In this document: positions 1 through 64,000 of the stretch, piece after piece
Numbering within the stretch: the first letter of the stretch is position 1
Layout of the letters: each line of letters opens with the position of its first letter
NCBI GenBank assembly: GCA_965226495.1
Contig: OZ245365.1
Span: 5,888,001 to 5,952,000 of the forward strand
Length of the DNA: 64,000 bases
Direction: 5' to 3'
Origin: Candidatus Marinacidobacterales bacterium
Lineage (GTDB): Bacteria; Acidobacteriota; Vicinamibacteria; Marinacidobacterales; DATDRI01
Notes under the pieces: model-generated
Database searches by the model: none
The model's input: the letters and a program-made list of their open reading frames with translations, nothing else
What the model was told of the DNA's origin: nothing
Made by a program: the position numbers and the translations under genes

Positions 1-472
1 GTACCAATCGGACCTCATGGACCCGCACACCCAGAGAGCGCCGATCCCCCTCTCCGGGGGTGAACGTCTCGGAACGGAAGACGATCTCGAGATCGGAGCG
101 CCACCAGCCACGTGTTTCCGCAGCGAAGGAGATCGTTTCGGGACGGCTTCCCGGTCTCGTTTGGAGGGACTCACCTTCCGCTTGGATGACGAGAAGCGGC
201 GGATCTTGACCAGGGTGACGGAAGCCCGAAACGTGTGTTTCCACCCGAGCCTTTAGGCCAGGCCCAGGGTCTGGAAAAACTAGGGAGCTCCGCGCTCTGG
301 TCCAACGATAGGCACCTTCGGCATCATGAAAGTTGTGAACGGTGAGAGCACCGAGTAGTCCTGAGCCGGGAGAAATCACGAGGGTAGGCCGAATAAGATA
401 GCCGAGACTCACGGCCACCAGCGATGCAAAGGCTAGCCAACGAAGCTCGGGAATCTTGACCCATCGACTCAC
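1..472 (-). CDS. Membrane-anchored hypothetical protein, runs off the window start
   Basis: Not in the ORF track. GTG at 472 reads open to position 2: MSRWVKIPELRWLAFASLVAVSLGYL...YRWT...DRRSLGVRVHEVRLV. It has a hydrophobic N-terminus and an RWT/DxRxLGV beta-rich module seen in envelope glycan-modifying proteins. Confidence 0.6.
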   Translation of the reverse strand, partial: MSRWVKIPELRWLAFASLVAVSLGYLIRPTLVISPGSGLLGALTVHNFHDAEGAYRWTRARSSLVFPDPGPGLKARVETHVSGFRHPGQDPPLLVIQAEGESLQTRPGSRPETISFAAETRGWWRSDLEIVFRSETFTPGEGDRRSLGVRVHEVRLV

Positions 473-575
473 TCGCTGCTTCACGCTCTGCAATCCCGCC
501 GCCCGATTGAGGTAAAGTTGGGTGCCCAGTATGTCCCGTTACTAGGAGTGTGTCGATGCTGAAAGGAGATCTCGG

Positions 576-2681
576 ATGAGCATCCGCGTCTCAACTCTGC
601 TTTGCTTGGCTTACTTGTCGGCGCCGCCGGACCTTTGGAGTCAGAGCTCGCCGATCGTTCCGGAGAGCGTCTGGGAGGCGCTGGCGAACGAGCTCTCTGG
701 CGACATAGCTTTCGACCACCTCCGACATCTAACTCTTTATCACTCTCCGAACGCGGCCTCCGAGGGATTTCGTCTTTCCGCGGAGTGGGTCGCGGCCAAG
801 GCAGAAGAAATAGGGCTCCAAGACGTCGAGACACTCTCGTTGAACAAGCCTACAAGAGGGTGGACCATCCGCGGCGGAGAAGCCCGAATCGTCTCCCCCT
901 TCGAGCTGAAGCTTGGCGATGTGCGCGAGACACCGCTCCGCGTCGCTGTTAATTCTCACGCAACCGATGTCACGGCTCCACTCGTGGACGTCGGTGAGGG
1001 AACGAAGGAGTCCGACTACGAGGGTAAGGACGAGGGTAAGGACGTGTTGGGCAAAGTTGTTTTCGCCTCCGGGGAGCCGGGTACGGTGCACCGTCTATCG
1101 GTATGGGAGCACGGGGCGGTCGGCGTCATTAGTTACGGGAGCCGACGTCGAGCCTATCCCGACCAAATGCCCTGGCGTCGGATCTCCGAGCGAGCGTCAG
1201 AAACGGAGAGTCCGAGCACCTTCGCCTGGATCCTCACGGAACGTGAGGGCGAGAGATTGCGAGAAAAGCTCGAACGCGCCGATGAGCCGATCGAAGTGAA
1301 GGTCAGTATCGATGCCGAGTTCGGCGAGTCTACCCGAGGAATCGTCGCAGGTTGGATTCGGGGGACCAACCCGAACCTATCGGCAGTCGTTTTGGTCGCG
1401 CACCTTCAGGAAGAAAAGCCCTCGGCCAACGACAATCGTTCCGGCTGCGCAAGTCTCCTCGAGATCGGCCGCAGCCTCGCTCGTTTGATCGAGGAGGGGA
1501 AGCTCCCTCGTCCCCGGCGGGACATCCGTTTTTGGTGGGTGGACGAGATCCGTGCGCCCTACCAGTATTTTGCCGAAAACCCGGATGCAGCAAAACGTAT
1601 GTTGGTAGCCTTCAACCAAGATATGGTGGGAGCGAAGCTCAGCCTGGGTCCACGCTCGGCGATACTCGGCCGAACGCCCTTCTCGCGGCCGAGTTTCGTG
1701 AACGACGTGGCGGTGAGTGTCTTCGAGACGGTACGCAGGGGGAACACGGCGTTCCCGTTCACGCGCGACGAGACGGACGAAGGGGGGTTCGCACGGCCGA
1801 TCGTCGCGACGCTAGGCACTCGGGAACCCTTCTGGGCGATGGCGGTCCCCGCTTTCGGTAACACCGATCACTTGGTTTTTAACGATGGACGGGTTGGAGT
1901 CCCTGCGGTGTCCCTGGACAACTGGCCGGATCCCTATATCCATTCCAGTGACGATGACCTTTGGCAAGTGGATCCCACGCAACTCGAAAGAAATGCCTTC
2001 GTGGTGGCCGCGACGGCTTACACCGTCGCTTCGTTGGGCGAGCCCAACATCGGTCGCCTCGCGGTCTTGCTGCAAGGAGGGGCGCAGACAAGGCTGGGAC
2101 GAGACGGAGCGTCGGCGCTGGCGCGACTCGTGGACGACTCGGCCGGATCCATTTCCTCTCGATACAAGGATGCCGAGATGCTTCTCTCGGTGTCCACCGC
2201 TCAAGAGATCGCGACCATCAATTCTGCTTTGGTCTTGGTGTCCTCCGGCGGGGCCGGTGAAAGGCTGTTGAAGCAAGTGCGGGCACGAGTAGACAACCTC
2301 GGTCGGACGCTTCAAGAAGACGTGGATGCATTCTACGAGGAGCGAACCGGCCAAGCTCCAAGAAGCGAGTTTTCCCCCGATGAAAAGGCGGCGGCCGAGA
2401 GGGTGCCGGAATGGACGATGTCGTTGGCGGAGAGTCTAGAAAAGATGATGCGGAGAGGTCCGCGCGCTGAGGTCGAAGGATTGCACGGTCTTTATCAGAC
2501 TGAGGTGCGCAACCTGGTTGATGGAAAACGGGCTGTGCTCGATATCTACCGTATGGTAGAGCAGCGTCTCTTTCCGTCGGCGAGTGGTACTACAGCCCGG
2601 TCGAGCTCGACGACGTGGTCGCGGTCCTCGAAGCCTCCGAGAAGGCTGGGGCGATCCGTATCAAGAGTCGGTAGTCAGTGA
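576..2681 (+). CDS. M28-family aminopeptidase with PA domain; C-terminus probably frameshifted near 2557
   Basis: Signal peptide, PA-like insert, and Zn-ligand motifs AH...ANDNRSG, DEI, NQDMVG and IHSSDD. Confidence 0.85.
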   Translation: MSIRVSTLLCLAYLSAPPDLWSQSSPIVPESVWEALANELSGDIAFDHLRHLTLYHSPNAASEGFRLSAEWVAAKAEEIGLQDVETLSLNKPTRGWTIRGGEARIVSPFELKLGDVRETPLRVAVNSHATDVTAPLVDVGEGTKESDYEGKDEGKDVLGKVVFASGEPGTVHRLSVWEHGAVGVISYGSRRRAYPDQMPWRRISERASETESPSTFAWILTEREGERLREKLERADEPIEVKVSIDAEFGESTRGIVAGWIRGTNPNLSAVVLVAHLQEEKPSANDNRSGCASLLEIGRSLARLIEEGKLPRPRRDIRFWWVDEIRAPYQYFAENPDAAKRMLVAFNQDMVGAKLSLGPRSAILGRTPFSRPSFVNDVAVSVFETVRRGNTAFPFTRDETDEGGFARPIVATLGTREPFWAMAVPAFGNTDHLVFNDGRVGVPAVSLDNWPDPYIHSSDDDLWQVDPTQLERNAFVVAATAYTVASLGEPNIGRLAVLLQGGAQTRLGRDGASALARLVDDSAGSISSRYKDAEMLLSVSTAQEIATINSALVLVSSGGAGERLLKQVRARVDNLGRTLQEDVDAFYEERTGQAPRSEFSPDEKAAAERVPEWTMSLAESLEKMMRRGPRAEVEGLHGLYQTEVRNLVDGKRAVLDIYRMVEQRLFPSASGTTARSSSTTWSRSSKPPRRLGRSVSRVGSQ

Positions 2682-2714
2682 GCAGTGATCAGTGATCAGT
2701 GATCAGTGACCAGT
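2676..2714. repeat. Heptamer tandem repeat (CAGTGAT-like, about 5 copies)
   Basis: cagtgag cagtgat cagtgat cagtgat cagtgac cagt, followed by a partial inverted copy actgattactg. Confidence 0.85.
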
Positions 2715-2819
2715 ACATCCAATAGTTGATAACTGATTACTGGTTTTCCTCGTACAGACGGAGGGGTCCTCCTGAAGGTCTCTCTCAGGGGACTTGCAAA
2801 GACTAGGTTGGTTTAGTCT

Positions 2820-3149
2820 TTAATTTTTTGACGTGCTCGAAGCACTCGCCGCAGGGCCGCTCTTGGAGCGGTTCTTTTCAGATTGGGTTGTTTTAGGAGT
2901 GCTATCGGAGCTTTCACTTTCGCTCTTACTGGATGAGTCCTGTTCGCTCTTGCTGGATGAGTCCTGGCCTTTGCGGGCGTAGTCGGTGACGTACCACCCG
3001 GTCCCTTTGAATTGAATTGCCGGGGAGGATAAGAGCCGTTCGACCTTACCTTTGCACTTCACGCACGAGGTGAGCGGCGAGTCTGCCACCTTCTGCAGCA
3101 TCTCAAAGCGGTGGCCGCAAATCTCGCACTCGTATTCATAAAGAGGCAC
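2820..3149 (-). CDS. FmdB-family zinc-ribbon protein
   Basis: PLYEYECEICG...CVKC...FKGTGWYVTDY with a Ser-rich tail (QDSSSKSE twice); GTG start at 3149 preferred over 3200. Confidence 0.9.
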   Translation of the reverse strand: MPLYEYECEICGHRFEMLQKVADSPLTSCVKCKGKVERLLSSPAIQFKGTGWYVTDYARKGQDSSSKSEQDSSSKSESESSDSTPKTTQSEKNRSKSGPAASASSTSKN

Positions 3150-3156
3150 AAAAACA

Positions 3157-3185
3157 ACTATACCACTTGGAAGCAGATCCGTCAA
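3157..3185 (-). promoter_or_regulatory. Sigma70 promoter, probably leaderless, for the FmdB-family gene
   Basis: TTGACG-N17-TATAGT ending 7 nt before the GTG. Confidence 0.65.
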
Positions 3186-3303
3186 CCCTTTGATCGGCAA
3201 GGTGTTACGAAGAAGCGGTTTCCCAGCGGCCCCGCTCCCGACCTCACCCGGAGCTCGAAACCTGTTCTACACTCTCGACTTGCTGGACTTTGCAAGCCAG
3301 GGC

Positions 3304-3786
3304 TCACCAGGCGCCGAGCAGGCGTCGCACCACGACCAACTCGCCCAGGTGGTAAGCATTGTGATCGGCCAACACCAAGACCTCTCGTAGGACGGTTTGC
3401 CCATCTCCATGCGGGATGGGAGCGTAAAGGTCGGTCGCTGGGTCCTGGACGAATTCCCGAAACATTTTGAGATCCGCCTGAAAGAGCCCGACGCTCCACT
3501 CCCACGACCCGGGCTCCGGTGGTGCCGCTTCTTCCGGCCAGTAACCGGCTGGAAAATCTGGAGATACGTGCTTGGGGTTGCGACTGAACTCCAAGATGTC
3601 CCGCTGCGCGATCCGTAAATGCTCCAAGATCTCCCAGGGGGTGTGCGGTGCTCCTTGCGGTCTCTTCGCCTGAAGCTTCAAAGGTAGGGCGGAGGTGGCG
3701 GTGTCGAAGTCCACATGGGCCTGTTTTCCGGTAAGGAGCTTGCCGAGATGCTCTCGAAGCGTCCGGTCTTCACTTGAAGGGCTCAA
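3304..3786 (-). CDS. DinB-family protein
   Basis: AH...PWEILEHLRIAQRDIL...ADHNAYHLG His triad; TTG start with an upstream GAGG. Confidence 0.85.
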   Translation of the reverse strand: MSPSSEDRTLREHLGKLLTGKQAHVDFDTATSALPLKLQAKRPQGAPHTPWEILEHLRIAQRDILEFSRNPKHVSPDFPAGYWPEEAAPPEPGSWEWSVGLFQADLKMFREFVQDPATDLYAPIPHGDGQTVLREVLVLADHNAYHLGELVVVRRLLGAW

Positions 3787-3817
3787 TCGGTTCCACCTCT
3801 GTGACGTTTCATGAGTC

Positions 3818-4429
3818 TTACGAAAGCTCGACTTGCCCTTTCGCGGTGTCGAGAGTCGCCTTGAGCCTTTCGGCGACACCCTTTCTGACGTCGACGTCCA
3901 ATCGAAACGCGGCGAGAAGAGCTCTTACGTCTTCGGGATGCTGAGCTTCGATCTCCAGCCGCACCAAGTTACACCCGATGGGCGCATCTTGGCCAGGATG
4001 AGCAGTACCTCCCCATTCGATGAATCCCGGAACATCAGGAAGTAGTCCTCGACCCTCGATAGTCGCGAAACTCCAGCGGAGCACCGTTCCGTCCGGCTTT
4101 CGGCGGGACTCGGAAACCTTGGCGATTGGATAGCCGTGTTCCTTGCCGCGCGCGACAAGCTCTTTCATGTCGTTGACCCGGGCGACCCAGCTAATGAGGC
4201 ACCCTTGTTCGAGCTCTGCCAATTCGGTAGCTAGACCGGAAACGTTTCCTTGTCCGGGGTCGGGAGCGATGATCTCCAAGTAGCGACTCTCCCCCAACGA
4301 GAGAAGGGCGTTCCGGGTTCCGAGGCCGGGATGGCTTCCCCCGTGAGCCGCCCGAACTCCGGTCCGGCCCGCGATTTCGTCGATCCCACGCTGGAGGTCG
4401 TGGGTTCCCCAAATTAGATGGTCGAGCAT
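3818..4429 (-). CDS. VOC/glyoxalase-like protein
   Basis: LDHL...GGSHPGLGTRNAL...YLEIIAPD...FIEW. Confidence 0.9.
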   Translation of the reverse strand: MLDHLIWGTHDLQRGIDEIAGRTGVRAAHGGSHPGLGTRNALLSLGESRYLEIIAPDPGQGNVSGLATELAELEQGCLISWVARVNDMKELVARGKEHGYPIAKVSESRRKPDGTVLRWSFATIEGRGLLPDVPGFIEWGGTAHPGQDAPIGCNLVRLEIEAQHPEDVRALLAAFRLDVDVRKGVAERLKATLDTAKGQVELS

Positions 4430-4547
4430 TACCTAGTACTCGCTCGGCTCTTCCATTAATGCCTCGCCGCTCTTCGCGGCTCGGTTTGCCGCTTCGGGAT
4501 GTTACCCTACGCGGCAGCTGAAGGCTCCGCCTCGCTCCCGGGGAAGC

Positions 4548-5612
4548 TCAATCAGTCGCTGCGTTCTCTCGGGCTCGCTTCGCCAGCGTCGTGCCGACGA
4601 GCGCGCCCACGGTACCCGCTAAGAAACCGGCGGGAACATCGACCCCGTGGTGGTAGCGCGTGTAGACGCACGCGAGGCTCAGCCCCGCTGCAAAAAAGCC
4701 AAGGACGAGAGACGCACGCCGATGAAACGGCGCCAAACCGAAGACCATTCCCCAACTGCCCGCAACGTGCGAACTGGGGAAGCAACCTCCCGACACCGCG
4801 CCTCGTTCGATGATCCATTCGATGATCGGGGTAAAGACGATTCCCTCGAAAGGCTTGAGACCCGCCATCACTTCTGGATTCTCCCAGGGTCCTCTGGCAG
4901 GAAGCCAGGGATACCAGATGAAACAGAGAAAGAAGGCAAGCATCATGGAAGTGATGGCGCCCTCGAACCCAGGGCCGGGCTCACCCTTTGTTCCTTTAGG
5001 CTCGAACCACGCGACCGTCACCCCGCCGATTAGAATGAGGTAATACGAAAAATAGAAGGCATGCAGGATCTCGTCTTGGGGTAGTCCTTCCCAGCCTGAC
5101 ATAAGAAGCGCGGGCAGATCGCCGAAGAGCCAGCGGTCCACCGCATAGAGCTTCGGCTCGAACCAGTAAGGCGACGCGGGTGCGATCGCATTGACAGTCT
5201 GCTGGACTTCCTCGAAGTAGAGCACGACCAGGAGAAGCGGATAGCTGTATCGGAGGAATCGCGCGCCCCCGCGAACCATTTTCCGCCAAATCGGCTCATC
5301 CGGCGGAGCCAGCTCCCAGCGCGCCCCGCGCGGCGGAAGAACGAAGACCCCAAATACGACGAGGGCGTGAAGTACGAGAATGGGTAAGGGGTCGGCGATG
5401 CTGTTATAGCAAGCAAGGACGAGCAAAGCGGTCAGCACCGTGTAGAGAATGACCGCGCCATCCAACGCTGCCCAGGGTTGTATTCCTTTCCATCGAGTCT
5501 GCACAGGTTCGTCGGCCCTCGAGGCTTCGGGGTCTACTATAGCGAAACCGCCAGGAGCTCCTTCACCCGCCAGGCGGTTAGTTTGTTCTAGCAAAGGCAG
5601 ATCCTTCATCAC
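4548..5612 (-). CDS. PAP2-superfamily membrane phosphatase/phosphotransferase (AUR1/IPC-synthase-like subgroup)
   Basis: Multiple TM segments, PARGP, CFPSSH, TRYHHGVD; GGAGG RBS. Confidence 0.85.
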   Translation of the reverse strand: MMKDLPLLEQTNRLAGEGAPGGFAIVDPEASRADEPVQTRWKGIQPWAALDGAVILYTVLTALLVLACYNSIADPLPILVLHALVVFGVFVLPPRGARWELAPPDEPIWRKMVRGGARFLRYSYPLLLVVLYFEEVQQTVNAIAPASPYWFEPKLYAVDRWLFGDLPALLMSGWEGLPQDEILHAFYFSYYLILIGGVTVAWFEPKGTKGEPGPGFEGAITSMMLAFFLCFIWYPWLPARGPWENPEVMAGLKPFEGIVFTPIIEWIIERGAVSGGCFPSSHVAGSWGMVFGLAPFHRRASLVLGFFAAGLSLACVYTRYHHGVDVPAGFLAGTVGALVGTTLAKRARENAATD

Positions 5613-5661
5613 ACCTCCCCGACCTCTGGTCTCGAACCGACCGGGTCGCGAATGTCTTCGA

Positions 5662-5697
5662 ATATCCGGGCGGATAGATTCCTATCCGTTCGGATAG
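5662..5697. promoter_or_regulatory. Putative operator array A
   Basis: ATATCC-gggc-GGATAG-attc-CTATCC-gttc-GGATAG; matches the arrays at 9461 and 53052. Confidence 0.6.
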
Positions 5698-5768
5698 CGT
5701 CGTACGTCGTGCCGGTGGCGAGAAGGCCGCGCTAGAAGCGGGCTTGCACGGCCGGCAACGGGCCACAT

Positions 5769-5784
5769 TGCAAGCGCTGTGCCG
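5769..5784 (-). promoter_or_regulatory. Putative sigma54 promoter for the PAP2 gene
   Basis: CGGCACAGCGCTTGCA (GG-N10-GC, close to consensus TGGCACG-N4-TTGCW). Confidence 0.6.
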
Positions 5785-5796
5785 AGCTCTTGGAGG

Positions 5797-6858
5797 CTAA
5801 AATGTCCAGCCGAGTGAGGTCGCAATGCTGAAGTCGTTGCGGGAGAAGGTCTGAACGGGGGGATCGCTATCGAAGCTCTCGTAGACGTTGACGCCAAAAA
5901 AGAGATCTTTGATGAGCTCGACTCGAACGCTGCCCTCCACCCGTAGGCGGACGCGACCCCATGTCGTCAGGTTCGGAAAAACGAAGAAACGTCCCGTGAT
6001 CTCTACCTTCGGGGTGTCGTAGCTAAAGGTTTCGTACTCTAAGCCGGCGATCGCCTCGCTGCTGGTGATGAAGTCCGTGTCCACGTACTTTTCTCTTGCG
6101 ACGCCGAGGCCGCCGATGACCGAAAGATCACTTCTGGTGGATTGGTAGAGGTGACGGCCGGCGCCCCCACCAAAGAGCCCGCGGAACTCCAAACCCTGTG
6201 TCGAGCTCTGTTGGAAGGAAGAGAGGCCGAAAGCGTACCATCGAGATCCCAAAAACCATTCATAACCTAGGTCGAGAACATTACGCGTGATTCTTTCTGC
6301 GCCTTCCTGATCCTGTAAGAGCGAACTGAAGTGTGTTGTGGCCAGATACTTTCGGGTCCGATAATTCGCCTGCGCATCGAGAGCCCATTTTTCTGCGCTA
6401 TTGGCCTCGGCGAAGCTATAGCCCAAGCTGAACGACCCCTTGACGCGCTCCCAGAAGCTTTCTTCAAAAGGCTCGATCTCGACCACCCGGAGGTAATCGA
6501 CGGGCACTTTGTCGCCGATGGAAACGACATCCAGGACCTGATTCTTGTCCCCCGGCGCGAGGGAGCCGACCAACCGGAGGCCGGAGCGGAGCGCCACGGT
6601 ATAGCGGTACTGGCTGGTGACCTTCTCGATCTTTTCCCATTCGATCTCCACCGTTCCCATGGAGTCGGTGCGGACGGTCAGCTTTCCACGCTCGAGCTTC
6701 TTGATCTCGCCCGTGACGTGGTCGCCATTAATGAGAATGATGACGTCTGTCTTGGGACGTGCCTGGACGGGACTCGCCGCGAGCGCGAACAGGGCGCCGA
6801 TAGCGGCTGTACGACTGAGCCTTGACTTGAAAAGGACGTTTTTTTCCAGACTAAACAT
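5797..6858 (-). CDS. DUF481-like outer-membrane beta-barrel protein
   Basis: Signal peptide, D.IIL.NGD..TGEI N-domain, amphipathic strands, C-terminal LGWTF. Confidence 0.8.
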   Translation of the reverse strand: MFSLEKNVLFKSRLSRTAAIGALFALAASPVQARPKTDVIILINGDHVTGEIKKLERGKLTVRTDSMGTVEIEWEKIEKVTSQYRYTVALRSGLRLVGSLAPGDKNQVLDVVSIGDKVPVDYLRVVEIEPFEESFWERVKGSFSLGYSFAEANSAEKWALDAQANYRTRKYLATTHFSSLLQDQEGAERITRNVLDLGYEWFLGSRWYAFGLSSFQQSSTQGLEFRGLFGGGAGRHLYQSTRSDLSVIGGLGVAREKYVDTDFITSSEAIAGLEYETFSYDTPKVEITGRFFVFPNLTTWGRVRLRVEGSVRVELIKDLFFGVNVYESFDSDPPVQTFSRNDFSIATSLGWTF

Positions 6859-7014
6859 GGGTTCCTCTGTAGATTCCGGGAGCTCCAGACGACTGTTTCC
6901 ATGGCATGGTGAAGTTTCCTACCAGAACGTGGTATTTTACCAGTGGCTCCCTGCAGTAACCGCCACCCGCGGGACTTGCTGGGTCAGTACAGATTGAGAG
7001 GAGCGAAACGAAAA

Positions 7015-7416
7015 ATGAGAAAGTACCTGATGATTCTACTTGCCGGCGGGATGCTGGCTTCCTGCAGTACTGCGACCGAGGTTAGCGAGCTCTCCGCCAT
7101 CCAAGGCGACTGGGAGTTGGTCTCCATCGGAGGGAGTCAAGTCCCGGTGCCCGCGCGCTACACGATTGTGTTCAACGCGGATGGCAGCTTCAACGCACGC
7201 AATGATTGCAATCAGTGCAGCGGCGGCTACACGACGGAAGGTAACAACATTAGCACCGGCGGCGCGGTTGCTTGCACGCGGGCTTTTTGTGCGCCTCCTT
7301 CCTTCTTTGACGAGTACGCCGCGGCTCTCTCGAGCATGTCCTCGTTTATAAGGGAAGGCGCGGAGCTCCGCATTCAATACGCCGGAGGCGTGCTGGTTTA
7401 TCGCGTAGCCGAGTAA
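7015..7416 (+). CDS. META/HslJ-domain lipoprotein
   Basis: Lipobox LASC; W.LVSI...DCN...G.Y...CTRAFC. Confidence 0.85.
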   Translation: MRKYLMILLAGGMLASCSTATEVSELSAIQGDWELVSIGGSQVPVPARYTIVFNADGSFNARNDCNQCSGGYTTEGNNISTGGAVACTRAFCAPPSFFDEYAAALSSMSSFIREGAELRIQYAGGVLVYRVAE

Positions 7417-7444
7417 GCACTAGCCACAACTTGGGAGTGACACC

Positions 7445-8344
7445 TTGGACCATCTGCAACGGCGTACCGACGCCGTCATTGCGGGCTACCTATTAACCAC
7501 TGCGGTCCTGGTAGCGGCGTTTCACCAGCAATTCGCGCCCTGGAAGTCGCTCGTGGCGGTCCATTTACTCGCGAGCGCCTTCATCTCCAGTCTCCGTTTT
7601 CTACCACCCAAGCTGCCGGGGGCCGTGCAATTCTTCCGCGACTGGTATCCGGTGATGGTTCTCCCTCTGCTCTACAAGGAAGTCGCGGTCTTCGCCGCAG
7701 CGTTCGGCAATTGGGGCCTCACCGCGGTTCTCCAAGACCTCGAGGTGAGCCTGTTCGCCGGTCATCCGAGCCTCTACTTGAGTGAACACCTCCCGTGGGC
7801 CCCTCTTTCAGAATATTTGCATTTCTGCTACTTCGCGTATGTGTTGATGGTTCCCGCGGTGGGAGGCTATTGGTATTACACGAAGCAGCTGACGAAATTT
7901 CGTGAGCTGGTGTTTCTCGTTTCCGTGACGTTGACGGTGAGCTACCTCTTCTTCGTCTTGTTCCCAGTGGATAGCCCCTTCTATCTCTCAGAGCCGCTTG
8001 GTGAGCCGCTCGCCGGCAACTTTTTCTACGAGTTGGTGCACTTCATGGCCGGGCAGGGCGGTGCGCGAGGTGGTGCCTTTCCCAGTTCTCACGTCTCTGT
8101 CTCGACGGTGGTCCTACTCGTGGTCTGGAACCATGACCGTCGGCTGGGTTACTTCCTGGCGCCGATCGTCGCAGGCATCTACGTGGCGACCGTCTACGGT
8201 CGTTTCCACTACGCACTAGACGTGATCGCCGGTCTCGCCCTGGCGGTTGCGATCGTGGGAAGTTATCGCGCGGTCGCCGGCCGCGAGGTGGAAGCTCGTG
8301 GTCCGACCCCGGAGGCGACGCTCACGGACAGCCCTTTGGGCTGA
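7445..8344 (+). CDS. PAP2-superfamily membrane protein (AUR1-like), paralog of 4548-5612
   Basis: FPVDSP, AFPSSH, YGRFHYALD. Confidence 0.85.
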   Translation: MDHLQRRTDAVIAGYLLTTAVLVAAFHQQFAPWKSLVAVHLLASAFISSLRFLPPKLPGAVQFFRDWYPVMVLPLLYKEVAVFAAAFGNWGLTAVLQDLEVSLFAGHPSLYLSEHLPWAPLSEYLHFCYFAYVLMVPAVGGYWYYTKQLTKFRELVFLVSVTLTVSYLFFVLFPVDSPFYLSEPLGEPLAGNFFYELVHFMAGQGGARGGAFPSSHVSVSTVVLLVVWNHDRRLGYFLAPIVAGIYVATVYGRFHYALDVIAGLALAVAIVGSYRAVAGREVEARGPTPEATLTDSPLG

Positions 8345-9392
8345 GATCGGGCCGGCCGATCCCTTCTTGGGTTCCGCACCAAGAGTACACAAGGTTGATG
8401 TCCTCGGCGGTGGGTGGAGTCACCACGCGCGCCTTCTCTTTGGTGTTGAGAACGTCGTAGAAGTCCATACGGATTCGCTTCGGGTCGATTTCCACGATCG
8501 CGAAACCGAAATTCTGCGAGAAGTGTCGCTGAGTGAGTGACGGCTGTTGTTTCGGCGGGTTGTTCTTGCCTTTGCTCTTCCCGGCCGCTCCTTGCACGAT
8601 CTGCTCGAAACCCTGCGCGGTCAGGTGCTCCTGATGATGAGCATGCCCCGCCAAGTATACGTGGACACCGCATTCTCGGATTAAAGGGTTTTCGATCAGC
8701 GCTCGCGTCCGCTCTTCTTTGGAATCTCCTCGGTGGTGTCCGCTGTTGTAGGCCGGCTGATGTCCGAAGACTAGCTTCCAACGATTGGCTTGCCTCTCCG
8801 CGCAAAGCGCCTTCTTCGCGGACGCGATTTGAAGTCCGTTCAAATCGCGCCTCTCGTCGGTATCGGTGTGAAGGGCATAAATTTGGATCCACTCCGGCAA
8901 CAGCGGAACCTCGTAGTGGAAGGTAGGGAACCGCCAGAGGGTGCTGAACTCGGAGTAGGTGAGCATGGCGGCGATCGCGTTCTTGCGATAATCGTGATTC
9001 CCCAGCGCCACCCAAAAATGAAAGCCGGGTAGGTCACGGAACGACTCGTAGGGTGCTTCGAATTTGTCATCGAACTGACGGATGATCTCTCGATAGCTCG
9101 CATCGACATTGTCTCGTGACTTCACTTCGATGCCGTCTTCGTAGATGTTGTCGCCGAGCATCAACGCAAAGTCGCACTGCCTTTCGCGGCAGACTTCGTA
9201 CATGGCCTGGCCGACGCGATACTGACCCGCCTCGCCAGTGCCCCCGTCACCGAAAACGAGGAGCACGAGCTTATCGCGATCGCTAAGGTCGGTGACGTCG
9301 AAGGGCCATGCATTTTGAATCGCGGCCAAAGCCCAGCCTGCGAAACCTACGAATAGTCCGGCCATCCCTAGAATCCACGATTTGCGTCTCAT
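8322..9392 (-). CDS. Exported metallophosphoesterase (purple acid phosphatase/TRAP-like)
   Basis: GD.G, GDNIY, GNHDY, GH, GHAH motifs; signal peptide. Confidence 0.9.
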   Translation of the reverse strand: MRRKSWILGMAGLFVGFAGWALAAIQNAWPFDVTDLSDRDKLVLLVFGDGGTGEAGQYRVGQAMYEVCRERQCDFALMLGDNIYEDGIEVKSRDNVDASYREIIRQFDDKFEAPYESFRDLPGFHFWVALGNHDYRKNAIAAMLTYSEFSTLWRFPTFHYEVPLLPEWIQIYALHTDTDERRDLNGLQIASAKKALCAERQANRWKLVFGHQPAYNSGHHRGDSKEERTRALIENPLIRECGVHVYLAGHAHHQEHLTAQGFEQIVQGAAGKSKGKNNPPKQQPSLTQRHFSQNFGFAIVEIDPKRIRMDFYDVLNTKEKARVVTPPTAEDINLVYSWCGTQEGIGRPDLSPKGCP

Positions 9393-9460
9393 TCAACTCT
9401 CCGCCTTAAAATCTTTGTACATTGTATTCCAACGCGCCGCGTCCGGGGAGCTCACCGCGC

Positions 9461-9486
9461 GGATAGCGTCCTATCCTTTTGGTTAG
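9461..9486. promoter_or_regulatory. Putative operator/UAS array B
   Basis: GGATAG-cgtc-CTATCC-tttt-GGTTAG, about 120 bp upstream of a sigma54 site. Confidence 0.6.
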
Positions 9487-9605
9487 GGCGTCCCATGGAA
9501 AGTCCACCCCGAGAGTAGGTCCGTGTCTCTCTGCTTTTCATTGAACCGTTGACGAATCATTGACTTGCGGTTCGATAGGCCTTTTTTCGAAGTCGCTACG
9601 CGGGG

Positions 9606-9621
9606 TGGAACAGACGTTGCA
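9606..9621 (+). promoter_or_regulatory. Putative sigma54 promoter for the ABC operon
   Basis: TGGAACAGACGTTGCA (GG-N10-GC). Confidence 0.65.
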
Positions 9622-9648
9622 GTAGGACCGGCCGGAGGATCTGACGGA

Positions 9649-10767
9649 ATGGATAGGCTAGTCACTGCGAACATCGCCGAACGTCCCACGAGGGCGGCGG
9701 CGAGCATTCTCGGAGTTGCGATTGGGATCGTTCTCATCGTCGTCACATCGGGTCTTGCGAAGGGAATGTTGCGAAGCACCGCGGAGCGGGAAAGCAACGT
9801 GGGGGCGGAGCTTTTGTTTCAACCACCTGGCAGCTTCGGGGCCGGCGTCACCACCACGCCTCTCTCACTACCGGTGCCATACGCGGAAGCGCTTTCGAAG
9901 CTCGATGGCGTTCAGGCCGCGACGCCGGTGGGTCGTTATGTGCGAAGTGGTGCGGGTGGGATCGGTTTCGAGCTGGTAGAGGGCATCGAATTCGAATCGA
10001 CGTCCGGTCACCAGAGCTATTCGGAGATCACGGGACTCACAGTGGTCGAAGGGCGGGAGCCCGAAGGCGATTTGGAAATCGTCATCGACCGTCAGCGAGC
10101 CGCCGACGGTGAAGCCGCAGTCGGTTCGACTATCGAGCTATTCGGCCGCGACTTCACGGTGGTCGGGATCTACGAGCCGGAGATGGGCGCGCGGATAAAG
10201 ATCCCCCTCAGTTCCATGCAGGAGCTGCTGGGCACTCATGACAAGTGTTCCTCGGTCCTCATAAAGACATCCACACCGGAGATGCAGGAAGCGGTTGCGG
10301 AGCGAGTCGAGGCGAGCTTTCCCGGCAACCAGATCATCTTCACGCGAGACATCCCTTCCTTCTACGAGAAGGGGATTCCGAGCCTGACCGTGTTTCTCGA
10401 CGTGGTGCTGGGGTTGGCGGTCGCCATCAGCGGATTGGTGGTTCTCTTGGCGATGTACACCGCGGTCTCGGCGCGAACTCGAGAGATCGGGATCCTCAAA
10501 TCGCTGGGAGCTTCAAGGCGCTTCATCGTTTCCATTATCGAAAAAGAAGCCCTTGCGATCAGCGGAATCGGCGTCGTGGTAGGACTCCTGTTTTCCTTGC
10601 TGGTGGGAACGGGCATTTCGGAACTGACTTCGTTAGTAGTGAAGATGGAGCCCATTTGGGTTTTGAAGGCTGGTCTCGTAGCTTTGCTGGCCGGAGCCGT
10701 GGGCGCTCTTTATCCGGCACTTCAAGCCGCCAAGCAGGACGCGGTGGAGGCGATATCACATGATTAA
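9649..10767 (+). CDS. ABC transporter permease, MacB/LolC-E/FtsX type
   Basis: TM1, periplasmic domain, [13 protein letters not shown] and three C-terminal TMs; GGAGG RBS before ATG 9649. Confidence 0.9.
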
Positions 10768-11596
10768 GGAACTTCAGGTCGAGATGTCGAGCCCCGCTAG
10801 ATCCTGCGGGGCGTCCAGTGGGCGTTGGGTGGCACAAATCGAGCGCGGCAGGACGCCACTCGATAACTCGCCGACGGTGCTGGAGACGACTGGTCTCGAG
10901 ATGCACTACAAGATGGGGAAAGTGACGGTACCCGCCCTCCAAGGCGTAGATCTAGAGATCTTTCAGGGAGAGTTCGTTTCCATTATGGGTAGCTCTGGCT
11001 CGGGGAAGTCAACGTTGCTTCACGTCATCGGGGGGCTCTTGTCTCCCACCGGTGGCCGCGTCTTCGTTCGCGGGGAAGACATCACTTCCATGAGCGACTC
11101 TCAAAGAACGGATCTGCGGCGTAGAGAGATCGGCTTCGTCTTTCAACGATTCAACCTCTTCCCCACACTGAGCGTGGACGAAAACCTTGTGTTGGCAGAG
11201 AGAATTCATGCCGGGGGCAGTCCTCGTCACACCGGAGACCGGGCGCGGCGAAAGGAGCTTCTCGGCCTTTTGGGATTGGCCAAGAAACTCCATCACAAGC
11301 CGAGCGAGCTCTCGGGGGGGGAACAGCAGCGGGTAGCCCTGGCGCGTGCGGTGGTGAACCGCCCCTCGATTCTTCTCGCCGATGAGCCCACCGGCAACCT
11401 CGATTCGGAGAACTCGGAGATGGTTCTTGCCATGCTTCAAAAATTAAACGGGGAGCTCGGCCAGACCATCGCAATGATCACACACGACACCGAAGCGGCC
11501 AACTACTCGATGAGAATAGTTCGCATGAAAGACGGACAAATCTGTAGCGATTCGGCCGTTGAATCGCACCATGAGCGAGAAGTCTTCACCGGATGA
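10760..11596 (+). CDS. ABC ATP-binding protein, LolD/MacB type
   Basis: [28 protein letters not shown]; start uncertain. Confidence 0.92.
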
Positions 11597-11605
11597 CTCC
11601 ATTCA

Positions 11606-11647
11606 CTAGTGTCCTGTATCAGTGGAATTGCTGATACGGGGCACGAG
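11606..11647. repeat. CTAG-ended palindrome (MITE/REP-like hairpin)
   Basis: CTAGTGTCCTGTATCAG-N8-CTGATACGGGGCACGAG. Confidence 0.55.
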
Positions 11648-11672
11648 CAACAAACAACAAGGAGGAGAATAA

Positions 11673-12089
11673 ATGAAACGACAAGCTTTGATGATTCTGC
11701 TAGGAGGGGCGTTTCTTGCCGCTTGTAGCAACTCGACTTCGGTTAGCACGCTCTCCGACGTGCAGGGCGAGTGGGAGCTTCAAGCCTTCGAGCTGAATGA
11801 CGGGAGCCTCCAACAGGTTCCCAACCCGGAAAATTACACCATCCTTTTTTCAGCCGATGGAAACGCGCATGCGCAAGTGGATTGCAATGTATGCAACGGA
11901 TCCTACGAAACCGAAGGGAATTCCATCAACTTTGGTCTCATGGCTTGCACCGTAGCGGCTTGTCCCCCGGGGTCTTTGGACTCGCAGTATCAAGCCGCTC
12001 TCGGCTCGACGTCCACTTTCGTGCGATCGGGATCCGAGCTTTCGCTTGGCTATACCGGGGGCACGATGCGGTACACCATCAGCGAGTAG
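11673..12089 (+). CDS. META-domain lipoprotein, paralog of 7015-7416
   Basis: Lipobox LAAC; DCNVCNGSY...CTVAAC. Confidence 0.85.
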   Translation: MKRQALMILLGGAFLAACSNSTSVSTLSDVQGEWELQAFELNDGSLQQVPNPENYTILFSADGNAHAQVDCNVCNGSYETEGNSINFGLMACTVAACPPGSLDSQYQAALGSTSTFVRSGSELSLGYTGGTMRYTISE

Positions 12090-12199
12090 CCGATGAATTC
12101 TCGGGAGGTTCATGCATGGCGGCCCACCCCGCCGCCTCCTCGAGGAACTTACGCCTCTCGTAGACCCGCCCACCAAGAATAATCCGCTCGACCTGCGTC

Positions 12200-12394
12200 T
12201 CACGTGCTGGGTCGAGCGAGAAGCAATACGCAGCCGAGCGTAGCAAGCCCTCCCAAGACGAGCAGGCTCAAATGCGTTCCGTCGCTAACGAAACGAACCG
12301 CGCCGTATAGGGCGAGGGCGTTACTGCAGAAATTGAACACCAGTCCCCAAACGCGGCCGGTCACCGGACCGTAGCGTTGGTCGAGGTCGATCAT
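12200..12394 (-). CDS. Small two-TM membrane protein
   Basis: ATGA overlap with the Nramp stop codon; MIDLDQRYGPVTGRVWGLVFN... Confidence 0.6.
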   Translation of the reverse strand: MIDLDQRYGPVTGRVWGLVFNFCSNALALYGAVRFVSDGTHLSLLVLGGLATLGCVLLLARPST

Positions 12395-13752
12395 CGCACC
12401 CACCATCCGAGTCGGTTGAAGATGTAGATGAGGGCGACTCCGTTGAGCAGCGTGATCTGGAGCATGATGCCCAGATTCCAAAGATACGATTTGGAGCGGT
12501 CTTCGCCCAGGACCTTACGATCGTTCAACAGTAAATAGAACGACCAACCGACGATGTTGTTCGCCAGCGACAAGAAGGCCCCGATCGCTACCACCAGCCA
12601 AACCGGCCGGTCGTACCAGACCGCGAGAAAGCCGATCTGCGGTGCGAGCGCGCTCAGTCGCCAACGCCAAGAGCCCGTATCGGGTTCCCAACCGAACGCT
12701 TCGTGGATAGCGATGGCTCCCGCCAGACTCATGCCCACGGTCGTCGTCACCGGCACCGCCAAAAACGCCACGAAGAAAAGCGCTTGCGACCAGGTTGGTC
12801 CCAGCAGAGGCATAAGGGATCCTGCAAGCTCGGTGGCGGTTTCCGGGAAGAGCCCGACTTTATGAAGCGTTCCCGCGAAGACAGCCATGACCAAATAGTT
12901 CACAAGTACGAAGGGTAGGAAGAGCCCGAAGACGATGTCGAACCGGGCGAGGGGCTCGTGCTTTCGTCCCCAACCGCGGGCTAGTCCGGCGTACTGAAAG
13001 AAAACCCAATCCATGACACCGATCGCAGCCGCGGAAGAGGCGACGAACAGATCCACACCCTCGACCCCAGATGGAAGCCAGGGGACGAAGAGCCCACGCA
13101 GCATGGCGCTCCAATCGACTCCGACCAGCACCAGACAGATCGCGAAGCTCACCAGCATGACCCCGATGCTGATCTTCATGAAGTTCTCGACCAACTTGAT
13201 GCCGCGTTTTCCCCGTCCATAGCTCAACGTCAAGCAGGTAGTGACCGCCATGTAGAGCACCCAGTTGTATTGACGAGGGAACTCGAACCCCAACAAAGGC
13301 GTTAGCGACTCGATGAAATGCGTGCCCAAGCTGTACTGGCCCCAATTGAAGAGGATTGCGACCGCGGCGGTGCCGACCAGCGCCGTCATCAGGGAGCCAA
13401 TGATCCAACCGTGATGCTCGTTCTGGAGGGCGATGACGCGAAAACCGCGGGTGGTGAACCGTGCGCTTGCGGCCATCATGAAACAGCCCAAGCCCATGGA
13501 TACCCAGAGAAGCCACATGGTTTTGTAGCCGAAGGTGGCGCCCGAGAGCATGGCGGCGGTCAAGGTGCCCCCACCGAGGGTCAGCGCCGCATCCATGAAG
13601 CCCGGGCCCCCGAGCCGCAAGTAGCCCGGAAGTCGAGACAACCAGGGCGCCTTGTCCAGTCGGTCGAGCTCTTTGATTTCGGCCTCGAGCTCGGCAGGCG
13701 GAATGGCCTCGGCAAGGGGATAGCGCTCGGTGCCTCGCTCGGTTTGAGCCAT
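12391..13752 (-). CDS. Nramp-related divalent cation transporter
   Basis: GPG...LTLGGG...SGATFGYKTMW, many TM segments; start reassigned to ATG 13752. Confidence 0.8.
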   Translation of the reverse strand: MAQTERGTERYPLAEAIPPAELEAEIKELDRLDKAPWLSRLPGYLRLGGPGFMDAALTLGGGTLTAAMLSGATFGYKTMWLLWVSMGLGCFMMAASARFTTRGFRVIALQNEHHGWIIGSLMTALVGTAAVAILFNWGQYSLGTHFIESLTPLLGFEFPRQYNWVLYMAVTTCLTLSYGRGKRGIKLVENFMKISIGVMLVSFAICLVLVGVDWSAMLRGLFVPWLPSGVEGVDLFVASSAAAIGVMDWVFFQYAGLARGWGRKHEPLARFDIVFGLFLPFVLVNYLVMAVFAGTLHKVGLFPETATELAGSLMPLLGPTWSQALFFVAFLAVPVTTTVGMSLAGAIAIHEAFGWEPDTGSWRWRLSALAPQIGFLAVWYDRPVWLVVAIGAFLSLANNIVGWSFYLLLNDRKVLGEDRSKSYLWNLGIMLQITLLNGVALIYIFNRLGWWVR

Positions 13753-13851
13753 GGGATTGTGGGTAGTTATACCACCCTTCTTTTCCCGGTTTTGGCTTGG
13801 TGTTGGGCCACTTTGTGTTCCAAGAGGGCTTTGAACTATTCTTGACGTCCA

Positions 13852-14931
13852 ATGCCTGTATCCGAAGCAGACACCATGAGGGCGGTCGTGATTCATGAGC
13901 ACGGCGGCCCGGAAGTACTCAAGCTCGAACCGGCTTGGCAGCGACCGAAGGCCGGGCCGGGTGAGATCCGGGTCAAGATCAAAGCGTGCGCTTTGAACTT
14001 TCTGGATGTTTTCGTTCGCGAAGGGATGCCCGGCGAGCCGACACCCCTTCCTCACATTACCGGCGGTGATATTGCAGGTGTGGTCGATTCCGTGGGGGAG
14101 GGTGTGACGCGACCAGCGGTAGGCGATCGCGTGCTTCTGAATCCCACCTGGGGATGCGGCACGTGCGAGTACTGCCTCGAGGGTCAGACACCGCGGTGCC
14201 TGCGGATACACATGTTGGGCGAGGTTGAGCCCGGCGGCCTCGCGGAATATGTGGTCTGCCCCGCCGGTCAAGCGATCCTGATTCCCGCGGGTTACTCGTT
14301 CGACGCCGCCGCGTGTTTGCCGGTTACCTACGGGACCGCTTGGCGCATGGTGGTGACGCATGGGCGCGTGAAGCCGGGGGAAGTTGTATTGGTGCTGGGT
14401 GCAGGAGGCGGCGTTGCGGTAGCCGCGATGCAGATCGCGAAGCTCCTGAACGCTCGGGTCATCGCAACTGCATCCACCGCAGAGAAGCTGGCTCGGGCCA
14501 AGGAGTTCGGGGCCGACGACGTCATTAACTATGTCGAGGATGAGGAGTGGGACCAGGCTGTTCGGCGGCTCACTGGAAAACGTGGGGTGGAGGTGGTGAT
14601 CGAGTCGGTCGGTGCCGCCACTTGGGAAGGTAGCATCCGGGCGCTCGGCAAGGGGGGGCGCCTGGTAACCTGTGGTGCTACTTCGGGTCCTATCGGCCCT
14701 ACCGACATCCGCTATCTATTTCGGCGCGAGCAGAAACTTCTGGGCAGTAACGGTTGGACTCATGAGGAGCTCGAGGAAGTCACCACCCTAGCCTTCGAAG
14801 GCAAGCTCCGCCCGGTAGTGGATCGAACGCTGCCTCTCGAACGCACCGCCGAAGGAGAGATCGCTCTCGAGAAACGCGAAGTCTTCGGAAAAGTCGTCAT
14901 CCGACCGGAGAATGGAGATGCTGCCCGATAA
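13852..14931 (+). CDS. Zinc-binding MDR alcohol dehydrogenase/quinone oxidoreductase
   Basis: CGTCEYC...C structural Zn site, GAGGGV, GATSG. Confidence 0.9.
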   Translation: MPVSEADTMRAVVIHEHGGPEVLKLEPAWQRPKAGPGEIRVKIKACALNFLDVFVREGMPGEPTPLPHITGGDIAGVVDSVGEGVTRPAVGDRVLLNPTWGCGTCEYCLEGQTPRCLRIHMLGEVEPGGLAEYVVCPAGQAILIPAGYSFDAAACLPVTYGTAWRMVVTHGRVKPGEVVLVLGAGGGVAVAAMQIAKLLNARVIATASTAEKLARAKEFGADDVINYVEDEEWDQAVRRLTGKRGVEVVIESVGAATWEGSIRALGKGGRLVTCGATSGPIGPTDIRYLFRREQKLLGSNGWTHEELEEVTTLAFEGKLRPVVDRTLPLERTAEGEIALEKREVFGKVVIRPENGDAAR

Positions 14932-16462
14932 CCTGGGGCACATCTTCGAAGTCCCGTTACGCGTCACCCCCGACGCGCCCGCCGTCTTTCAGGACGACAC
15001 GGTACTCTCGTTCCAAGACCTCGAGGCTCGATGTAATCGAATGGCCAATGCCCTCCGCGGGATCGGCGTCTGCGAGGGCGCGCGTGTGGCCCTGATGTTC
15101 AGCAACGATTACCGCTTCCTGGAATCAGCTTTCGGCCCGATGCGCCTCGGGGCGGTTCCGGTCCCGCTCAACACTCGGATGAGTGATGAAGCCCTGAGCT
15201 ACGTGCTCCACGACTCGGAGGCGTCGGTTCTCATCGCTAATCGAGACATGGCAGATCGCGTCCGGCTCATCGCGAAGGACGTGCCGAGTTTGAAAAACAT
15301 CATCGTTGATGCTCAGGCGGGCGATGGATTCCTTTCCTATGACGAGCTTCTCGACTCGCAGTCTGATCGCCTCGAGCATCGCCGCACCGATCCCGATGAG
15401 ATCTGCATGCAGCCATACACGTCCGGATCGACAGGTAAGCCGAAGGGTGTTCTTCTCACCCACGGCGGCCAGATTTGGAACACCGACATCTTGCGCAAGG
15501 CCTTTCACGCGGACCAGAGCGAGCGGGCCCTCATCTCCGTGCCTCTGTATCACAAGAACGCGATGATCGGAGCGGTCAAGCCTTTCTTGCTCGCCGGCGG
15601 CTCACTCGTGATCTTGCCCGGCTTCGATCCGCTTCAGGTGATCGAAGCGATCGAGCGCCATCGCGTGACTTACCTGACCGGCGTGCCGGCGATGTACAAA
15701 ATGATCCTCGCGGAAAGAGAGGCCCTGGCTCGGCATGACGTGAGCTCCATCCGTTACGCAGTCTGCGGCTCGGCCGAGGTCCCCGAGGAGCTTCTAGAAG
15801 AGTTCGGTCGTGTTTTTGGCGCGCCGATGGCGGAGAGCTACGGTCTCACCGAGGGTGGGCCGGTGCCGATCGTGAATTCACGGTGGGGACTCAAAAGGCA
15901 GGGAAGTTGCGGGACCGCTTTTCCAGGATGCGACGTGAAGCTGGTTGCCGAAGACGGGTCCACCGAAGTGGGCCCGAACGAAGTCGGGGAGCTTGCCACA
16001 CGCAACCCGGGTCTGGCGAAAGGGTACTGGAAGCGGCCGGAGGCCACGGCCGAGAGATTCCGCGATGGTTGGCTTTATACCGGAGACCTGATGCGCCGAG
16101 ACGAAGACGGCTTCTACTATTTCCTGGGACGACAAGACGACATGATCAACGTCGGCGGCGAAAACGTGTATCCCAAGGAAGTTGAAGACGTTCTTCTAAG
16201 GCATCCTCAACTAAAGGACGCGTGCGTTGTCCCGGTGCAGCACGTAGTGAAAGGAGCAGTGCCGGTGGCCTTCGTCGTAGAACGAACCGAGGGGCGAACT
16301 TCGGAAGAGGACATCAAGGGCTTTTTTCTCGAGAACGGAGCGGCCTACGCGCACCCGCGACACGTTTTCTTTCTCGAGCGCCTCCCGCTCGGCGGTACCG
16401 GAAAGCTGGACCGCGCCGCCCTCCGCGCCATGGCAGAGGAGAGAGTGAGTAGTCGTGAATGA
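14912..16462 (+). CDS. Acyl-CoA synthetase (class I adenylate-forming)
   Basis: YTSGSTGKPKG, YGLTE, TGD, GENVYP, GKLDR. Confidence 0.92.
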   Translation: MEMLPDNLGHIFEVPLRVTPDAPAVFQDDTVLSFQDLEARCNRMANALRGIGVCEGARVALMFSNDYRFLESAFGPMRLGAVPVPLNTRMSDEALSYVLHDSEASVLIANRDMADRVRLIAKDVPSLKNIIVDAQAGDGFLSYDELLDSQSDRLEHRRTDPDEICMQPYTSGSTGKPKGVLLTHGGQIWNTDILRKAFHADQSERALISVPLYHKNAMIGAVKPFLLAGGSLVILPGFDPLQVIEAIERHRVTYLTGVPAMYKMILAEREALARHDVSSIRYAVCGSAEVPEELLEEFGRVFGAPMAESYGLTEGGPVPIVNSRWGLKRQGSCGTAFPGCDVKLVAEDGSTEVGPNEVGELATRNPGLAKGYWKRPEATAERFRDGWLYTGDLMRRDEDGFYYFLGRQDDMINVGGENVYPKEVEDVLLRHPQLKDACVVPVQHVVKGAVPVAFVVERTEGRTSEEDIKGFFLENGAAYAHPRHVFFLERLPLGGTGKLDRAALRAMAEERVSSRE

Positions 16463-16851
16463 ATGAAAACGAAATCCGAATCGACGATTCTCCCTATCAG
16501 CGGTTTTTGGGCGTGGAGATGGTTCGCAGCGAGGACGGCATGGTGGAGATTCGATTGCCCTTTCGCGATGAATTTCTGAGACAAGACGGATCCGACTGGT
16601 TGCACGGGGGTGTGATCAGCGCTCTCATCGACCTCGCCGGCGATTACGCGATCACCACCAAAGCGAGCGGCAACGTTCCCACTATCGATCTGCGTGTCGA
16701 CTATCTCCGGCCAGCCCGTAAAGGAGATCTGGTCGCCGTCGGACGTGCTGTCAAAGTAGGCCGCACCATCGGTGTCGCCGACGTCGAGGTTCGAGATTCC
16801 AATGGAGCGTTGATCGCCGTGGGTCGCGGCACCTATGCCGTGCAGAAGTGA
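16459..16851 (+). CDS. PaaI-family thioesterase
   Basis: LHGGVISALID, TIDLRVDYLRPA. Confidence 0.9.
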   Translation: MNENEIRIDDSPYQRFLGVEMVRSEDGMVEIRLPFRDEFLRQDGSDWLHGGVISALIDLAGDYAITTKASGNVPTIDLRVDYLRPARKGDLVAVGRAVKVGRTIGVADVEVRDSNGALIAVGRGTYAVQK

Positions 16852-16918
16852 CGCCTGGCTAGCTCCATGCGAGGCAACCGCCTATTTTGGCGTCCCTCAG
16901 TCAAAGCGCAGAGAGTGT

Positions 16919-18232
16919 TCAACGACGGAGAATCGGCAAAGCCAACGGCGGAGTGTTAATGAAGTCCAGCGATTTTATCTCGGCCAACGCTCTCTCGAGT
17001 GCGGGAAGGGGAGTCGGGTCGACGGAAATGACGAAGGGTAAGTTGTCTCGCTCGTGCCAGCTTTCCTGTAGCACCGAATCGATGTTGATCTTGTGACGAG
17101 CCAGGATCTCAGCGAGGGTGGCGATAATCCCCGGCTGGTCGCGGATAAAGAACCTTATGTAGAAAGGCCAGCTTTCTAGCGGCGAGAAATCTTCTGCGCT
17201 GGCGTTGTTATCAGCCGATGGAGCGGTAAAGACAGTCTTTCCTTGCCGCCAGCGAGCTGCATTCAGGATGTCGGCCACGACGGACACCGCCGTCGGATTA
17301 CCTCCTGCGCCCTCGCCGCTGAAGAGGGCAGAGCCGAGCCGCGCGCCAGTCACCTCGACCGCGTTCACCACTCCCGAGATCTTCGACAAGGTAAGCTTTT
17401 TGTCGATCAAGAACGGGCTTACCCACATAGAGACATTCTTCTCGCCGAGGCTTGCCACGCCCAGCATGCGTATCGTCGTCCCCATTCGGTTTGCGTAGAG
17501 GAAATCGACCGGATCGATCTCGGAAATACCCTGGGTAGCCAACTGCTCTGGCTTGGCCCATCGGCCGAAGGCGAGGGCAGCCAGGATCGTCAATTTGTCG
17601 GCGGTATCTCTGCCGGAGACATCGAGCGAGGGATTGGCCTCCGCGTAGCCGAGCTCCTGAGCCTGAGCCAAGACGTCTCCGAATTCCCGTTCCGTCTCCG
17701 CCATCTCAGAAAGAATGAAATTACACGTCCCGTTCAGAATCCCCCGGATGGAGAGAATACGATCCGCCACGAGAGAGCGTCGCAACAAGCGAAGAATGGG
17801 AATGCCTCCCGCCACCGACGCTTCGAAGCCGAGGTAGGCCTCCCTCTTTTCAGCCAGCTCTAGGTACTGGTTTCCCGACTCGGCCATCAGCTGCTTGTTG
17901 GCGGTCACCACAGCCTTTTGCTTCTGCAAGCCCTCCCGAATGATCCGATCGGCGGGGTCCGTTCCCCCGATCAACTCGACGATGATGTCAGCGGGGCTAG
18001 CCAGGAACTCGTCGATCGAATCGGTTACCGCAACACCTGGCGCCAAAGTGGAGAGATCTTTCTTATGGTGGCTGCGGTCGAGAATCAGGCTGAGCTCGAG
18101 ATTCGAACCGCTGGTCTTCTGCAAGCGGGCGCTATCTTCTTTCAGTTGCCGGACTACTGCGCGTCCCACGGTGCCCAGGCCGGCGAGGGCGATTCGCGAG
18201 CGGGGGGGAGAGCCCTTATCGCTTTTCGACAA
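16919..18232 (-). CDS. hom: Homoserine dehydrogenase with ACT domain
   Basis: GLGTVG, VVTANK, EASVAGGIP, GILNGT, GYAEANP. Confidence 0.95.
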   Translation of the reverse strand: MSKSDKGSPPRSRIALAGLGTVGRAVVRQLKEDSARLQKTSGSNLELSLILDRSHHKKDLSTLAPGVAVTDSIDEFLASPADIIVELIGGTDPADRIIREGLQKQKAVVTANKQLMAESGNQYLELAEKREAYLGFEASVAGGIPILRLLRRSLVADRILSIRGILNGTCNFILSEMAETEREFGDVLAQAQELGYAEANPSLDVSGRDTADKLTILAALAFGRWAKPEQLATQGISEIDPVDFLYANRMGTTIRMLGVASLGEKNVSMWVSPFLIDKKLTLSKISGVVNAVEVTGARLGSALFSGEGAGGNPTAVSVVADILNAARWRQGKTVFTAPSADNNASAEDFSPLESWPFYIRFFIRDQPGIIATLAEILARHKINIDSVLQESWHERDNLPFVISVDPTPLPALERALAEIKSLDFINTPPLALPILRR

Positions 18233-19466
18233 CGCGTTTCCTCTCGAGATTCTCGAGATCAAACTCGCGGTGGATGGCGCGGACCGCGTCGGGAAGCCGA
18301 TCGCGGTGAATCACGCAGGCGATCCGGACCTCAGAGCTACTGATGAGCTCGATGTTGATGCCCTCATTGGCCAGTGCTTGAAACATGCGTCCCGCAACGC
18401 CGGGCGTGCTCGCGATCCCAGAGCCGATCACGGAGACTTTGGCCACCTCGGTGTCCACCAGAACCTCGGTGGAACCAACCCCCTCGGCGATCTTGCGGAG
18501 CACTTCGGCTGACCTCTCGGCATCATCTTCGGAGATGATGACGGAGACGTCGTTACTCTGGTCATGCCGGATACCCTGAATGATGAGTCGGATGTTGATC
18601 CCAACATCGGCGAGCGCGGTCGAGATGTTCGCCGCTACCCCTGGTACGTCTTTGACCTGGGTCAAAGCGACCCTAGCCACATTGGGATCTCCCGTACAAC
18701 CGGTTATCGCTACTTTCTCCAACTCTTCCTCCTTGACGATGGTGGTTCCGGGGCGTTCGTGAAAACTGGAACGCACCTGCAACGGAACGTTGAATCGGGC
18801 GGCCACTTCGACCGATCGCGGGTGAAGGACCCGAGAGCCTGCCGCTGCGAACTCGAGCATCTCTTCATAGCTTATCCAGGGGAGCAGTCGCGCCTCGGGG
18901 ACGATACGGGGATCGGCAGTGAATACGCCGTCGACGTCGGTGTAAATTTCGCATAGCGGAGCTTCGAGAGCCGCCGCCAAGGCGGTGGCGGTAAGATCGG
19001 AACCGCCTCGGCCAAGTGTTGTGATCTCATCGTCGGAAGTCACTCCTTGGAAGCCGGCAACGATAACGATGTCTCCTCGTCCGAGGATATCCAAGATCTT
19101 TTGAGTCGAGATTTCCTGGATGCGGGCACGCGTGAAGTTGTCGTCGGTCTGAATCCCGCACTGGGCGCCGGTGAGTGCGGTTGCCTTCTCCCCATGCTCT
19201 TGAACCGCCATCGCCAACAAGGCAATGGAGATCTGTTCACCCGTTGTTAGCATCATGTCCAGCTCGCGAGCCTGAGGCTGCTTGGTCACACGCCGCGCCA
19301 TGCTGAGCAGCTGTTCGGTGGTATCGGCCATGGCGGAAGCCACGACCACTTGAGGAACTCCGCGACGGTGCTCGTCTACTAGGTCCTTGGCTACTTTGCG
19401 GATTTTCTCCGGCGACCCAACGGAACTTCCACCGTACTTCTTTACACGAGTACGGCGACCGATCAT
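18216..19466 (-). CDS. lysC: Aspartate kinase
   Basis: KYGGSSV, TTLGRGGSD, TDVDG and two ACT domains; ATGA overlap with the upstream gene. Confidence 0.95.
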   Translation of the reverse strand: MIGRRTRVKKYGGSSVGSPEKIRKVAKDLVDEHRRGVPQVVVASAMADTTEQLLSMARRVTKQPQARELDMMLTTGEQISIALLAMAVQEHGEKATALTGAQCGIQTDDNFTRARIQEISTQKILDILGRGDIVIVAGFQGVTSDDEITTLGRGGSDLTATALAAALEAPLCEIYTDVDGVFTADPRIVPEARLLPWISYEEMLEFAAAGSRVLHPRSVEVAARFNVPLQVRSSFHERPGTTIVKEEELEKVAITGCTGDPNVARVALTQVKDVPGVAANISTALADVGINIRLIIQGIRHDQSNDVSVIISEDDAERSAEVLRKIAEGVGSTEVLVDTEVAKVSVIGSGIASTPGVAGRMFQALANEGINIELISSSEVRIACVIHRDRLPDAVRAIHREFDLENLERKRVVEKR

Positions 19467-20719
19467 GTCGAGGCGCGGGCGGCGTGGACAGGCTGGTGTT
19501 GTTCGTACCACTCGCGGAAGACGCTCAATCGTGGACGCAGCACTGTGTCGACTTGGAGTCGAGAAGAGAACGTATCCAATGCTTTGTAGCCACTGCCGGT
19601 GATACCGACGACGATCGTATCTTTGGGATCGATTCGGCCTTGTTCGATGAGCTTCAACGTGACCGCGAGCGTCGTGCCGCCCGCGGGCTCGGTGAAGATC
19701 CCTTCTTTTTCGGCAAGCAAGTGAACAGCGTCCAGGATCTCGTCATCGGTGGCCGTCTCTCCCCATCCACCGGTTCGCCGGACTTCCTTTAACACGTATG
19801 GACCATCGGCGGGGTTTCCGATGGCGATGGACTTGGCGATCGTGTTCGGCTTTTCGGGGTCGACGAGATCGTCGCCGCGGTGAAGTGCGTGCACGACCGG
19901 CGCACACCCCTCCGCTTGCGCACAGTGGATCCGAACATCGCCGGACGCCCATCCGAGCCGTAGCATTTCCGAGAACGCTTTCGATACTTTCGGGAGGAGC
20001 GTCCCGCCGGCGGTGGGTAGAACCATGTGGTCAGGAACCCTCCAGCCGAGCTGCTCCACGATCTCGAAGCCCATGGTCTTGGCTCCTTCCGTGTAGTAGG
20101 GACGCAGATTGACGTTGACGAAGCCCCATCCGTACTCGTCGCCAATCTCGCAACACAGACGGTTGACGTCGTCGTAATTTCCCTCCAGGGCAACCATGCG
20201 AGGTTTGTAGATCAACGAACCGGTGATCTTCGGTGTTTCGATGTCTTGGGGGACAAAGATCAGGCTAGGAAATCCAGTGCGAGCACAATGAGCGGCGAGA
20301 GAGTTTCCCAGATTGCCGGTGGAGGCGCAGGCGAAGACTTGGTAGCCGAGCTCGGCTCCTCGAGTCAAGGCGATAGAGACCACACGGTCCTTGTAGGAAA
20401 GGGAAGGGTGGTTCACCGTATCGTCTTTCATGTACAGATTGGGAGCGCCGAGATACTCGCCGAGCCGTTTGGCGTGGACCAAAGGAGTGTAGCCGGAGTG
20501 GTGACCGGTTATGGGCTCGCCCGTTACAGGAAGCAACTCCCGGTAGCGCCAGAGGTTCTTCTCCCTGCCCGCGATGCGATCCGGGCCGGTATCGGCCCCG
20601 ATCCGTTCGTAGTCGTAGACCACTTCCAGCGGACCGAGACACTCCAAACAGTAGAAACTGCGGTCGGCGGGGTAGGCGGTCCCACACTCTTTGCACTCCA
20701 GGCCCTTGAGGTAACTCAT
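19463..20719 (-). CDS. Threonine synthase-like PLP enzyme, possibly O-phosphohomoserine sulfhydrylase
   Basis: N-terminal CxxC...CxxC, PSLSYKDR, ASTGN, GNYDDVNRLC; controlled by a SAM riboswitch. Confidence 0.85.
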   Translation of the reverse strand: MSYLKGLECKECGTAYPADRSFYCLECLGPLEVVYDYERIGADTGPDRIAGREKNLWRYRELLPVTGEPITGHHSGYTPLVHAKRLGEYLGAPNLYMKDDTVNHPSLSYKDRVVSIALTRGAELGYQVFACASTGNLGNSLAAHCARTGFPSLIFVPQDIETPKITGSLIYKPRMVALEGNYDDVNRLCCEIGDEYGWGFVNVNLRPYYTEGAKTMGFEIVEQLGWRVPDHMVLPTAGGTLLPKVSKAFSEMLRLGWASGDVRIHCAQAEGCAPVVHALHRGDDLVDPEKPNTIAKSIAIGNPADGPYVLKEVRRTGGWGETATDDEILDAVHLLAEKEGIFTEPAGGTTLAVTLKLIEQGRIDPKDTIVVGITGSGYKALDTFSSRLQVDTVLRPRLSVFREWYEQHQPVHAARAST

Positions 20720-20822
20720 GATATCCCTTTCACCAGAGTCGGGTTGAGACGACACGACTCTGTCCATTTGATGGACTATCCTTCACGTTTCGGGGCCTCT
20801 AGCCAGTTGGGCCGGGAGCAAC

Positions 20823-20853
20823 AAAAAAAGCCCTTCCAATACTGCGGAAGGGC
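20823..20853 (-). terminator. Riboswitch expression-platform intrinsic terminator
   Basis: GCCCTTCC-gcagtatt-GGAAGGGC followed by T7. Confidence 0.85.
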
Positions 20854-20855
20854 CC

Positions 20856-20970
20856 GGTCTTATCTGCCAGGGCGACCCACTGAGGGCCTCCCGCGGGAGT
20901 TAGCACCGGTGCAATGCCGGTTGCTGTGGCATCCAAGGGCCCGATCCCTCTGCCACTCTGGATAAGTCGG
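20856..20970 (-). ncRNA. SAM-I (S-box) riboswitch
   Basis: CTTATCCAGAG..GAGGGA..GGCCC..GCAACC..GGTGCTAACTCC..GATAAG with P1 pairing CTTATC/GATAAG. Confidence 0.93.
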
Positions 20971-20974
20971 GGGA

Positions 20975-21003
20975 AGCGTACCGCGGGTCCTATGAGATGT
21001 CAA
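20975..21003 (-). promoter_or_regulatory. Sigma70 promoter of the riboswitch leader
   Basis: TTGACA-N17-TACGCT just upstream of the aptamer. Confidence 0.75.
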
Positions 21004-21059
21004 GAGTGGCGCCGAATCACACTGTTGCCCAAAACCGGCTGCCAGGCGGCCCTAGGGCA

Positions 21060-21485
21060 CTAGAGCGCGAAGCGCATGAGACCTTCGGCGGCGAGCATAT
21101 CCTCGAGGAAGGCCTTCATTTGAAGGCTTCCCAGGCGACCCCGCATCCGCCGCACGGTGCCCTCGATTCGCACGGTGGTGCCGGCGGGCACCCTCTTATG
21201 GAACTCGGCATGATCGATCCCCCGAAAGTAGATGGTGCGACCCCGGTTTTCCTCAGGATGCAGAACGAGGATTGCTCCCACCTGGGCCATGGCCTCGATC
21301 AGAAGAGTTGAAGGAAAGTACGTCTCGGCTCCATCCTTCAAGAGGAAGGTTCCGGTCTCGGCGATGCGAACGAGGCCAACGACGCGCTGGCTCGGCACGA
21401 GCTCGATGATTTCATCGACAAAGAGAAAAGGGTGGCGGTGGGGGAGGATCTTCTCGACGGCCTCCCGGTCGAAGACCAGACTCAT
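21060..21485 (-). CDS. FabZ-like hotdog-fold dehydratase with an atypical active site
   Basis: LPHRHPFLFVD and IEAMAQ present; GHFP motif absent. Confidence 0.8.
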   Translation of the reverse strand: MSLVFDREAVEKILPHRHPFLFVDEIIELVPSQRVVGLVRIAETGTFLLKDGAETYFPSTLLIEAMAQVGAILVLHPEENRGRTIYFRGIDHAEFHKRVPAGTTVRIEGTVRRMRGRLGSLQMKAFLEDMLAAEGLMRFAL

Positions 21486-22237
21486 TGCGGCGCGCTCCGC
21501 GTTGATTCGTCACCCGTCAAGTCTGCCGCGGCGTTGGTGCGCGAGAAAACGAGAAAGTATTGGTAGGGGAGAATAGTGAGGCTCTCCACTAGCTCGAACC
21601 CGGTACGCTTCAGTTCCGAGATCACCCGCTCCTGCGGGACGCGGTGACTGAGCGGGGGCCCGACCTCCTCGGCCTCTTTGTCTCGTTTGAAATCAATGAT
21701 TGAAAAACGTCCGTTGGGTTTGAGCGCCGCCCGGATATTCGAGAGCAACGAGCTCGGCGAACCCAGCTCGTGATAAACATCGACCATAAGTACAAGGTCC
21801 ACGGACTCTGGTTCCAGACGCGTGTTCGCTTCCTGAGAGAGCACCGTGTTCACGTTAGTGAGGCCGAGCTCGCTGACCTTGCGCTCGACAAAGGCCAACA
21901 TCTCGGGCTGGATGTCCACCGCTAAAACTCGCCCGGAAGGACCGACCGCAGCGGAGAGGTACGGAACGAAATAGCCCGAGCCTGTTCCGATGTCCGCGAC
22001 CACGTCACCGGGCTGCAACTTCAAAGCCAGCACGGCCTGAGCTGGTTTTTGCCAGCCGTCCCGTGAAGGCTCCTCGAGCAGGTCGGCATTCTTAGGATTG
22101 AAGAGGCGGGGCGAACGGGGGGCTTGCTGTGCGGCAGTGAGCCAGCTACCGGACAAGTTCAGCAGGCTCAGCAGGCACGTCGCCAATAAAATTCCCAAAT
22201 TCCTCACCGGACTGGCGCCTTGTTTTGGGGTAACCAT
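21482..22237 (-). CDS. Class I SAM-dependent methyltransferase with N-terminal signal or anchor
   Basis: RDGWQKP, ADIGTGSGYF, AVDIQ, VDVYHE. Confidence 0.88.
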   Translation of the reverse strand: MVTPKQGASPVRNLGILLATCLLSLLNLSGSWLTAAQQAPRSPRLFNPKNADLLEEPSRDGWQKPAQAVLALKLQPGDVVADIGTGSGYFVPYLSAAVGPSGRVLAVDIQPEMLAFVERKVSELGLTNVNTVLSQEANTRLEPESVDLVLMVDVYHELGSPSSLLSNIRAALKPNGRFSIIDFKRDKEAEEVGPPLSHRVPQERVISELKRTGFELVESLTILPYQYFLVFSRTNAAADLTGDESTRSAPQ

Positions 22238-23374
22238 AGCACTACTCCAACACAGTCTGGCTCTGCTCGCGGAGGAATTGCTGGACGTGGTACGGCCCGC
22301 AAACCCCTTTGCCGCTCGAACCGCTCGCCTTCCATCCACAGAAAGGATTGACTCCTGGCCAGGCACCGGTGGTCGCACCACTCCTACGGTTCGCGAAGGT
22401 AACACCCGCTTGGATGCGGTCGAAGCAAAGCTCGATCTCTTCGCGATCCTCGCTGAAGATGCCGGCCGTCAGCCCATACTCCGTACGGTTCGCGAGCTCG
22501 AGAGCTTCGCCGAGCGAGTCGACTTCACCGATAGCAAGAAGCGGGATAAAGAGCTCCTCGCGGAACAGATGGTGATCGAGCGGAAGTTCATCGACGAGCG
22601 TCGGTGACACGAAATGTCCCTTGTGGAAGGGCTCGTCGGTAAGAAGTTCACCTCCGTAGAGGATCTCTCCGTCCCGCCGAGCGTCCGAAACGTGGTGCTC
22701 AAAGTTGCGGCAGGCCTGTTCGCTGATCAGAGGGCCCATGAACGTATCGCGGGCGAGCGGGTCCCCGACCTTGAGCTCCCGCGTCTTGTCTAGAAGAATC
22801 GCTTTGAAACGCTCCGTCACCGCTCGCTCGACGTAGACGCGGCTGCAAGCGCTGCACTTCTGACCACCGAGCCCGAAAGCCGAACGAGCGATTCCCTCCG
22901 CGGCCTTGTCCAAGTCTGCCTTCGCAGTGACGATCGTTGGATTCTTGCCGCCGAGCTCCAAGATGCAAGGTCTTGGCAGGTCCCGGGTGAACTCTTGGTG
23001 GATCTGGAGCCCGGTCTTCTTCGAGCCGGTGAAGACCAAGCCCGAGACCTTGGGATTGGCAACGAGCTCCTTACCCATGGTCGGACCGGTCCCGGTGACG
23101 AATTGGATGGCTCCCGGAGGCAGCCCGGCTTCCCGCAGAACCTCGTAGAGCCGCAACGCAGTCGAGGGTGAGTCGGGTGCTGGCTTGAAGACCACGGTGT
23201 TGCCCGCGATGAGGGCGCCGGCGATCATTCCGGCGGGCAAGGCCAGCGGGAAGTTGAAGGGAGAGATCACCACCCATACGCCATAGGGACGAAGCACATC
23301 TCTCGTCTTTTCGTTAGGAGATAATTTACCCATCGGCCGGTCGAATCCGTCCGCGTCTTCCATCTGTTTGCAGT

Positions 23375-24440
23375 CGCGAATTCATAAAGTAAGTGCAACA
23401 CAGCTCCCGGATGAGGTGACCTGGAATGTGCCACGATTCCTCAAACAACCAAGAATGGGGACTCGCTAATGACTTATTACCAGATCACCTCGGAAGAACG
23501 CTACACCATCGCGGCGCTGCGACGGGAGGGATTTTGCTCGGCCGAGAGGGGGCGCCACCGGAGCACCATCTCGAGAGAGGTCAGGAGGAACAGCTCACCT
23601 AGTGATGGATGCTACCGGCCGAGCAAGGCCATCGAGAGAACGAACGGACGACGCTCGCGGTCTCGCCGGAACCAGTACTTCACAAAGGCCGACTTTGCCC
23701 TGGTGGAGAAGAAGCTTAAGGCCGACTGGAGCCCAGAGCAGATCTCCGGCCACCTGCGCCTTCACGGCGAGCTCTCGATCAGCCACGAGACGATCTACAC
23801 CCACGTTTGGCGGGACAAGGAGGCCGGAGGACATCTATACCGCCACCTTCGATGCTCGCCCAAACTTAGACGCAAGCGCCACAACAGCTACGACAGCCGA
23901 GGCCGCCTGGCCGGGAAGCGTCACATCTCCGAGCGGCCGTCTTGTATCGACAAGCGCCGTGCCGTTGGCCACTGGGAGATTGACACCGTGGTAGGAAAAG
24001 ACGCGCCGGACTGCGTCACCACGCTCGTGGAACGAAAGACGGGCTATGCGCTGATCGGCAAACTGTCCGACCGCAGCATGTTCGGCACTAGCCAGCGAAC
24101 GAAGATGTTGCTCCGGCGGGTGCCGGATCAGGTCAAGACCATCACCGCGGACAATGGCACGGAGTTCCACGACTACGAATCCGTCGAGGAAGCGACCGGC
24201 GTCAAGTTCTACTTTGCAACTCCCTATCACTCATGGGAGAGAGGCAGCAACGAGAACTTCAATGGATTGCTACGACAATACCTGCCGAAGCGCACCAGCC
24301 AAGCAGCGCTCACGCAACGCCACTGCGATGGTATCGCAAAGAAGCTCAACACACGGCCCCGCAAGAGGCTCGGTTACCGCACACCGGAGGAACGTTTCCA
24401 TGGGAACTAACGAATGGTGCGCTTCAAACTTGAAGTCACA
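23375..24440 (+). mobile_element. IS30-family insertion sequence, 1066 bp
   Basis: Imperfect 26-bp IRs (CGCGAATTCA..AAGTGCAACA and TGTGACTTCA..AAGCGCACCA, 15/26 identical) with AGT direct repeats at 23372-23374 and 24441-24443. Confidence 0.92.
23469..24410 (+). CDS. IS30-family transposase
   Basis: WSPEQI, HETIY, GHWEIDTV, TADNGTEF, SWERGSNEN, LN.RPRK.LG. Confidence 0.95.
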   Translation: MTYYQITSEERYTIAALRREGFCSAERGRHRSTISREVRRNSSPSDGCYRPSKAIERTNGRRSRSRRNQYFTKADFALVEKKLKADWSPEQISGHLRLHGELSISHETIYTHVWRDKEAGGHLYRHLRCSPKLRRKRHNSYDSRGRLAGKRHISERPSCIDKRRAVGHWEIDTVVGKDAPDCVTTLVERKTGYALIGKLSDRSMFGTSQRTKMLLRRVPDQVKTITADNGTEFHDYESVEEATGVKFYFATPYHSWERGSNENFNGLLRQYLPKRTSQAALTQRHCDGIAKKLNTRPRKRLGYRTPEERFHGN

Positions 24441-25038
24441 AGTAGTAGCGAATGAGATCGGCGCCTTCTTCCACGTCTCCCAGGGCTTCGAAGCGATTCT
24501 TGCCGACCTCGTAGCTCATGAGCGCGGCGAGCTCAAAGCGCTGGCTACTAATGATGTCCGCCGCCTTCAACATGAGCTCGACCCTTTTGTGCCACGGCGT
24601 GTGGCTCCAGGCTCGGAAACCAGAGGCAGCGGCATCGACGGCCGCCGCCGCATCCTTGGCAGCTCCGTCCTGAAAACGACCGATCACGAGTCCGGTATCT
24701 ACTGGAGATCGGTTGTCGAAGGTTTCCCGTCCCGAGACCTCTCTTCCATCGATCCACATGGAGCGCGTGTTGCCCATGCCTTTTCTGACGTTCTCGAGGG
24801 CACGGTCGTACTCGAGGTGCATTTCCTCGCTGGGCGCTGAGAGTGTGGCGTAGGTGATCTTAAAAGCGTCTTCCTGGGCCATGAAGACCTCCGTCTCTGA
24901 ATGGGAGAAGATCATAGGAGGAAAGGGGGCCGCCTGTCCACGTTGAGTAACAGCACCGCTGCATTTTGGCGGCCTCACGCCAAAACATGACGCGCCATTG
25001 CGCGAGCGCGCCAGGCGCGGCTAAACTGGCCGCCCATC

Positions 25039-25761
25039 ATGTTCAAGTTCCCCAACAGCCCCGTCTTCTGCCGCGACCTGGACCGAGCCTACTCCGAAGT
25101 CGTCCGCGGCGAGGGGATCTATCTCTACGACCGAAGCGGTAAACAGTATATCGACGGCTCGGGGGGAGCCTTAGTCGTCAACATTGGCCACGGCCGCACA
25201 GCAGTTGCGGAAGCGATGTCTCGGCAGGCGTCGCAGGTTGCCTACACTCATGGGACTCACTTCACCACCGAGGTTCTCGAGCGTCTGAGCGCGACGCTAG
25301 CGAACTTGCTGCCCGGAGACTTGGACAAAGTCTACCTCGTGCCGGGTGGGGCGGAGGCAGTGGAAACATCCATCAAGCTGGCGAGGCAGTACCAGCTTGC
25401 TCTGCAGCGGGAGCGACTTCCCGAAAAGGCCTGGGCCAAAGGGGCCTACTTTTCGGAGCGACTTCGCGAGCTCGAACAATCTCCCCTGGTAGGCGACGTC
25501 CGCGCCATCGGTCTCCTGGCGGGAATCGAGCTGGTCTCCGATCGAAAAACCAAGGTGCCGTTCCCTCGTAGTCGTCGGCTCGTCGAGGCAGTTGCGGAGA
25601 AAGCTTTTTCTAAGGGTCTGATCGTCTATCGATCGGCAGGTTGCGCGGACGGCATCGACGGAGACCTGATCATGCTGGCACCACCTTTAATCATAAGGGA
25701 AGAACAGATCGACGAACTGACCTCTGTGCTCGTCGAGACCTTGTCGGAAGTCAGGCCATGA
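25039..25761 (+). pseudogene. Class III aminotransferase with an internal in-frame deletion
   Basis: The N-domain (YIDGSGG..GHG..GGAEAVE) joins directly to the C-domain (VGDVR.IGL..APPL); no DEV..G.GRTG or PLP-lysine region; only 240 aa. Confidence 0.8.
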
Positions 25762-27668
25762 GTGGCCAGGCCGCACTCGGGCTCGTGGTCTGCTTGTGCT
25801 TTTGCGCGTCACCCCTCTATTCGGCAACGGAAGAAGATCGGCTTTCCGACCCGAAGGACCTGGAGAATTTCGTCGAACGGTTCTTCGAGGCGCAGATGAA
25901 TCGTTTGCATATCCCGGGCCTCGTTCTCACCGTCGTAAAAGATGGAGAGGTGATTCTCACGAAGGGTTTCGGTTGGGCCGACATGGAGGGCGGGATACCG
26001 GTGGCCGCCGAAAAGACCCTCTTTCGTGTGGGCTCTGTCTCCAAGCTTTTCACCGCCGCCGCCCTCTTGCAGCTTGCGGAGCGAGGACGCATCGACTTGA
26101 ATGTGGACGTCGGAAGATATCTAAACCCCGTCGAGATCGACGACAGCTTCCGCGAACCGGTTACCGCCTCGCACTTGTTGACTCATACCGCCGGCTTCGA
26201 CGATCGATACATCGGAATCGCCGCCCGCCGTCGAGCCGATCGTTTGCCGCTTCCCGAATATATGTCAGATCGACTGCCTCCTCGGATCCGCCCACCGGGG
26301 GAGCTCATCGCATACTCCAATCACGGGTACGCGCTCGCCGGCCTTTTGGTGGAAGAGATTTCAGGAGCCCGGTTCGAGTCCTACGTGGACGAGCACATAT
26401 TCCGTCCGTTGCGGATGACGCGCACGAGTTTCGAGTTGACGTCTCGACTCAAGGCCGATCTCGCAGTTGGCTACCGATACTTGAAGGACGAGTACCTTCC
26501 CGCCTCGTACGATTACTTCAACGTGGCTCCTGCCTCGTCTCTCAGCAGCACCGGGCCGGACATGGCGCGCTTCATGATCGCGCAGCTCCAAGACGGAAGC
26601 TATCAGGGCGCTCGCATTCTTCGTCCGGAAACGAAGGACGAGATGCAGCGACGCCATTTCGCGCATCACCCACGTCTACCGGGCAGGGCGTACGGTTTTC
26701 ATGAGCGCTTCGAAAATGGTGAGCGAATCGTTGCTCATGCTGGAGGGCTCCGTGGCTACTCGAGCTATTTCCTGTTACTCCCCGAACGAAACGTGGGCTT
26801 TTTCCTCGCACTCAACCGGTTCGAGGAGCAGCTACACGAGGAGTTCCGGAGGCAGTTCTTGGATCGCTACTTTCCAGCGCCGAACGCCGCGGCGACTCGA
26901 GCACCGTCTTCCCCCAGCCTCATCGAACGATTCAAGGGAAGTTACCGTTCACTCCGGTACTTCTCGAGCCGATCCTTCGAAAAATTGATGACCCTCTCAT
27001 CCGAGTATCGGGTGACCGCGGAGGACGGCACTCTGAACGTCCGCTATCCGGGCGATTTTCGCCAATCGACCCGATGGGAGAACGTCGAGCCCCTGCTTTT
27101 TCGCAGAATCGACGATGATGGTTATCTCGCGTTTCGTGAAAACGATCGGGGCGAAGTGACACACATGTTCATCGGAACCGAGGCCTATGAGAAGATTGCC
27201 TGGTACGAAACGCCGACATTCCAGAAGAAGTTATTTGCGTTCTTTCCTCTCGCTTTTATTGTCGCGGCCGTAACGGGAGGGTTTCTTTACGCAGCGGGCC
27301 AGTTGAGCCGGCTGAGATCGTCGAGACCAGGACGCTCCCCGGTCAATCGTCCCGACCGCCTTGCGTACTGCATCGCTATCTCGCTGAGCGTCTTGAACCT
27401 TTCGTTCCTCGTCGGCCTCGGCTACTTTGGTCGCGGAGTCGATGCCTATAGCTATCTCTACGGGATGCCGGCGGTGATGATGGTCGTGCTCTTGATGCCA
27501 TTGCCAACTGCAGCGCTCACCTTGGCACTCGCCGCCGTCACCAGTATCGGTTGGAAACGGGGGGTGGGGTCGCTACCTGCGCGGGTGTATTTTTCTCTGA
27601 CCACGATCCTGGCATTGGTTTTCATTCCGTTTCTCCACTACTGGAACCTGCTCGGCTCTCGATACTAG
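25758..27668 (+). CDS. Serine hydrolase (class C beta-lactamase/PBP-like) with C-terminal TM helices
   Basis: GSVSK, LLTHTAG, YSN, HAG; ATGA overlap. Confidence 0.88.
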   Translation: MSGQAALGLVVCLCFCASPLYSATEEDRLSDPKDLENFVERFFEAQMNRLHIPGLVLTVVKDGEVILTKGFGWADMEGGIPVAAEKTLFRVGSVSKLFTAAALLQLAERGRIDLNVDVGRYLNPVEIDDSFREPVTASHLLTHTAGFDDRYIGIAARRRADRLPLPEYMSDRLPPRIRPPGELIAYSNHGYALAGLLVEEISGARFESYVDEHIFRPLRMTRTSFELTSRLKADLAVGYRYLKDEYLPASYDYFNVAPASSLSSTGPDMARFMIAQLQDGSYQGARILRPETKDEMQRRHFAHHPRLPGRAYGFHERFENGERIVAHAGGLRGYSSYFLLLPERNVGFFLALNRFEEQLHEEFRRQFLDRYFPAPNAAATRAPSSPSLIERFKGSYRSLRYFSSRSFEKLMTLSSEYRVTAEDGTLNVRYPGDFRQSTRWENVEPLLFRRIDDDGYLAFRENDRGEVTHMFIGTEAYEKIAWYETPTFQKKLFAFFPLAFIVAAVTGGFLYAAGQLSRLRSSRPGRSPVNRPDRLAYCIAISLSVLNLSFLVGLGYFGRGVDAYSYLYGMPAVMMVVLLMPLPTAALTLALAAVTSIGWKRGVGSLPARVYFSLTTILALVFIPFLHYWNLLGSRY

Positions 27669-27704
27669 CCTGTTCAGCCTGTTCAGCCTGTTCAGCCTGT
27701 TCAG
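27667..27704. repeat. 9-bp tandem repeat AGCCTGTTC, 4 copies
   Basis: Read directly from the sequence. Confidence 0.9.
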
Positions 27705-27828
27705 TTTGACCCGTTCTTGGGCTGAACACGTCGCTGTCCGCCTTGGCGGTCGTGATACTATTTGGCGAGAGCGGGTCGCGCTCGAAGCGCGGAACGAACC
27801 CAAAGCTAAACCGAGTTTGGAGTAACTA

Positions 27829-28947
27829 GTGAACCTTAGAATTCCAGGTCCGACCCCTTGCCCTCCAGAGATCTTGAGCGCGGTGGCGCAGCAGATGATC
27901 AACCACCGTGGACCCGAAATGGCGGCGCTGATTAAGAGGGTGTCCGATAGGCTTCAGGAGTTTCTGGGCACCCGGAACGACATTTTGCTCCTCACCGCGA
28001 GCGGCACTGGAGGACTCGAAGCTGCGGTCGTGAACACTTTGAGTCCCAAGGACCGCGTCTTGGGGATCACCATCGGGGCCTTCGGAGAGCGCTTTTGCAC
28101 CATCGCCGAGACCTACGGCGCCGACGTACGTCGATTGGAATTCGAATGGGGCCAGGCGGCTTCTCCCGAGAAGGTCCGAGAGGCGCTTCGCGAGGAGAAG
28201 GGGATACGCGCCGTTCTGGTCACTCACAATGAGACCTCCACCGGGGTGACCAACCCGCTCGGCGAGCTCTGCGAAGCGATCAAAGCCGAGAGCGATGCGC
28301 TGATCATCGTTGATGGGATCTCGAGCGCCGGCTCTATCGCTCTACCCGTCGACGAGTGGGGCATCGATGTCCTCGTCAGTGGATCTCAGAAAGGATGGGC
28401 CATCCCCCCCGGCTTGGCCATCGTTGCCGTTGGGCCTCGTGCTTGGGAGGCTTCAGAGCGGTCGAAAATGCCGCGCTTCTACTTCGATCTTGGCGCCCAC
28501 CGCGACGCGGCCCTCAAGGGTCAGACCCCCTGGACTCCCGCCATCTCCTTCATCTACGGTCTCGATGTGAGCCTCGACCGGATGATGGACGAGGGGCAGG
28601 ACGCCATCTACGCCCGCCACGCCCGCATCGCCGCGAAGACCCGTGAACGTGTCAAGTCACTAGGCCTCGAGCTTTTTGCCGACGAGCGGTTCGCATCCGA
28701 TACCGTCACCGCGGTGTCCGTCCCCGCGGGTGTGGACGGCAAGGAGCTGACGAGAATTCTTCGTGAGAAGCATGACACCGTAGTGGGGGGCGGACAAAAA
28801 ACGTTGGCGGGACGCATCTTTCGCCTCGGCCACTTGGGTTGGGTAGACGATAGCGATTTGGACCGGGCCATCACTGCGATCACCAAGGCACTGCCCGAGC
28901 TCGGCTACGAGCTCCCCACCGAATCGGCATCACGAGAGCACGCCTGA
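27829..28947 (+). CDS. Class V aminotransferase (AGT/serine-pyruvate type), probable phosphoserine aminotransferase role
   Basis: IPGPT, HNETSTG, GSQK, FRLGHLG; directly upstream of serA. Confidence 0.88.
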   Translation: MNLRIPGPTPCPPEILSAVAQQMINHRGPEMAALIKRVSDRLQEFLGTRNDILLLTASGTGGLEAAVVNTLSPKDRVLGITIGAFGERFCTIAETYGADVRRLEFEWGQAASPEKVREALREEKGIRAVLVTHNETSTGVTNPLGELCEAIKAESDALIIVDGISSAGSIALPVDEWGIDVLVSGSQKGWAIPPGLAIVAVGPRAWEASERSKMPRFYFDLGAHRDAALKGQTPWTPAISFIYGLDVSLDRMMDEGQDAIYARHARIAAKTRERVKSLGLELFADERFASDTVTAVSVPAGVDGKELTRILREKHDTVVGGGQKTLAGRIFRLGHLGWVDDSDLDRAITAITKALPELGYELPTESASREHA

Positions 28948-28949
28948 GG

Positions 28950-30554
28950 GTGGATCTCCGCATTCTGGTCGCCGACCGGATCTCGCCCGAGGGGATCGAG
29001 ATCCTGAGGGGAGCGGCGCAGGTGGACGTGCGCACTGGGATGAGCGCCCAGGCTCTCGTTGAAGCGTTGCCCAACTATCACGGGCTCGTCGTGCGCAGCC
29101 AAACACAAGTACCCCGGCAGGCTTTGGAAAAAGCTTCCGAGCTTCGTGTCATCGGGCGTGCTGGTGTCGGAGTCGACAATATTGATGTCGAGGCCGCGTC
29201 CGAACACGGCATCATCGTCGTGAATGCCCCCACCGGAAATACCATTTCCGCTGCCGAGCTTACCGTGGCGCTCTTGCTGGCACTGTCCCGTCACGTTGTC
29301 TCCGCGGACAATAGTCTCCACCGCGGAGAATGGAATAGGAAATCCTTTGTCGGAGTGGAAGTCCGTGGGAAGACGGTGGGAATCGTCGGCATGGGCCAGG
29401 TGGGTTCTGCTGTTGCTCGCCGCTTGCGGGCGATGGAGATGGAAGTGCTCGGATTCGATCCGTTCGTTCCCGAAGAGCGCGCCCAGATGTTGGGAGTCGA
29501 GCTCGTGAGCTTGGATAGTTTACTCGGTCGCTCGGACTTCGTAAGCCTCCACTGCGCGCTGACTCCGGACACCAAGCACCTGCTTGGTGAGGAACGACTA
29601 ATGAAAATGAAGCCCGGCGCTCGCTTGATCAACGCGGCTCGTGGAGGCTTGATCGATGAAGCCGCGCTTCTGGCAGCGCTCGAGTCCGGGCATATTGCTG
29701 GTGCAGCGCTCGATGTGTTCGAGGACGAGCCCCCTAAGAAAGATAACCCGTTGCTCAGACATCCGGGGGTCATCACCACTCCCCATTTGGGAGCGTCCAC
29801 CGTCGAAGCCCAAGAGCAGGTGGCGCTCGACGTGGCTCGCGAAGTCGTGCGGGTGCTTTCTGGAAGGCCGGCTACCACTGCGGTGAATGCGCCGGTTCTG
29901 GATCCGGAGACCCTCGCCGCTATCGGTCCTTACCTGCCAGTGGCCGAGATGTGCGGTAGGGTGGCGACGCAGCTCGGCGGCGGCGCGTGGAAGCAGATCG
30001 AGATCGATTACCAGGGAGAGTTGGCGAACTACGACACGACGGCCCTAAAAGCGGCAGCGGTCGCGGGATTGCTATCGACGATCAGCGAAGAGCAAGTCAA
30101 CGTGGTTTCCTTGCAACATGTTTTGACGAGACGAGGCTGGCATATCGAAGAACGCAAAATAGACGATGCGGCTCCTTTTACTGCCCTCGTTTCAGTTCGT
30201 CTCCATGGCCAGAACGGCGAAGCCTGCGTTCGCGGCACTCTAGTCCATGGCGTTCCCCACATCGTTGAGATCGATGGTTTCGAGGTGGACGTCGCCCGGA
30301 GCGCGCTGAGCCATGGGGAAGACTACATCCTCATCGTTGAGAACGAGGATCGTCCAGGACGCGTGGGGGCGGTTGGCAACGCGCTCGGCGAGATGGCGGT
30401 GAACATCTCTCACATGGCGGTGGGACGCCGGGATCCCCGGCAAGCTCGGGAAGCGGTGATGGTCTTGAACATCGACCGTTGCCTGGATGCAGAGGAGATT
30501 CGTTCCGTCGCCACGATACCAGGCATCGAAAAGGTTCTGCAAGTTCGCTTCTAG
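28950..30554 (+). CDS. serA: D-3-phosphoglycerate dehydrogenase
   Basis: GRAGVGVDNID, NAARGG, PHLGAST and ASB/ACT C-terminal domains. Confidence 0.95.
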   Translation: MDLRILVADRISPEGIEILRGAAQVDVRTGMSAQALVEALPNYHGLVVRSQTQVPRQALEKASELRVIGRAGVGVDNIDVEAASEHGIIVVNAPTGNTISAAELTVALLLALSRHVVSADNSLHRGEWNRKSFVGVEVRGKTVGIVGMGQVGSAVARRLRAMEMEVLGFDPFVPEERAQMLGVELVSLDSLLGRSDFVSLHCALTPDTKHLLGEERLMKMKPGARLINAARGGLIDEAALLAALESGHIAGAALDVFEDEPPKKDNPLLRHPGVITTPHLGASTVEAQEQVALDVAREVVRVLSGRPATTAVNAPVLDPETLAAIGPYLPVAEMCGRVATQLGGGAWKQIEIDYQGELANYDTTALKAAAVAGLLSTISEEQVNVVSLQHVLTRRGWHIEERKIDDAAPFTALVSVRLHGQNGEACVRGTLVHGVPHIVEIDGFEVDVARSALSHGEDYILIVENEDRPGRVGAVGNALGEMAVNISHMAVGRRDPRQAREAVMVLNIDRCLDAEEIRSVATIPGIEKVLQVRF

Positions 30555-30591
30555 AAATCTCCTGTCTATCGGGGACTCAACTCCTCCCGCA

Positions 30592-31956
30592 ATGAGAAAC
30601 CTCGGCCACCTGAAGCAGGAATTCAAGCCCATGTTGCAGCTCGCGTTGCCGGTGGTGGCGGCCGAGTTGGGTTGGAACGCCATGGGGATGGTCGATACCC
30701 TGATGGTGGGTCGCATCAGCGCCGAGTCCATTGGTGCCGTCAGCCTTGGGACCGCCCTTTTTCTTGCCGTCGGGATCTTCGGGATCGGGATGTTGCTAGG
30801 GTTGGATACTCTCGTTTCCCAAGCGTTCGGTGCCGGGAAGATCGAAGAGTGCCACCGATCTTTGGTTCACGGCGTGTACCTGAGCTTCATGCTGGCGCCG
30901 TTTCTAACTGGCGTCATTTGGTCGGTCATCCCGCTTCTCTCCCATTTGGGAATGAACCCCGATGTCTTTCCGCTCATGATTCCTTACTTGAAAGCGGTTA
31001 CTTGGAGCATGCTCCCGCTTCTTCTCTACGCCACGTTTCGCCGCTACCTGCAAGGTATGGGTTTGGTCAAGCCGGTCATGGTGGTGCTGGTCACTGCCAA
31101 CCTCGTCAACGTGGCTGCCAACTGGATCTTGGTGTTCGGCAACCTGGGCGCACCCGCAATGGGCGTCGAGGGGGCGGGTTGGGCTACCTGCATCTCGCGA
31201 GCCTATCTGGCGATTGGTCTCATCGGTTACGCATTTTACTACGACCACGTCCACCGAACCGGTCTCTTCCAGACCCCCTTCGGTATCGACGCTGGCCGAT
31301 TTCGTCGTCTTCTCGCGCTCGGTTTCCCCGCAGCACTCCAAATTACACTGGAGTTGGGAGCGTTCGCAGTCGGCACGGTGTTGGCGGGCAAACTGGACTC
31401 GGCATCCATCGCCGCGCATCAAATCGCGATTACTGCCGCGAGTTTTACTTTCATGGTTCCACTCGGCGTATCATCCGCGGGTGCGGTTCGGGTCGGGCAC
31501 GCTCTTGGACGAAAGGATGTGGCGGGTGCAGCGCGCGCTGGATGGGTGGCGTTAGTCATCGGGACCGGGTTCATGACGTGCTCGGCCACCGCCTTTGTGG
31601 TTTTTCCGTCCTACATTCTGAGCGCCTTTACCAACGACGCGGGGGTGATCACAATCGGTGTTTCTCTCCTCTTCGTGGCCGCCTACTTCCAGTTGTTCGA
31701 CGGCGTGCAAATAGTCGCTACCGGGATCATGCGCGGCTCCGGTGACACGCGAACCCCGATGTTCGTCAACTTGGTAGGTCACTGGTTCGTAGGGCTGCCG
31801 GTTGGCTACACGTTGAGCTTCGTGAAGGGCTGGGGAGTGATTGGACTTTGGATTGGCTTTTGTGTCGGCCTGGTGTTCGTTGGAGCCGTTCTACTCGTTT
31901 TCTGGTCGCGACGCGTTCGCTCCCTTCAGCACGAGCTCACGCTTTCTTTTAGCTGA
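30592..31956 (+). CDS. MATE efflux transporter (NorM-like)
   Basis: VDTLMVG, SQAFGA, AAHQI, QLFDG, RGSGDT. Confidence 0.92.
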   Translation: MRNLGHLKQEFKPMLQLALPVVAAELGWNAMGMVDTLMVGRISAESIGAVSLGTALFLAVGIFGIGMLLGLDTLVSQAFGAGKIEECHRSLVHGVYLSFMLAPFLTGVIWSVIPLLSHLGMNPDVFPLMIPYLKAVTWSMLPLLLYATFRRYLQGMGLVKPVMVVLVTANLVNVAANWILVFGNLGAPAMGVEGAGWATCISRAYLAIGLIGYAFYYDHVHRTGLFQTPFGIDAGRFRRLLALGFPAALQITLELGAFAVGTVLAGKLDSASIAAHQIAITAASFTFMVPLGVSSAGAVRVGHALGRKDVAGAARAGWVALVIGTGFMTCSATAFVVFPSYILSAFTNDAGVITIGVSLLFVAAYFQLFDGVQIVATGIMRGSGDTRTPMFVNLVGHWFVGLPVGYTLSFVKGWGVIGLWIGFCVGLVFVGAVLLVFWSRRVRSLQHELTLSFS

Positions 31957-32014
31957 TGGATTTCCGTCCGAGTTCGTTCTATGCTTCACGAGTATTTAGC
32001 GCAGGGAGGGATCC

Positions 32015-33721
32015 ATGGATCGTATTGCAAGACTGATCATATTGGCGCTAGGGCTCGGCGGCTTCAGTGGGTGTGGTGGAAGAGACCAAAGCTCTTCATC
32101 GCAGCCGGCCCAGCATCTAGTCATCCACAACGCTAAGATCCTTACGGTGGACGATAGCTTCTCGATTGCAGAGGCGGCGGCCATTAAGGATGGCGAGTTT
32201 GTCGCTGTTGGGACCGACACCGAGATACTTGCCATGGCGGATCCGAAAACACGAGTGGTGGACCTGGGGGGCCGGACGGTACTCCCCGGCTTCAACGACA
32301 CGCATAGTCATGTAGTCAAGATGGGTCTCAACCTTCCGGCGTCCATCGATCTCACTTCGGTGACGTCCATCGCCGACATTCAAGAGGTCGTTGCGGAGCG
32401 CGTGGCGAGTTCTGAGCCAGGCGAGTGGATCTTTAGTGAGGGTGGTTGGTGGCAGTTCATGCTGGCCGATGGGCGTTTGCCGAACCGCCATGATCTCGAT
32501 CCGGTATCGCCGGACAATCCAGTGGTCCTGCGAGGCGGTCATTACAACATCGTCAACAGCTTGGCACTCGAGCGTCTCGGATATACGAAAGAGACAAAGG
32601 ATCCTCCCGGTGGCGAGATCTGGAAGGACGAGGACGGCGAGCCCACCGGGTTTCTTTTGAAGGCGGCGCACGCCCCCCTGCTCCAATATGTGCCCCAGCT
32701 GACCCGAGAGCAGCAGCTCGGCGGCATCCGTCAGGCAATCCGGCGGGTAAACAGTTGGGGTATGACGAGCTTTCGGGAGGGCGGCGGCACGAGGGAACAG
32801 GTCGAGATGCTCCGTGAGCTCTATGACGAAGGGGAGCTGACCGCCCGCGTGGATTGGTGCTACGACGTCGACCCGAATACACCCGAAGAGGAGGTCGACG
32901 CGGCCTTGGAGGCGCTAGGCCCTCCGGGGGAGACATGGGGTGACGGGATGTTTCGCGCCGACGGGCTTGCCGAGCTGACACTCGACGGCGCGGAGGAGTC
33001 GGCGTTTCTTCGCGGTGGATACAAGGGTCGTCCCGACTATCATGGTGTGCTAGTCGTCCCCCAGGAACAGTTCAACATGTTCGCGGCGGCCGCGGCTCGC
33101 CATGGTTGGCGTCCCGGTCCGCACGTCGTGGGTGACGCGGCTATCGACCTGGCGTTGGAGGCGTTCGAATACGCAAACGCTCAAACTCCTATCGCCGGTA
33201 AGCGTTGGATGCTCGATCACGCGATACTGCTTCAGCCGGATCAATATGACCGCATCAAAGAGCTCGGCTTGATCGTGAACGCGCAGCCCCGGCACAACTA
33301 CATTATTGGAGACAAGTTCACAGAATTTTGGGGTAAGCCACTGGCAGACATGTCTTACCGATTTAGGGACTGGCTGGATAACGGCGTCATGACGACTTTC
33401 GGAGCCGACCGACCCATTTCAGTTCGCTCAACCCCTCTAATGCAGATCGATATAGCTGTTACCCGTCAAACAGGCTGGGGGGGCGTCCTTGGTGCCGATC
33501 AAGGGATCTCCCGCGAGGAAGCCATCCGGGCGATCACGCACCAATCGGCCTACACGAGTTTCGAGGAGGACAAGAAGGGCTCGATCGAGGCGGGTAAGTA
33601 CGCGGATTTTGTGGTTTTGGCCGAGGACATCCTCACCGTTCCGGCCGAGGACATCAACGAAATCGAGGTTGTCGCCACCGTGCTAGCTGGGGAGGTGGTC
33701 TACGGATCTCTAACGCCGTAG
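32015..33721 (+). CDS. Amidohydrolase family 3 (YtcJ-like) lipoprotein
   Basis: Lipobox FSGC; PGFNDTHSH, H..GD.A, KGSIEAGKYAD. Confidence 0.9.
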   Translation: MDRIARLIILALGLGGFSGCGGRDQSSSSQPAQHLVIHNAKILTVDDSFSIAEAAAIKDGEFVAVGTDTEILAMADPKTRVVDLGGRTVLPGFNDTHSHVVKMGLNLPASIDLTSVTSIADIQEVVAERVASSEPGEWIFSEGGWWQFMLADGRLPNRHDLDPVSPDNPVVLRGGHYNIVNSLALERLGYTKETKDPPGGEIWKDEDGEPTGFLLKAAHAPLLQYVPQLTREQQLGGIRQAIRRVNSWGMTSFREGGGTREQVEMLRELYDEGELTARVDWCYDVDPNTPEEEVDAALEALGPPGETWGDGMFRADGLAELTLDGAEESAFLRGGYKGRPDYHGVLVVPQEQFNMFAAAAARHGWRPGPHVVGDAAIDLALEAFEYANAQTPIAGKRWMLDHAILLQPDQYDRIKELGLIVNAQPRHNYIIGDKFTEFWGKPLADMSYRFRDWLDNGVMTTFGADRPISVRSTPLMQIDIAVTRQTGWGGVLGADQGISREEAIRAITHQSAYTSFEEDKKGSIEAGKYADFVVLAEDILTVPAEDINEIEVVATVLAGEVVYGSLTP

Positions 33722-33729
33722 AGCCTGAA

Positions 33730-34659
33730 TCATCCGGGCTGGGCACCGGCGCTCTCCTTCGATTGCTGGACGCGAGTCCCCTGCCGATCGATATCGAGGA
33801 TGAACGTCTTGACTTTGAGCCCCGCGCCTTTGAAGGTCCGTGTCATAGCTCTCGCGATACGCTCATGCCTATCGGGTGCGAAGGCGACAATAGCCGGTCC
33901 CGAGCCGGACAACACAACGGCTCGAGCGCCCGCCTTCCGCGCCGCCGCCATCGCCGCCCCTCCTCCTGGGATAAACCGCAAGCGATGACTTTGGTGCAGT
34001 CGATCCGCCATGGCTAGCTCGAGCAGTTCATAGTCACCGGTTCTCAGCGCCTCGACGGTGAACAGAGCTCGACCCACGTTGAAAACGGCGTCTCGCAGCG
34101 GAACCCGACGCGGCAACGCTCGCCGCATTTCCTTGGTCGAGATTTGGACGAGCGGTAGGGCGACAATGAGCTTGAAGTCTGCCACCCCGACTTGGCGAGC
34201 GATCGCGGTTCCCGAGCCGACGCTCACAAGATTCAAACCTCCGAAAAGAGACGCCGCAGCATTGTCGGGGTGCCCCTCCATGCTGTAAGCCAACTGCAAC
34301 AGATCTTCCTGTTTCAGCTTTTCCCCGGTCATCGCGTTGGCGGCCGCCATCCCTGCCACCACCGCGGCGGCCGACGATCCGAGACCCGACCCCAACGGAA
34401 TTTGATTCGTCACTTCTAACCTGATTCCGGATGGGGCTTTGCCAACGAGATCGAATACCCTTCGAGCCGCCCGCACCATCAAGTTTCTGGCTCCTCGGGG
34501 CAGGCTCGCCGATCCCTCTCCCTCGATCTCGACGCGCACTCCTTGCTTCGCCGGGCTCATGGTGACGGTGTTACAGAGCTTCACTGCGAGGCCGAGACAA
34601 TCGAATCCTGGTCCCAGGTTGGCAGTTGACGCGGGAGCACTAGCGATGACGGGCTTCAT
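33730..34659 (-). CDS. thrB: Homoserine kinase
   Basis: PASTANLGPGFD, PLGSGLGSSAAA, EGHPDN, SGSGP. Confidence 0.95.
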   Translation of the reverse strand: MKPVIASAPASTANLGPGFDCLGLAVKLCNTVTMSPAKQGVRVEIEGEGSASLPRGARNLMVRAARRVFDLVGKAPSGIRLEVTNQIPLGSGLGSSAAAVVAGMAAANAMTGEKLKQEDLLQLAYSMEGHPDNAAASLFGGLNLVSVGSGTAIARQVGVADFKLIVALPLVQISTKEMRRALPRRVPLRDAVFNVGRALFTVEALRTGDYELLELAMADRLHQSHRLRFIPGGGAAMAAARKAGARAVVLSGSGPAIVAFAPDRHERIARAMTRTFKGAGLKVKTFILDIDRQGTRVQQSKESAGAQPG

Positions 34660-35711
34660 GAACCGAGTTTTTTTTCGAGGGCGGTGAAGTCCGCGGGAAT
34701 GGACGGCGGCAAGGGATAGCGGTCGGTGACGATGCCGGGGTCTTTGAGCCCGTGGCCGGTAGCGATACAGACGATCGTCTGGCCATTGACGTCGAGACGT
34801 CCCGCGGAAGTTTCTTGAATGAGTCCGGCGACTCCCGCCGCCGACGCCGGTTCGACCCAAACTCCAAACGAGGCGAGTCGTTCCTGCGCGTCGAGGATCG
34901 CTTCATCGGGAGACGCGATGATACGCCCACCGGATTCCTTCGCTGCGGAGAGAGCCTCTTCGCCGCGAGCCGGTCGTCCGATTCGGATCGCTGTCGCCAC
35001 CGTCGAGGGAGCGTCCACCGGATGGCCTAGAACGAGGGGTGCCGCCCCGGACGCTTGCACGCCGAGCAGTTTCGGTTTGTCGGTACCGTGCACTTCGTGG
35101 TGTTGGCGGAAGCCCTTCCACGCCGCCGTGATGTTTCCGGCATTGCCGACGGGAAGAGCCGTCCAATCGGGCGCGCGCCCCAAGGCTTCGATGATCTCGA
35201 AGGCAACCGTTTTCTGCCCTTCAATGCGGTACGGGTTGAGAGAATTGACCAGGGCCACCGGTAATCGTTCCGAGGCGGTCCGCACCAGGTCGAGCGCCTG
35301 GTCGAAGGATGCTTGAAGCTGCACGATCTCGGCACGATGGGCCAGGGCGCCCGCCAACTTGCCGGCGGCCACGTTGCCTTCGGGAACGACCACGAAACAG
35401 CGGAGTCCCGCTCTTGCCGAGTAGGCGGCAGCGCTTGCCGCCGTATTTCCGGTGCTGGCGCAGATGACGGCTTGGGCGCCACGGTGTACGGCATCCGTGA
35501 TCGCGACCGTCATGCCCCGATCTTTGAACGAGCCAGTGGGGTTGAGGCCCTCGTACTTCAAGTAGACGGCTTCCGCACCGAGCTCGGACGCGAGGTGGGG
35601 AAGGGGGATGAGCGGAGTGTTTCCCTCGAGCAGCGTGACAGGCTCTGCGTCGGTGGAGATTTCGAGCCAATCCCTGTAGCGCGCGATAAGGCCCGGCCAG
35701 ACAGAAGACAT
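34656..35711 (-). CDS. thrC: Threonine synthase
   Basis: EGNTP, NPTGSFKDRG, ASTGNT, EGQKT; translationally coupled to thrB. Confidence 0.93.
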   Translation of the reverse strand: MSSVWPGLIARYRDWLEISTDAEPVTLLEGNTPLIPLPHLASELGAEAVYLKYEGLNPTGSFKDRGMTVAITDAVHRGAQAVICASTGNTAASAAAYSARAGLRCFVVVPEGNVAAGKLAGALAHRAEIVQLQASFDQALDLVRTASERLPVALVNSLNPYRIEGQKTVAFEIIEALGRAPDWTALPVGNAGNITAAWKGFRQHHEVHGTDKPKLLGVQASGAAPLVLGHPVDAPSTVATAIRIGRPARGEEALSAAKESGGRIIASPDEAILDAQERLASFGVWVEPASAAGVAGLIQETSAGRLDVNGQTIVCIATGHGLKDPGIVTDRYPLPPSIPADFTALEKKLGS

Positions 35712-35744
35712 CCCTGCGATTCTAGCAGGTGTCTGACGAACCGG

Positions 35745-36820
35745 TTAGCAGTTCCCGCGCAGTTTGACGCCGGCGTTTGTCCAGAACGCGTACTCCACAC
35801 CGACGAGCGGCGTGACTTTGTCCCGGAGACCGTTGTTGTCGATGTTGAAGAGAAGGTTGAAGTCGATGAGCAGGTTCTCGAACGCGTTCAGCTTGAAGCC
35901 GACGGCGCCGCTCATCTCGTTGAAGGAGTCTTGAGTGAAGACCAAATTCTGGAACCTCGACTGTCCGTTCTGCGCCAAGAACTCCTCGACGCCCACCCGC
36001 GGCGAATCGATGACGTATTGGCCGACGAGATCGACGGCGAACGTGAACCGGGAGCCAAGAGCAAAATCGGCTCCAATGGTGTAGAAGGCTTGATCGGGAA
36101 GGTCACCAGTCTCTCCAGTTGCGGGATCGCCGGCGAGGATACTTTCTCCGTTCCAGCGATAGCCGGCATTAACGTGTGGCGAAAAGGCCCCTGCGGTTGC
36201 GGACCAAACGAGAAACGGTGCGATCCCGGCGGCGCCGGAGCCGAGCAGATCCTCCTCATCGCCTGTAGGGACTCTAAGATCCAAGGCCAGCGAGAGCCCA
36301 TTTCCGCCCGGAGTCCCGCTGACGGCACCCTTGATCCGAACCGTCACATCACCAAGACCGGTCGCGGTCCCAGACGCGGTGAACAATCGTCGCGAACCAA
36401 GGTCGCCGGCTTGGTCTCGGAAAAAGTGGACCTCTGGTTCGACGGTCCCGATCCGCTGCACGGTAGCATCGGAAATCACTGTCAACTCGTTGCTGAGGAG
36501 TGGAATGGCGATGGAGATGTCCAGGCGATCGGTGGCCCCGTAGGTAAGAAAGGCCGTGGACTGGTTTACCTTGGCATTAATGGAGTTGATGGTGGTGACG
36601 ACATCTGCCCGGCCGCCGCCGAGCTCGGAGCCGTCGTGGGTGAAAACCGCGGGGATGTTGTCGAGATCCAAGCCCTCGACGGTGTCAAAAGTGAATTGTT
36701 GAAATGTGAAGCCGAAGGAGAATCGGGCCAGCGCCGATGGTTTCCCAGCGCTCGGCAAGTATCGGTCCGAAGCTTTGGGTGGTGCGGGTAAAGACGCCCA
36801 GGGTCGCGTCGAACTTGGTT
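35745..36820 (-). pseudogene. Outer-membrane beta-barrel protein, 5'-truncated and frameshifted
   Basis: GLGDV, LRVPTGDE..LLGSG, ...GVEYAF. The upstream segment KFDATLGVFTRTTQSFGPILAER lies in another frame, and there is no signal peptide. Confidence 0.7.
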
Positions 36821-36822
36821 TC

Positions 36823-37068
36823 ATGGAGCGCGTCCTGCTTTCTCCATTCTCGTTCGTGCGGCCGTATCGCTGCCCTCTATGCGGCGGCCGACGACTTCGC
36901 TCTGCGCTTCACGCTAGTCGAACAGGAACTCTCGTCTTTCTTCTCACCATCGTCCTCGGTGTCGTAATTGTCCACTTCGTCTGGTTGTTGAGCACCCGGG
37001 CACCAGATCATCCGGGTGTCGGCTACCAGCCCAAAGACATGGAGCGGTTCCATTTCTCGAACCGCTAA
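36823..37068 (+). CDS. Small membrane protein with an RPYRCxxC knuckle, possibly 5'-truncated
   Basis: MERVLLS..RPYRCPLCG followed by a TM helix. Confidence 0.55.
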   Translation: MERVLLSPFSFVRPYRCPLCGGRRLRSALHASRTGTLVFLLTIVLGVVIVHFVWLLSTRAPDHPGVGYQPKDMERFHFSNR

Positions 37069-37256
37069 CCTCGCGGCGACCACCCATTTTCGAGTAAGAC
37101 TTACATTCGAAGGGTAAATCTTTCGCTGGAGCGGATGGGGGTTTCGCACCCCTATGGGCTCGGGCCGGGCCGATATGGGCCTGTTCCTCTTGATATTACG
37201 GGGACATTGCGCGGACGGGGCGCTCGGTCTTGAACGACTGGGGGGAGGGGGACGGA

Positions 37257-37272
37257 TGGCAAAGCTTTTGCT
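37257..37272 (+). promoter_or_regulatory. Putative sigma54 promoter for the VWA-OmpA genes
   Basis: TGGCAAAGCTTTTGCT (GG-N10-GC). Confidence 0.5.
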
Positions 37273-37285
37273 TTGTTGGCAGGTG

Positions 37286-38314
37286 ATGCATCGCTCGCTA
37301 TGGCTCACGCTCTGGCTTATCGGGACGGTAGTGGTCCCCGGCGTCTCTGCTCAAAGTGGGGATGCCAGCGCTAGCGACGATCAAAACCTCCCTTCCGGCT
37401 ATCGCTTCGAAACGTCTGTCGATGCGGTGCACCTTGCCGTCACGGTCACCAAGAAGAACCGCCTCGTCGCCGACCTGAAGGAAAAAGACTTCCGAGTGTT
37501 CGAGGACGGCGTTCCCCAAGAACTAACGTACTTCGCTCGAGGCACTGATTCTCCGGTCGACATATTGCTTCTGATCGATGCGAGCGGCAGCATGGACGTT
37601 GTTTCGAAGGTGGTCAACACCCGCAACGCGGGCATCCAGCTCATTCATAGTCTGGACCCCGAGGATCGGGTGGCGGTGTACACGTTTGACCAGCACCTTT
37701 ATGAGGCGATCGGCTTCACCGAAGACAAAGAGAAGGCTATCGCCAAACTGCAAAAGATCGAGCCTTTCGGCTCCACGGCGCTTTACGACGCGGTGGCTTT
37801 GGCTGCCTCGGAGGTGGAGCACCAAGGCTTCGGCCGCCGCGCCATCGTGGTCATGACGGATGGCGTCGACACCTCCAGTCGCCTGTCGATCGAAGAGGCG
37901 GTGAGTCTTGCCAAGGGAGTCGACTTGCCGGTTTATGGCGTTCGCGTGGTTTCCCCCTTGGATGATCCGTCGAGCGACCGCTACCTGGGAGTTCACGGCC
38001 GAGAGGCGAAGAAGGAAGACGCGCTAGAGCTCTTCAGCAAGGAAACCGGTGGACGGCTCTTCACCGGCAGTGAGATCGGTGCGCTGCGACTGATTGCTCT
38101 ACAGATTCGAGAAGAGCTCAAGACGCAGTACCGGCTTGGATATGTTCCCGCCAACAAGGCGGAGGATGGGAAATTTCGGCAAGTGGATATCGAGGTGCGC
38201 CGCCGGGGTGCCGTAGTGCACGCCCGCAGGGGATATTACGCAAAAAAGCCGAAATCCGAGTCGGAAGCTCTCCTGGATGCGTCACAAGTAAGAGCCGAGA
38301 GCCCCAATGATTAA
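37286..38314 (+). CDS. Exported VWA-domain protein (acidobacterial type)
   Basis: FRVFEDGVPQ, MIDAS motif DASGS, TALYDA, TDGVD, ETGG, QYRLGY; start may be 37256. Confidence 0.9.
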   Translation: MHRSLWLTLWLIGTVVVPGVSAQSGDASASDDQNLPSGYRFETSVDAVHLAVTVTKKNRLVADLKEKDFRVFEDGVPQELTYFARGTDSPVDILLLIDASGSMDVVSKVVNTRNAGIQLIHSLDPEDRVAVYTFDQHLYEAIGFTEDKEKAIAKLQKIEPFGSTALYDAVALAASEVEHQGFGRRAIVVMTDGVDTSSRLSIEEAVSLAKGVDLPVYGVRVVSPLDDPSSDRYLGVHGREAKKEDALELFSKETGGRLFTGSEIGALRLIALQIREELKTQYRLGYVPANKAEDGKFRQVDIEVRRRGAVVHARRGYYAKKPKSESEALLDASQVRAESPND

Positions 38315-38331
38315 TTGAGGAGGAAGTAATC

Positions 38332-38970
38332 ATGTTTCATCAAAATGGTTGGGTTGTTCCAATGTTGGTAACGCTTTTGGCTGCGTCCGGCTGCGCGAGC
38401 AAGGGTTACGTCGGTAAAGAGGTCGGCTCCGTCAACGAGAAAGTAGAGACCCTGAGCGAGTCGGTCGAGAAGAACCAGCAACGGATCGGTCGCAACGAGG
38501 CCGAGCTCAAGCGAGTTGACGCCAAGGCCGGTGAAGCGGGAGAGCTCGCGAATGATGCGAAGGGTGATGCGGCGCGGGCGTACGACGAGGCGCAGCGCGC
38601 GGCCAAGGGCAAGCTACTGTACGAGGTCACGCTCTCTAATGATCAGGTCGCCTTCGATTTCAATGCTGCCTCAATCTCCCCCGAAGCGGAGCAAATCGTG
38701 GGCGAGCTGGCGGAGAAGGTCAAAGCCGACAACCGCCGACTCTATATCGAGGTGGAAGGCCACACCGACAGCAGCGGACCGGAGTCCTATAATGAGCAGC
38801 TCGGACAGCAGCGGGCGGTCGCCGTCCGTGACTACCTCTACCAATCGCAGGGAATTCCTCTGTACGCCATCTCGGTGTTCAGTTTTGGCGAGTCCCAACC
38901 TATCGCTGACAACGGAACCCGGGAAGGGCGAGCCCGTAATCGCCGGGTGGTCATAAAGGTCCTTGAATAA
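38332..38970 (+). CDS. OmpA-family peptidoglycan-binding lipoprotein
   Basis: Lipobox ASGC, coiled coil, EGHTD, NRRV. Confidence 0.92.
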   Translation: MFHQNGWVVPMLVTLLAASGCASKGYVGKEVGSVNEKVETLSESVEKNQQRIGRNEAELKRVDAKAGEAGELANDAKGDAARAYDEAQRAAKGKLLYEVTLSNDQVAFDFNAASISPEAEQIVGELAEKVKADNRRLYIEVEGHTDSSGPESYNEQLGQQRAVAVRDYLYQSQGIPLYAISVFSFGESQPIADNGTREGRARNRRVVIKVLE

Positions 38971-39015
38971 GTAGGTCCTTCCTGATTTCCGGCTCGTTGA
39001 TACGGGCCAGAGGAG

Positions 39016-39064
39016 CCGGCGGACCCCTCCTACGGCGCGCAGGGGTCCGCCGGATTTCTTTTTT
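39016..39064 (+). terminator. Intrinsic terminator
   Basis: 13-bp stem CCGGCGGACCCCT/AGGGGTCCGCCGG followed by a T-rich tract. Confidence 0.75.
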
Positions 39065-39095
39065 GTGCGCTCCCCACCTCCCTGCTAGGATTCTC

Positions 39096-39203
39096 CTAGT
39101 AGCGTTCCAACTCGATTCGCCTAGGAACTGAATAGCCAAGCTCACCCTTGGCGCCTCTGGGCACCGCTGTCGTGCCCAGCGAGCTTAGTTGGAACGACAC
39201 TAG
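39096..39203. mobile_element. MITE-like or structured element bounded by CTAG
   Basis: CTAGTAGCGTTCCAACT...AGTTGGAACGACACTAG terminal IR with nested stems. Confidence 0.55.
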
Positions 39204-39349
39204 GGGCTATCCTGAAGCAATTTAGTGTTCTCTCTTTCTCCAGGGAGGAGCCCTGTGCCCAATCCGTCCGGACCCATTCCCCCTCGGGTTTTTTCTGGGC
39301 CTGGGAATAAAGGGCACGTTTGCCGGTAACACGTATAAGGAGGAAGGGC

Positions 39350-39946
39350 TTGGGAAGCCCAGCCTACGTCGAAAATCGTGAAAGGGTCGAAGATGACCGC
39401 GACCTCGTGGTACGCGCGCGCGGGGGTGATGCGGAAGCCTTCGAAGCCATCGTGCGCGCCTACCAGAAACGAGTTTACGGCGTGGCCCTACGCATGACGC
39501 GGAGGCACGAAGTGGCAGACGATATCGTTCAGGAAACCTTCGTTAGGGCATACTCCCACTTGGACCGCTTCGAGGTCGGCCGACCGCTCGCGCCGTGGCT
39601 CAATAGAATCGCCGCCAACCTCTGCATCAATTACTTGACGGCAGCTGCCAGGCGCGAGCAGCAGTTCGCCGAAGGCGAAGGTCCGGCTGCCGAGCCTCGG
39701 GCACCACAAACGGACGGTGAGCCCGAGCCGCTCGCCGACTTGCTGTCGTCGGAGTTTCGGAGGGCGCTCGATGCCTCGGTTCAGAAACTGCCGCCGGACC
39801 AACGGATCGTTTTCGACCTCAAGGTTCATGAAGAAATGCGTTACGAAGAAATCGCCCAAGTGCTAGACATCTCAACCGGAACAGTGATGTCGCGCCTCTT
39901 TCGGGCTCGTCAGAAACTCAAAGCGATGATGAAAGACTTTATTTAG
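39350..39946 (+). CDS. ECF sigma-70 factor
   Basis: DIVQETF, WLNRIAAN, YEEIA..L.IS.GTVMSRLFRAR; AGGAGG before TTG 39350. Confidence 0.93.
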   Translation: MGSPAYVENRERVEDDRDLVVRARGGDAEAFEAIVRAYQKRVYGVALRMTRRHEVADDIVQETFVRAYSHLDRFEVGRPLAPWLNRIAANLCINYLTAAARREQQFAEGEGPAAEPRAPQTDGEPEPLADLLSSEFRRALDASVQKLPPDQRIVFDLKVHEEMRYEEIAQVLDISTGTVMSRLFRARQKLKAMMKDFI

Positions 39947-39955
39947 GCGGAAGCG

Positions 39956-41368
39956 ATGCGTTGCGACAATTTTCTACCACTCATCGAAAAGCTCGCGGAC
40001 GGCGAGGCTACGTCGGCGGAACAACAACGGGCCGAGGCTCACCTGGAAAACTGCACGTCTTGTCAGTCGCACTTTCGGTTTCTGCAAGCGTTGCCTGCGG
40101 CGGCTCGTCAGGCGTCTCTAACCGACCCCCCCGACATGTACTGGGATGTATTGCCCCGGAAGATCATGTCTCGCATCGAGAGGGAGAGAGACAAAGGGCG
40201 AAGGGGTTGGTTCGGCCGATTACTCGCACCCTCGTGGCTCAGATGGGCGGGAGCCCTGGCCGCAACGTTGGTGGCCGCCGTTGTGGGACTGCGGGTTCTC
40301 GAGTTTCCGATGGCGGACCGGAACGCACCGTCCTCCGCGTCGGTCACTCGCTCCAACGAGGAAGAACGCGGGGCCGGGATCTCTAGACGGGATGCGCCGG
40401 CGTCTGCTATGCCTGCTATGCCTGCTGGGCCTGTTGCGGAAAATGTCATGGACGAAAAGCCCGCCGCGGAGTCGGCCGGCTCTTTGACTTCCGTCCGACG
40501 TCAAGCGCCTGCCGAGCCTGCCGAGCCTGTGCAGGAAGTCGTCGCACTGAATGACGAAAGCTTCGAGCAAGCGTCTCGTAAACGAGTGGCGCGTGAGCCC
40601 GCACCTCCGGTTGCCCGCGAGGAATTCGCGACCGGTGCTCTTTCGATGCCGGGAAAGGCGGGACAGAAAAAGCAGGATGAGGCTGGTGAGGCTACAGACC
40701 GGCCTGTCATTGGTGGCAGGCGTGGGCGACTCGAGCAGGACCTCGACGAGTTGAAACCGACTCAGTTGAACGAAAAGAACCGAGACAAGGTAAGGGCGAG
40801 GTCTACGATGCCGGACGAGACCGCGAATGTTCCTGATGCGAAAGACCAGGAGGGTCAAGAGCCGAAACCGGCAGGCGCGGAACCCCCTTCTGACCAAGAC
40901 CCGGCGGCACAATCCGTCTCCGTTTCCCGGAGTTTGAGGGCCCCACCACCTTTAGAGGGAGTTCCCGCGACGGCGGCGCAAGCCTATCGCGACTTAGTAG
41001 CCCGGTATCCTATCAGAGACGAAGCACCGGTCTCGTCCGATTTGTCAGGCTCAACAGGCTCAACAGGTTCAACAGGCCCAGCAGGCTTGTCGGGCATCGC
41101 CAAAGAAAAGGAAGGGGCGTTTTCGGATACCGAGCTCGCAACAGAGTGTGCCGATTGGCGTCAGTTTCTCGCGCGCTACCCGCAGGACGAGCGCGTGGTC
41201 GATGCTCGATATCGGTTGGCTCTTTGTTCGATTGAAATCTTCGAACGTTCTCCGTCTGACGACAATCGCCGACGTGCCGTGGAGGATGGTACGTCCTACC
41301 TCGATGTGGCGACGGACGAAAAACATGCTGAGCCGATTCGTCGGGTCTTGGAACGGATCCGACCCTAG
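39956..41368 (+). CDS. zf-HC2 (ZAS) membrane anti-sigma factor
   Basis: HLENCTSC, one TM helix, long low-complexity linker, helical C-domain; directly after the ECF sigma. Confidence 0.85.
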   Translation: MRCDNFLPLIEKLADGEATSAEQQRAEAHLENCTSCQSHFRFLQALPAAARQASLTDPPDMYWDVLPRKIMSRIERERDKGRRGWFGRLLAPSWLRWAGALAATLVAAVVGLRVLEFPMADRNAPSSASVTRSNEEERGAGISRRDAPASAMPAMPAGPVAENVMDEKPAAESAGSLTSVRRQAPAEPAEPVQEVVALNDESFEQASRKRVAREPAPPVAREEFATGALSMPGKAGQKKQDEAGEATDRPVIGGRRGRLEQDLDELKPTQLNEKNRDKVRARSTMPDETANVPDAKDQEGQEPKPAGAEPPSDQDPAAQSVSVSRSLRAPPPLEGVPATAAQAYRDLVARYPIRDEAPVSSDLSGSTGSTGSTGPAGLSGIAKEKEGAFSDTELATECADWRQFLARYPQDERVVDARYRLALCSIEIFERSPSDDNRRRAVEDGTSYLDVATDEKHAEPIRRVLERIRP

Positions 41369-41372
41369 CGAG

Positions 41373-42401
41373 TTAGTTTTCTGGGCTAGGTAGAGTTCCC
41401 CGAATATTCACTTCGAGTTGGTAGATCTCGCTCGTCCCTGCCAGCGCTAGCCTTCCCATTGAGTCGAACGCCAACCCGACCAGAGGTGGGCTGGATACGA
41501 AGCGCGATCGTTTACCGTTCTGGGTGATCCGGTACACGCCGCTATCGCCGACCAGAGCCTCGCTGACGTAGAGGTTTCCGTCGACGTCGAATGCAAGCCC
41601 TTGCGGTCGTCCGAAGCCGGCGGAGAAAACCTCGACTTTGGCGTCCGGGCTAATACGGAAGACAGAATCGATGCTCGACAAACTGGGGCCGGTGACGAAG
41701 AGGTTTCCGTCGCCATCGAACGCTAAATGATAGGCGGCAATGGAGGGGGCTAACTGGCAAAACAACCGCGGCTCACCGTTTTGCTCGATGCGATAGATGG
41801 TTCCCTGACGGTCTCCCACGTAGAGGACGCCATCCGAATCGAAGGCAAGCCCGGTTGCGATGCCGAGCTCGTCGACTACGAGCTCGACGTCTCGCTGCGG
41901 GCTGACACGGTAGACGGCGCCTTCTTGCCGACTTGAAATGTAGAGGTACCCTTCGCGGTCGAAAGCCAAACCAGAGGGATTCATCACTTCGCTCAGGAAT
42001 GGCTTGACGTTTCCCTCTTGATCGATACGGAAGACCGACACTGGCACCTTCTGGCCGCGGCTTCCGCTGAAAGTGGTGTAGAGGTTTCCGTCTCGATCGA
42101 AAACGGGATTGGATACCGGATGCAGCTCCTCCGCAAGGGTGCGTGCGACGGACGCGGTGAACGCTTCACTCACCGCGCCATCCAGCTCTACCTTGACCGG
42201 CACCGAGCCACGGCCTTCCGGAACGATTACCGAGATCGATTCCGCCGAAACCTTGGCGATCTGTGCGCGGGTCTCTCCGAAGAACACCCGGTGCGCGTGC
42301 GCCTGGGTCGGCTCGAAACCATTGCCCAGGATCTCCAGTCGGCCCCCGGCGACGGCATGTGGCGGACTGATTCCGGAGATGAATGGGTGCGGTGAAGACA
42401 A
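41373..42401 (-). CDS. IPT/TIG plus NHL/SMP-30-like beta-propeller protein
   Basis: ISP....G..LEILG.GF domain; repeated P.GLAFD..G.LY. Confidence 0.85.
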   Translation of the reverse strand: MSSPHPFISGISPPHAVAGGRLEILGNGFEPTQAHAHRVFFGETRAQIAKVSAESISVIVPEGRGSVPVKVELDGAVSEAFTASVARTLAEELHPVSNPVFDRDGNLYTTFSGSRGQKVPVSVFRIDQEGNVKPFLSEVMNPSGLAFDREGYLYISSRQEGAVYRVSPQRDVELVVDELGIATGLAFDSDGVLYVGDRQGTIYRIEQNGEPRLFCQLAPSIAAYHLAFDGDGNLFVTGPSLSSIDSVFRISPDAKVEVFSAGFGRPQGLAFDVDGNLYVSEALVGDSGVYRITQNGKRSRFVSSPPLVGLAFDSMGRLALAGTSEIYQLEVNIRGTLPSPEN

Positions 42402-42468
42402 TTCTTAGTCCTAAGTTAGGGAACTCACGCCATCATAGCATGTGGGAATGTGACCTGCAGAAAACGTC

Positions 42469-43572
42469 CTACTGAAACTCGATGAGCGCTTTTTCAATCA
42501 GGCGTTTGAAAATGATCAGGACTTCATCTTCACGCATCGGGCAGATTTTGAGAATGGAGCGGACGTTCCACTCTCCGTTGACTCGAGAAAGGACAAACCC
42601 TTCGTGAGGGTCGAGCTCCAATTTGGCCAACTCGTTCAGTGACACGGTCAGCGCGGGAATGCCGTCAAGAGGGATTTCGTCGACGCCTTTCGCGTCTTCC
42701 ATCTCCCGCTGTATCTTCAATACGAAGAGCCGGGCGTACTTGTTTTGGGGATCGATGGCGAGGGCCGCTTCGAAAGCAGAGAGAGCCTCCGAGTGCTGGC
42801 CGGCGTTGAAGCAAACGACGCCCTCGCGAAGCTTGTCCTGGAGATCAGCCATTTGCTGCTCGAAAGGAATCTCCTCCATGGCGACCGCGACACTGACTAG
42901 TTTACGTTCGTGGAGCTCGTGGAGACGTGTGGCGGCATAAAAGTCCACCGCGTGGAGCTCGAGGGCGATCTCACCGAGATTCTTTCCCTGCGATACGAGC
43001 TCTAGGATTTTCTGATCCACTTCAGAGAGCTCGGCGCCATCGTCGGGCTCGACCGTGAAGGTGGTAAAGCGAGAAGGGAAGACTTGCTCGATGCGGTTCC
43101 ATTCATCACTGCGTCGCGCCCCCTCGAGGATCACTGCGGTGAGATCCAGAGGGATGTAGACCGAGATTGTCTCTGGCAATTGGTCATCCTCAAAGACGAA
43201 ATCGCCGTCCAGCCAGAGAAAACAGTCGTAGATGCTCTCTCCGGTCTTCAATCGGAGCAGCTCGTTCAACTCCTCGTCGGTCAACAAGTCCTGGCGAATG
43301 AGAATCTGCCCCAGCGGTTCGTGACTGCGGTCCTGCTGGATCAACGCTTTGAACAGCTCTTCCTCGTTTAGCTTTCCGGCGCGGATGAGGAATTGACCGA
43401 GTGTCTCTCGAGGGCTATTCGAAGTGGATGAGAAGAGCTGCCCTTTTTTGAAGAAGAGCCGTTTCTCGATCGGCCCCCGTGTCAGGCGAAGCGTCCCGGT
43501 CTTGAGGTTGTTGCCGCACCATTGGAGGAGATCCCCCACGTGCATGGTCTTGAGGCTCCCCGCGAGGCTCAT
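42469..43572 (-). CDS. DUF4388-domain protein with TPR-like segment
   Basis: LAGSL......DLLQW....KTG.L, LGQ.LI repeats, EGARRSDEW. Confidence 0.85.
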   Translation of the reverse strand: MSLAGSLKTMHVGDLLQWCGNNLKTGTLRLTRGPIEKRLFFKKGQLFSSTSNSPRETLGQFLIRAGKLNEEELFKALIQQDRSHEPLGQILIRQDLLTDEELNELLRLKTGESIYDCFLWLDGDFVFEDDQLPETISVYIPLDLTAVILEGARRSDEWNRIEQVFPSRFTTFTVEPDDGAELSEVDQKILELVSQGKNLGEIALELHAVDFYAATRLHELHERKLVSVAVAMEEIPFEQQMADLQDKLREGVVCFNAGQHSEALSAFEAALAIDPQNKYARLFVLKIQREMEDAKGVDEIPLDGIPALTVSLNELAKLELDPHEGFVLSRVNGEWNVRSILKICPMREDEVLIIFKRLIEKALIEFQ

Positions 43573-43609
43573 GGGAACCGTTCTTGAACGAAGAAGGAAG
43601 AGGGGGAGC

Positions 43610-44146
43610 TCAACCGTCGTGGTCGAGCTCGACGTTCCAATAGAGGTAGTCGCGCCAACTCTCCGGCACCTCGCGCAGCCCGATCGTTATCCGAATCGAC
43701 GGCAAAAACGTCGGGCGTTTGGGTCGACGGACGAGGCGTAGGCTGGCCTCCTTGGGCGTCTTGCCACCTTTGAGTCGGTTGCAGTCGATGCAACAGGTAA
43801 CGATATTTTCCCAATCCTTGCGGCCACCTCTGGAGACCGGGATCACGTGATCGAATGTCAGCTCAAGGCTGGGTAAACGTCGCGCGCAATACTGGCAACG
43901 GTACTTGTCGCGAAGATAGATGTTGGCGCGCGAAAAAGGCACGCGATGAAAACGTCTGGCGATCCGGACGTGGTGAAGGAGTCGTAAAACCGAGGGCAGC
44001 TTGAATGTGATGGAGACGCTGCGAACGTCGCGATCATACGCTGCCACCACCTCCACCTTGCCCTTGGTGAGGAGCGTGATGGCCTTTTGCCATGACACGA
44101 CCCGGAGTGGCTCGTAGGTGGCATTCAGAAGGAGCGTTTGTTCCAT
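43610..44146 (-). CDS. HNH endonuclease (McrA-like)
   Basis: LLLNATYEP, RD...CQYC, DHVIP.SRGG..WEN.V.CC..CN..K. Confidence 0.92.
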   Translation of the reverse strand: MEQTLLLNATYEPLRVVSWQKAITLLTKGKVEVVAAYDRDVRSVSITFKLPSVLRLLHHVRIARRFHRVPFSRANIYLRDKYRCQYCARRLPSLELTFDHVIPVSRGGRKDWENIVTCCIDCNRLKGGKTPKEASLRLVRRPKRPTFLPSIRITIGLREVPESWRDYLYWNVELDHDG

Positions 44147-44376
44147 GACCTACCGCTCCCCCGGGCCGCCACGCGCACCAAGCGTGCCGGCGGCACACCC
44201 CCTGCCTGACGAGAAGCGAGTGAACTCCGGGTCGTGGGACTTAGTTTGACGTTGTGCGGGCTTGATGACCCTCCGCTAACGAAACCCCTTAAGGGAGGAA
44301 AACTTGTAACTTCTTTATGTTCCGCCAAAAGTGACCGGATTGTCAAGCTCGCCACCAGGCGGAAATCAATTAATGC

Positions 44377-44657
44377 GCGCGGGGCCCCACCCCCACGCGC
44401 CGGCGCTCGCTCTTCAATCAGTGGCGCGGGGCCCCACCCCCTCGCCTCATGCTCCGTCGGCAAGCGACTCCGCACGGGCTCAAGGCTGTGCTCGCGTTCA
44501 TTGCCACGGCGCAATCGTCCGCATCGGGCTGCTTCGAGGGTATCAGATGTCCCGGTATCACTTCGAAGCTAATCACCCCCGGGATAATTCCTCCCGGCCG
44601 GAGGGCCTTCGGCCTCACTGGCGCGGGGCTCCACCCCCGCGCCTCATGCTCCGTCGA
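44377..44657. repeat. Cluster of three REP-like GCGCGGGG(C/T)CCACCCCC palindromes
   Basis: Copies near 44377, 44424 and 44621; copies 2 and 3 share the tail gcctcatgctccgtcg; related copies at 12118 and 56109. Confidence 0.75.
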
Positions 44658-44683
44658 CGAGCGAGCGCTCGGCCTCTCATGGC

Positions 44684-45148
44684 CTACAAGTACTGGCGGT
44701 ACACCGGGTTCGACATGCAGTAGGCGCGAATCGTCCCCACTATCAACTTGGAATCTTCTATGGAAAGGTTTTGGAACCGCAACCCTGCCCCTGGGGGAAG
44801 GCTGTGAACAGGATGTTTTTGGTCCCGGTTGACGTAAACCACGATCGCCTGGACCTCGAGGAGCCGATCGTTGCCGGGAACGCGAAACTTGAGAACGACG
44901 TTACGACCCTCCGAGGGCAGCGTGTCCGCCGTCACGTAGACTCCCGCGATCGAAAGATCTATCAAGAAAGCGGGTTCGTCCCTTCCGCCGTTGGAAAGAG
45001 TGCAGCGGCGGACAAAGGGGATTCTAAGCGACCTAGGCGTCGCTGGTCTCACTCTCAATAGCGTTGCTCCTGCCCGATCGTAGCGGATCCGAAGTCCCGC
45101 CCGCCTTCGAAACAAATCAAGGTGCGCAATCTTCTTCCTACCCGTCAT
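44684..45148 (-). CDS. PilZ-domain protein
   Basis: RSLR, DLSIAG and G.GLRF motifs; start uncertain. Confidence 0.8.
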   Translation of the reverse strand: MTGRKKIAHLDLFRRRAGLRIRYDRAGATLLRVRPATPRSLRIPFVRRCTLSNGGRDEPAFLIDLSIAGVYVTADTLPSEGRNVVLKFRVPGNDRLLEVQAIVVYVNRDQKHPVHSLPPGAGLRFQNLSIEDSKLIVGTIRAYCMSNPVYRQYL

Positions 45149-45186
45149 CCTAAGAGGGGAGTGAAGCGAAGGTCAAAAACGACGTT

Positions 45187-45540
45187 TCAGGAAGTTCCTT
45201 GCGCTTCGGCGTAGGCTACCGCCGAGTCCTCGTCCGGGAATATCTTGAACACTTTGTCGAGCCGAACAACCTTGAGGAGCCTGAAGATTCGCTCGGAAGG
45301 ATTGACCAGAATCACTTGCCGATCTTCCCCTGAGAACTTGGAGAGGTATCCGATGAGCTCGCCGATCCCCGTGCTGTCGATGTAATTGATCCTGGTGAAA
45401 TCGATCAAGATGTTCGTCGTTTCGTTCATCAGGACGTTCTCCAGTGTTTGCGAGAAAAACTCGGCGCTCTCTCCCAGCCGGATAGCTCCCTCGATGTCTA
45501 GGATGGTTAGGTTACTGCGAGAGCGTTTTTCAATGATCAA
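45187..45540 (-). CDS. STAS-domain anti-sigma factor antagonist
   Basis: YIDSTGIGEL. Confidence 0.9.
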   Translation of the reverse strand: MIIEKRSRSNLTILDIEGAIRLGESAEFFSQTLENVLMNETTNILIDFTRINYIDSTGIGELIGYLSKFSGEDRQVILVNPSERIFRLLKVVRLDKVFKIFPDEDSAVAYAEAQGTS

Positions 45541-45591
45541 GAAAAGGCCTCCCGCTCAAGTGCACGTGGGTGTCGTGATGTGGGACGAGAA

Positions 45592-45621
45592 ATTCTAGCG
45601 CCGAGCGTGAGAACGTGTCAA
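45592..45621 (-). promoter_or_regulatory. Sigma70 promoter of the STAS gene
   Basis: TTGACA-N18-TAGAAT. Confidence 0.65.
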
Positions 45622-45623
45622 CC

Positions 45624-45881
45624 GGCGTCCTGGCTACGCTGATAGTGGCAATGGGATATTTTGGCGGCCGTCACGGTCTAGCGGGCGCGTCCTGCCGCGT
45701 TGGATAACGGCACCCAAAGGTTATTGGACGCCCATCATGTTCTAACCGTCGCGTCTTGCTAGACTGCTAGAAGCACCGCGATATTTTGACGCCCGGCGTC
45801 CTACCGCGTTCGATAGTGGCAACCAACACTCACTGGACGCCCTAGCGGTATTCTGGCGGCCGTCACGGTCTAGCAGGCGCG
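45624..45881. repeat. Mosaic of two degenerate repeat modules
   Basis: Module A (GCGTCC..GATAGTGGCA..GGACGCCC) three times, one partial; module B (TGGCGGCCGTCACGGTCTAGC) twice. Confidence 0.75.
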
Positions 45882-45906
45882 CTCCCTTGTGCTACGATCA
45901 TGACCG

Positions 45907-46893
45907 ATGGTCGTCTTACGCCCTTTGACCCACCGCGTCCTCATGGGGGCTTTGTCCGCAGTATTTCTAAGCGCCGCGTCCCCGTGGGCCAGAAGTCTTC
46001 CCAGCTACATCGACGGGTTCCTCCTGGAGCTGCGAGACGGGAATCGCCAGCGTATTTCGAGACTCGAGGCATCGGGGATCGCCTACAGTCAGGGCCGGCT
46101 AGTGGTCGTCGACGATGTGTTGAGCTCCCTCTTTGTTTTTGATCGCCTGGGGATACTCTCGCAGATGGTATCCCTGGAGGGGTTTCCTGCCGAGGGCGCC
46201 AAGTTCGAGGACTTGGCGTTCGACGAGGTTTCTCAGAGCTTCTTCGCAGTGGGCTCTCATTCGGGATGGGAGCAGGATAGGCTGCAGGCCACGAGCGTAC
46301 TTCTTCGGTTTCGGCTCAAAGAAGGGGCCGAAGGACTGGAGCCCACCGCGAACCGAATCGAAACGTTTCCACTCTACAAGAGCTTCGAGCAACTGGGGCT
46401 CTGGCGTCCAAAGGGCATGAAGATCGAGGGCTTGGCTTTCAACCCGTTGTCGTCGGAGCTTTACGTGGGCCTTAGGGAGCCGACTGACCGAGCCCGCGTT
46501 TACCGCCTCTCGCTGTCCGACTTGGAGAATGCGGCGCGGGGTGGGCCGCCAGCGGAGCTCGAGTTGGCGGCGAGCTTCGATGCCGGGATGATCGAGGATA
46601 CGCCGTTTTGTATTTCGTCGCTTCTCTGGGTTTCCGAGCGTCACGGACTGTTGATTGGCACCAGCACGGAAGACGAGACGACGCACCGTTTCCTGGGTAA
46701 CCGTCTCTGGTTCTACTCGACCGCGGGTCGAGTAGAGCTCCTCCAAGACACCTTCGACCGGGGTAAAAAGACAGAAGGCCTAGCGCAAGGCGACGATTAC
46801 TTGTACATCAGCTACGACAACGATCAGGACGACACCGAGTTGCCGAGCTACGTCCGCACTCTACCCATGGACAGTCTCTTCGGCCCCGACTAA
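45907..46893 (+). CDS. Exported beta-propeller-like hypothetical protein (DUF3616/phytase-like)
   Basis: Signal peptide; EASG, FEDLA..GSHS, IEGLA..GLREP, TEGL. Confidence 0.65.
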   Translation: MVVLRPLTHRVLMGALSAVFLSAASPWARSLPSYIDGFLLELRDGNRQRISRLEASGIAYSQGRLVVVDDVLSSLFVFDRLGILSQMVSLEGFPAEGAKFEDLAFDEVSQSFFAVGSHSGWEQDRLQATSVLLRFRLKEGAEGLEPTANRIETFPLYKSFEQLGLWRPKGMKIEGLAFNPLSSELYVGLREPTDRARVYRLSLSDLENAARGGPPAELELAASFDAGMIEDTPFCISSLLWVSERHGLLIGTSTEDETTHRFLGNRLWFYSTAGRVELLQDTFDRGKKTEGLAQGDDYLYISYDNDQDDTELPSYVRTLPMDSLFGPD

Positions 46894-46909
46894 AAGGTGA
46901 ATCGCCGCC

Positions 46910-49738
46910 GTGGTCGTTGAAAAACTCAATCGCGCCGACGTTGAGCGACGAATTTTGCGGGCGTTGCGTGAGCTATTGAGCGACTTGGGAGGAGGTCGGG
47001 CGCTCGCCGCGGTGGAGCTCGATGCCTCAATCGAAAGGGATCTCGGTCTGGGAAGCCTAGAGCGAGTGGAGCTCCTCTCCCGACTGGAGAGCGCTTTTGC
47101 GGTAGAGCTTCCCGAATCTGCCTTGGCCGAAGCCGAGACACCCGCCGACCTCGTTGAATTCGTCCTCTCGGTGGAGGCTCCGATCGCCAACGCAAGAGTG
47201 GAAGCCGCGCCGCCGGTCGTTGCCAGTCCATCGCTTTTCGTCGAATCGGAGACTCTCCTCGAAGTGCTTCGTCTCCGAGCAGAGGCGGAGCCTCGAAGAC
47301 CGCACATTCGTCTTCAGGGCGAGCGCGGTCGGGAAGAAGTCATTCGATACGGTGAGCTGCATCGAAGGGCCTGCGAAGTGGCGGGTGGGCTTGCGGAGCG
47401 CGGGGTCGGCCGGGGCGATACGGTGGCCCTCATGCTCCCCACGAGCAGCGACTTCTTCAGTGCCTTTGCCGGGATTCTCCTCGCCGGCGGCGTGCCGGTC
47501 CCCCTGTATCCTCCTTTCAGCCTGGACAGAATCGAAGAGTATGTGGGTCGCCAGGCAGACATCCTCGTCAACTCCCAGGCCGACACGCTCATAACCGTCG
47601 AGCGGGGCCGCTCGGTGGGTCAACTCTTGCGCAGCCGGACGCCCAACATAAGGCATGTCACGACGGTCGACGAGCTTCGCTCGAGCGCGACCGCATTGCC
47701 GGCCCTATCTGTCGATCCGACTGCCCCGGCACTCATTCAGTACACCTCTGGAAGTACCGGCGATCCCAAAGGGGCATTACTTTCTCACCGGAATCTTCTC
47801 TCGAACATTCGAGCGATCGGCGAGGCGCTCGATTTGAAACCGACCGACGTGGGTGTCAGCTGGCTGCCTCTGTACCACGACATGGGTTTGATCGGTTGCT
47901 GGCTGACTCCTCTCGTCTTTGGATTTCCGATCACCATCATGTCGCCGTTGACGTTTCTGTCCAGACCCGAACGGTGGTTGTGGGCGATCCACTCCCGGCG
48001 GGCCACCCTTTCTGCGGCACCTAACTTCGGTTACGAGCTCTGCGTAAGAAAGATCCGAGAGGAAAAGTTGGAGGGACTCGATCTTTCGAGCTGGCGCGGA
48101 GCGCTCAATGGGGCCGAGCCGGTCTCGGCGGACACTATAGATCGGTTCAGTCGAAGGTTTGCGGCCTACGGCTTTCAACCCCAAGCAATGACGCCGGTTT
48201 ACGGTTTGGCGGAATCCTCCCTGGCTCTGTCTATTCCTCCTATCGGTCGTGGACTGCGTGTCGAGAGAATCTCACGAGACCCATTCGAAAACGAGATGCG
48301 GGCGACACCCTCTACCGATAATGATAAGACGGCGCTCCGGTTCGTCTCCGCCGGGTCGCCCCTACCTGGGCATGAGCTTCGGGTCGTCGATGAGGAGGGC
48401 AAGGAACTTCCGGAAAGGGTCGAGGGGGCGCTTCACTTTCGCGGCCCATCCACCATGAGGAGTTACTTCCGAAACACCGAGGCTACGGAGTCGATATCGA
48501 AGCCGGATGGCTGGCTGGACTCCGGGGATCGCGCCTTCGTGGTCGACGGAGAGTATTTCATTACCGGACGCGCCAAGGACATTATCATCCGGGCCGGACG
48601 CAACTTGTATCCCCAGACGATCGAGGAAGTGGTTGCCGACGTGGAAGGAGTGCGGCGCGGTTGTGTCGTCGCTTTCGGTGTCAACGATGCCCGGCTGGGA
48701 ACCGAGAAGGTCGTCGTGGTCGCCGAAGCACGCGTCGAAGCTGACGATGCAAGAGAAAGACTCGCTCTGACGATTCACCAGCGTCTTCTTGACTTGCTTG
48801 GTATCGCGGCGGACGAGGTTCTTGTCGTTCCACCACGCACAGTTCCCAAGACCTCCAGTGGGAAGCTCAGACGCTCGAGCTGTCGAAGCCAGTACCTGAA
48901 GGGGGAGCTCTCGCGAAACAAGCGAGGAAGCCGATTCCTAGTGTGGCAAATGGCCATCCACGCCGCGGTGCTGTCCGTACGTCGCGGCTCGTCCGCGCTC
49001 GGGCGATTTGTCTACGGAGTGTACGTTCTCTTCGTGGCCGCCGGCTTGTTCCTCCCGGTCTGGGCACTTTCCTGGCTTGTTCCCAGATGTCTGTTCTCCC
49101 ACCTATCGCGAATCGGAATCCGACTCTTCTTGTTCTTGGCAGGATACCGCCTTCGAGTAAGCGGTCTGGAGCATCTGGAGGCCGCGATAGAGGGGCCCTT
49201 CGTTCTGGTCTCCAATCATGCCAGCTACATCGACCCGTTGCCTTTGCTGGCGGGGCTCCCGCTCGACTTCGCCTTCGTCGTCAAGAGCGACGCCATGGCT
49301 TGGCCGTTGATGGGAAGACTCATTGAGCGTCTCGGTCACCTGTCGGTTGAGCGCGGCGATCGAAAAAGCAGCGTTAGAGACGCGGAAAAATTTGGGGATG
49401 CCTTGAAGGAGGGGCGCTCGGTCTTCTTCTTCCCGGAAGGGACCTTTACGCGTGCCACTGGATTGCGTCCCTTCAAGATGGGTGCCTTCAAGCTGGCGGC
49501 CGAAGGGGGTTGGGCCATTGTGCCGATAGCGCTCGTGGGTACCCGACGTTTTCTGAGAGATGGGACGTGGCTTCCTCGCGCGAGTGAGCTTACGATTGTG
49601 GTGGAGGCCCCGCTTCTCGCCAGGAACGCCTCGCTCGCTGAGATGGTTCGTTTACGAGACCAGGCAGCGGAGCAAATCGCACGCCACGTCGGCGAACCGC
49701 GGCTCGATTTAATTTCTGCGGGTCGACCATTGTCTTAG
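46910..49738 (+). CDS. ACP / fatty acyl-AMP ligase / PlsC acyltransferase fusion
   Basis: DLGLGSLERVEL carrier Ser; QYTSGSTG, VSWLPLYHDMGLIG, YGLAE, KTSSGK; NHASYID and FPEGT. Confidence 0.9.
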   Translation: MVVEKLNRADVERRILRALRELLSDLGGGRALAAVELDASIERDLGLGSLERVELLSRLESAFAVELPESALAEAETPADLVEFVLSVEAPIANARVEAAPPVVASPSLFVESETLLEVLRLRAEAEPRRPHIRLQGERGREEVIRYGELHRRACEVAGGLAERGVGRGDTVALMLPTSSDFFSAFAGILLAGGVPVPLYPPFSLDRIEEYVGRQADILVNSQADTLITVERGRSVGQLLRSRTPNIRHVTTVDELRSSATALPALSVDPTAPALIQYTSGSTGDPKGALLSHRNLLSNIRAIGEALDLKPTDVGVSWLPLYHDMGLIGCWLTPLVFGFPITIMSPLTFLSRPERWLWAIHSRRATLSAAPNFGYELCVRKIREEKLEGLDLSSWRGALNGAEPVSADTIDRFSRRFAAYGFQPQAMTPVYGLAESSLALSIPPIGRGLRVERISRDPFENEMRATPSTDNDKTALRFVSAGSPLPGHELRVVDEEGKELPERVEGALHFRGPSTMRSYFRNTEATESISKPDGWLDSGDRAFVVDGEYFITGRAKDIIIRAGRNLYPQTIEEVVADVEGVRRGCVVAFGVNDARLGTEKVVVVAEARVEADDARERLALTIHQRLLDLLGIAADEVLVVPPRTVPKTSSGKLRRSSCRSQYLKGELSRNKRGSRFLVWQMAIHAAVLSVRRGSSALGRFVYGVYVLFVAAGLFLPVWALSWLVPRCLFSHLSRIGIRLFLFLAGYRLRVSGLEHLEAAIEGPFVLVSNHASYIDPLPLLAGLPLDFAFVVKSDAMAWPLMGRLIERLGHLSVERGDRKSSVRDAEKFGDALKEGRSVFFFPEGTFTRATGLRPFKMGAFKLAAEGGWAIVPIALVGTRRFLRDGTWLPRASELTIVVEAPLLARNASLAEMVRLRDQAAEQIARHVGEPRLDLISAGRPLS

Positions 49739-50135
49739 GTGGTGTCCGAGTCGTAACCGTTTTGGATCGCGTCCACCTCTATTTCGATGAGCATGTCTTT
49801 GTGGATGAGAGAACGGACCTCGATCATGGAGGTGGCGGGTGGATGCTCGGCGAAGAACTCCTGGTGGGCCCGTCCGAATTCTTCCCAGCGACCGATATCG
49901 GTCACGAACATTCGAGTGCGGACCACCGCGGCGCGGCCAACGCTGAGCTCTTGGAGCGCCTTGTCGACGATCTCGAGGCATCTCTTGGCCTGAGCGTAGC
50001 CGTCACCCACAGCGAACACTCCACCGTTGTCATCGACCGGCGCGGTTCCGGAAATGAAGATATGGTCCCCCGCCTTCACGGCGCGGCAATATCCGACCTT
50101 CGACTCCCAGGGGGCGCCGGAGAAGACGCGTTTTG
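49735..50135 (-). CDS. RidA-family protein; canonical start codon not found
   Basis: RVFSGAPWESKVGYCRAV...ISGT..VRTRMFV..P.TSM..IEIE. Confidence 0.85.
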
Positions 50136-50140
50136 GAAGG

Positions 50141-52063
50141 TTAGTTTTTGAGATTTTCTTTGATATCCAGGTTGCGGATAAGACGATGGAGGTAGTTGGG
50201 ATGGAGACCGAGGAATTTTGCGGCCTCGGTGTAATTACCGCCGGATTGCTTGACCGCCTCGATGATCAATTCCTTTTTCTTCTCGCTGACCGCATCGTGG
50301 TACTTCGTCAGGGAGGTGCCGGACGCGGGACCCGTTTCGGTCAGCGTTTCCGGCAAGTCTTCCGGCAATATCACATCGGTCGAGCCTAGGACGACCGAGC
50401 GTTCGATGGCGTTTTCCAGTTCTCTGATGTTGCCCGGCCAACGATAGCGTTCCAACATCTTTACCGCTTCGGCCGAGAGGCCGGTAACCCGCCTCTTCGT
50501 TTTCCCGCTGTACTTCGATGTGAAATAGCTTGCAAGCGTCGAGATGTCTTCGCGACGCTCCCGAAGGGGTGGCAGCGTGATGGCCACGACGTTGAGACGA
50601 TGGAAGAGATCTTCGCGGAAGGCCCCCTTCTTTACTTCCTCCGCCAGATCGCGGTTGGTGGCGGCGACGAGCCGGATGTCCACTCGAATGGGCCGGGTTC
50701 CGCCCACCCGGTCGAACTCGCGATCCTGCAGCACCCGTAGCAACTTCGCTTGGAGAGAGGCGGGAAGCTCGCCAATCTCATCCAAGAAAGCCGTTCCTCC
50801 GTTGGCAATTTCTAGCTTGCCCTTCTTCTGGGCGATGGCTCCCGTAAAGGCCCCCCTCTCGTGTCCGAAGAGCTCACTTTCCAAGAGGTTTTCCGTCAGG
50901 GTCGCGCAATCGATCTTCACCAGTGGCTTGCGCGCCCGACGGCTATTGATATGAAGCGCCCGCGCGACGAGCTCCTTTCCCGTACCACTTTCTCCATGGA
51001 TGAGGACGGTGGCGTCGGTGGGGGCCACCTTGGCGATAAACCGATAGACTTCCCGAAGGCGGGGGCTTTCACCCACCATGTTGTGCTCGAGATCGTAATC
51101 ATCTCGCAACCGGAGGTTTTCTGACTGCAAGTCGTCCAAGCGATACACGTTTTGCAGGGCCGCGGCCGCGATTCCAGCAATCGCGGTCAAGAGCTCGAGT
51201 TGGTCTTCGTGGAACTCGGCCTCGGGGTCCTGGGAATCGAGGTAAATGGCACCGATCACACGCTCCGAGCGAATGAGCGGCAGGCAAAACACAGACTGGA
51301 TGCCGCGTCCGATGAGGCTCTTGGCGTCACGAAACTTCGCACTCTCCTCGAGACGATTGCTCAGGATCGCTGCTTTTTCGTTAATCGCTTGGGCGACGAT
51401 GGTCCGGCTCACTTGAACCGACTGTTTCCCGGAATGGTCCAAACCGAAGGATGTGACGAACTCCTTCGAATTTTCTCCGGGACCGAGCAATATAGCTCCC
51501 CTCTGAGCCGGTACGATGGCGAAGATCTGCTCGAGAATCGTTCGTTGAAGGGCGTTGACGTCTTGTTCCGACGCGAGCGCGTTGCTTACTTTTAGCAGGG
51601 CGCTCAAATCCCGTTCTACGCGGGCCGGCGGAATCTTCGCCGAGTGGAGTTTGCTGGGATTCAAATATACGGCATCGTCTCGGCGGAGCCGCACGGTCGG
51701 ACCAAACGGAGATGCCTCCTCGGCCAATTCAACTTCGGCCGACGGCGTCGCATCCACCTCGTGGAGCAGGAACAAGAACATAGCGCCGGCGAAGCCGATG
51801 CGATCCTCGTGCTCGAGCAATTGCTCTTTGATGGGGACCCCGTTAACGAAGGTTCCGTTGTGGCTACCTAGATCGATGACTTTGAACTGCCCGTTCTGGT
51901 TCCTGATGACGCAGTGCTCTCTCGAAATCCAATGTTCGTTGATGCAGACCAGGTTCTCCGGGTCCCGTCCGATGGAGGTCTCCTCTTCTTCAAGCGGGAT
52001 GACGGTTCCCTGGAGTCGGCCACTGACCGCTACTAATCGGGGAATCGTGGTGTCGTTTCCCAT
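50141..52063 (-). CDS. FHA-GAF sigma54 enhancer-binding protein
   Basis: FHA (IGR..SREH..S.NGT), [25 protein letters not shown] and a Fis-type HTH. Confidence 0.93.
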
Positions 52064-52195
52064 TCACTCCCTCTGAAAGTTGTCTGAGGTCCGCGTATCG
52101 GCAAAGCGTACCAATTGGATAGCTGGACTTCAATTGTCTTCCATTGTCGGGGCTCGTATCCGACGATCGTACTGAAATCTTGCCATAATGGCGGA

Positions 52196-53044
52196 ATGAC
52201 ACATCGATCACTTCGGGTGGGGCAGATTCTCGCTGTTGCCACTCTCTGCGGAGTCGGTGCGTCAGCCGAAGAGCTTCGTTCGGAAGCGTTACGTGCCTGG
52301 GACGCCTATGTGGAGCTGACCGAGCAAAGAATCGCCGAGGAACTGGAGAGCGAAGAAGGGTTCTTGGTGATGGATTTCTTGCCGCCCGCCGATGCGAGCC
52401 GGGCCCAGGAGGTTATGTTTTCGAGGGACGTCTTCGTTTTGAAAATGGAGACACGTAACGAGGAGGGACGAAAGATCGAAGTTCCGGACGGGATGATCCA
52501 TCATTGGTATGGATCCATCTTCGTGCCCGGAGCGGCGCTTCTAGACGTCATCGCGTGGGAGCAGAACTATGCCCAGCACTCCGATTATTTCGACGAGGTG
52601 GTGGAGTCCCGACTCCTGTCCCGCGAAGAAGACGTCTTTAGTGTTTTCCTCAAACTGAGGCGGAAAAAGGTCATTACCGTGCAGTACAACACCGAGCACC
52701 TCGTGGTCTACGCAAGCTATGGACCGACGCGGGCTTCCAGCAAGAGTGAGGCTACTCGCATCGCCGAGCTCGAGGACCCCGGAACGCCCCGGGAGCGGGA
52801 GAAATCGCCAGGACTGGACAGTGGCTTCCTCTGGAAGTTGAACTCTTACTGGCGGTTCAAGGAACTACCCGGCGGCGTCGCGATCGAGTGCGAATCGGTG
52901 AGCCTGAGTCGAGGTATCCCTTCCGGCCTCGCGTGGATGCTTCGAACCTACGTGGAGTCGGTGCCGAAGGAGTCACTCGAAAAAGCTCTGGTGCCCATCC
53001 AACGTAGTCTGGGTAGCGCGTCCAATGAAAAGGACGGCCGGTAG
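52196..53044 (+). CDS. Exported hypothetical protein, possible START/SRPBCC-like fold
   Basis: Signal peptide; IHHW.G, GFLW.LNSYWRF, ECES.SLSR; paralog of 55262-56146. The fold call is inference. Confidence 0.7.
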   Translation: MTHRSLRVGQILAVATLCGVGASAEELRSEALRAWDAYVELTEQRIAEELESEEGFLVMDFLPPADASRAQEVMFSRDVFVLKMETRNEEGRKIEVPDGMIHHWYGSIFVPGAALLDVIAWEQNYAQHSDYFDEVVESRLLSREEDVFSVFLKLRRKKVITVQYNTEHLVVYASYGPTRASSKSEATRIAELEDPGTPREREKSPGLDSGFLWKLNSYWRFKELPGGVAIECESVSLSRGIPSGLAWMLRTYVESVPKESLEKALVPIQRSLGSASNEKDGR

Positions 53045-53051
53045 GAAATTC

Positions 53052-53077
53052 AGATAGCGATCTATCCGATCGGATAG
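53052..53077. promoter_or_regulatory. Putative operator/UAS array C
   Basis: AGATAG-cgat-CTATCC-gatc-GGATAG, about 107 bp upstream of a sigma54 site. Confidence 0.6.
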
Positions 53078-53182
53078 CTCCCGGCGTTCTCCGACCCTTC
53101 GGCAATGCTAAGCCGACGCCCCAACCTCCTCTGTACCAAGGAATTAGTGGAGGGGTGCACAATCGGGCCAAGGGCCGCTTCC

Positions 53183-53198
53183 TGGTACGCCCATTGCA
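53183..53198 (+). promoter_or_regulatory. Putative sigma54 promoter
   Basis: TGGTACGCCCATTGCA (GG-N10-GC). Confidence 0.7.
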
Positions 53199-53263
53199 CT
53201 CTAGTTCCGTGGGACGCGGCATCTTCGCTCGCCCCCCCATTGATATCGACAAGGAGGAATCGG

Positions 53264-54013
53264 ATGAATGAAACGAATATCGGTCACTCCCGAGTGAACA
53301 CAAGCCTGACCGCCGGAGTCGAGAAACGGGCGCTGGTCTGGTTGGCTCGACGTGCGCCGTCCTGGGTGAACTCCGATCACCTGACGCTTCTGGGGCTGGC
53401 CGCGATGTTTTTGGCCGGTTTCAGTTATTGGGCCGCGCAGTGGAACCCGTACCTGCTTTTCGGAGTCGTCATCGCTTTGGTTCTCAATTGGTTGGGTGAC
53501 AGTATGGACGGCACGCTGGCCCGAGTCCGGGATCGGCAACGACCTCGCTACGGTTTTTACGTCGACCACATCGTGGACGTCTTTGGGGCGGCGGCTGTTC
53601 TCATCGGGTTGGCTCTTTCCCCGTACATGAGCTCTATGGTGGCCTTGGGGCTGCTACTCGTCTACCTGATGCTTTCCGCTGAAATCTACTTGGCGACGCA
53701 TACCGTCGGGACATTCAAGATCTCTTACTGGATCTTCGGAGGTACGGAGCTACGCATCGTGCTGGCCGCCGGGACAGTGTACGCGCTCTATCGTCCTGAA
53801 GTGATCTTGGCCGGAACGACCTACCTTCTCTTTGATGTTGCCGGCGTCATCGCTATCGCTTGTCTCGGTGTGACGCTTCTCGTTTCGGTATTTCGGAATA
53901 CCCGAACTCTGTACTTCGCCGAGCGGCTTGCCCCGCTGCGCCAAGCCCATTCGAAGCCGATGATGGTGCGCTCATCCGGCACGCCCATCCGACAGCGTGG
54001 CTTCGTAGCATGA
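53264..54013 (+). CDS. CDP-alcohol phosphatidyltransferase
   Basis: DSMDG.LAR........G..VD...D signature; AAGGAGG RBS. Confidence 0.92.
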   Translation: MNETNIGHSRVNTSLTAGVEKRALVWLARRAPSWVNSDHLTLLGLAAMFLAGFSYWAAQWNPYLLFGVVIALVLNWLGDSMDGTLARVRDRQRPRYGFYVDHIVDVFGAAAVLIGLALSPYMSSMVALGLLLVYLMLSAEIYLATHTVGTFKISYWIFGGTELRIVLAAGTVYALYRPEVILAGTTYLLFDVAGVIAIACLGVTLLVSVFRNTRTLYFAERLAPLRQAHSKPMMVRSSGTPIRQRGFVA

Positions 54014-54456
54014 GGTCCCCACTGTTCAGGCGATGGATCAAATTCAACTTCATTGGTGGCATGGGCGTCGCGGTACAGTTCATCGTCCTGAGTGTTCTTG
54101 CCGGTTCGGTAGGATTGCACTATCTCGTAGCAACCGCTTTGGCTGTAGAGACGGCAGTGCTTCACAACTTCGTCTGGCATGAGCGATGGACCTGGGTGGA
54201 CCGTCGAGGGGCGCACCGCAGCACAAGGGTCGAGCGACTCGTACGCTTCCACCTTGCGAACGGAGCCTTTTCCATTTTGTCCAACCTCGTGTTCACGGGA
54301 GCGTTCGTCGAATTTCTGGGTCTTCACTATCTTGTTGCGAACTTGCTCAGCATCGCGATGTGCTCCGTTCTCAATTTCCTCGTCAGCGATCGATTCGTAT
54401 TCGCCGTTCCCGCGACCGAGGTTCCAGTGGCACCTTGCGGATACTCCAATGAGTGA
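54010..54456 (+). CDS. GtrA-family flippase-like membrane protein
   Basis: KFN..G, NF.W...WTW, NFLVSDRFVF; ATGA overlap. Confidence 0.88.
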   Translation: MRSPLFRRWIKFNFIGGMGVAVQFIVLSVLAGSVGLHYLVATALAVETAVLHNFVWHERWTWVDRRGAHRSTRVERLVRFHLANGAFSILSNLVFTGAFVEFLGLHYLVANLLSIAMCSVLNFLVSDRFVFAVPATEVPVAPCGYSNE

Positions 54457-55265
54457 CAACAGGGGGGGCTGTGATTAGAAAGACTCTTAGTCCGTTTTTC
54501 CCTCTCCCTCTGGGAGAGGGTGGCGTCAAGGAACGCGGTGCCCCAGTCGACGTAATCACACGCCGGGTGAGGGCGAAAGGCTTTCTTTTTTCTCTTTGTC
54601 TTCTCTTACTCCAGGCGGTGTTGCTCTTCAGCATATCGTTGGCGGAGGCCGACGAATCGTCCACCGAGCCGATCCTAGAGCGGATGGCCGAGGCGTCCCG
54701 GGCTCTGACCAGCCTCGAAGCCGATCTCGTGCAAGTGAAGTCGTACCCGCAACTTTCCTTGACCGATCCGCCGGAAATCGGGCGGATCCATCTGCAGCGT
54801 GCGAAGCCGACACGGCTGAGGTTCGAGATCACCGAGCCCGAAAGCCGAATCGTCACGGTGGACGATGGCGAGTACGTTCTCTATCAACCCAAGATCAAGC
54901 AGGCGATGGTGGGGAAACTCGATCCCAACGCGAGCCGAGGTCGAAGTGGGTTCTTGACGTTCCTGGTAGGAGATCTTTCGAGCGCTGAGGAGGATTTCGA
55001 GATCGTTTTGTTGGGTGAAGAAGAGGTGAAGGGTAAGCAGGCCTACCACCTTCGTCTAACCGCTAGGCCGGAGACGGAGAGCATGTACCGGCAAATTGAT
55101 CTCTGGGTCGATCAAGAAATCTGGCTTCCGGTTCGCCAAGAGCTTGTCGAGCTCAATAACAGCGTCAGCAGGATCGATCTCGAGAACGTCGTTCTTAACC
55201 AAATCATCGAGGATAGTGTCTTCAAGCTCGACCTTCCCTCGGATGTGGAACGAGTCAAGGGATGA
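54453..55265 (+). CDS. LolA-like periplasmic carrier protein
   Basis: Signal-like segment; SLEAD..Q, G.I...R..P..LRFE..EP, YQP..KQ, FKLDLP; start may be GTG 54567. Confidence 0.8.
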   Translation: MTTGGAVIRKTLSPFFPLPLGEGGVKERGAPVDVITRRVRAKGFLFSLCLLLLQAVLLFSISLAEADESSTEPILERMAEASRALTSLEADLVQVKSYPQLSLTDPPEIGRIHLQRAKPTRLRFEITEPESRIVTVDDGEYVLYQPKIKQAMVGKLDPNASRGRSGFLTFLVGDLSSAEEDFEIVLLGEEEVKGKQAYHLRLTARPETESMYRQIDLWVDQEIWLPVRQELVELNNSVSRIDLENVVLNQIIEDSVFKLDLPSDVERVKG

Positions 55266-56146
55266 GCGCGCCCCGGATTGTCTTGGGATTCGTGTTTCTT
55301 GGCGCGACACTGCTGCCGACTGCTCAAGCGATGGCCGCCAAGCTACAAAGCAAAACCGTCAGGGCCTGGGACCGTTACGTCGCGCTCACCGAAGCAAGGA
55401 TCGAAAACGAGTTGGAATCAGACGATGGTTTTTTGGTGAGAGAGTTCCTTCCAACAGAGCAAGCTGAATGGTGCAAGCAAACGATCGACGAGGGAGGCAT
55501 TTGTGTCGCCGCAATGGAGACTCGTGACAAGGATAGGAGGGCGGTCGGTATTCCATCTGGGATGGTGCATCACTGGATGGGGTCCATCTTCATCCCAGAT
55601 ATCTCGCTCCAAGACCTCTTGGGATGGGTTCAGAACTACTCGCAACACCACGAACGGTTTCCGGAGGTCGAGGAGTCGCGACTCCTTGCTAGGGATGGAG
55701 ACAGTTTCCAGATATTCCTGAGACTGAAGAGACAGAAAGTCGTTACTGTTTTCTACAACACCGAGCATCACGTGGAATACCAGCGCCATGGCTTCAATCA
55801 GGTGTCCAGCCGGAGCGCCGCGACACGGATTGCCCAGCTTGAGAATCCAGGTGAGGCGATAGAGCGCGAGAGACCGGTGGGGGAGGACAGCGGTTTCCTC
55901 TGGAGGCTCAATTCCTACTGGCGATACCAACAGGTCGACGGTGGTGTGATCGTAGAGTGTGAGTCCATCGGACTGAGTCGAGGGATTCCCGTCGCGGTGA
56001 AATGGTTGGTGTCACCCTTCGTGGAATCGGTGCCGCGGGAATCTCTGGAGAGTACGTTGAGTGGTATCTGGCACGGGAGTCGTCGTTTAGCTCTCGAAAT
56101 CCAATTAGGGCCTGGGGCTCCACCCCCAGGCCGGTCGCTCCGGTGA
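55262..56146 (+). CDS. Exported hypothetical protein, paralog of 52196-53044
   Basis: Shared motifs WD.YV.LTE.RI, HHW.GS.F.P, LNSYWR, VP.ESL. Confidence 0.75.
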   Translation: MSAPRIVLGFVFLGATLLPTAQAMAAKLQSKTVRAWDRYVALTEARIENELESDDGFLVREFLPTEQAEWCKQTIDEGGICVAAMETRDKDRRAVGIPSGMVHHWMGSIFIPDISLQDLLGWVQNYSQHHERFPEVEESRLLARDGDSFQIFLRLKRQKVVTVFYNTEHHVEYQRHGFNQVSSRSAATRIAQLENPGEAIERERPVGEDSGFLWRLNSYWRYQQVDGGVIVECESIGLSRGIPVAVKWLVSPFVESVPRESLESTLSGIWHGSRRLALEIQLGPGAPPPGRSLR

Positions 56147-56208
56147 CTTCGCACCTGCGCGACAGCTGAAGGCTCCCCGGGCGACGGCGTCCGACGGCGT
56201 CCGACGGA

Positions 56209-59200
56209 CTAAAACGCGTAGCCGAAACTGAAGTGGAAGCGAGTTAGCTTGTCGCCATCGTGCCGATTCAACACTTCGGCCCAGTCGAATCGAAGCGGGC
56301 CGAACGGTAGGACGACGCGAACTCCCGCACCCGCGGACCATCTCAGGTCACCGAGCCTGATGTTTTTCACCCGCGGGTAGATCTCACCCGTATCGAGGTA
56401 GACGCCCCCGTGAAGGATCTTGTAGATGGGGAAGCGTAACTCCTGGTTCATGATCACCACCGCTTGACCTCCCAAGAAGGCTACGTCCCCGTTTGGAAAC
56501 GAGAGGCTCGGACCCAAGGAGTTGTGCTCGAAGCCCCGGACCGAGTTCGGTCCGCCGGCCTTGAACCGGTCGTCGACAACGAAGAACTGGTCGCTTTCTC
56601 CACGAGCAGTCAGCCCGAGCCGGTAACTCGAAGCCCAAACCAAGTTTCGTCCCAAGGGGTAGAAATAGAAAATCTGACCGTAGAATCGGTAGAAGCTCGT
56701 ATCCGAGCCGAGCCACTCCGGGCCGGCCTGTAGCGTGACATTCCAGAATCGGCCGCGCGTCGGGTTCGCGACGCTGTCCCGTTCGTCTTCGAAGATGGAA
56801 CCGCCCAAACGGCTTCGAAACTCGCCCTCATCTTGAACGTCGATCGAGCGTCCGCGAATGCCCAGAAGGGCAAACTCTCCAACGCTGTAGTTCCACTGGA
56901 TGTTGAGCCTACCTCTCGGTAGCTTCCGGGTTTGCTGGAAGTTGACGCTCCACTGCTGAGCGCGGGCCCCGAGGGTGTTCGTCCCTCTTTCCTCGTCGAT
57001 ACTCGCCTCCGCGTAGAGCTCGGTGCTCAATCGACGGCCGAAGAAGCGAGGCGTCAGATAGGACGCACGGTAGAGCGGTCGGTCCTGGCTAATGATGGCG
57101 GTCATGCTCAGAGTTTCACTACGTCCCAACGGGTTAGGGAAGGTTGCTCGGAGTATGCCCTCTAAGCCTCGGGATTGAGATTCGGGATCGATATCGCCGG
57201 ACTCTCCGGTCTGGCTCACGAAGTTGTAACGCAGTCCATAAGACATATCGAGCAACTCTCGTTCGACTACCTGCACGATGACGTCTCGAGTCTCGGTTCC
57301 CGGTTCGCTCGGTGCGACACGGACGTCTGCGGTCCGGAAGACCCCCAAGTCGTACAAATTGCTACGGCTTTCCTGGAACTTGGAAGTCCTGAGCGGCTCT
57401 CCCTCTTTGAACGTTAGCTCCCTATCGATGACCCATCTTTGGGTCTTCAGGTTGCCGACCACCCGGACGCGCCCGATCCGTACCGGGACCCCCTCGGTAA
57501 TGTCGATGGTGACATCCACCCCATCGGGCACCGCGGTGAGCTCGGATCGGAGCCGGGCGTCCGGAAAGCCCTCGTCTCGGTAGAGGGTTCTGATGTGGGT
57601 CTCGCCCTCGTTCAACTTGGAAAAACTGACCGGGTCGCCCTCTTTTTGACCGAGGGCCTCCCTCAGCTGCTCTTCGGAGAGAAAGGTTGCACCCTCGAAG
57701 CGAATGTTGGCGATCGTTAGGAGTGGCCCCTCGTCGACCAGAATGACGATTCGAAGCTCCCCGGTCTCGAGATCGTACATCGTCCTCGGCTCTTCTACCG
57801 TGGCATACAAGTACCCGATTGACGCGTATCGGAGGCGCAAACCCTTTTCGAGCTCAGACTGTTTGCCATCGATAAGAGAGAAGAAGGTCGACGATGACGT
57901 AGAGGGAAGCGAGTCAGCCAGCTCCGTATCAGAAAGGGATTCGTTGCCCTCGAAGGTGAGCACGACCGCGTTACCGCGTTGGCCTTTCGATACGGTGAAC
58001 ACGATCCGCTGCTTGTCGTCGAGCTCTTCCACACGACTCTCGACTTCCGCCTCAAAATATCGCTGGCTCCTCAACCGCCAGCGCGCGCGCGACGCCAGGT
58101 CGGAGACCAAATAGCTCTCGGGGATTCGTCCATCCCACCTCGCGCGAGTCTGCTTCTTGATGTCCGAGCCAGGGTCGTCTCCTTCCCAAACGAGCTCGGT
58201 TGGTTTCCCGGCGTCTATAGAAAAGAGAAGATCCACCCGCCCGTCCTCTTGGTCGGTTTCGACTTCGACCACCGCGCTTAGAAAGCCCTTTTCGATCAGG
58301 CTCTTTTGGAGTGCGCTGGCATCGTCTTGGGCCTTCCAATAGTCGTAGCGAGCACCGGAGCGAATCTTGAGCCTCTTTCGAAGCTCATTTTCCGGCACCG
58401 GGAAGTCGCCACCGAAGGTGATCTCACCCACGCTGCGCGCCGGTGCCTCGACGATGTCTCCTGACTCGTTCTCCGAGGCTCGCCGCCGTCCTACCCTGAA
58501 CCGGTGAGTGAAGCCGAGCGTGTAATCGATCCCGCTCTCTTGTGTGGCCCGAAGCCATAGGTCTTTGGCGACGCGGTAATCCAGAATCCAAAGCTGCATC
58601 TCCGGCTCGTCCAGCGGCAAGGAGTAGGTAATCGAGAACCTCTCGGTGAGGGGGAATCCCAGAGTCATGCGGCTGGTGGGGTTTCGTTCTTCGGCGAGAA
58701 CGAGGGGGCCCGCGCCGGCGGGAGCTCCGAATGAGAAGACATCTCCCAGCCCGTCGTGGATGAGATTCGCGAACGAAGACATCGCCCACGTCGAGGCCAT
58801 CATCTGGCCTCCCTCGCCGGCATCCGCCAAAGTACGGCCGGTCACCAGAAGCGACATCAGGTCGCCTTCCGTCAGGCTCGAGTCCTCGGGAGAGCGAAGC
58901 TGAATGTTGAGGTCGTTCGGCTCTCCATCGAGCTGGAGCTGGATGACTGTCGCGCCCACCTTGGTGACCATGGAAGCCTGAAGCGTTGGTGGCGAGCGGG
59001 GGAAGCCATCGAAGTCCGCGCGTGCGGAGATGACCTGAAACGAGTTTCGGCCCACCACCAGCGACCCGTCGGGCCGAAGGGAAAGAACACCACTCAGCTC
59101 GGGGGAGTCTACCGTCCCTGCGAGCTTCAGCGTTGCCCCGGCCTCGACGCGCGCTTTGTCGGTGTCGATGCGAACGTCCTCTGGCGTGGTTAGCGAGAGA

Positions 59201-62200
59201 TTCAAGTTGAGGACCCGCCGGCCGGCTTCGAGAGACGGAGCCTGGACCGCGGACAAACGACGCTCCGAATCGTCGAAATCCGTGGTGAAGCTTCGAGTCA
59301 CGAGTCCCTGGGACGCCCGCAGGTCGCCGGAGAGCCGAAAGTTTCCCTCCTCTCCTTGGAATCGAACCTCCCCCGAGACCTGTCCCCGAACTCCCTCTAT
59401 CAGTTGGAGACGCACGGTCTCCGCGCTGGCTTGGATATCGACGCGTGGGTTGTTGACGTCCCCGAGATCAACCGTTCCTTCACCATGGATTCGACCACCC
59501 CCTGCGAGGGCCGAGAGATCGGAAAGCGTGAGGGTGGCTTCGTCGAACGTCACTCGCGTCTTCAGGTCTCGGAGGATGAGCGGGGGGTCGGGAATGACGA
59601 ATCGGCCGCCCGACAACGAACCTTCGCCTTGGATTGCGAGGCCGTCCGCTCCGTAGCTCAGGTGGAAGTCGAGGTTGCTCGGGCCGGAAATGGTCATCCC
59701 CGGCATCACCGCGGCCAAGAACGGATTGAAGATCGTGGTCTCGAGAGTGCCGCTGAGGGAGCCCTCCAACGAAAAAGGTTCCTGGATTTCCAAACGCGGG
59801 AGACGCAATCTGAAGTCGGTCCGATCTCCGACGATGTGCAGCTCCTCCATCGAGAAGACGCCGTCCTTCAGGCTCCATGCTACCGGCTCCGCGGTTTGAA
59901 TGGTCATCGCATCCAGTCTTCCGTCCAGTCCGAGGATTTCACCCGATGCACGAAGTCCGTCGATGGACCAGCCGGGAATCTCGATCACTCCGCGAGCGCC
60001 GAGCATGAGTGTGGGGTCGAGCTCCCATTCGATTGGAGTGAGGTCGGCGAGGTCGATGTCTTCGAGGGTGAGTTCCAGCCGGCCGGATTGCGCGGTCTCG
60101 CCCGACGGGCGGGGAAGCGAGCCAGTCAGCGCGACCGTACCGCCCATCAGTTTCCCTTGCGCAAACAACGAGGGAGTTCGCTCTTCGTTGGACTCGAGCG
60201 TGAGCTGGAGGTCCTCCCAAGCGACGTTGTTCCATTGGCCAGCGCCATCTTCGATGTGTAACGCGCCGAGTAGCAAGGGGTCGTCGAGCTTGCCGGCTAC
60301 CTTCAACTCGGCGCGAGCCGTCCCGCGAACCTCGAGGTCGGGGACCAGCGGCTCGAGGAGCTCGAGGCGAAAAGATCCGGAGACGTCCAGATCGAGCTCA
60401 CCTTCCGCAGCAAGTGGGACGGTCCCTTCGACGGAAACTTCTTGTTCAGCGGAGAGGATCTTTAAGTTCTGGATTCGAGCCTCGTTTAGATCGCCCTCGA
60501 TCTGGAAACCGGAGACCTGGTGGCCGATTCCGCGGTAGTTCGCGGCATAAGAATCCACATTGGCTCGGAACTGGAGCGCGCCGAGGTCGAAGAGAGGAAA
60601 ATCAAGCTCGACGATTCCCTCGGCGGACGCCGTCGCATCTTCGCGGGCAAACGTGAGCAGGCCCTTCATGATTTCCAGTAGCGGCAGTCCCGACAGATCG
60701 AGCTCGAGATGGGTCGGGATGGGCGGCTCGAGCTCAGCCGTCCCGCCGAGAAACCGGGTGCCGTCATCCCGCCGGCCGAGAATCTCGACTTGGCCGTTCC
60801 GTGATTTCAATTGGAGCTCCAAGGGAGGGATCGCTTTGTCATTGAGAGAGAGGGCATTCAAATTCACGGTGGCCTCTCCGACTAGAGCAGAGAGGGGACC
60901 CTTGGCGAAGGCGTTCAGGGAGATTTGACCGCCAACTTCTTCTAGCCCCGTGACGGGAGCCAGTTCTTCGAGGGCGAGTCCCGTCAACTGGAGGCTTCCG
61001 TCGATGGACTCGGAGTCCAATGAGTATGTACCCGCGGCCTCGAACGTGGCATTCGCGAGAGAAGCCTTTGCGTCTTCGACTTCGATCGTCCGACCCTTCT
61101 TCACCACTCGGAAGTCCGCGGTGCCCTCATGGGCTCCGGTGAAGGTGAGATCGCGCAGGGCGACCTCAACGTTCCAATCCGGATCGGTGCTCGTCCCGAT
61201 GACCTGTGCACGTCCCGCCGCAACAGCCTTCATGGGAAGGCGCGGAGGCAGCGAAATGCCTTCGAAATCGACGACTAAGTTGGATTCCTCGGATGCATCC
61301 CCGAACCCGAAGTTTCCTTGTGCCGAGATGGAGCCCTCGTCACCCTGGAGTTCGAATTTCTTGACGACGATTTCTTTCGTCGTACCGGAGAGTTCACTGG
61401 AAAGATCTGCAGCCCGCCCGTTGAGCACGAGAGCATCACTCTCGACGAGCGCGGTCCAACGCACGTCGGGCAGCTGGCCGGTTAGTTGCCCGACGACTGA
61501 GAGCGGTCCGCCGAGCTCGATCGGCAATGATTCTGGAATGTCGAAAGAACCCGCCAATAGGCCGACCTCGTAGATGTCTGGAAGCTCGATGCGATAGTCG
61601 ACATTCAGTGCGCCTTCCAACTGGACGTTACCGGTGAGGGAAAGATCGGCCCTCGGGTTGGAAGTTGCGAGTGCTTTGGAGTCGAACTGTAGAGTGCCCG
61701 AAGCGAGGGAAAAGAAAACCTCTCCCCTCGTCGACATCTGTTTCCCTCCTGTTGTCGGCGAGAACCAGATACGACCTCGACCGTCGGCGTTCTCGATAAG
61801 CCAGTCGGTCACCGACAGCTCGGCCTCGCCATGAACCTTCGCGCTCATTGGAAGCTCAAGACTCAAGAGCTGGCTAATCAAACGGTCGGGATCGACGTCT
61901 TTGAACCGAAGGCGAAAACTGTCTCTTCCGCCATCGCGGAGCTCGATGCGCGCTTCGAGCTCGCCGGTCCCGCCATAGCCGACTAGGGAGATGGGAGCCA
62001 ACTCGAGAACGTCGTCCGCTAGGGCCACCTTGCCCGCGATCGTCCAGGTACCGATCTCCTGAGACTCGAAGTGCTCGGAGCGGAGGTTTCCGTCGAATCG
62101 AAGTCGATCGTCGTTCATCTCGAGCCGGCCACTCCCGTCCACGCGACCTGTGACCTGCCAGTCTTGCTCCCATAGATCCAAGAGGTCAGCGTCGAGATCG

Positions 62201-62868
62201 AAGTCGAGCTCGAGGCCGACGGTGAGAGGCGATGGGCTCACCGTTCCGTCGACTCGTAACTCAGAAGTTCCGGTACGGACCGTCGCGTGCTCGAGCAAGA
62301 TCTCCGATCCGTTCCACTGCAAGGATGCCTCGAAAGGTTCCAGGGAGAGCTCTTTGTCACCGACCGCCAAACGGCCCGCACCTGATTTCAGGATGGAATG
62401 AGGGTCGTCGAACCGGACGTCAATGTCGCCGATCTCGAGGAACGTGGCTTCCGCTTCGTATGCCAATCGCACGCGTCCATCGGTGAGATTGAGATGCCGG
62501 ATGTTCACCGGAAGGCCAGTCCAGGACGCGCCTTCGGCTTCGGTCTCTTCGTCCGGTACAAAACGAAAGTCGAGCCGAGGTTCCCGAATATCGCCACCGA
62601 TGCTTAGACTCGACGTGATGTCGAGATCGATGCGAGCTACTTCCAGGTCGAAGGATTCGGACCTAAGCGCGAGATCGGAAAGTCCGATCTCACCGCGCCA
62701 GAGCCGGTAGTCGAGGTGTCTTAACGAAACCTCACTATCCGACAAGCCGGAGAGCGAGCGTACCAATACGCCGCGGAGAAATTCTTTTCCCGGCGCAGTG
62801 TGCAGGAGAAGGAAAAGGAGGACGAGCAGTCCTATGAGGCCTACGAAACCAATTGCCCAGCGCTTCAT
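56209..62868 (-). CDS. TamB/AsmA-like domain fused to POTRA and Omp85 barrel, 2219 aa
   Basis: N-terminal TM anchor, long G/L-rich beta region, TamB C-terminal-like segment, POTRA motifs (FEGN..LSD, GNLKT..WVI.REL), SVRGF, and C-terminal FSFGYAF. Confidence 0.9.
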   Translation of the reverse strand: MKRWAIGFVGLIGLLVLLFLLLHTAPGKEFLRGVLVRSLSGLSDSEVSLRHLDYRLWRGEIGLSDLALRSESFDLEVARIDLDITSSLSIGGDIREPRLDFRFVPDEETEAEGASWTGLPVNIRHLNLTDGRVRLAYEAEATFLEIGDIDVRFDDPHSILKSGAGRLAVGDKELSLEPFEASLQWNGSEILLEHATVRTGTSELRVDGTVSPSPLTVGLELDFDLDADLLDLWEQDWQVTGRVDGSGRLEMNDDRLRFDGNLRSEHFESQEIGTWTIAGKVALADDVLELAPISLVGYGGTGELEARIELRDGGRDSFRLRFKDVDPDRLISQLLSLELPMSAKVHGEAELSVTDWLIENADGRGRIWFSPTTGGKQMSTRGEVFFSLASGTLQFDSKALATSNPRADLSLTGNVQLEGALNVDYRIELPDIYEVGLLAGSFDIPESLPIELGGPLSVVGQLTGQLPDVRWTALVESDALVLNGRAADLSSELSGTTKEIVVKKFELQGDEGSISAQGNFGFGDASEESNLVVDFEGISLPPRLPMKAVAAGRAQVIGTSTDPDWNVEVALRDLTFTGAHEGTADFRVVKKGRTIEVEDAKASLANATFEAAGTYSLDSESIDGSLQLTGLALEELAPVTGLEEVGGQISLNAFAKGPLSALVGEATVNLNALSLNDKAIPPLELQLKSRNGQVEILGRRDDGTRFLGGTAELEPPIPTHLELDLSGLPLLEIMKGLLTFAREDATASAEGIVELDFPLFDLGALQFRANVDSYAANYRGIGHQVSGFQIEGDLNEARIQNLKILSAEQEVSVEGTVPLAAEGELDLDVSGSFRLELLEPLVPDLEVRGTARAELKVAGKLDDPLLLGALHIEDGAGQWNNVAWEDLQLTLESNEERTPSLFAQGKLMGGTVALTGSLPRPSGETAQSGRLELTLEDIDLADLTPIEWELDPTLMLGARGVIEIPGWSIDGLRASGEILGLDGRLDAMTIQTAEPVAWSLKDGVFSMEELHIVGDRTDFRLRLPRLEIQEPFSLEGSLSGTLETTIFNPFLAAVMPGMTISGPSNLDFHLSYGADGLAIQGEGSLSGGRFVIPDPPLILRDLKTRVTFDEATLTLSDLSALAGGGRIHGEGTVDLGDVNNPRVDIQASAETVRLQLIEGVRGQVSGEVRFQGEEGNFRLSGDLRASQGLVTRSFTTDFDDSERRLSAVQAPSLEAGRRVLNLNLSLTTPEDVRIDTDKARVEAGATLKLAGTVDSPELSGVLSLRPDGSLVVGRNSFQVISARADFDGFPRSPPTLQASMVTKVGATVIQLQLDGEPNDLNIQLRSPEDSSLTEGDLMSLLVTGRTLADAGEGGQMMASTWAMSSFANLIHDGLGDVFSFGAPAGAGPLVLAEERNPTSRMTLGFPLTERFSITYSLPLDEPEMQLWILDYRVAKDLWLRATQESGIDYTLGFTHRFRVGRRRASENESGDIVEAPARSVGEITFGGDFPVPENELRKRLKIRSGARYDYWKAQDDASALQKSLIEKGFLSAVVEVETDQEDGRVDLLFSIDAGKPTELVWEGDDPGSDIKKQTRARWDGRIPESYLVSDLASRARWRLRSQRYFEAEVESRVEELDDKQRIVFTVSKGQRGNAVVLTFEGNESLSDTELADSLPSTSSSTFFSLIDGKQSELEKGLRLRYASIGYLYATVEEPRTMYDLETGELRIVILVDEGPLLTIANIRFEGATFLSEEQLREALGQKEGDPVSFSKLNEGETHIRTLYRDEGFPDARLRSELTAVPDGVDVTIDITEGVPVRIGRVRVVGNLKTQRWVIDRELTFKEGEPLRTSKFQESRSNLYDLGVFRTADVRVAPSEPGTETRDVIVQVVERELLDMSYGLRYNFVSQTGESGDIDPESQSRGLEGILRATFPNPLGRSETLSMTAIISQDRPLYRASYLTPRFFGRRLSTELYAEASIDEERGTNTLGARAQQWSVNFQQTRKLPRGRLNIQWNYSVGEFALLGIRGRSIDVQDEGEFRSRLGGSIFEDERDSVANPTRGRFWNVTLQAGPEWLGSDTSFYRFYGQIFYFYPLGRNLVWASSYRLGLTARGESDQFFVVDDRFKAGGPNSVRGFEHNSLGPSLSFPNGDVAFLGGQAVVIMNQELRFPIYKILHGGVYLDTGEIYPRVKNIRLGDLRWSAGAGVRVVLPFGPLRFDWAEVLNRHDGDKLTRFHFSFGYAF

Positions 62869-62944
62869 TCCTCTGCACTTTTCCTGTCTCCATTATGCCG
62901 CAATACTGGGGATTGGCGGTCGGCCGCCAAAATATGGAGTGCTG

Positions 62945-63163
62945 TTACCCTACCTGGCCAGGCGGGGCCGCCAAAACACAAAGCCCCCCGCGAACGCGCC
63001 CACGATGGGCACAGCGATGCGGGCGTCCGGTTCTTCCTGAGCGACGATTCCAAGGGATCTCCGCCACCCCGCCGAAAATCATGAGGCAGATGAGCGTGGC
63101 AAGGACGCCCATCGTCCCCAAAACGATGTACAGAACACCAAGTATCTTCACGTGCTGTTGCAG
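62945..63163 (-). pseudogene. Membrane protein fragment, frameshifted and truncated
   Basis: QQHVKILGVLYIVLG... continues in another frame as GIVAQEEPDARIAVPIVG, then breaks. Confidence 0.55.
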
Positions 63164-63183
63164 CCCCTCCTTGCTGCCAGCCG

Positions 63184-64000
63184 CTATGCGGACGAGCCGC
63201 GAGGTTCCTCCGGATAGCTCGCGTAGGCGAAAAGGAGATCGACTAAAGATTGCTCTGCCTTCACGATCCCGGCCACCTTCTCGTTCCCCTCGATGACGAT
63301 GTACTCGTCTACGGCGTGCGCGCGACCGCCATGTCCTAGCCCTCCTCTTACATCCGGGAGACCCAACTTTCGAGTGAACTCCCATCGGGGGCTAGAAGTC
63401 GGAGAGCGTGGCCAAATGGCGGGCTCGATGCCGTAATGACGATAAACCGACAGCATCGCCTGTACTACCGGAGCCTTGACGCTCGTCTGTGACCACTCGT
63501 CCCCACCACCGTGTTGAGTGACGGCAATGTCGCCGTAGCCCTTTTGAGTTAGATGGTCCAAGAATAGCTGCTTTTGCGTCACGATCTCTTGATCGGGAAC
63601 GAGACGGCTGTCCATTTTTGCCGCCGCTCGCTCGGGAAGGATGGTTGCCGATCCGGGTCCGGTATACCCACCCCAGATGCCGTCGATGTTGAACGACGTA
63701 TCGAAAATGAGGTGCCGCGCCGCCTCCACGTCCGACCAATCATCGACCCATCGCTTGACGTTCTCCGACTCCGATACGAACAGGCGCTCGGGATGATTGG
63801 TGACGAGCTCGTTGTAGAGCATCAGCTCTTCTTCGTTGGGGGGGCGGATGTCGTCATACCAGCCATCGATTAGAATTTTGTTCTCCGCCGGGTCGTACAT
63901 ACTCCGCAAGGCGTCCACCAACCGCCAGACCGGACTGTCCAGAACCGCCTTGCGGCTGGAGTGGATCGGCATTTTCTGCGGGCCGCGTCCCCATTCTGTT
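63184..64000 (-). CDS. M20/M25/M40 metallopeptidase, 5' part outside the window
   Basis: IHSS, GYTGPGSATILP, RLVPDQ, AHAVDEY. Confidence 0.88.
   Translation of the reverse strand, partial: TEWGRGPQKMPIHSSRKAVLDSPVWRLVDALRSMYDPAENKILIDGWYDDIRPPNEEELMLYNELVTNHPERLFVSESENVKRWVDDWSDVEAARHLIFDTSFNIDGIWGGYTGPGSATILPERAAAKMDSRLVPDQEIVTQKQLFLDHLTQKGYGDIAVTQHGGGDEWSQTSVKAPVVQAMLSVYRHYGIEPAIWPRSPTSSPRWEFTRKLGLPDVRGGLGHGGRAHAVDEYIVIEGNEKVAGIVKAEQSLVDLLFAYASYPEEPRGSSA

Follow-up and report, generated by a model that had tools for sequence, protein, structure and literature searches.

A conserved palindrome paired with sigma-54-type promoters and a putative envelope-lipid regulon in the Marinacidobacterales

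Genes and features of the locus

The window analysed here is a stretch of 64,000 nucleotides (positions 5,888,001 to 5,952,000 of contig OZ245365.1, assembly GCA_965226495.1) from the genome of a Candidatus Marinacidobacterales bacterium (G000). It contains three arrays of alternating hexamers, A1 to A3, which lie next to a gene for a PAP2-superfamily lipid phosphatase, an ABC transporter operon and a CDP-alcohol phosphatidyltransferase operon, respectively (Table 1). The PAP2 gene starts with an ATG at 5610, which is preceded by a GGAGG box, and this start is supported by the alignment with the same-genus genome G002. A weaker sigma-54-like word at 5590-5605 on the minus strand was considered as an alternative PAP2 promoter and discarded, as it is located inside the reading frame, which is indel-free in G002 and has the GGAGG-led start. 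The ABC/META operon consists of three genes (9649-12089, plus strand) with weak LolCE/MacB-type NCBIfam matches below the cut-offs. The four genes of the transferase operon (53264-56146, plus strand) encode the transferase, a GtrA-like protein, a LolA-like protein and the START-like protein X2, and are translationally coupled with ATGA overlap.

A structure model of X2 (pLDDT 83.4, pTM 0.81) matched 3qsz in Foldseek with a probability of 1.00 and an E-value of 1.5e-8, and CERT START and others were also matched; the TM-scores of the fold matches, normalised to target length, ranged from 0.4 to 0.8 at sequence identities of 8-18%. As modelled, X2 has the fold of START-type lipid binders, and ligand binding is predicted. 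Its paralog X1, a secreted protein whose family is found neither in Pfam nor in NCBIfam, presumably adopts a START/SRPBCC-like fold. X1 orthologs occupy the same position in G005 and, as judged from where the upstream coding sequence ends, also in G008 and G028. NCBIfam also provided no family for X2, PAP2, GtrA, DUF481 or the 157-aa protein encoded elsewhere in the genome.

Table 1. Features of the window and of two further loci of the genome (C1 coordinates)
Feature	Position	Strand	Sequence or evidence
PAP2-superfamily lipid phosphatase gene	4548-5610	-	Pfam PAP2_3, E 7e-11
Array A1	5662-5697	-	ATATCC-N4-GGATAG-N4-CTATCC-N4-GGATAG in the forward reading; between sigma-54-like word and PAP2 start codon
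Sigma-54-type -24/-12 word, PAP2 side	5769-5784	-	CGGCACAGCGCTTGCA; score 6 of 7
Array A2	9451-9486	+	(CTCACC)-GGATAG-CTATCC-GGTTAG; proximal palindrome CTATCCttttGGTTAG
Sigma-54-type promoter, ABC operon	9606-9621	+	TGGAACAGACGTTGCA
MacB/FtsX-type permease	9649-10767	+	Pfam
ABC ATPase	10760-11596	+	Pfam
META-domain protein	11673-12089	+	Pfam
Candidate activator	50141-52063	-	FHA, GAF, sigma-54 AAA+ (GAFTGA), AAA lid, HTH_8; Pfam
Secreted protein X1	52196-53044	+	paralog of X2; conserved between activator gene and putative enhancer
Array A3	53052-53077	+	AGATAG-N4-CTATCC-N4-GGATAG; proximal palindrome CTATCCGATCGGATAG, perfect
Sigma-54-type promoter, CDP-alcohol transferase operon	53183-53198	+	TGGTACGCCCATTGCA
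CDP-alcohol phosphatidyltransferase	53264-54013	+	Pfam
GtrA-like protein	54010-54456	+	Pfam
LolA-like protein	54453-55265	+	Pfam
START-like protein X2	55262-56146	+	structure model and fold match
Outer-membrane beta-barrel gene	C1:1327986-1328636		putative regulon member by array at C1:1328768-1328803
157-aa gene	C1:4268082-4268555		probable regulon member by fifth site

Palindrome arrays and sigma-54-type promoters

The sequence and the lists of open reading frames agree with the preliminary description of this DNA in that all three arrays are intergenic and that each has a GG-N10-GC site nearby. Its distances are likewise correct: the gap between the array end and the GG is 121 bp and 107 bp for the two upstream arrays, and A1 lies downstream of its promoter. 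On the minus strand, A1 is composed of two abutting palindromes, CTATCCgaacGGATAG and CTATCCgcccGGATAT, and it is the most complete site found in a genome-wide array scan. The core of A2 (9461-9486) reads GGATAG-N4-CTATCC-N4-GGTTAG and is extended by the weak fourth half-site CTCACC at 9451. GGATAG-N4-CTATCC had previously been taken as the unit of the arrays; the conserved unit is instead a 16-bp palindrome, CTATCC-N4-GGATAG, with the deduced consensus CTATCCGAWCGGATAG. Two such units abut with a centre-to-centre distance of 20 bp, which is usual in this genome, and this results in the alternating hexamer pattern with its 10-bp period as well as in the apparent GGATAG-N4-CTATCC element.

Within the window, the pattern GGATAGNNNNCTATCC with up to two mismatches has seven matches versus 1.56 expected, and none of 100 shuffled sequences reached seven. 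Genome-wide, exact GGATAG-N4-CTATCC occurs three times and exact CTATCC-N4-GGATAG twice, all of them inside arrays, and other hexamer spacings occur zero to two times. Three-hexamer patterns with at most one mismatch are present at four loci only in the 6.34-Mb genome, namely A1 to A3 and the array upstream of the beta-barrel gene. A joint scan revealed a fifth site near C1:4268650, a pair of 2-mismatch palindromes located 60-82 bp upstream of a 7-of-7 promoter, and this pair is kept in G002. The regulon, which had been described as spanning 47 kb, would thus also include C1:1328768 and probably C1:4268650.

The genome contains 156 strong sigma-54-like words on both strands, and each of the four arrays has a word with a score of 6 of 7, a simple consensus count, within 150 bp; the chance of this is about 1e-8. 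The promoters of all five sites score 6 or 7 of 7 (GG-N10-GC, TGGCAC-N5-TTGCW context, placed before a gene). Leaders read from the sequence are about 16-56 nt long at four of these promoters and 147 nt for PAP2. Sigma-54 itself is encoded by rpoN in a 498-aa frame at C1:2404276-2404749 (PF04552, E 7e-64).

Conservation and helical spacing

Of the order's 55 genomes, 15 contain the exact palindrome, with a total of 24 sites; a reversed-pattern control yielded six sites. A sigma-54-like word that points away from the palindrome is located within 100 bp in 13 of the 14 loci examined. Among 19 downstream regions, six contained an ortholog of the MacB-like protein, eight one of the CDP-alcohol transferase and one that of the beta-barrel protein. 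Conservation upstream of orthologs, as expected from the preliminary description, is found for the MacB-like operon in eight relatives and for the CDP-alcohol transferase operon in twelve relatives' loci, each with a sigma-54-type promoter, and the combination of palindrome and promoter before either the MacB-like ABC operon or the CDP-alcohol transferase/GtrA operon is shared by two of the order's families. The proteins encoded behind conserved sites are 53-84% identical. Arrays orthologous to A2 are present in G003 and G007, and the orthologs in G005, G008, G028 and G034 have palindromes with one or two mismatches together with promoters. TGGAAC-N5-TTGCA is conserved before the MacB-like orthologs, and G002 has TGGTATGCCCATTGCA at the place orthologous to the promoter of the transferase operon. 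The sigma-54-type promoter is conserved before the orthologous genes, with the exception of the PAP2 promoter in G002.

In 30 sites, the palindrome centre is located 50-146 bp from the promoter, with a periodicity near 10.8 bp (R 0.62), a value that none of 2000 random sets reached; for the 23 sites that remain after removal of close kin, p is about 0.002, the related genomes in these comparisons being non-independent samples. With the exception of A1, the sites occupy enhancer positions, roughly 50-150 bp upstream and on one favoured side of the helix; A1 is located downstream of its promoter and deviates from the common helical phase by 2.6-4.2 bp.

For A1, another role was considered: it may be an operator rather than an enhancer, where protein binding would block or modulate PAP2 transcription, so that one protein would activate some genes and repress another. 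PAP2 transcription would then originate from the promoter at 5769-5784 or from read-through from the DUF481 gene. With the start inferred near 5757, A1 covers about +60 to +95 of the 147-nt leader, and this position, the deviating phase and the completeness of the site are what an operator could account for. Furthermore, A1 is identical to its G002 counterpart in 35 of 36 positions between diverged flanks, and was kept although the -24 GG is replaced by AG in G002; however, a rearrangement upstream in G002 coincides exactly with the edge of the promoter, and the lost GG therefore says little. The distance of A1 to the promoter, about 95-115 bp, is inside the range of the activating sites, and enhancer-binding proteins are in principle able to act from either side. 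Moreover, no other promoter-like word was found between A1 and the start codon, and a scan of 5400-6000 revealed neither sigma-70 promoters nor terminators. The operator role of A1 is regarded as possible but doubtful.

A candidate activator

The preliminary description named an FHA-GAF protein as the candidate activator, and this proposal has gained support. The protein has the full set of Sigma54_activat, AAA lid and HTH_8 domains, with the AAA+ domain at residues 329-495 (PF00158, E 8.8e-71) and the helix-turn-helix at residues 597-627 (PF02954). Eight activator orthologs with 54-62% identity share invariant GESGTGKE and GAFTGA motifs and an invariant 10-residue stretch of the recognition helix, the flanking residues of which vary. 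Palindromes are located directly upstream of the start of the activator ortholog in G024, G026, G030 and G038 and in the public loci L061, L063 and L064, and the activator gene is 1-7 kb away from a site in G000, G005, G008 and G028. A search for further loci with the activator alignment retrieved mostly paralogs via the common AAA+ core, and orthologs only at L061-L064. The FHA-GAF-AAA+-HTH_8 protein is most likely the binder of the palindromes, given the proximity of its orthologs to such sites in many genomes and the invariance of the recognition helix. An autoregulatory site between the activator gene and X1 was also considered; a single GGATAG half-site at 52116-52121 is all that was found there, which is unconvincing.

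The palindromes could also be enhancer or operator sites of another protein, either an accessory regulator or some other enhancer-binding protein, with the FHA-GAF protein being a mere neighbour or another member of the module. About 20 sigma-54 activators of this kind are encoded in the genome, and five genomes (G003, G012, G016, G018 and G034) keep the palindrome and promoter at the orthologous operons without an ortholog of the activator DNA-binding domain, the best matches being about 31-33% identical. The sites in these genomes, several of them perfect palindromes, appear as well kept as elsewhere. A DNA search with the activator gene of G026 retrieved a 51-nt remnant in G016 and nothing else, and the activator gene is broken or truncated in G002 and in pieces in G004, with sites persisting in both. 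Against a different binder, the truncation in G002 and the remnant in G016 point to gene loss. No other regulator gene was found adjoining the sites in the examined loci, whereas at least 11 loci have the FHA-GAF gene adjacent or nearby, and both its recognition helix and the motif are invariant. The FHA-GAF activator is the sole protein with this DNA-binding domain in G000, and the activators common to G000 and G003 have different helices. In a search for a substitute in G003, nine activator genes yielded eight proteins, and the helix is absent from all eight. The 469-aa activator, at least, has counterparts in genomes without the targets, as judged by matches of the DNA-binding domain. A different binder seems unlikely.

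In family f3, both the palindrome and the activator DNA-binding domain are absent from all 28 genomes. In families f1 and f2 taken alone, the association is weak, which counts against the FHA-GAF activator as the binder: 11 genomes have both the exact palindrome and the domain, four the palindrome only, six the domain only and six neither. G001 and G006, which have no activator, also have neither of the two target operons.

That the arrays are a dispersed or chance repeat without a regulatory role, in whose favour the commonness of the single hexamers (1018 copies of GGATAG and 909 of CTATCC) is the one point, is refuted as far as sequence evidence reaches by their restriction to four loci beside strong sigma-54-like words, their conservation before divergent orthologs, reversed-pattern controls near zero and the helical phasing.

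Proposed mechanism and comparison with known systems

At the level of sequence it is documented that the sites exist, that they are rare, coupled to sigma-54-type promoters and conserved, and that they are phased; the arrays are probably enhancer sites of sigma-54 promoters that serve a small envelope-lipid regulon and are bound by the putative FHA-GAF activator. A dimer of this protein would occupy each palindrome via its Fis-type helix-turn-helix, and neighbouring dimers on one helix face would nucleate the active ring, which DNA looping would carry to the sigma-54 polymerase at a -24/-12 element 50-146 bp away, where ATP hydrolysis would open the promoter. Input may be provided by a phospho-threonine partner of the FHA domain and a small ligand of the GAF domain. 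The regulon would comprise the MacB-like ABC/META operon, the CDP-alcohol transferase/GtrA/LolA-like/START-like operon and the beta-barrel gene, probably the 157-aa gene and, in some way, the PAP2 phosphatase gene. The earlier proposal that one activator co-regulates the three loci of the window is supported by the shared motif and promoters, which are conserved for the ABC and CDP-alcohol operons; the PAP2 array, located downstream of its promoter, may have a different role.

The mechanism is the classical enhancer/sigma-54 scheme; what is new is the regulon and the motif, not the principle. NtrC-type enhancers, of which glnAp2 is the paradigm, are palindromic sites for dimers with a Fis-type helix-turn-helix, located about 50-150 bp upstream of a GG-N10-GC promoter; often two adjacent sites lie on one helical face, and activation occurs by looping. 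Palindromic sites, spacing, paired sites and a Fis-type helix-turn-helix are all seen or implied here; however, FHA and GAF inputs take the place of the receiver domain, the target genes differ, and one site is located downstream of its promoter. Receiver-less sigma-54 activators whose N-terminal FHA domain implies that Ser/Thr phosphorylation controls them were reportedly described in Myxococcus xanthus by Jelsbak, Givskov and Kaiser in 2005. The activator analysed here resembles them in these features, but has a GAF domain after the FHA domain, and its putative regulon consists of envelope lipid genes rather than developmental genes. No kinase gene is found among the annotated genes of the window, which are part of its genes. 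With NifA and FhlA, the activator shares the order GAF, AAA+, HTH_8, and NifA is its best NCBIfam match (TIGR01817, 429.4 bits versus a cut-off of 528.85, i.e., below equivalog level); it differs by the extra FHA domain, and no named equivalog was reached.

According to PMC3930126, FlbD of Caulobacter acts through ftr sites, with one sigma-54 activator and one motif serving several promoters and with positions that activate or repress. The domains, motif and regulon are unrelated to those described here, for which a dual role is suggested only by the position of A1. PMC3162934 describes sigma-54 as a controller of the bacterial exterior, a theme into which a regulon of envelope and lipid transport genes fits. 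The literature searches made for this analysis found neither the motif CTATCCGAWCGGATAG nor FHA-GAF activators of Acidobacteria, and 'Acidobacteri' does not occur in the sigma-54 regulon survey PMC12316311. Regulation has hardly been studied in the Acidobacteriota, whose sigma-54 activators are many and for the most part not known to have a particular binding site or target. The operator CTATCCGAWCGGATAG, a short list of target promoters and one candidate activator conserved over two families make the proposed regulation directly testable.

A putative polar-lipid module

Taken together, the members of the regulon resemble a set of genes for producing a polar lipid and moving it through the periplasm, which is a predicted function. 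Genes that are scattered over the chromosome, encoding the transferase, GtrA, PAP2, the MacB-like ABC transporter and the LolA-like and START-like secreted proteins, would thereby be joined as one functional module. In line with a single pathway, the genes for the transferase, GtrA, the MacB-like and LolA-like proteins and the X proteins are located in one operon behind one site in G005, and X2 has the modelled fold of a START-type lipid binder. The combination of a MacB-type ABC transporter with a LolA-fold periplasmic carrier is reminiscent of the Lol pathway (LolCDE and LolA) and of LolA2 of flexirubin clusters, although all matches, including the weak one to LolA2_flexi, score far below the cut-offs (45 bits versus 362 for lolCE and 52 versus 112 for lolA). 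In contrast to Lol, the module additionally contains a CDP-alcohol transferase, GtrA, PAP2 and secreted START-like proteins, and this points to a lipid rather than lipoproteins as cargo.

A more far-reaching and speculative reading, which is put forward tentatively as a whole, is that of an on-demand pathway by which an unusual polar lipid is made and ferried to the outer membrane, i.e., a lipid counterpart of the Lol route. The lipid would be synthesised by the CDP-alcohol transferase and the PAP2 phosphatase and transported by a GtrA-type flippase, a MacB-type extractor, the secreted LolA-like and START-like carriers and the beta-barrel. Ser/Thr-kinase signalling would reach the FHA-GAF activator, which would activate from the upstream sites and restrain PAP2 from the downstream site, and lineages that repeatedly lost the activator but kept its sites would reflect a module that is being silenced in some of them.

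Hexamer Arrays and Sigma-54-Like Words

Three arrays of alternating hexamers (A1 to A3; see the table) lie between genes in the window; the sequence reads as the preliminary description had it, with 10 bp between successive hexamer starts throughout, and the open reading frame lists put all three outside genes. The GG-N10-GC words that it placed beside them are present as well and nearly match TGGCAC-N5-TTGCW. With up to two mismatches, the 16-mer occurs seven times in the window (1.56 expected), a count reached by none of 100 shuffles. The genome, a single contig of 6,337,479 bases with 59% G+C that includes the window, contains many lone hexamers (1018 and 909 copies); exact GGATAG-N4-CTATCC and CTATCC-N4-GGATAG occur only three times and twice, respectively, every one within arrays. 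When no more than one mismatch is allowed, only four loci genome-wide show the three-hexamer pattern, namely A1, A2, A3 and a further array, A4.

Sigma-54-like words were scored with GG and GC fixed and seven further consensus positions counted; only 156 words on both strands of the whole genome score 6 or 7. All four arrays lie within 150 bp of one of these, and since about 0.8% of the genome is that near such a word, this would be expected by chance about once in 1e8; the genome scan that had been proposed as a check thus revealed the enrichment. A joint scan for palindromes and promoters added a candidate, A5, whose palindromes lie 60-82 bp upstream of TGGCACGTGACTTGCT, a sigma-54-like word scoring 7 of 7. 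A5 is kept in G002, a genome of the same genus, and is not conserved before weak homologs in two other genomes of the order, G005 and G001. The genome encodes rpoN.

Positions of arrays, promoters and genes (window coordinates, or contig coordinates where marked C1)
Feature	Position	Strand	Description
A1	5662-5697		ATATCC/GGATAG/CTATCC/GGATAG; intergenic
Word near A1	5769-5784	-	sigma-54-like
Genes between A1 and A2	5797-9392		DUF481 gene and the next three rows
Second META gene	6943-7416		
Second PAP2 gene	7445-8344		
Metallophosphoesterase gene	8322-9392		
A2	9461-9486		GGATAG/CTATCC/GGTTAG, weak CTCACC ten bases before; intergenic
Word near A2	9606-9621	+	sigma-54-like
MacB/FtsX permease gene	9649-10767	+	
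Nramp frame	12391-14361	-	656 aa; Nramp domain at residues 268-622 only, long N-terminal part without domain match
Fusion gene	46910-49738	+	942 aa; phosphopantetheine carrier, AMP-binding enzyme, acyltransferase
Candidate activator gene	50141-52063	-	FHA, GAF, Sigma54_activat, AAA lid, HTH_8
Half-site	52116-52121		GGATAG; GTATCC 39 bp later
X1	52196-53044		secreted
A3	53052-53077		AGATAG/CTATCC/GGATAG; intergenic
Word near A3	53183-53198	+	sigma-54-like
CDP-alcohol transferase gene	53264-54013	+	
X2	55262-56146	+	secreted
TamB/Omp85 frame	56209-62868	-	2219 aa; TamB/YhdP-like regions, four POTRA repeats and Omp85 barrel in one protein
A4	C1:1328768-1328803		from the three-hexamer scan
Third X paralog	C1:4264000-4264738	+	locus L141 1-738
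A5 (candidate)	C1:4268650-4268687		two 2-mismatch palindromes
Transposase frames	C1:6290520-6291884, C1:1919489-1920979		one Mutator-family, one DUF772

Conserved Unit and Promoter Spacing

The shared palindromic pattern described for the arrays holds, but its unit is not the proposed GGATAG-N4-CTATCC. Of 55 genomes of the order, 15 contain exact CTATCC-N4-GGATAG, at 24 sites in all, versus nine sites in seven genomes for GGATAG-N4-CTATCC, six of them within arrays, which identifies CTATCC-N4-GGATAG as the conserved unit; a control with the reversed pattern gave six sites. The exact palindrome was found in the genome studied here and three of the seven others of its family (f1), in 11 of 19 genomes of family f2 and in none of 28 of family f3; GGATAG-N4-CTATCC is present in only one of the 19 f2 genomes. 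The latter pattern is formed where two units adjoin with a 4-bp gap between them. The consensus over 30 sites is CTATCCGAWCGGATAG, and a second unit or half-site lies 20-22 or 42 bp off, corresponding to two or four helical turns.

Six of 41 genomes contain the three-hexamer pattern when up to two mismatches are allowed (G000, which is the genome studied here, G002, G003, G004, G007 and G038). At five of six loci of the relatives, a sigma-54-like word is located 55-140 bp from the array; at the remaining locus, that of the PAP2 ortholog in G002, AG stands where GG is expected. Exact palindromes are accompanied by such a word within 100 bp, oriented away from the palindrome, at 13 of 14 loci, the one without it being in G020. 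Distances from the palindrome centre to the word range from 50 to 146 bp and cluster with a period near 10.8 bp; the helical phasing of 30 sites (R = 0.62) was reached by none of 2000 random sets, and 23 sites without close kin gave p ~0.002. Such a preference for one helix face is what looping between enhancer and sigma-54 polymerase would predict.

Probable Target Genes

The regions downstream of 19 palindrome-linked promoters were compared against all frames of the genome. Six contain an ortholog of the MacB/FtsX permease, eight an ortholog of the CDP-alcohol transferase and one an ortholog of the beta-barrel gene that follows A4, and the remaining four carry other genes; the proposed check of motif conservation before orthologs came out positive. 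Orthologs in G005, G008, G028 and G034 have palindromes with one or two mismatches and promoters, and in the public locus L064 the transferase ortholog is preceded by two palindromes and a divergent promoter. A single operon behind one site comprises the transferase, GtrA, MacB-like, LolA-like and X genes in G005, and in G026 one site is followed by MacB-like, ABC, LolA-like and X genes; these merged gene sets place both window operons in one pathway.

Parts of the module carry the Pfam names PAP2, MacB_PCD/FtsX, ABC_tran, META, CDP-OH_P_transf, GtrA, LolA-like and OMP_b-brl. X1 and X2 are paralogs with 50% identity, and neither is assigned to a family in Pfam or NCBIfam. A structure model of X2 (pLDDT 83, pTM 0.81) matches START-type lipid and ligand binders in Foldseek with probability 1.00, the best match being a STAR-related lipid transfer protein (E 1.5e-8). 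We infer that the module may make a polar lipid and move it across the periplasm. The probable site A5 is followed by a 157-aa gene; some 3.3 kb from where this gene ends, the other strand encodes a third START-like X paralog, 35% identical to X2. The A3 operon and the TamB/Omp85 frame converge, their ends facing each other.

Candidate Activator

The FHA-GAF protein encoded in the window does not qualify as any named NCBIfam equivalog; NifA comes closest, with 429 bits against a cut-off of 528.85. Eight orthologs (54-62% identity) all have GAFTGA, share an invariant 10-residue stretch and keep the usual FHA signature residues. The genome encodes about 20 activators of the sigma-54 class, and the DNA-binding domain of this protein is found in this one only. 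In G026, G030, G038 and G024, the ortholog start is directly preceded by a perfect palindrome, 36-94 bp away from the matched part of the coding sequence; on the far side of this palindrome, G030 and G038 have the divergent promoter of the MacB-like operon. At homologs in three public loci (L061, L063 and L064; 51-56% identity), two palindromes or an array of four half-sites immediately precede the gene; no site was found at a homolog with 43% identity (L065). The nearest site is 1.0, 3.9, 3.5 and 7.1 kb from the activator gene in G000, G005, G008 and G028, respectively. An X1 ortholog separates the two in G000 and G005 and, judged by its coding end, also in G008 and G028. G001 and G006 have neither the activator nor either target operon, and family f3 has neither activator nor palindrome (0 of 28 genomes). 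The 132 bp that separate the activator gene from X1 contain one half-site, with GTATCC 39 bp later, and no proper palindrome (window 52112-52160); autoregulation is not supported. The fusion gene, whose product resembles acyl-ACP synthetase/lysophospholipid acyltransferase, is encoded on the other strand immediately beyond the activator gene's 3' end.

Across the 55 genomes, palindrome and activator domain occur together in 11, the palindrome alone in four, the domain alone in six and neither in 34 (six in f1 and f2 alone, with the other counts unchanged); within these two families the association is weak. Part of the mismatch is technical: the G024 gene ends at a contig end, and the exact-palindrome count misses near-perfect sites of G005, G008 and G028. 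Good sites and promoters are retained in five genomes (G003, G012, G016, G018 and G034) in which no ortholog of the DNA-binding domain was found, the best domain matches being about 31-33% identical. A DNA search with the G026 activator gene returned only a 51-nt 3' remnant, in G016, and in G003 the activator helix is absent from all eight sigma-54 activator sequences obtained from nine genes. One reading is that something other than the FHA-GAF activator can bind the sites, which we consider rather unlikely. The other reading is that the activator has often been lost recently, with the sites lingering. Activator residues 1 to ~373 are deleted in G002, together with about 1.36 kb of DNA, and in G004 the gene is in three pieces; the sites persist in both. 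In several other genomes, the activator is matched by short frames only, some of which are possibly assembly frameshifts. The G002 deletion (L035, G002:C3:3366000-3379000) also takes the start of X1, and in that genome the stretch with the A3 site and the transferase gene is interrupted by insertions of about 1.5 and 2.8 kb. Three items come from the unpublished genome G007: the array preceding its MacB-like ortholog (L002), the palindrome preceding its transferase ortholog (L039) and its activator ortholog (73%; L016). The conclusions are unchanged without them; G003, G002 and the f2 genomes agree.

PAP2 Array A1

No other site in the genome is as complete as A1, which consists of two abutting palindromes. 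It follows its sigma-54-like word and precedes the PAP2 start codon, occupying about +60 to +95 in a leader of 147 nt; it is thus downstream of its promoter, as originally described. The start codon is backed by a GGAGG box and an indel-free frame common with G002. A1 and the next 25 bases differ at one position between the two genomes; conservation is much lower in the spacer on the promoter side. The similarity to G002 stops exactly at the -24 element, beside a different gene, so that the lost GG there says little. The distance to the promoter (95-115 bp) is in the usual range and 2.6-4.2 bp off the common phase. A scan for sigma-54-like words and a sigma-70 scan around A1 found no further promoter for the PAP2 gene. 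A1 may be a downstream enhancer or an operator restraining transcription; one review describes FlbD at ftr sites as acting in both ways (PMC3930126). None of the four genes between A1 and A2 has an array of its own. G003 lacks an equivalent of window 4946-9156, leaving pieces of the metallophosphoesterase and PAP2 genes side by side.

Relation to Published Work and Further Observations

The mechanism would be the classical enhancer/sigma-54 scheme, and control of the cell exterior by sigma-54 is a theme treated in earlier work (PMC3162934). The motif and the regulon are new, as is the connection with a putative lipid-transport module: the literature search found nothing on the motif or on FHA-GAF activators in Acidobacteriota, and 'Acidobacteri' occurs nowhere in the text of a 2025 survey of sigma-54 regulons (PMC12316311).

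The two transposases are 99.8% and 99.0% identical at the protein level to frames in G018 and G026 (L053 1441-2787; L054 11828-13300), genomes of another family of the order whose housekeeping orthologs are about 55% identical; either recent insertion-sequence exchange or assembly cross-contamination may account for this. DNA near-identical to window 52900-54300 is present in contigs of at least 20 public runs from nine studies, which indicates that many samples contain this organism or close strains of it.
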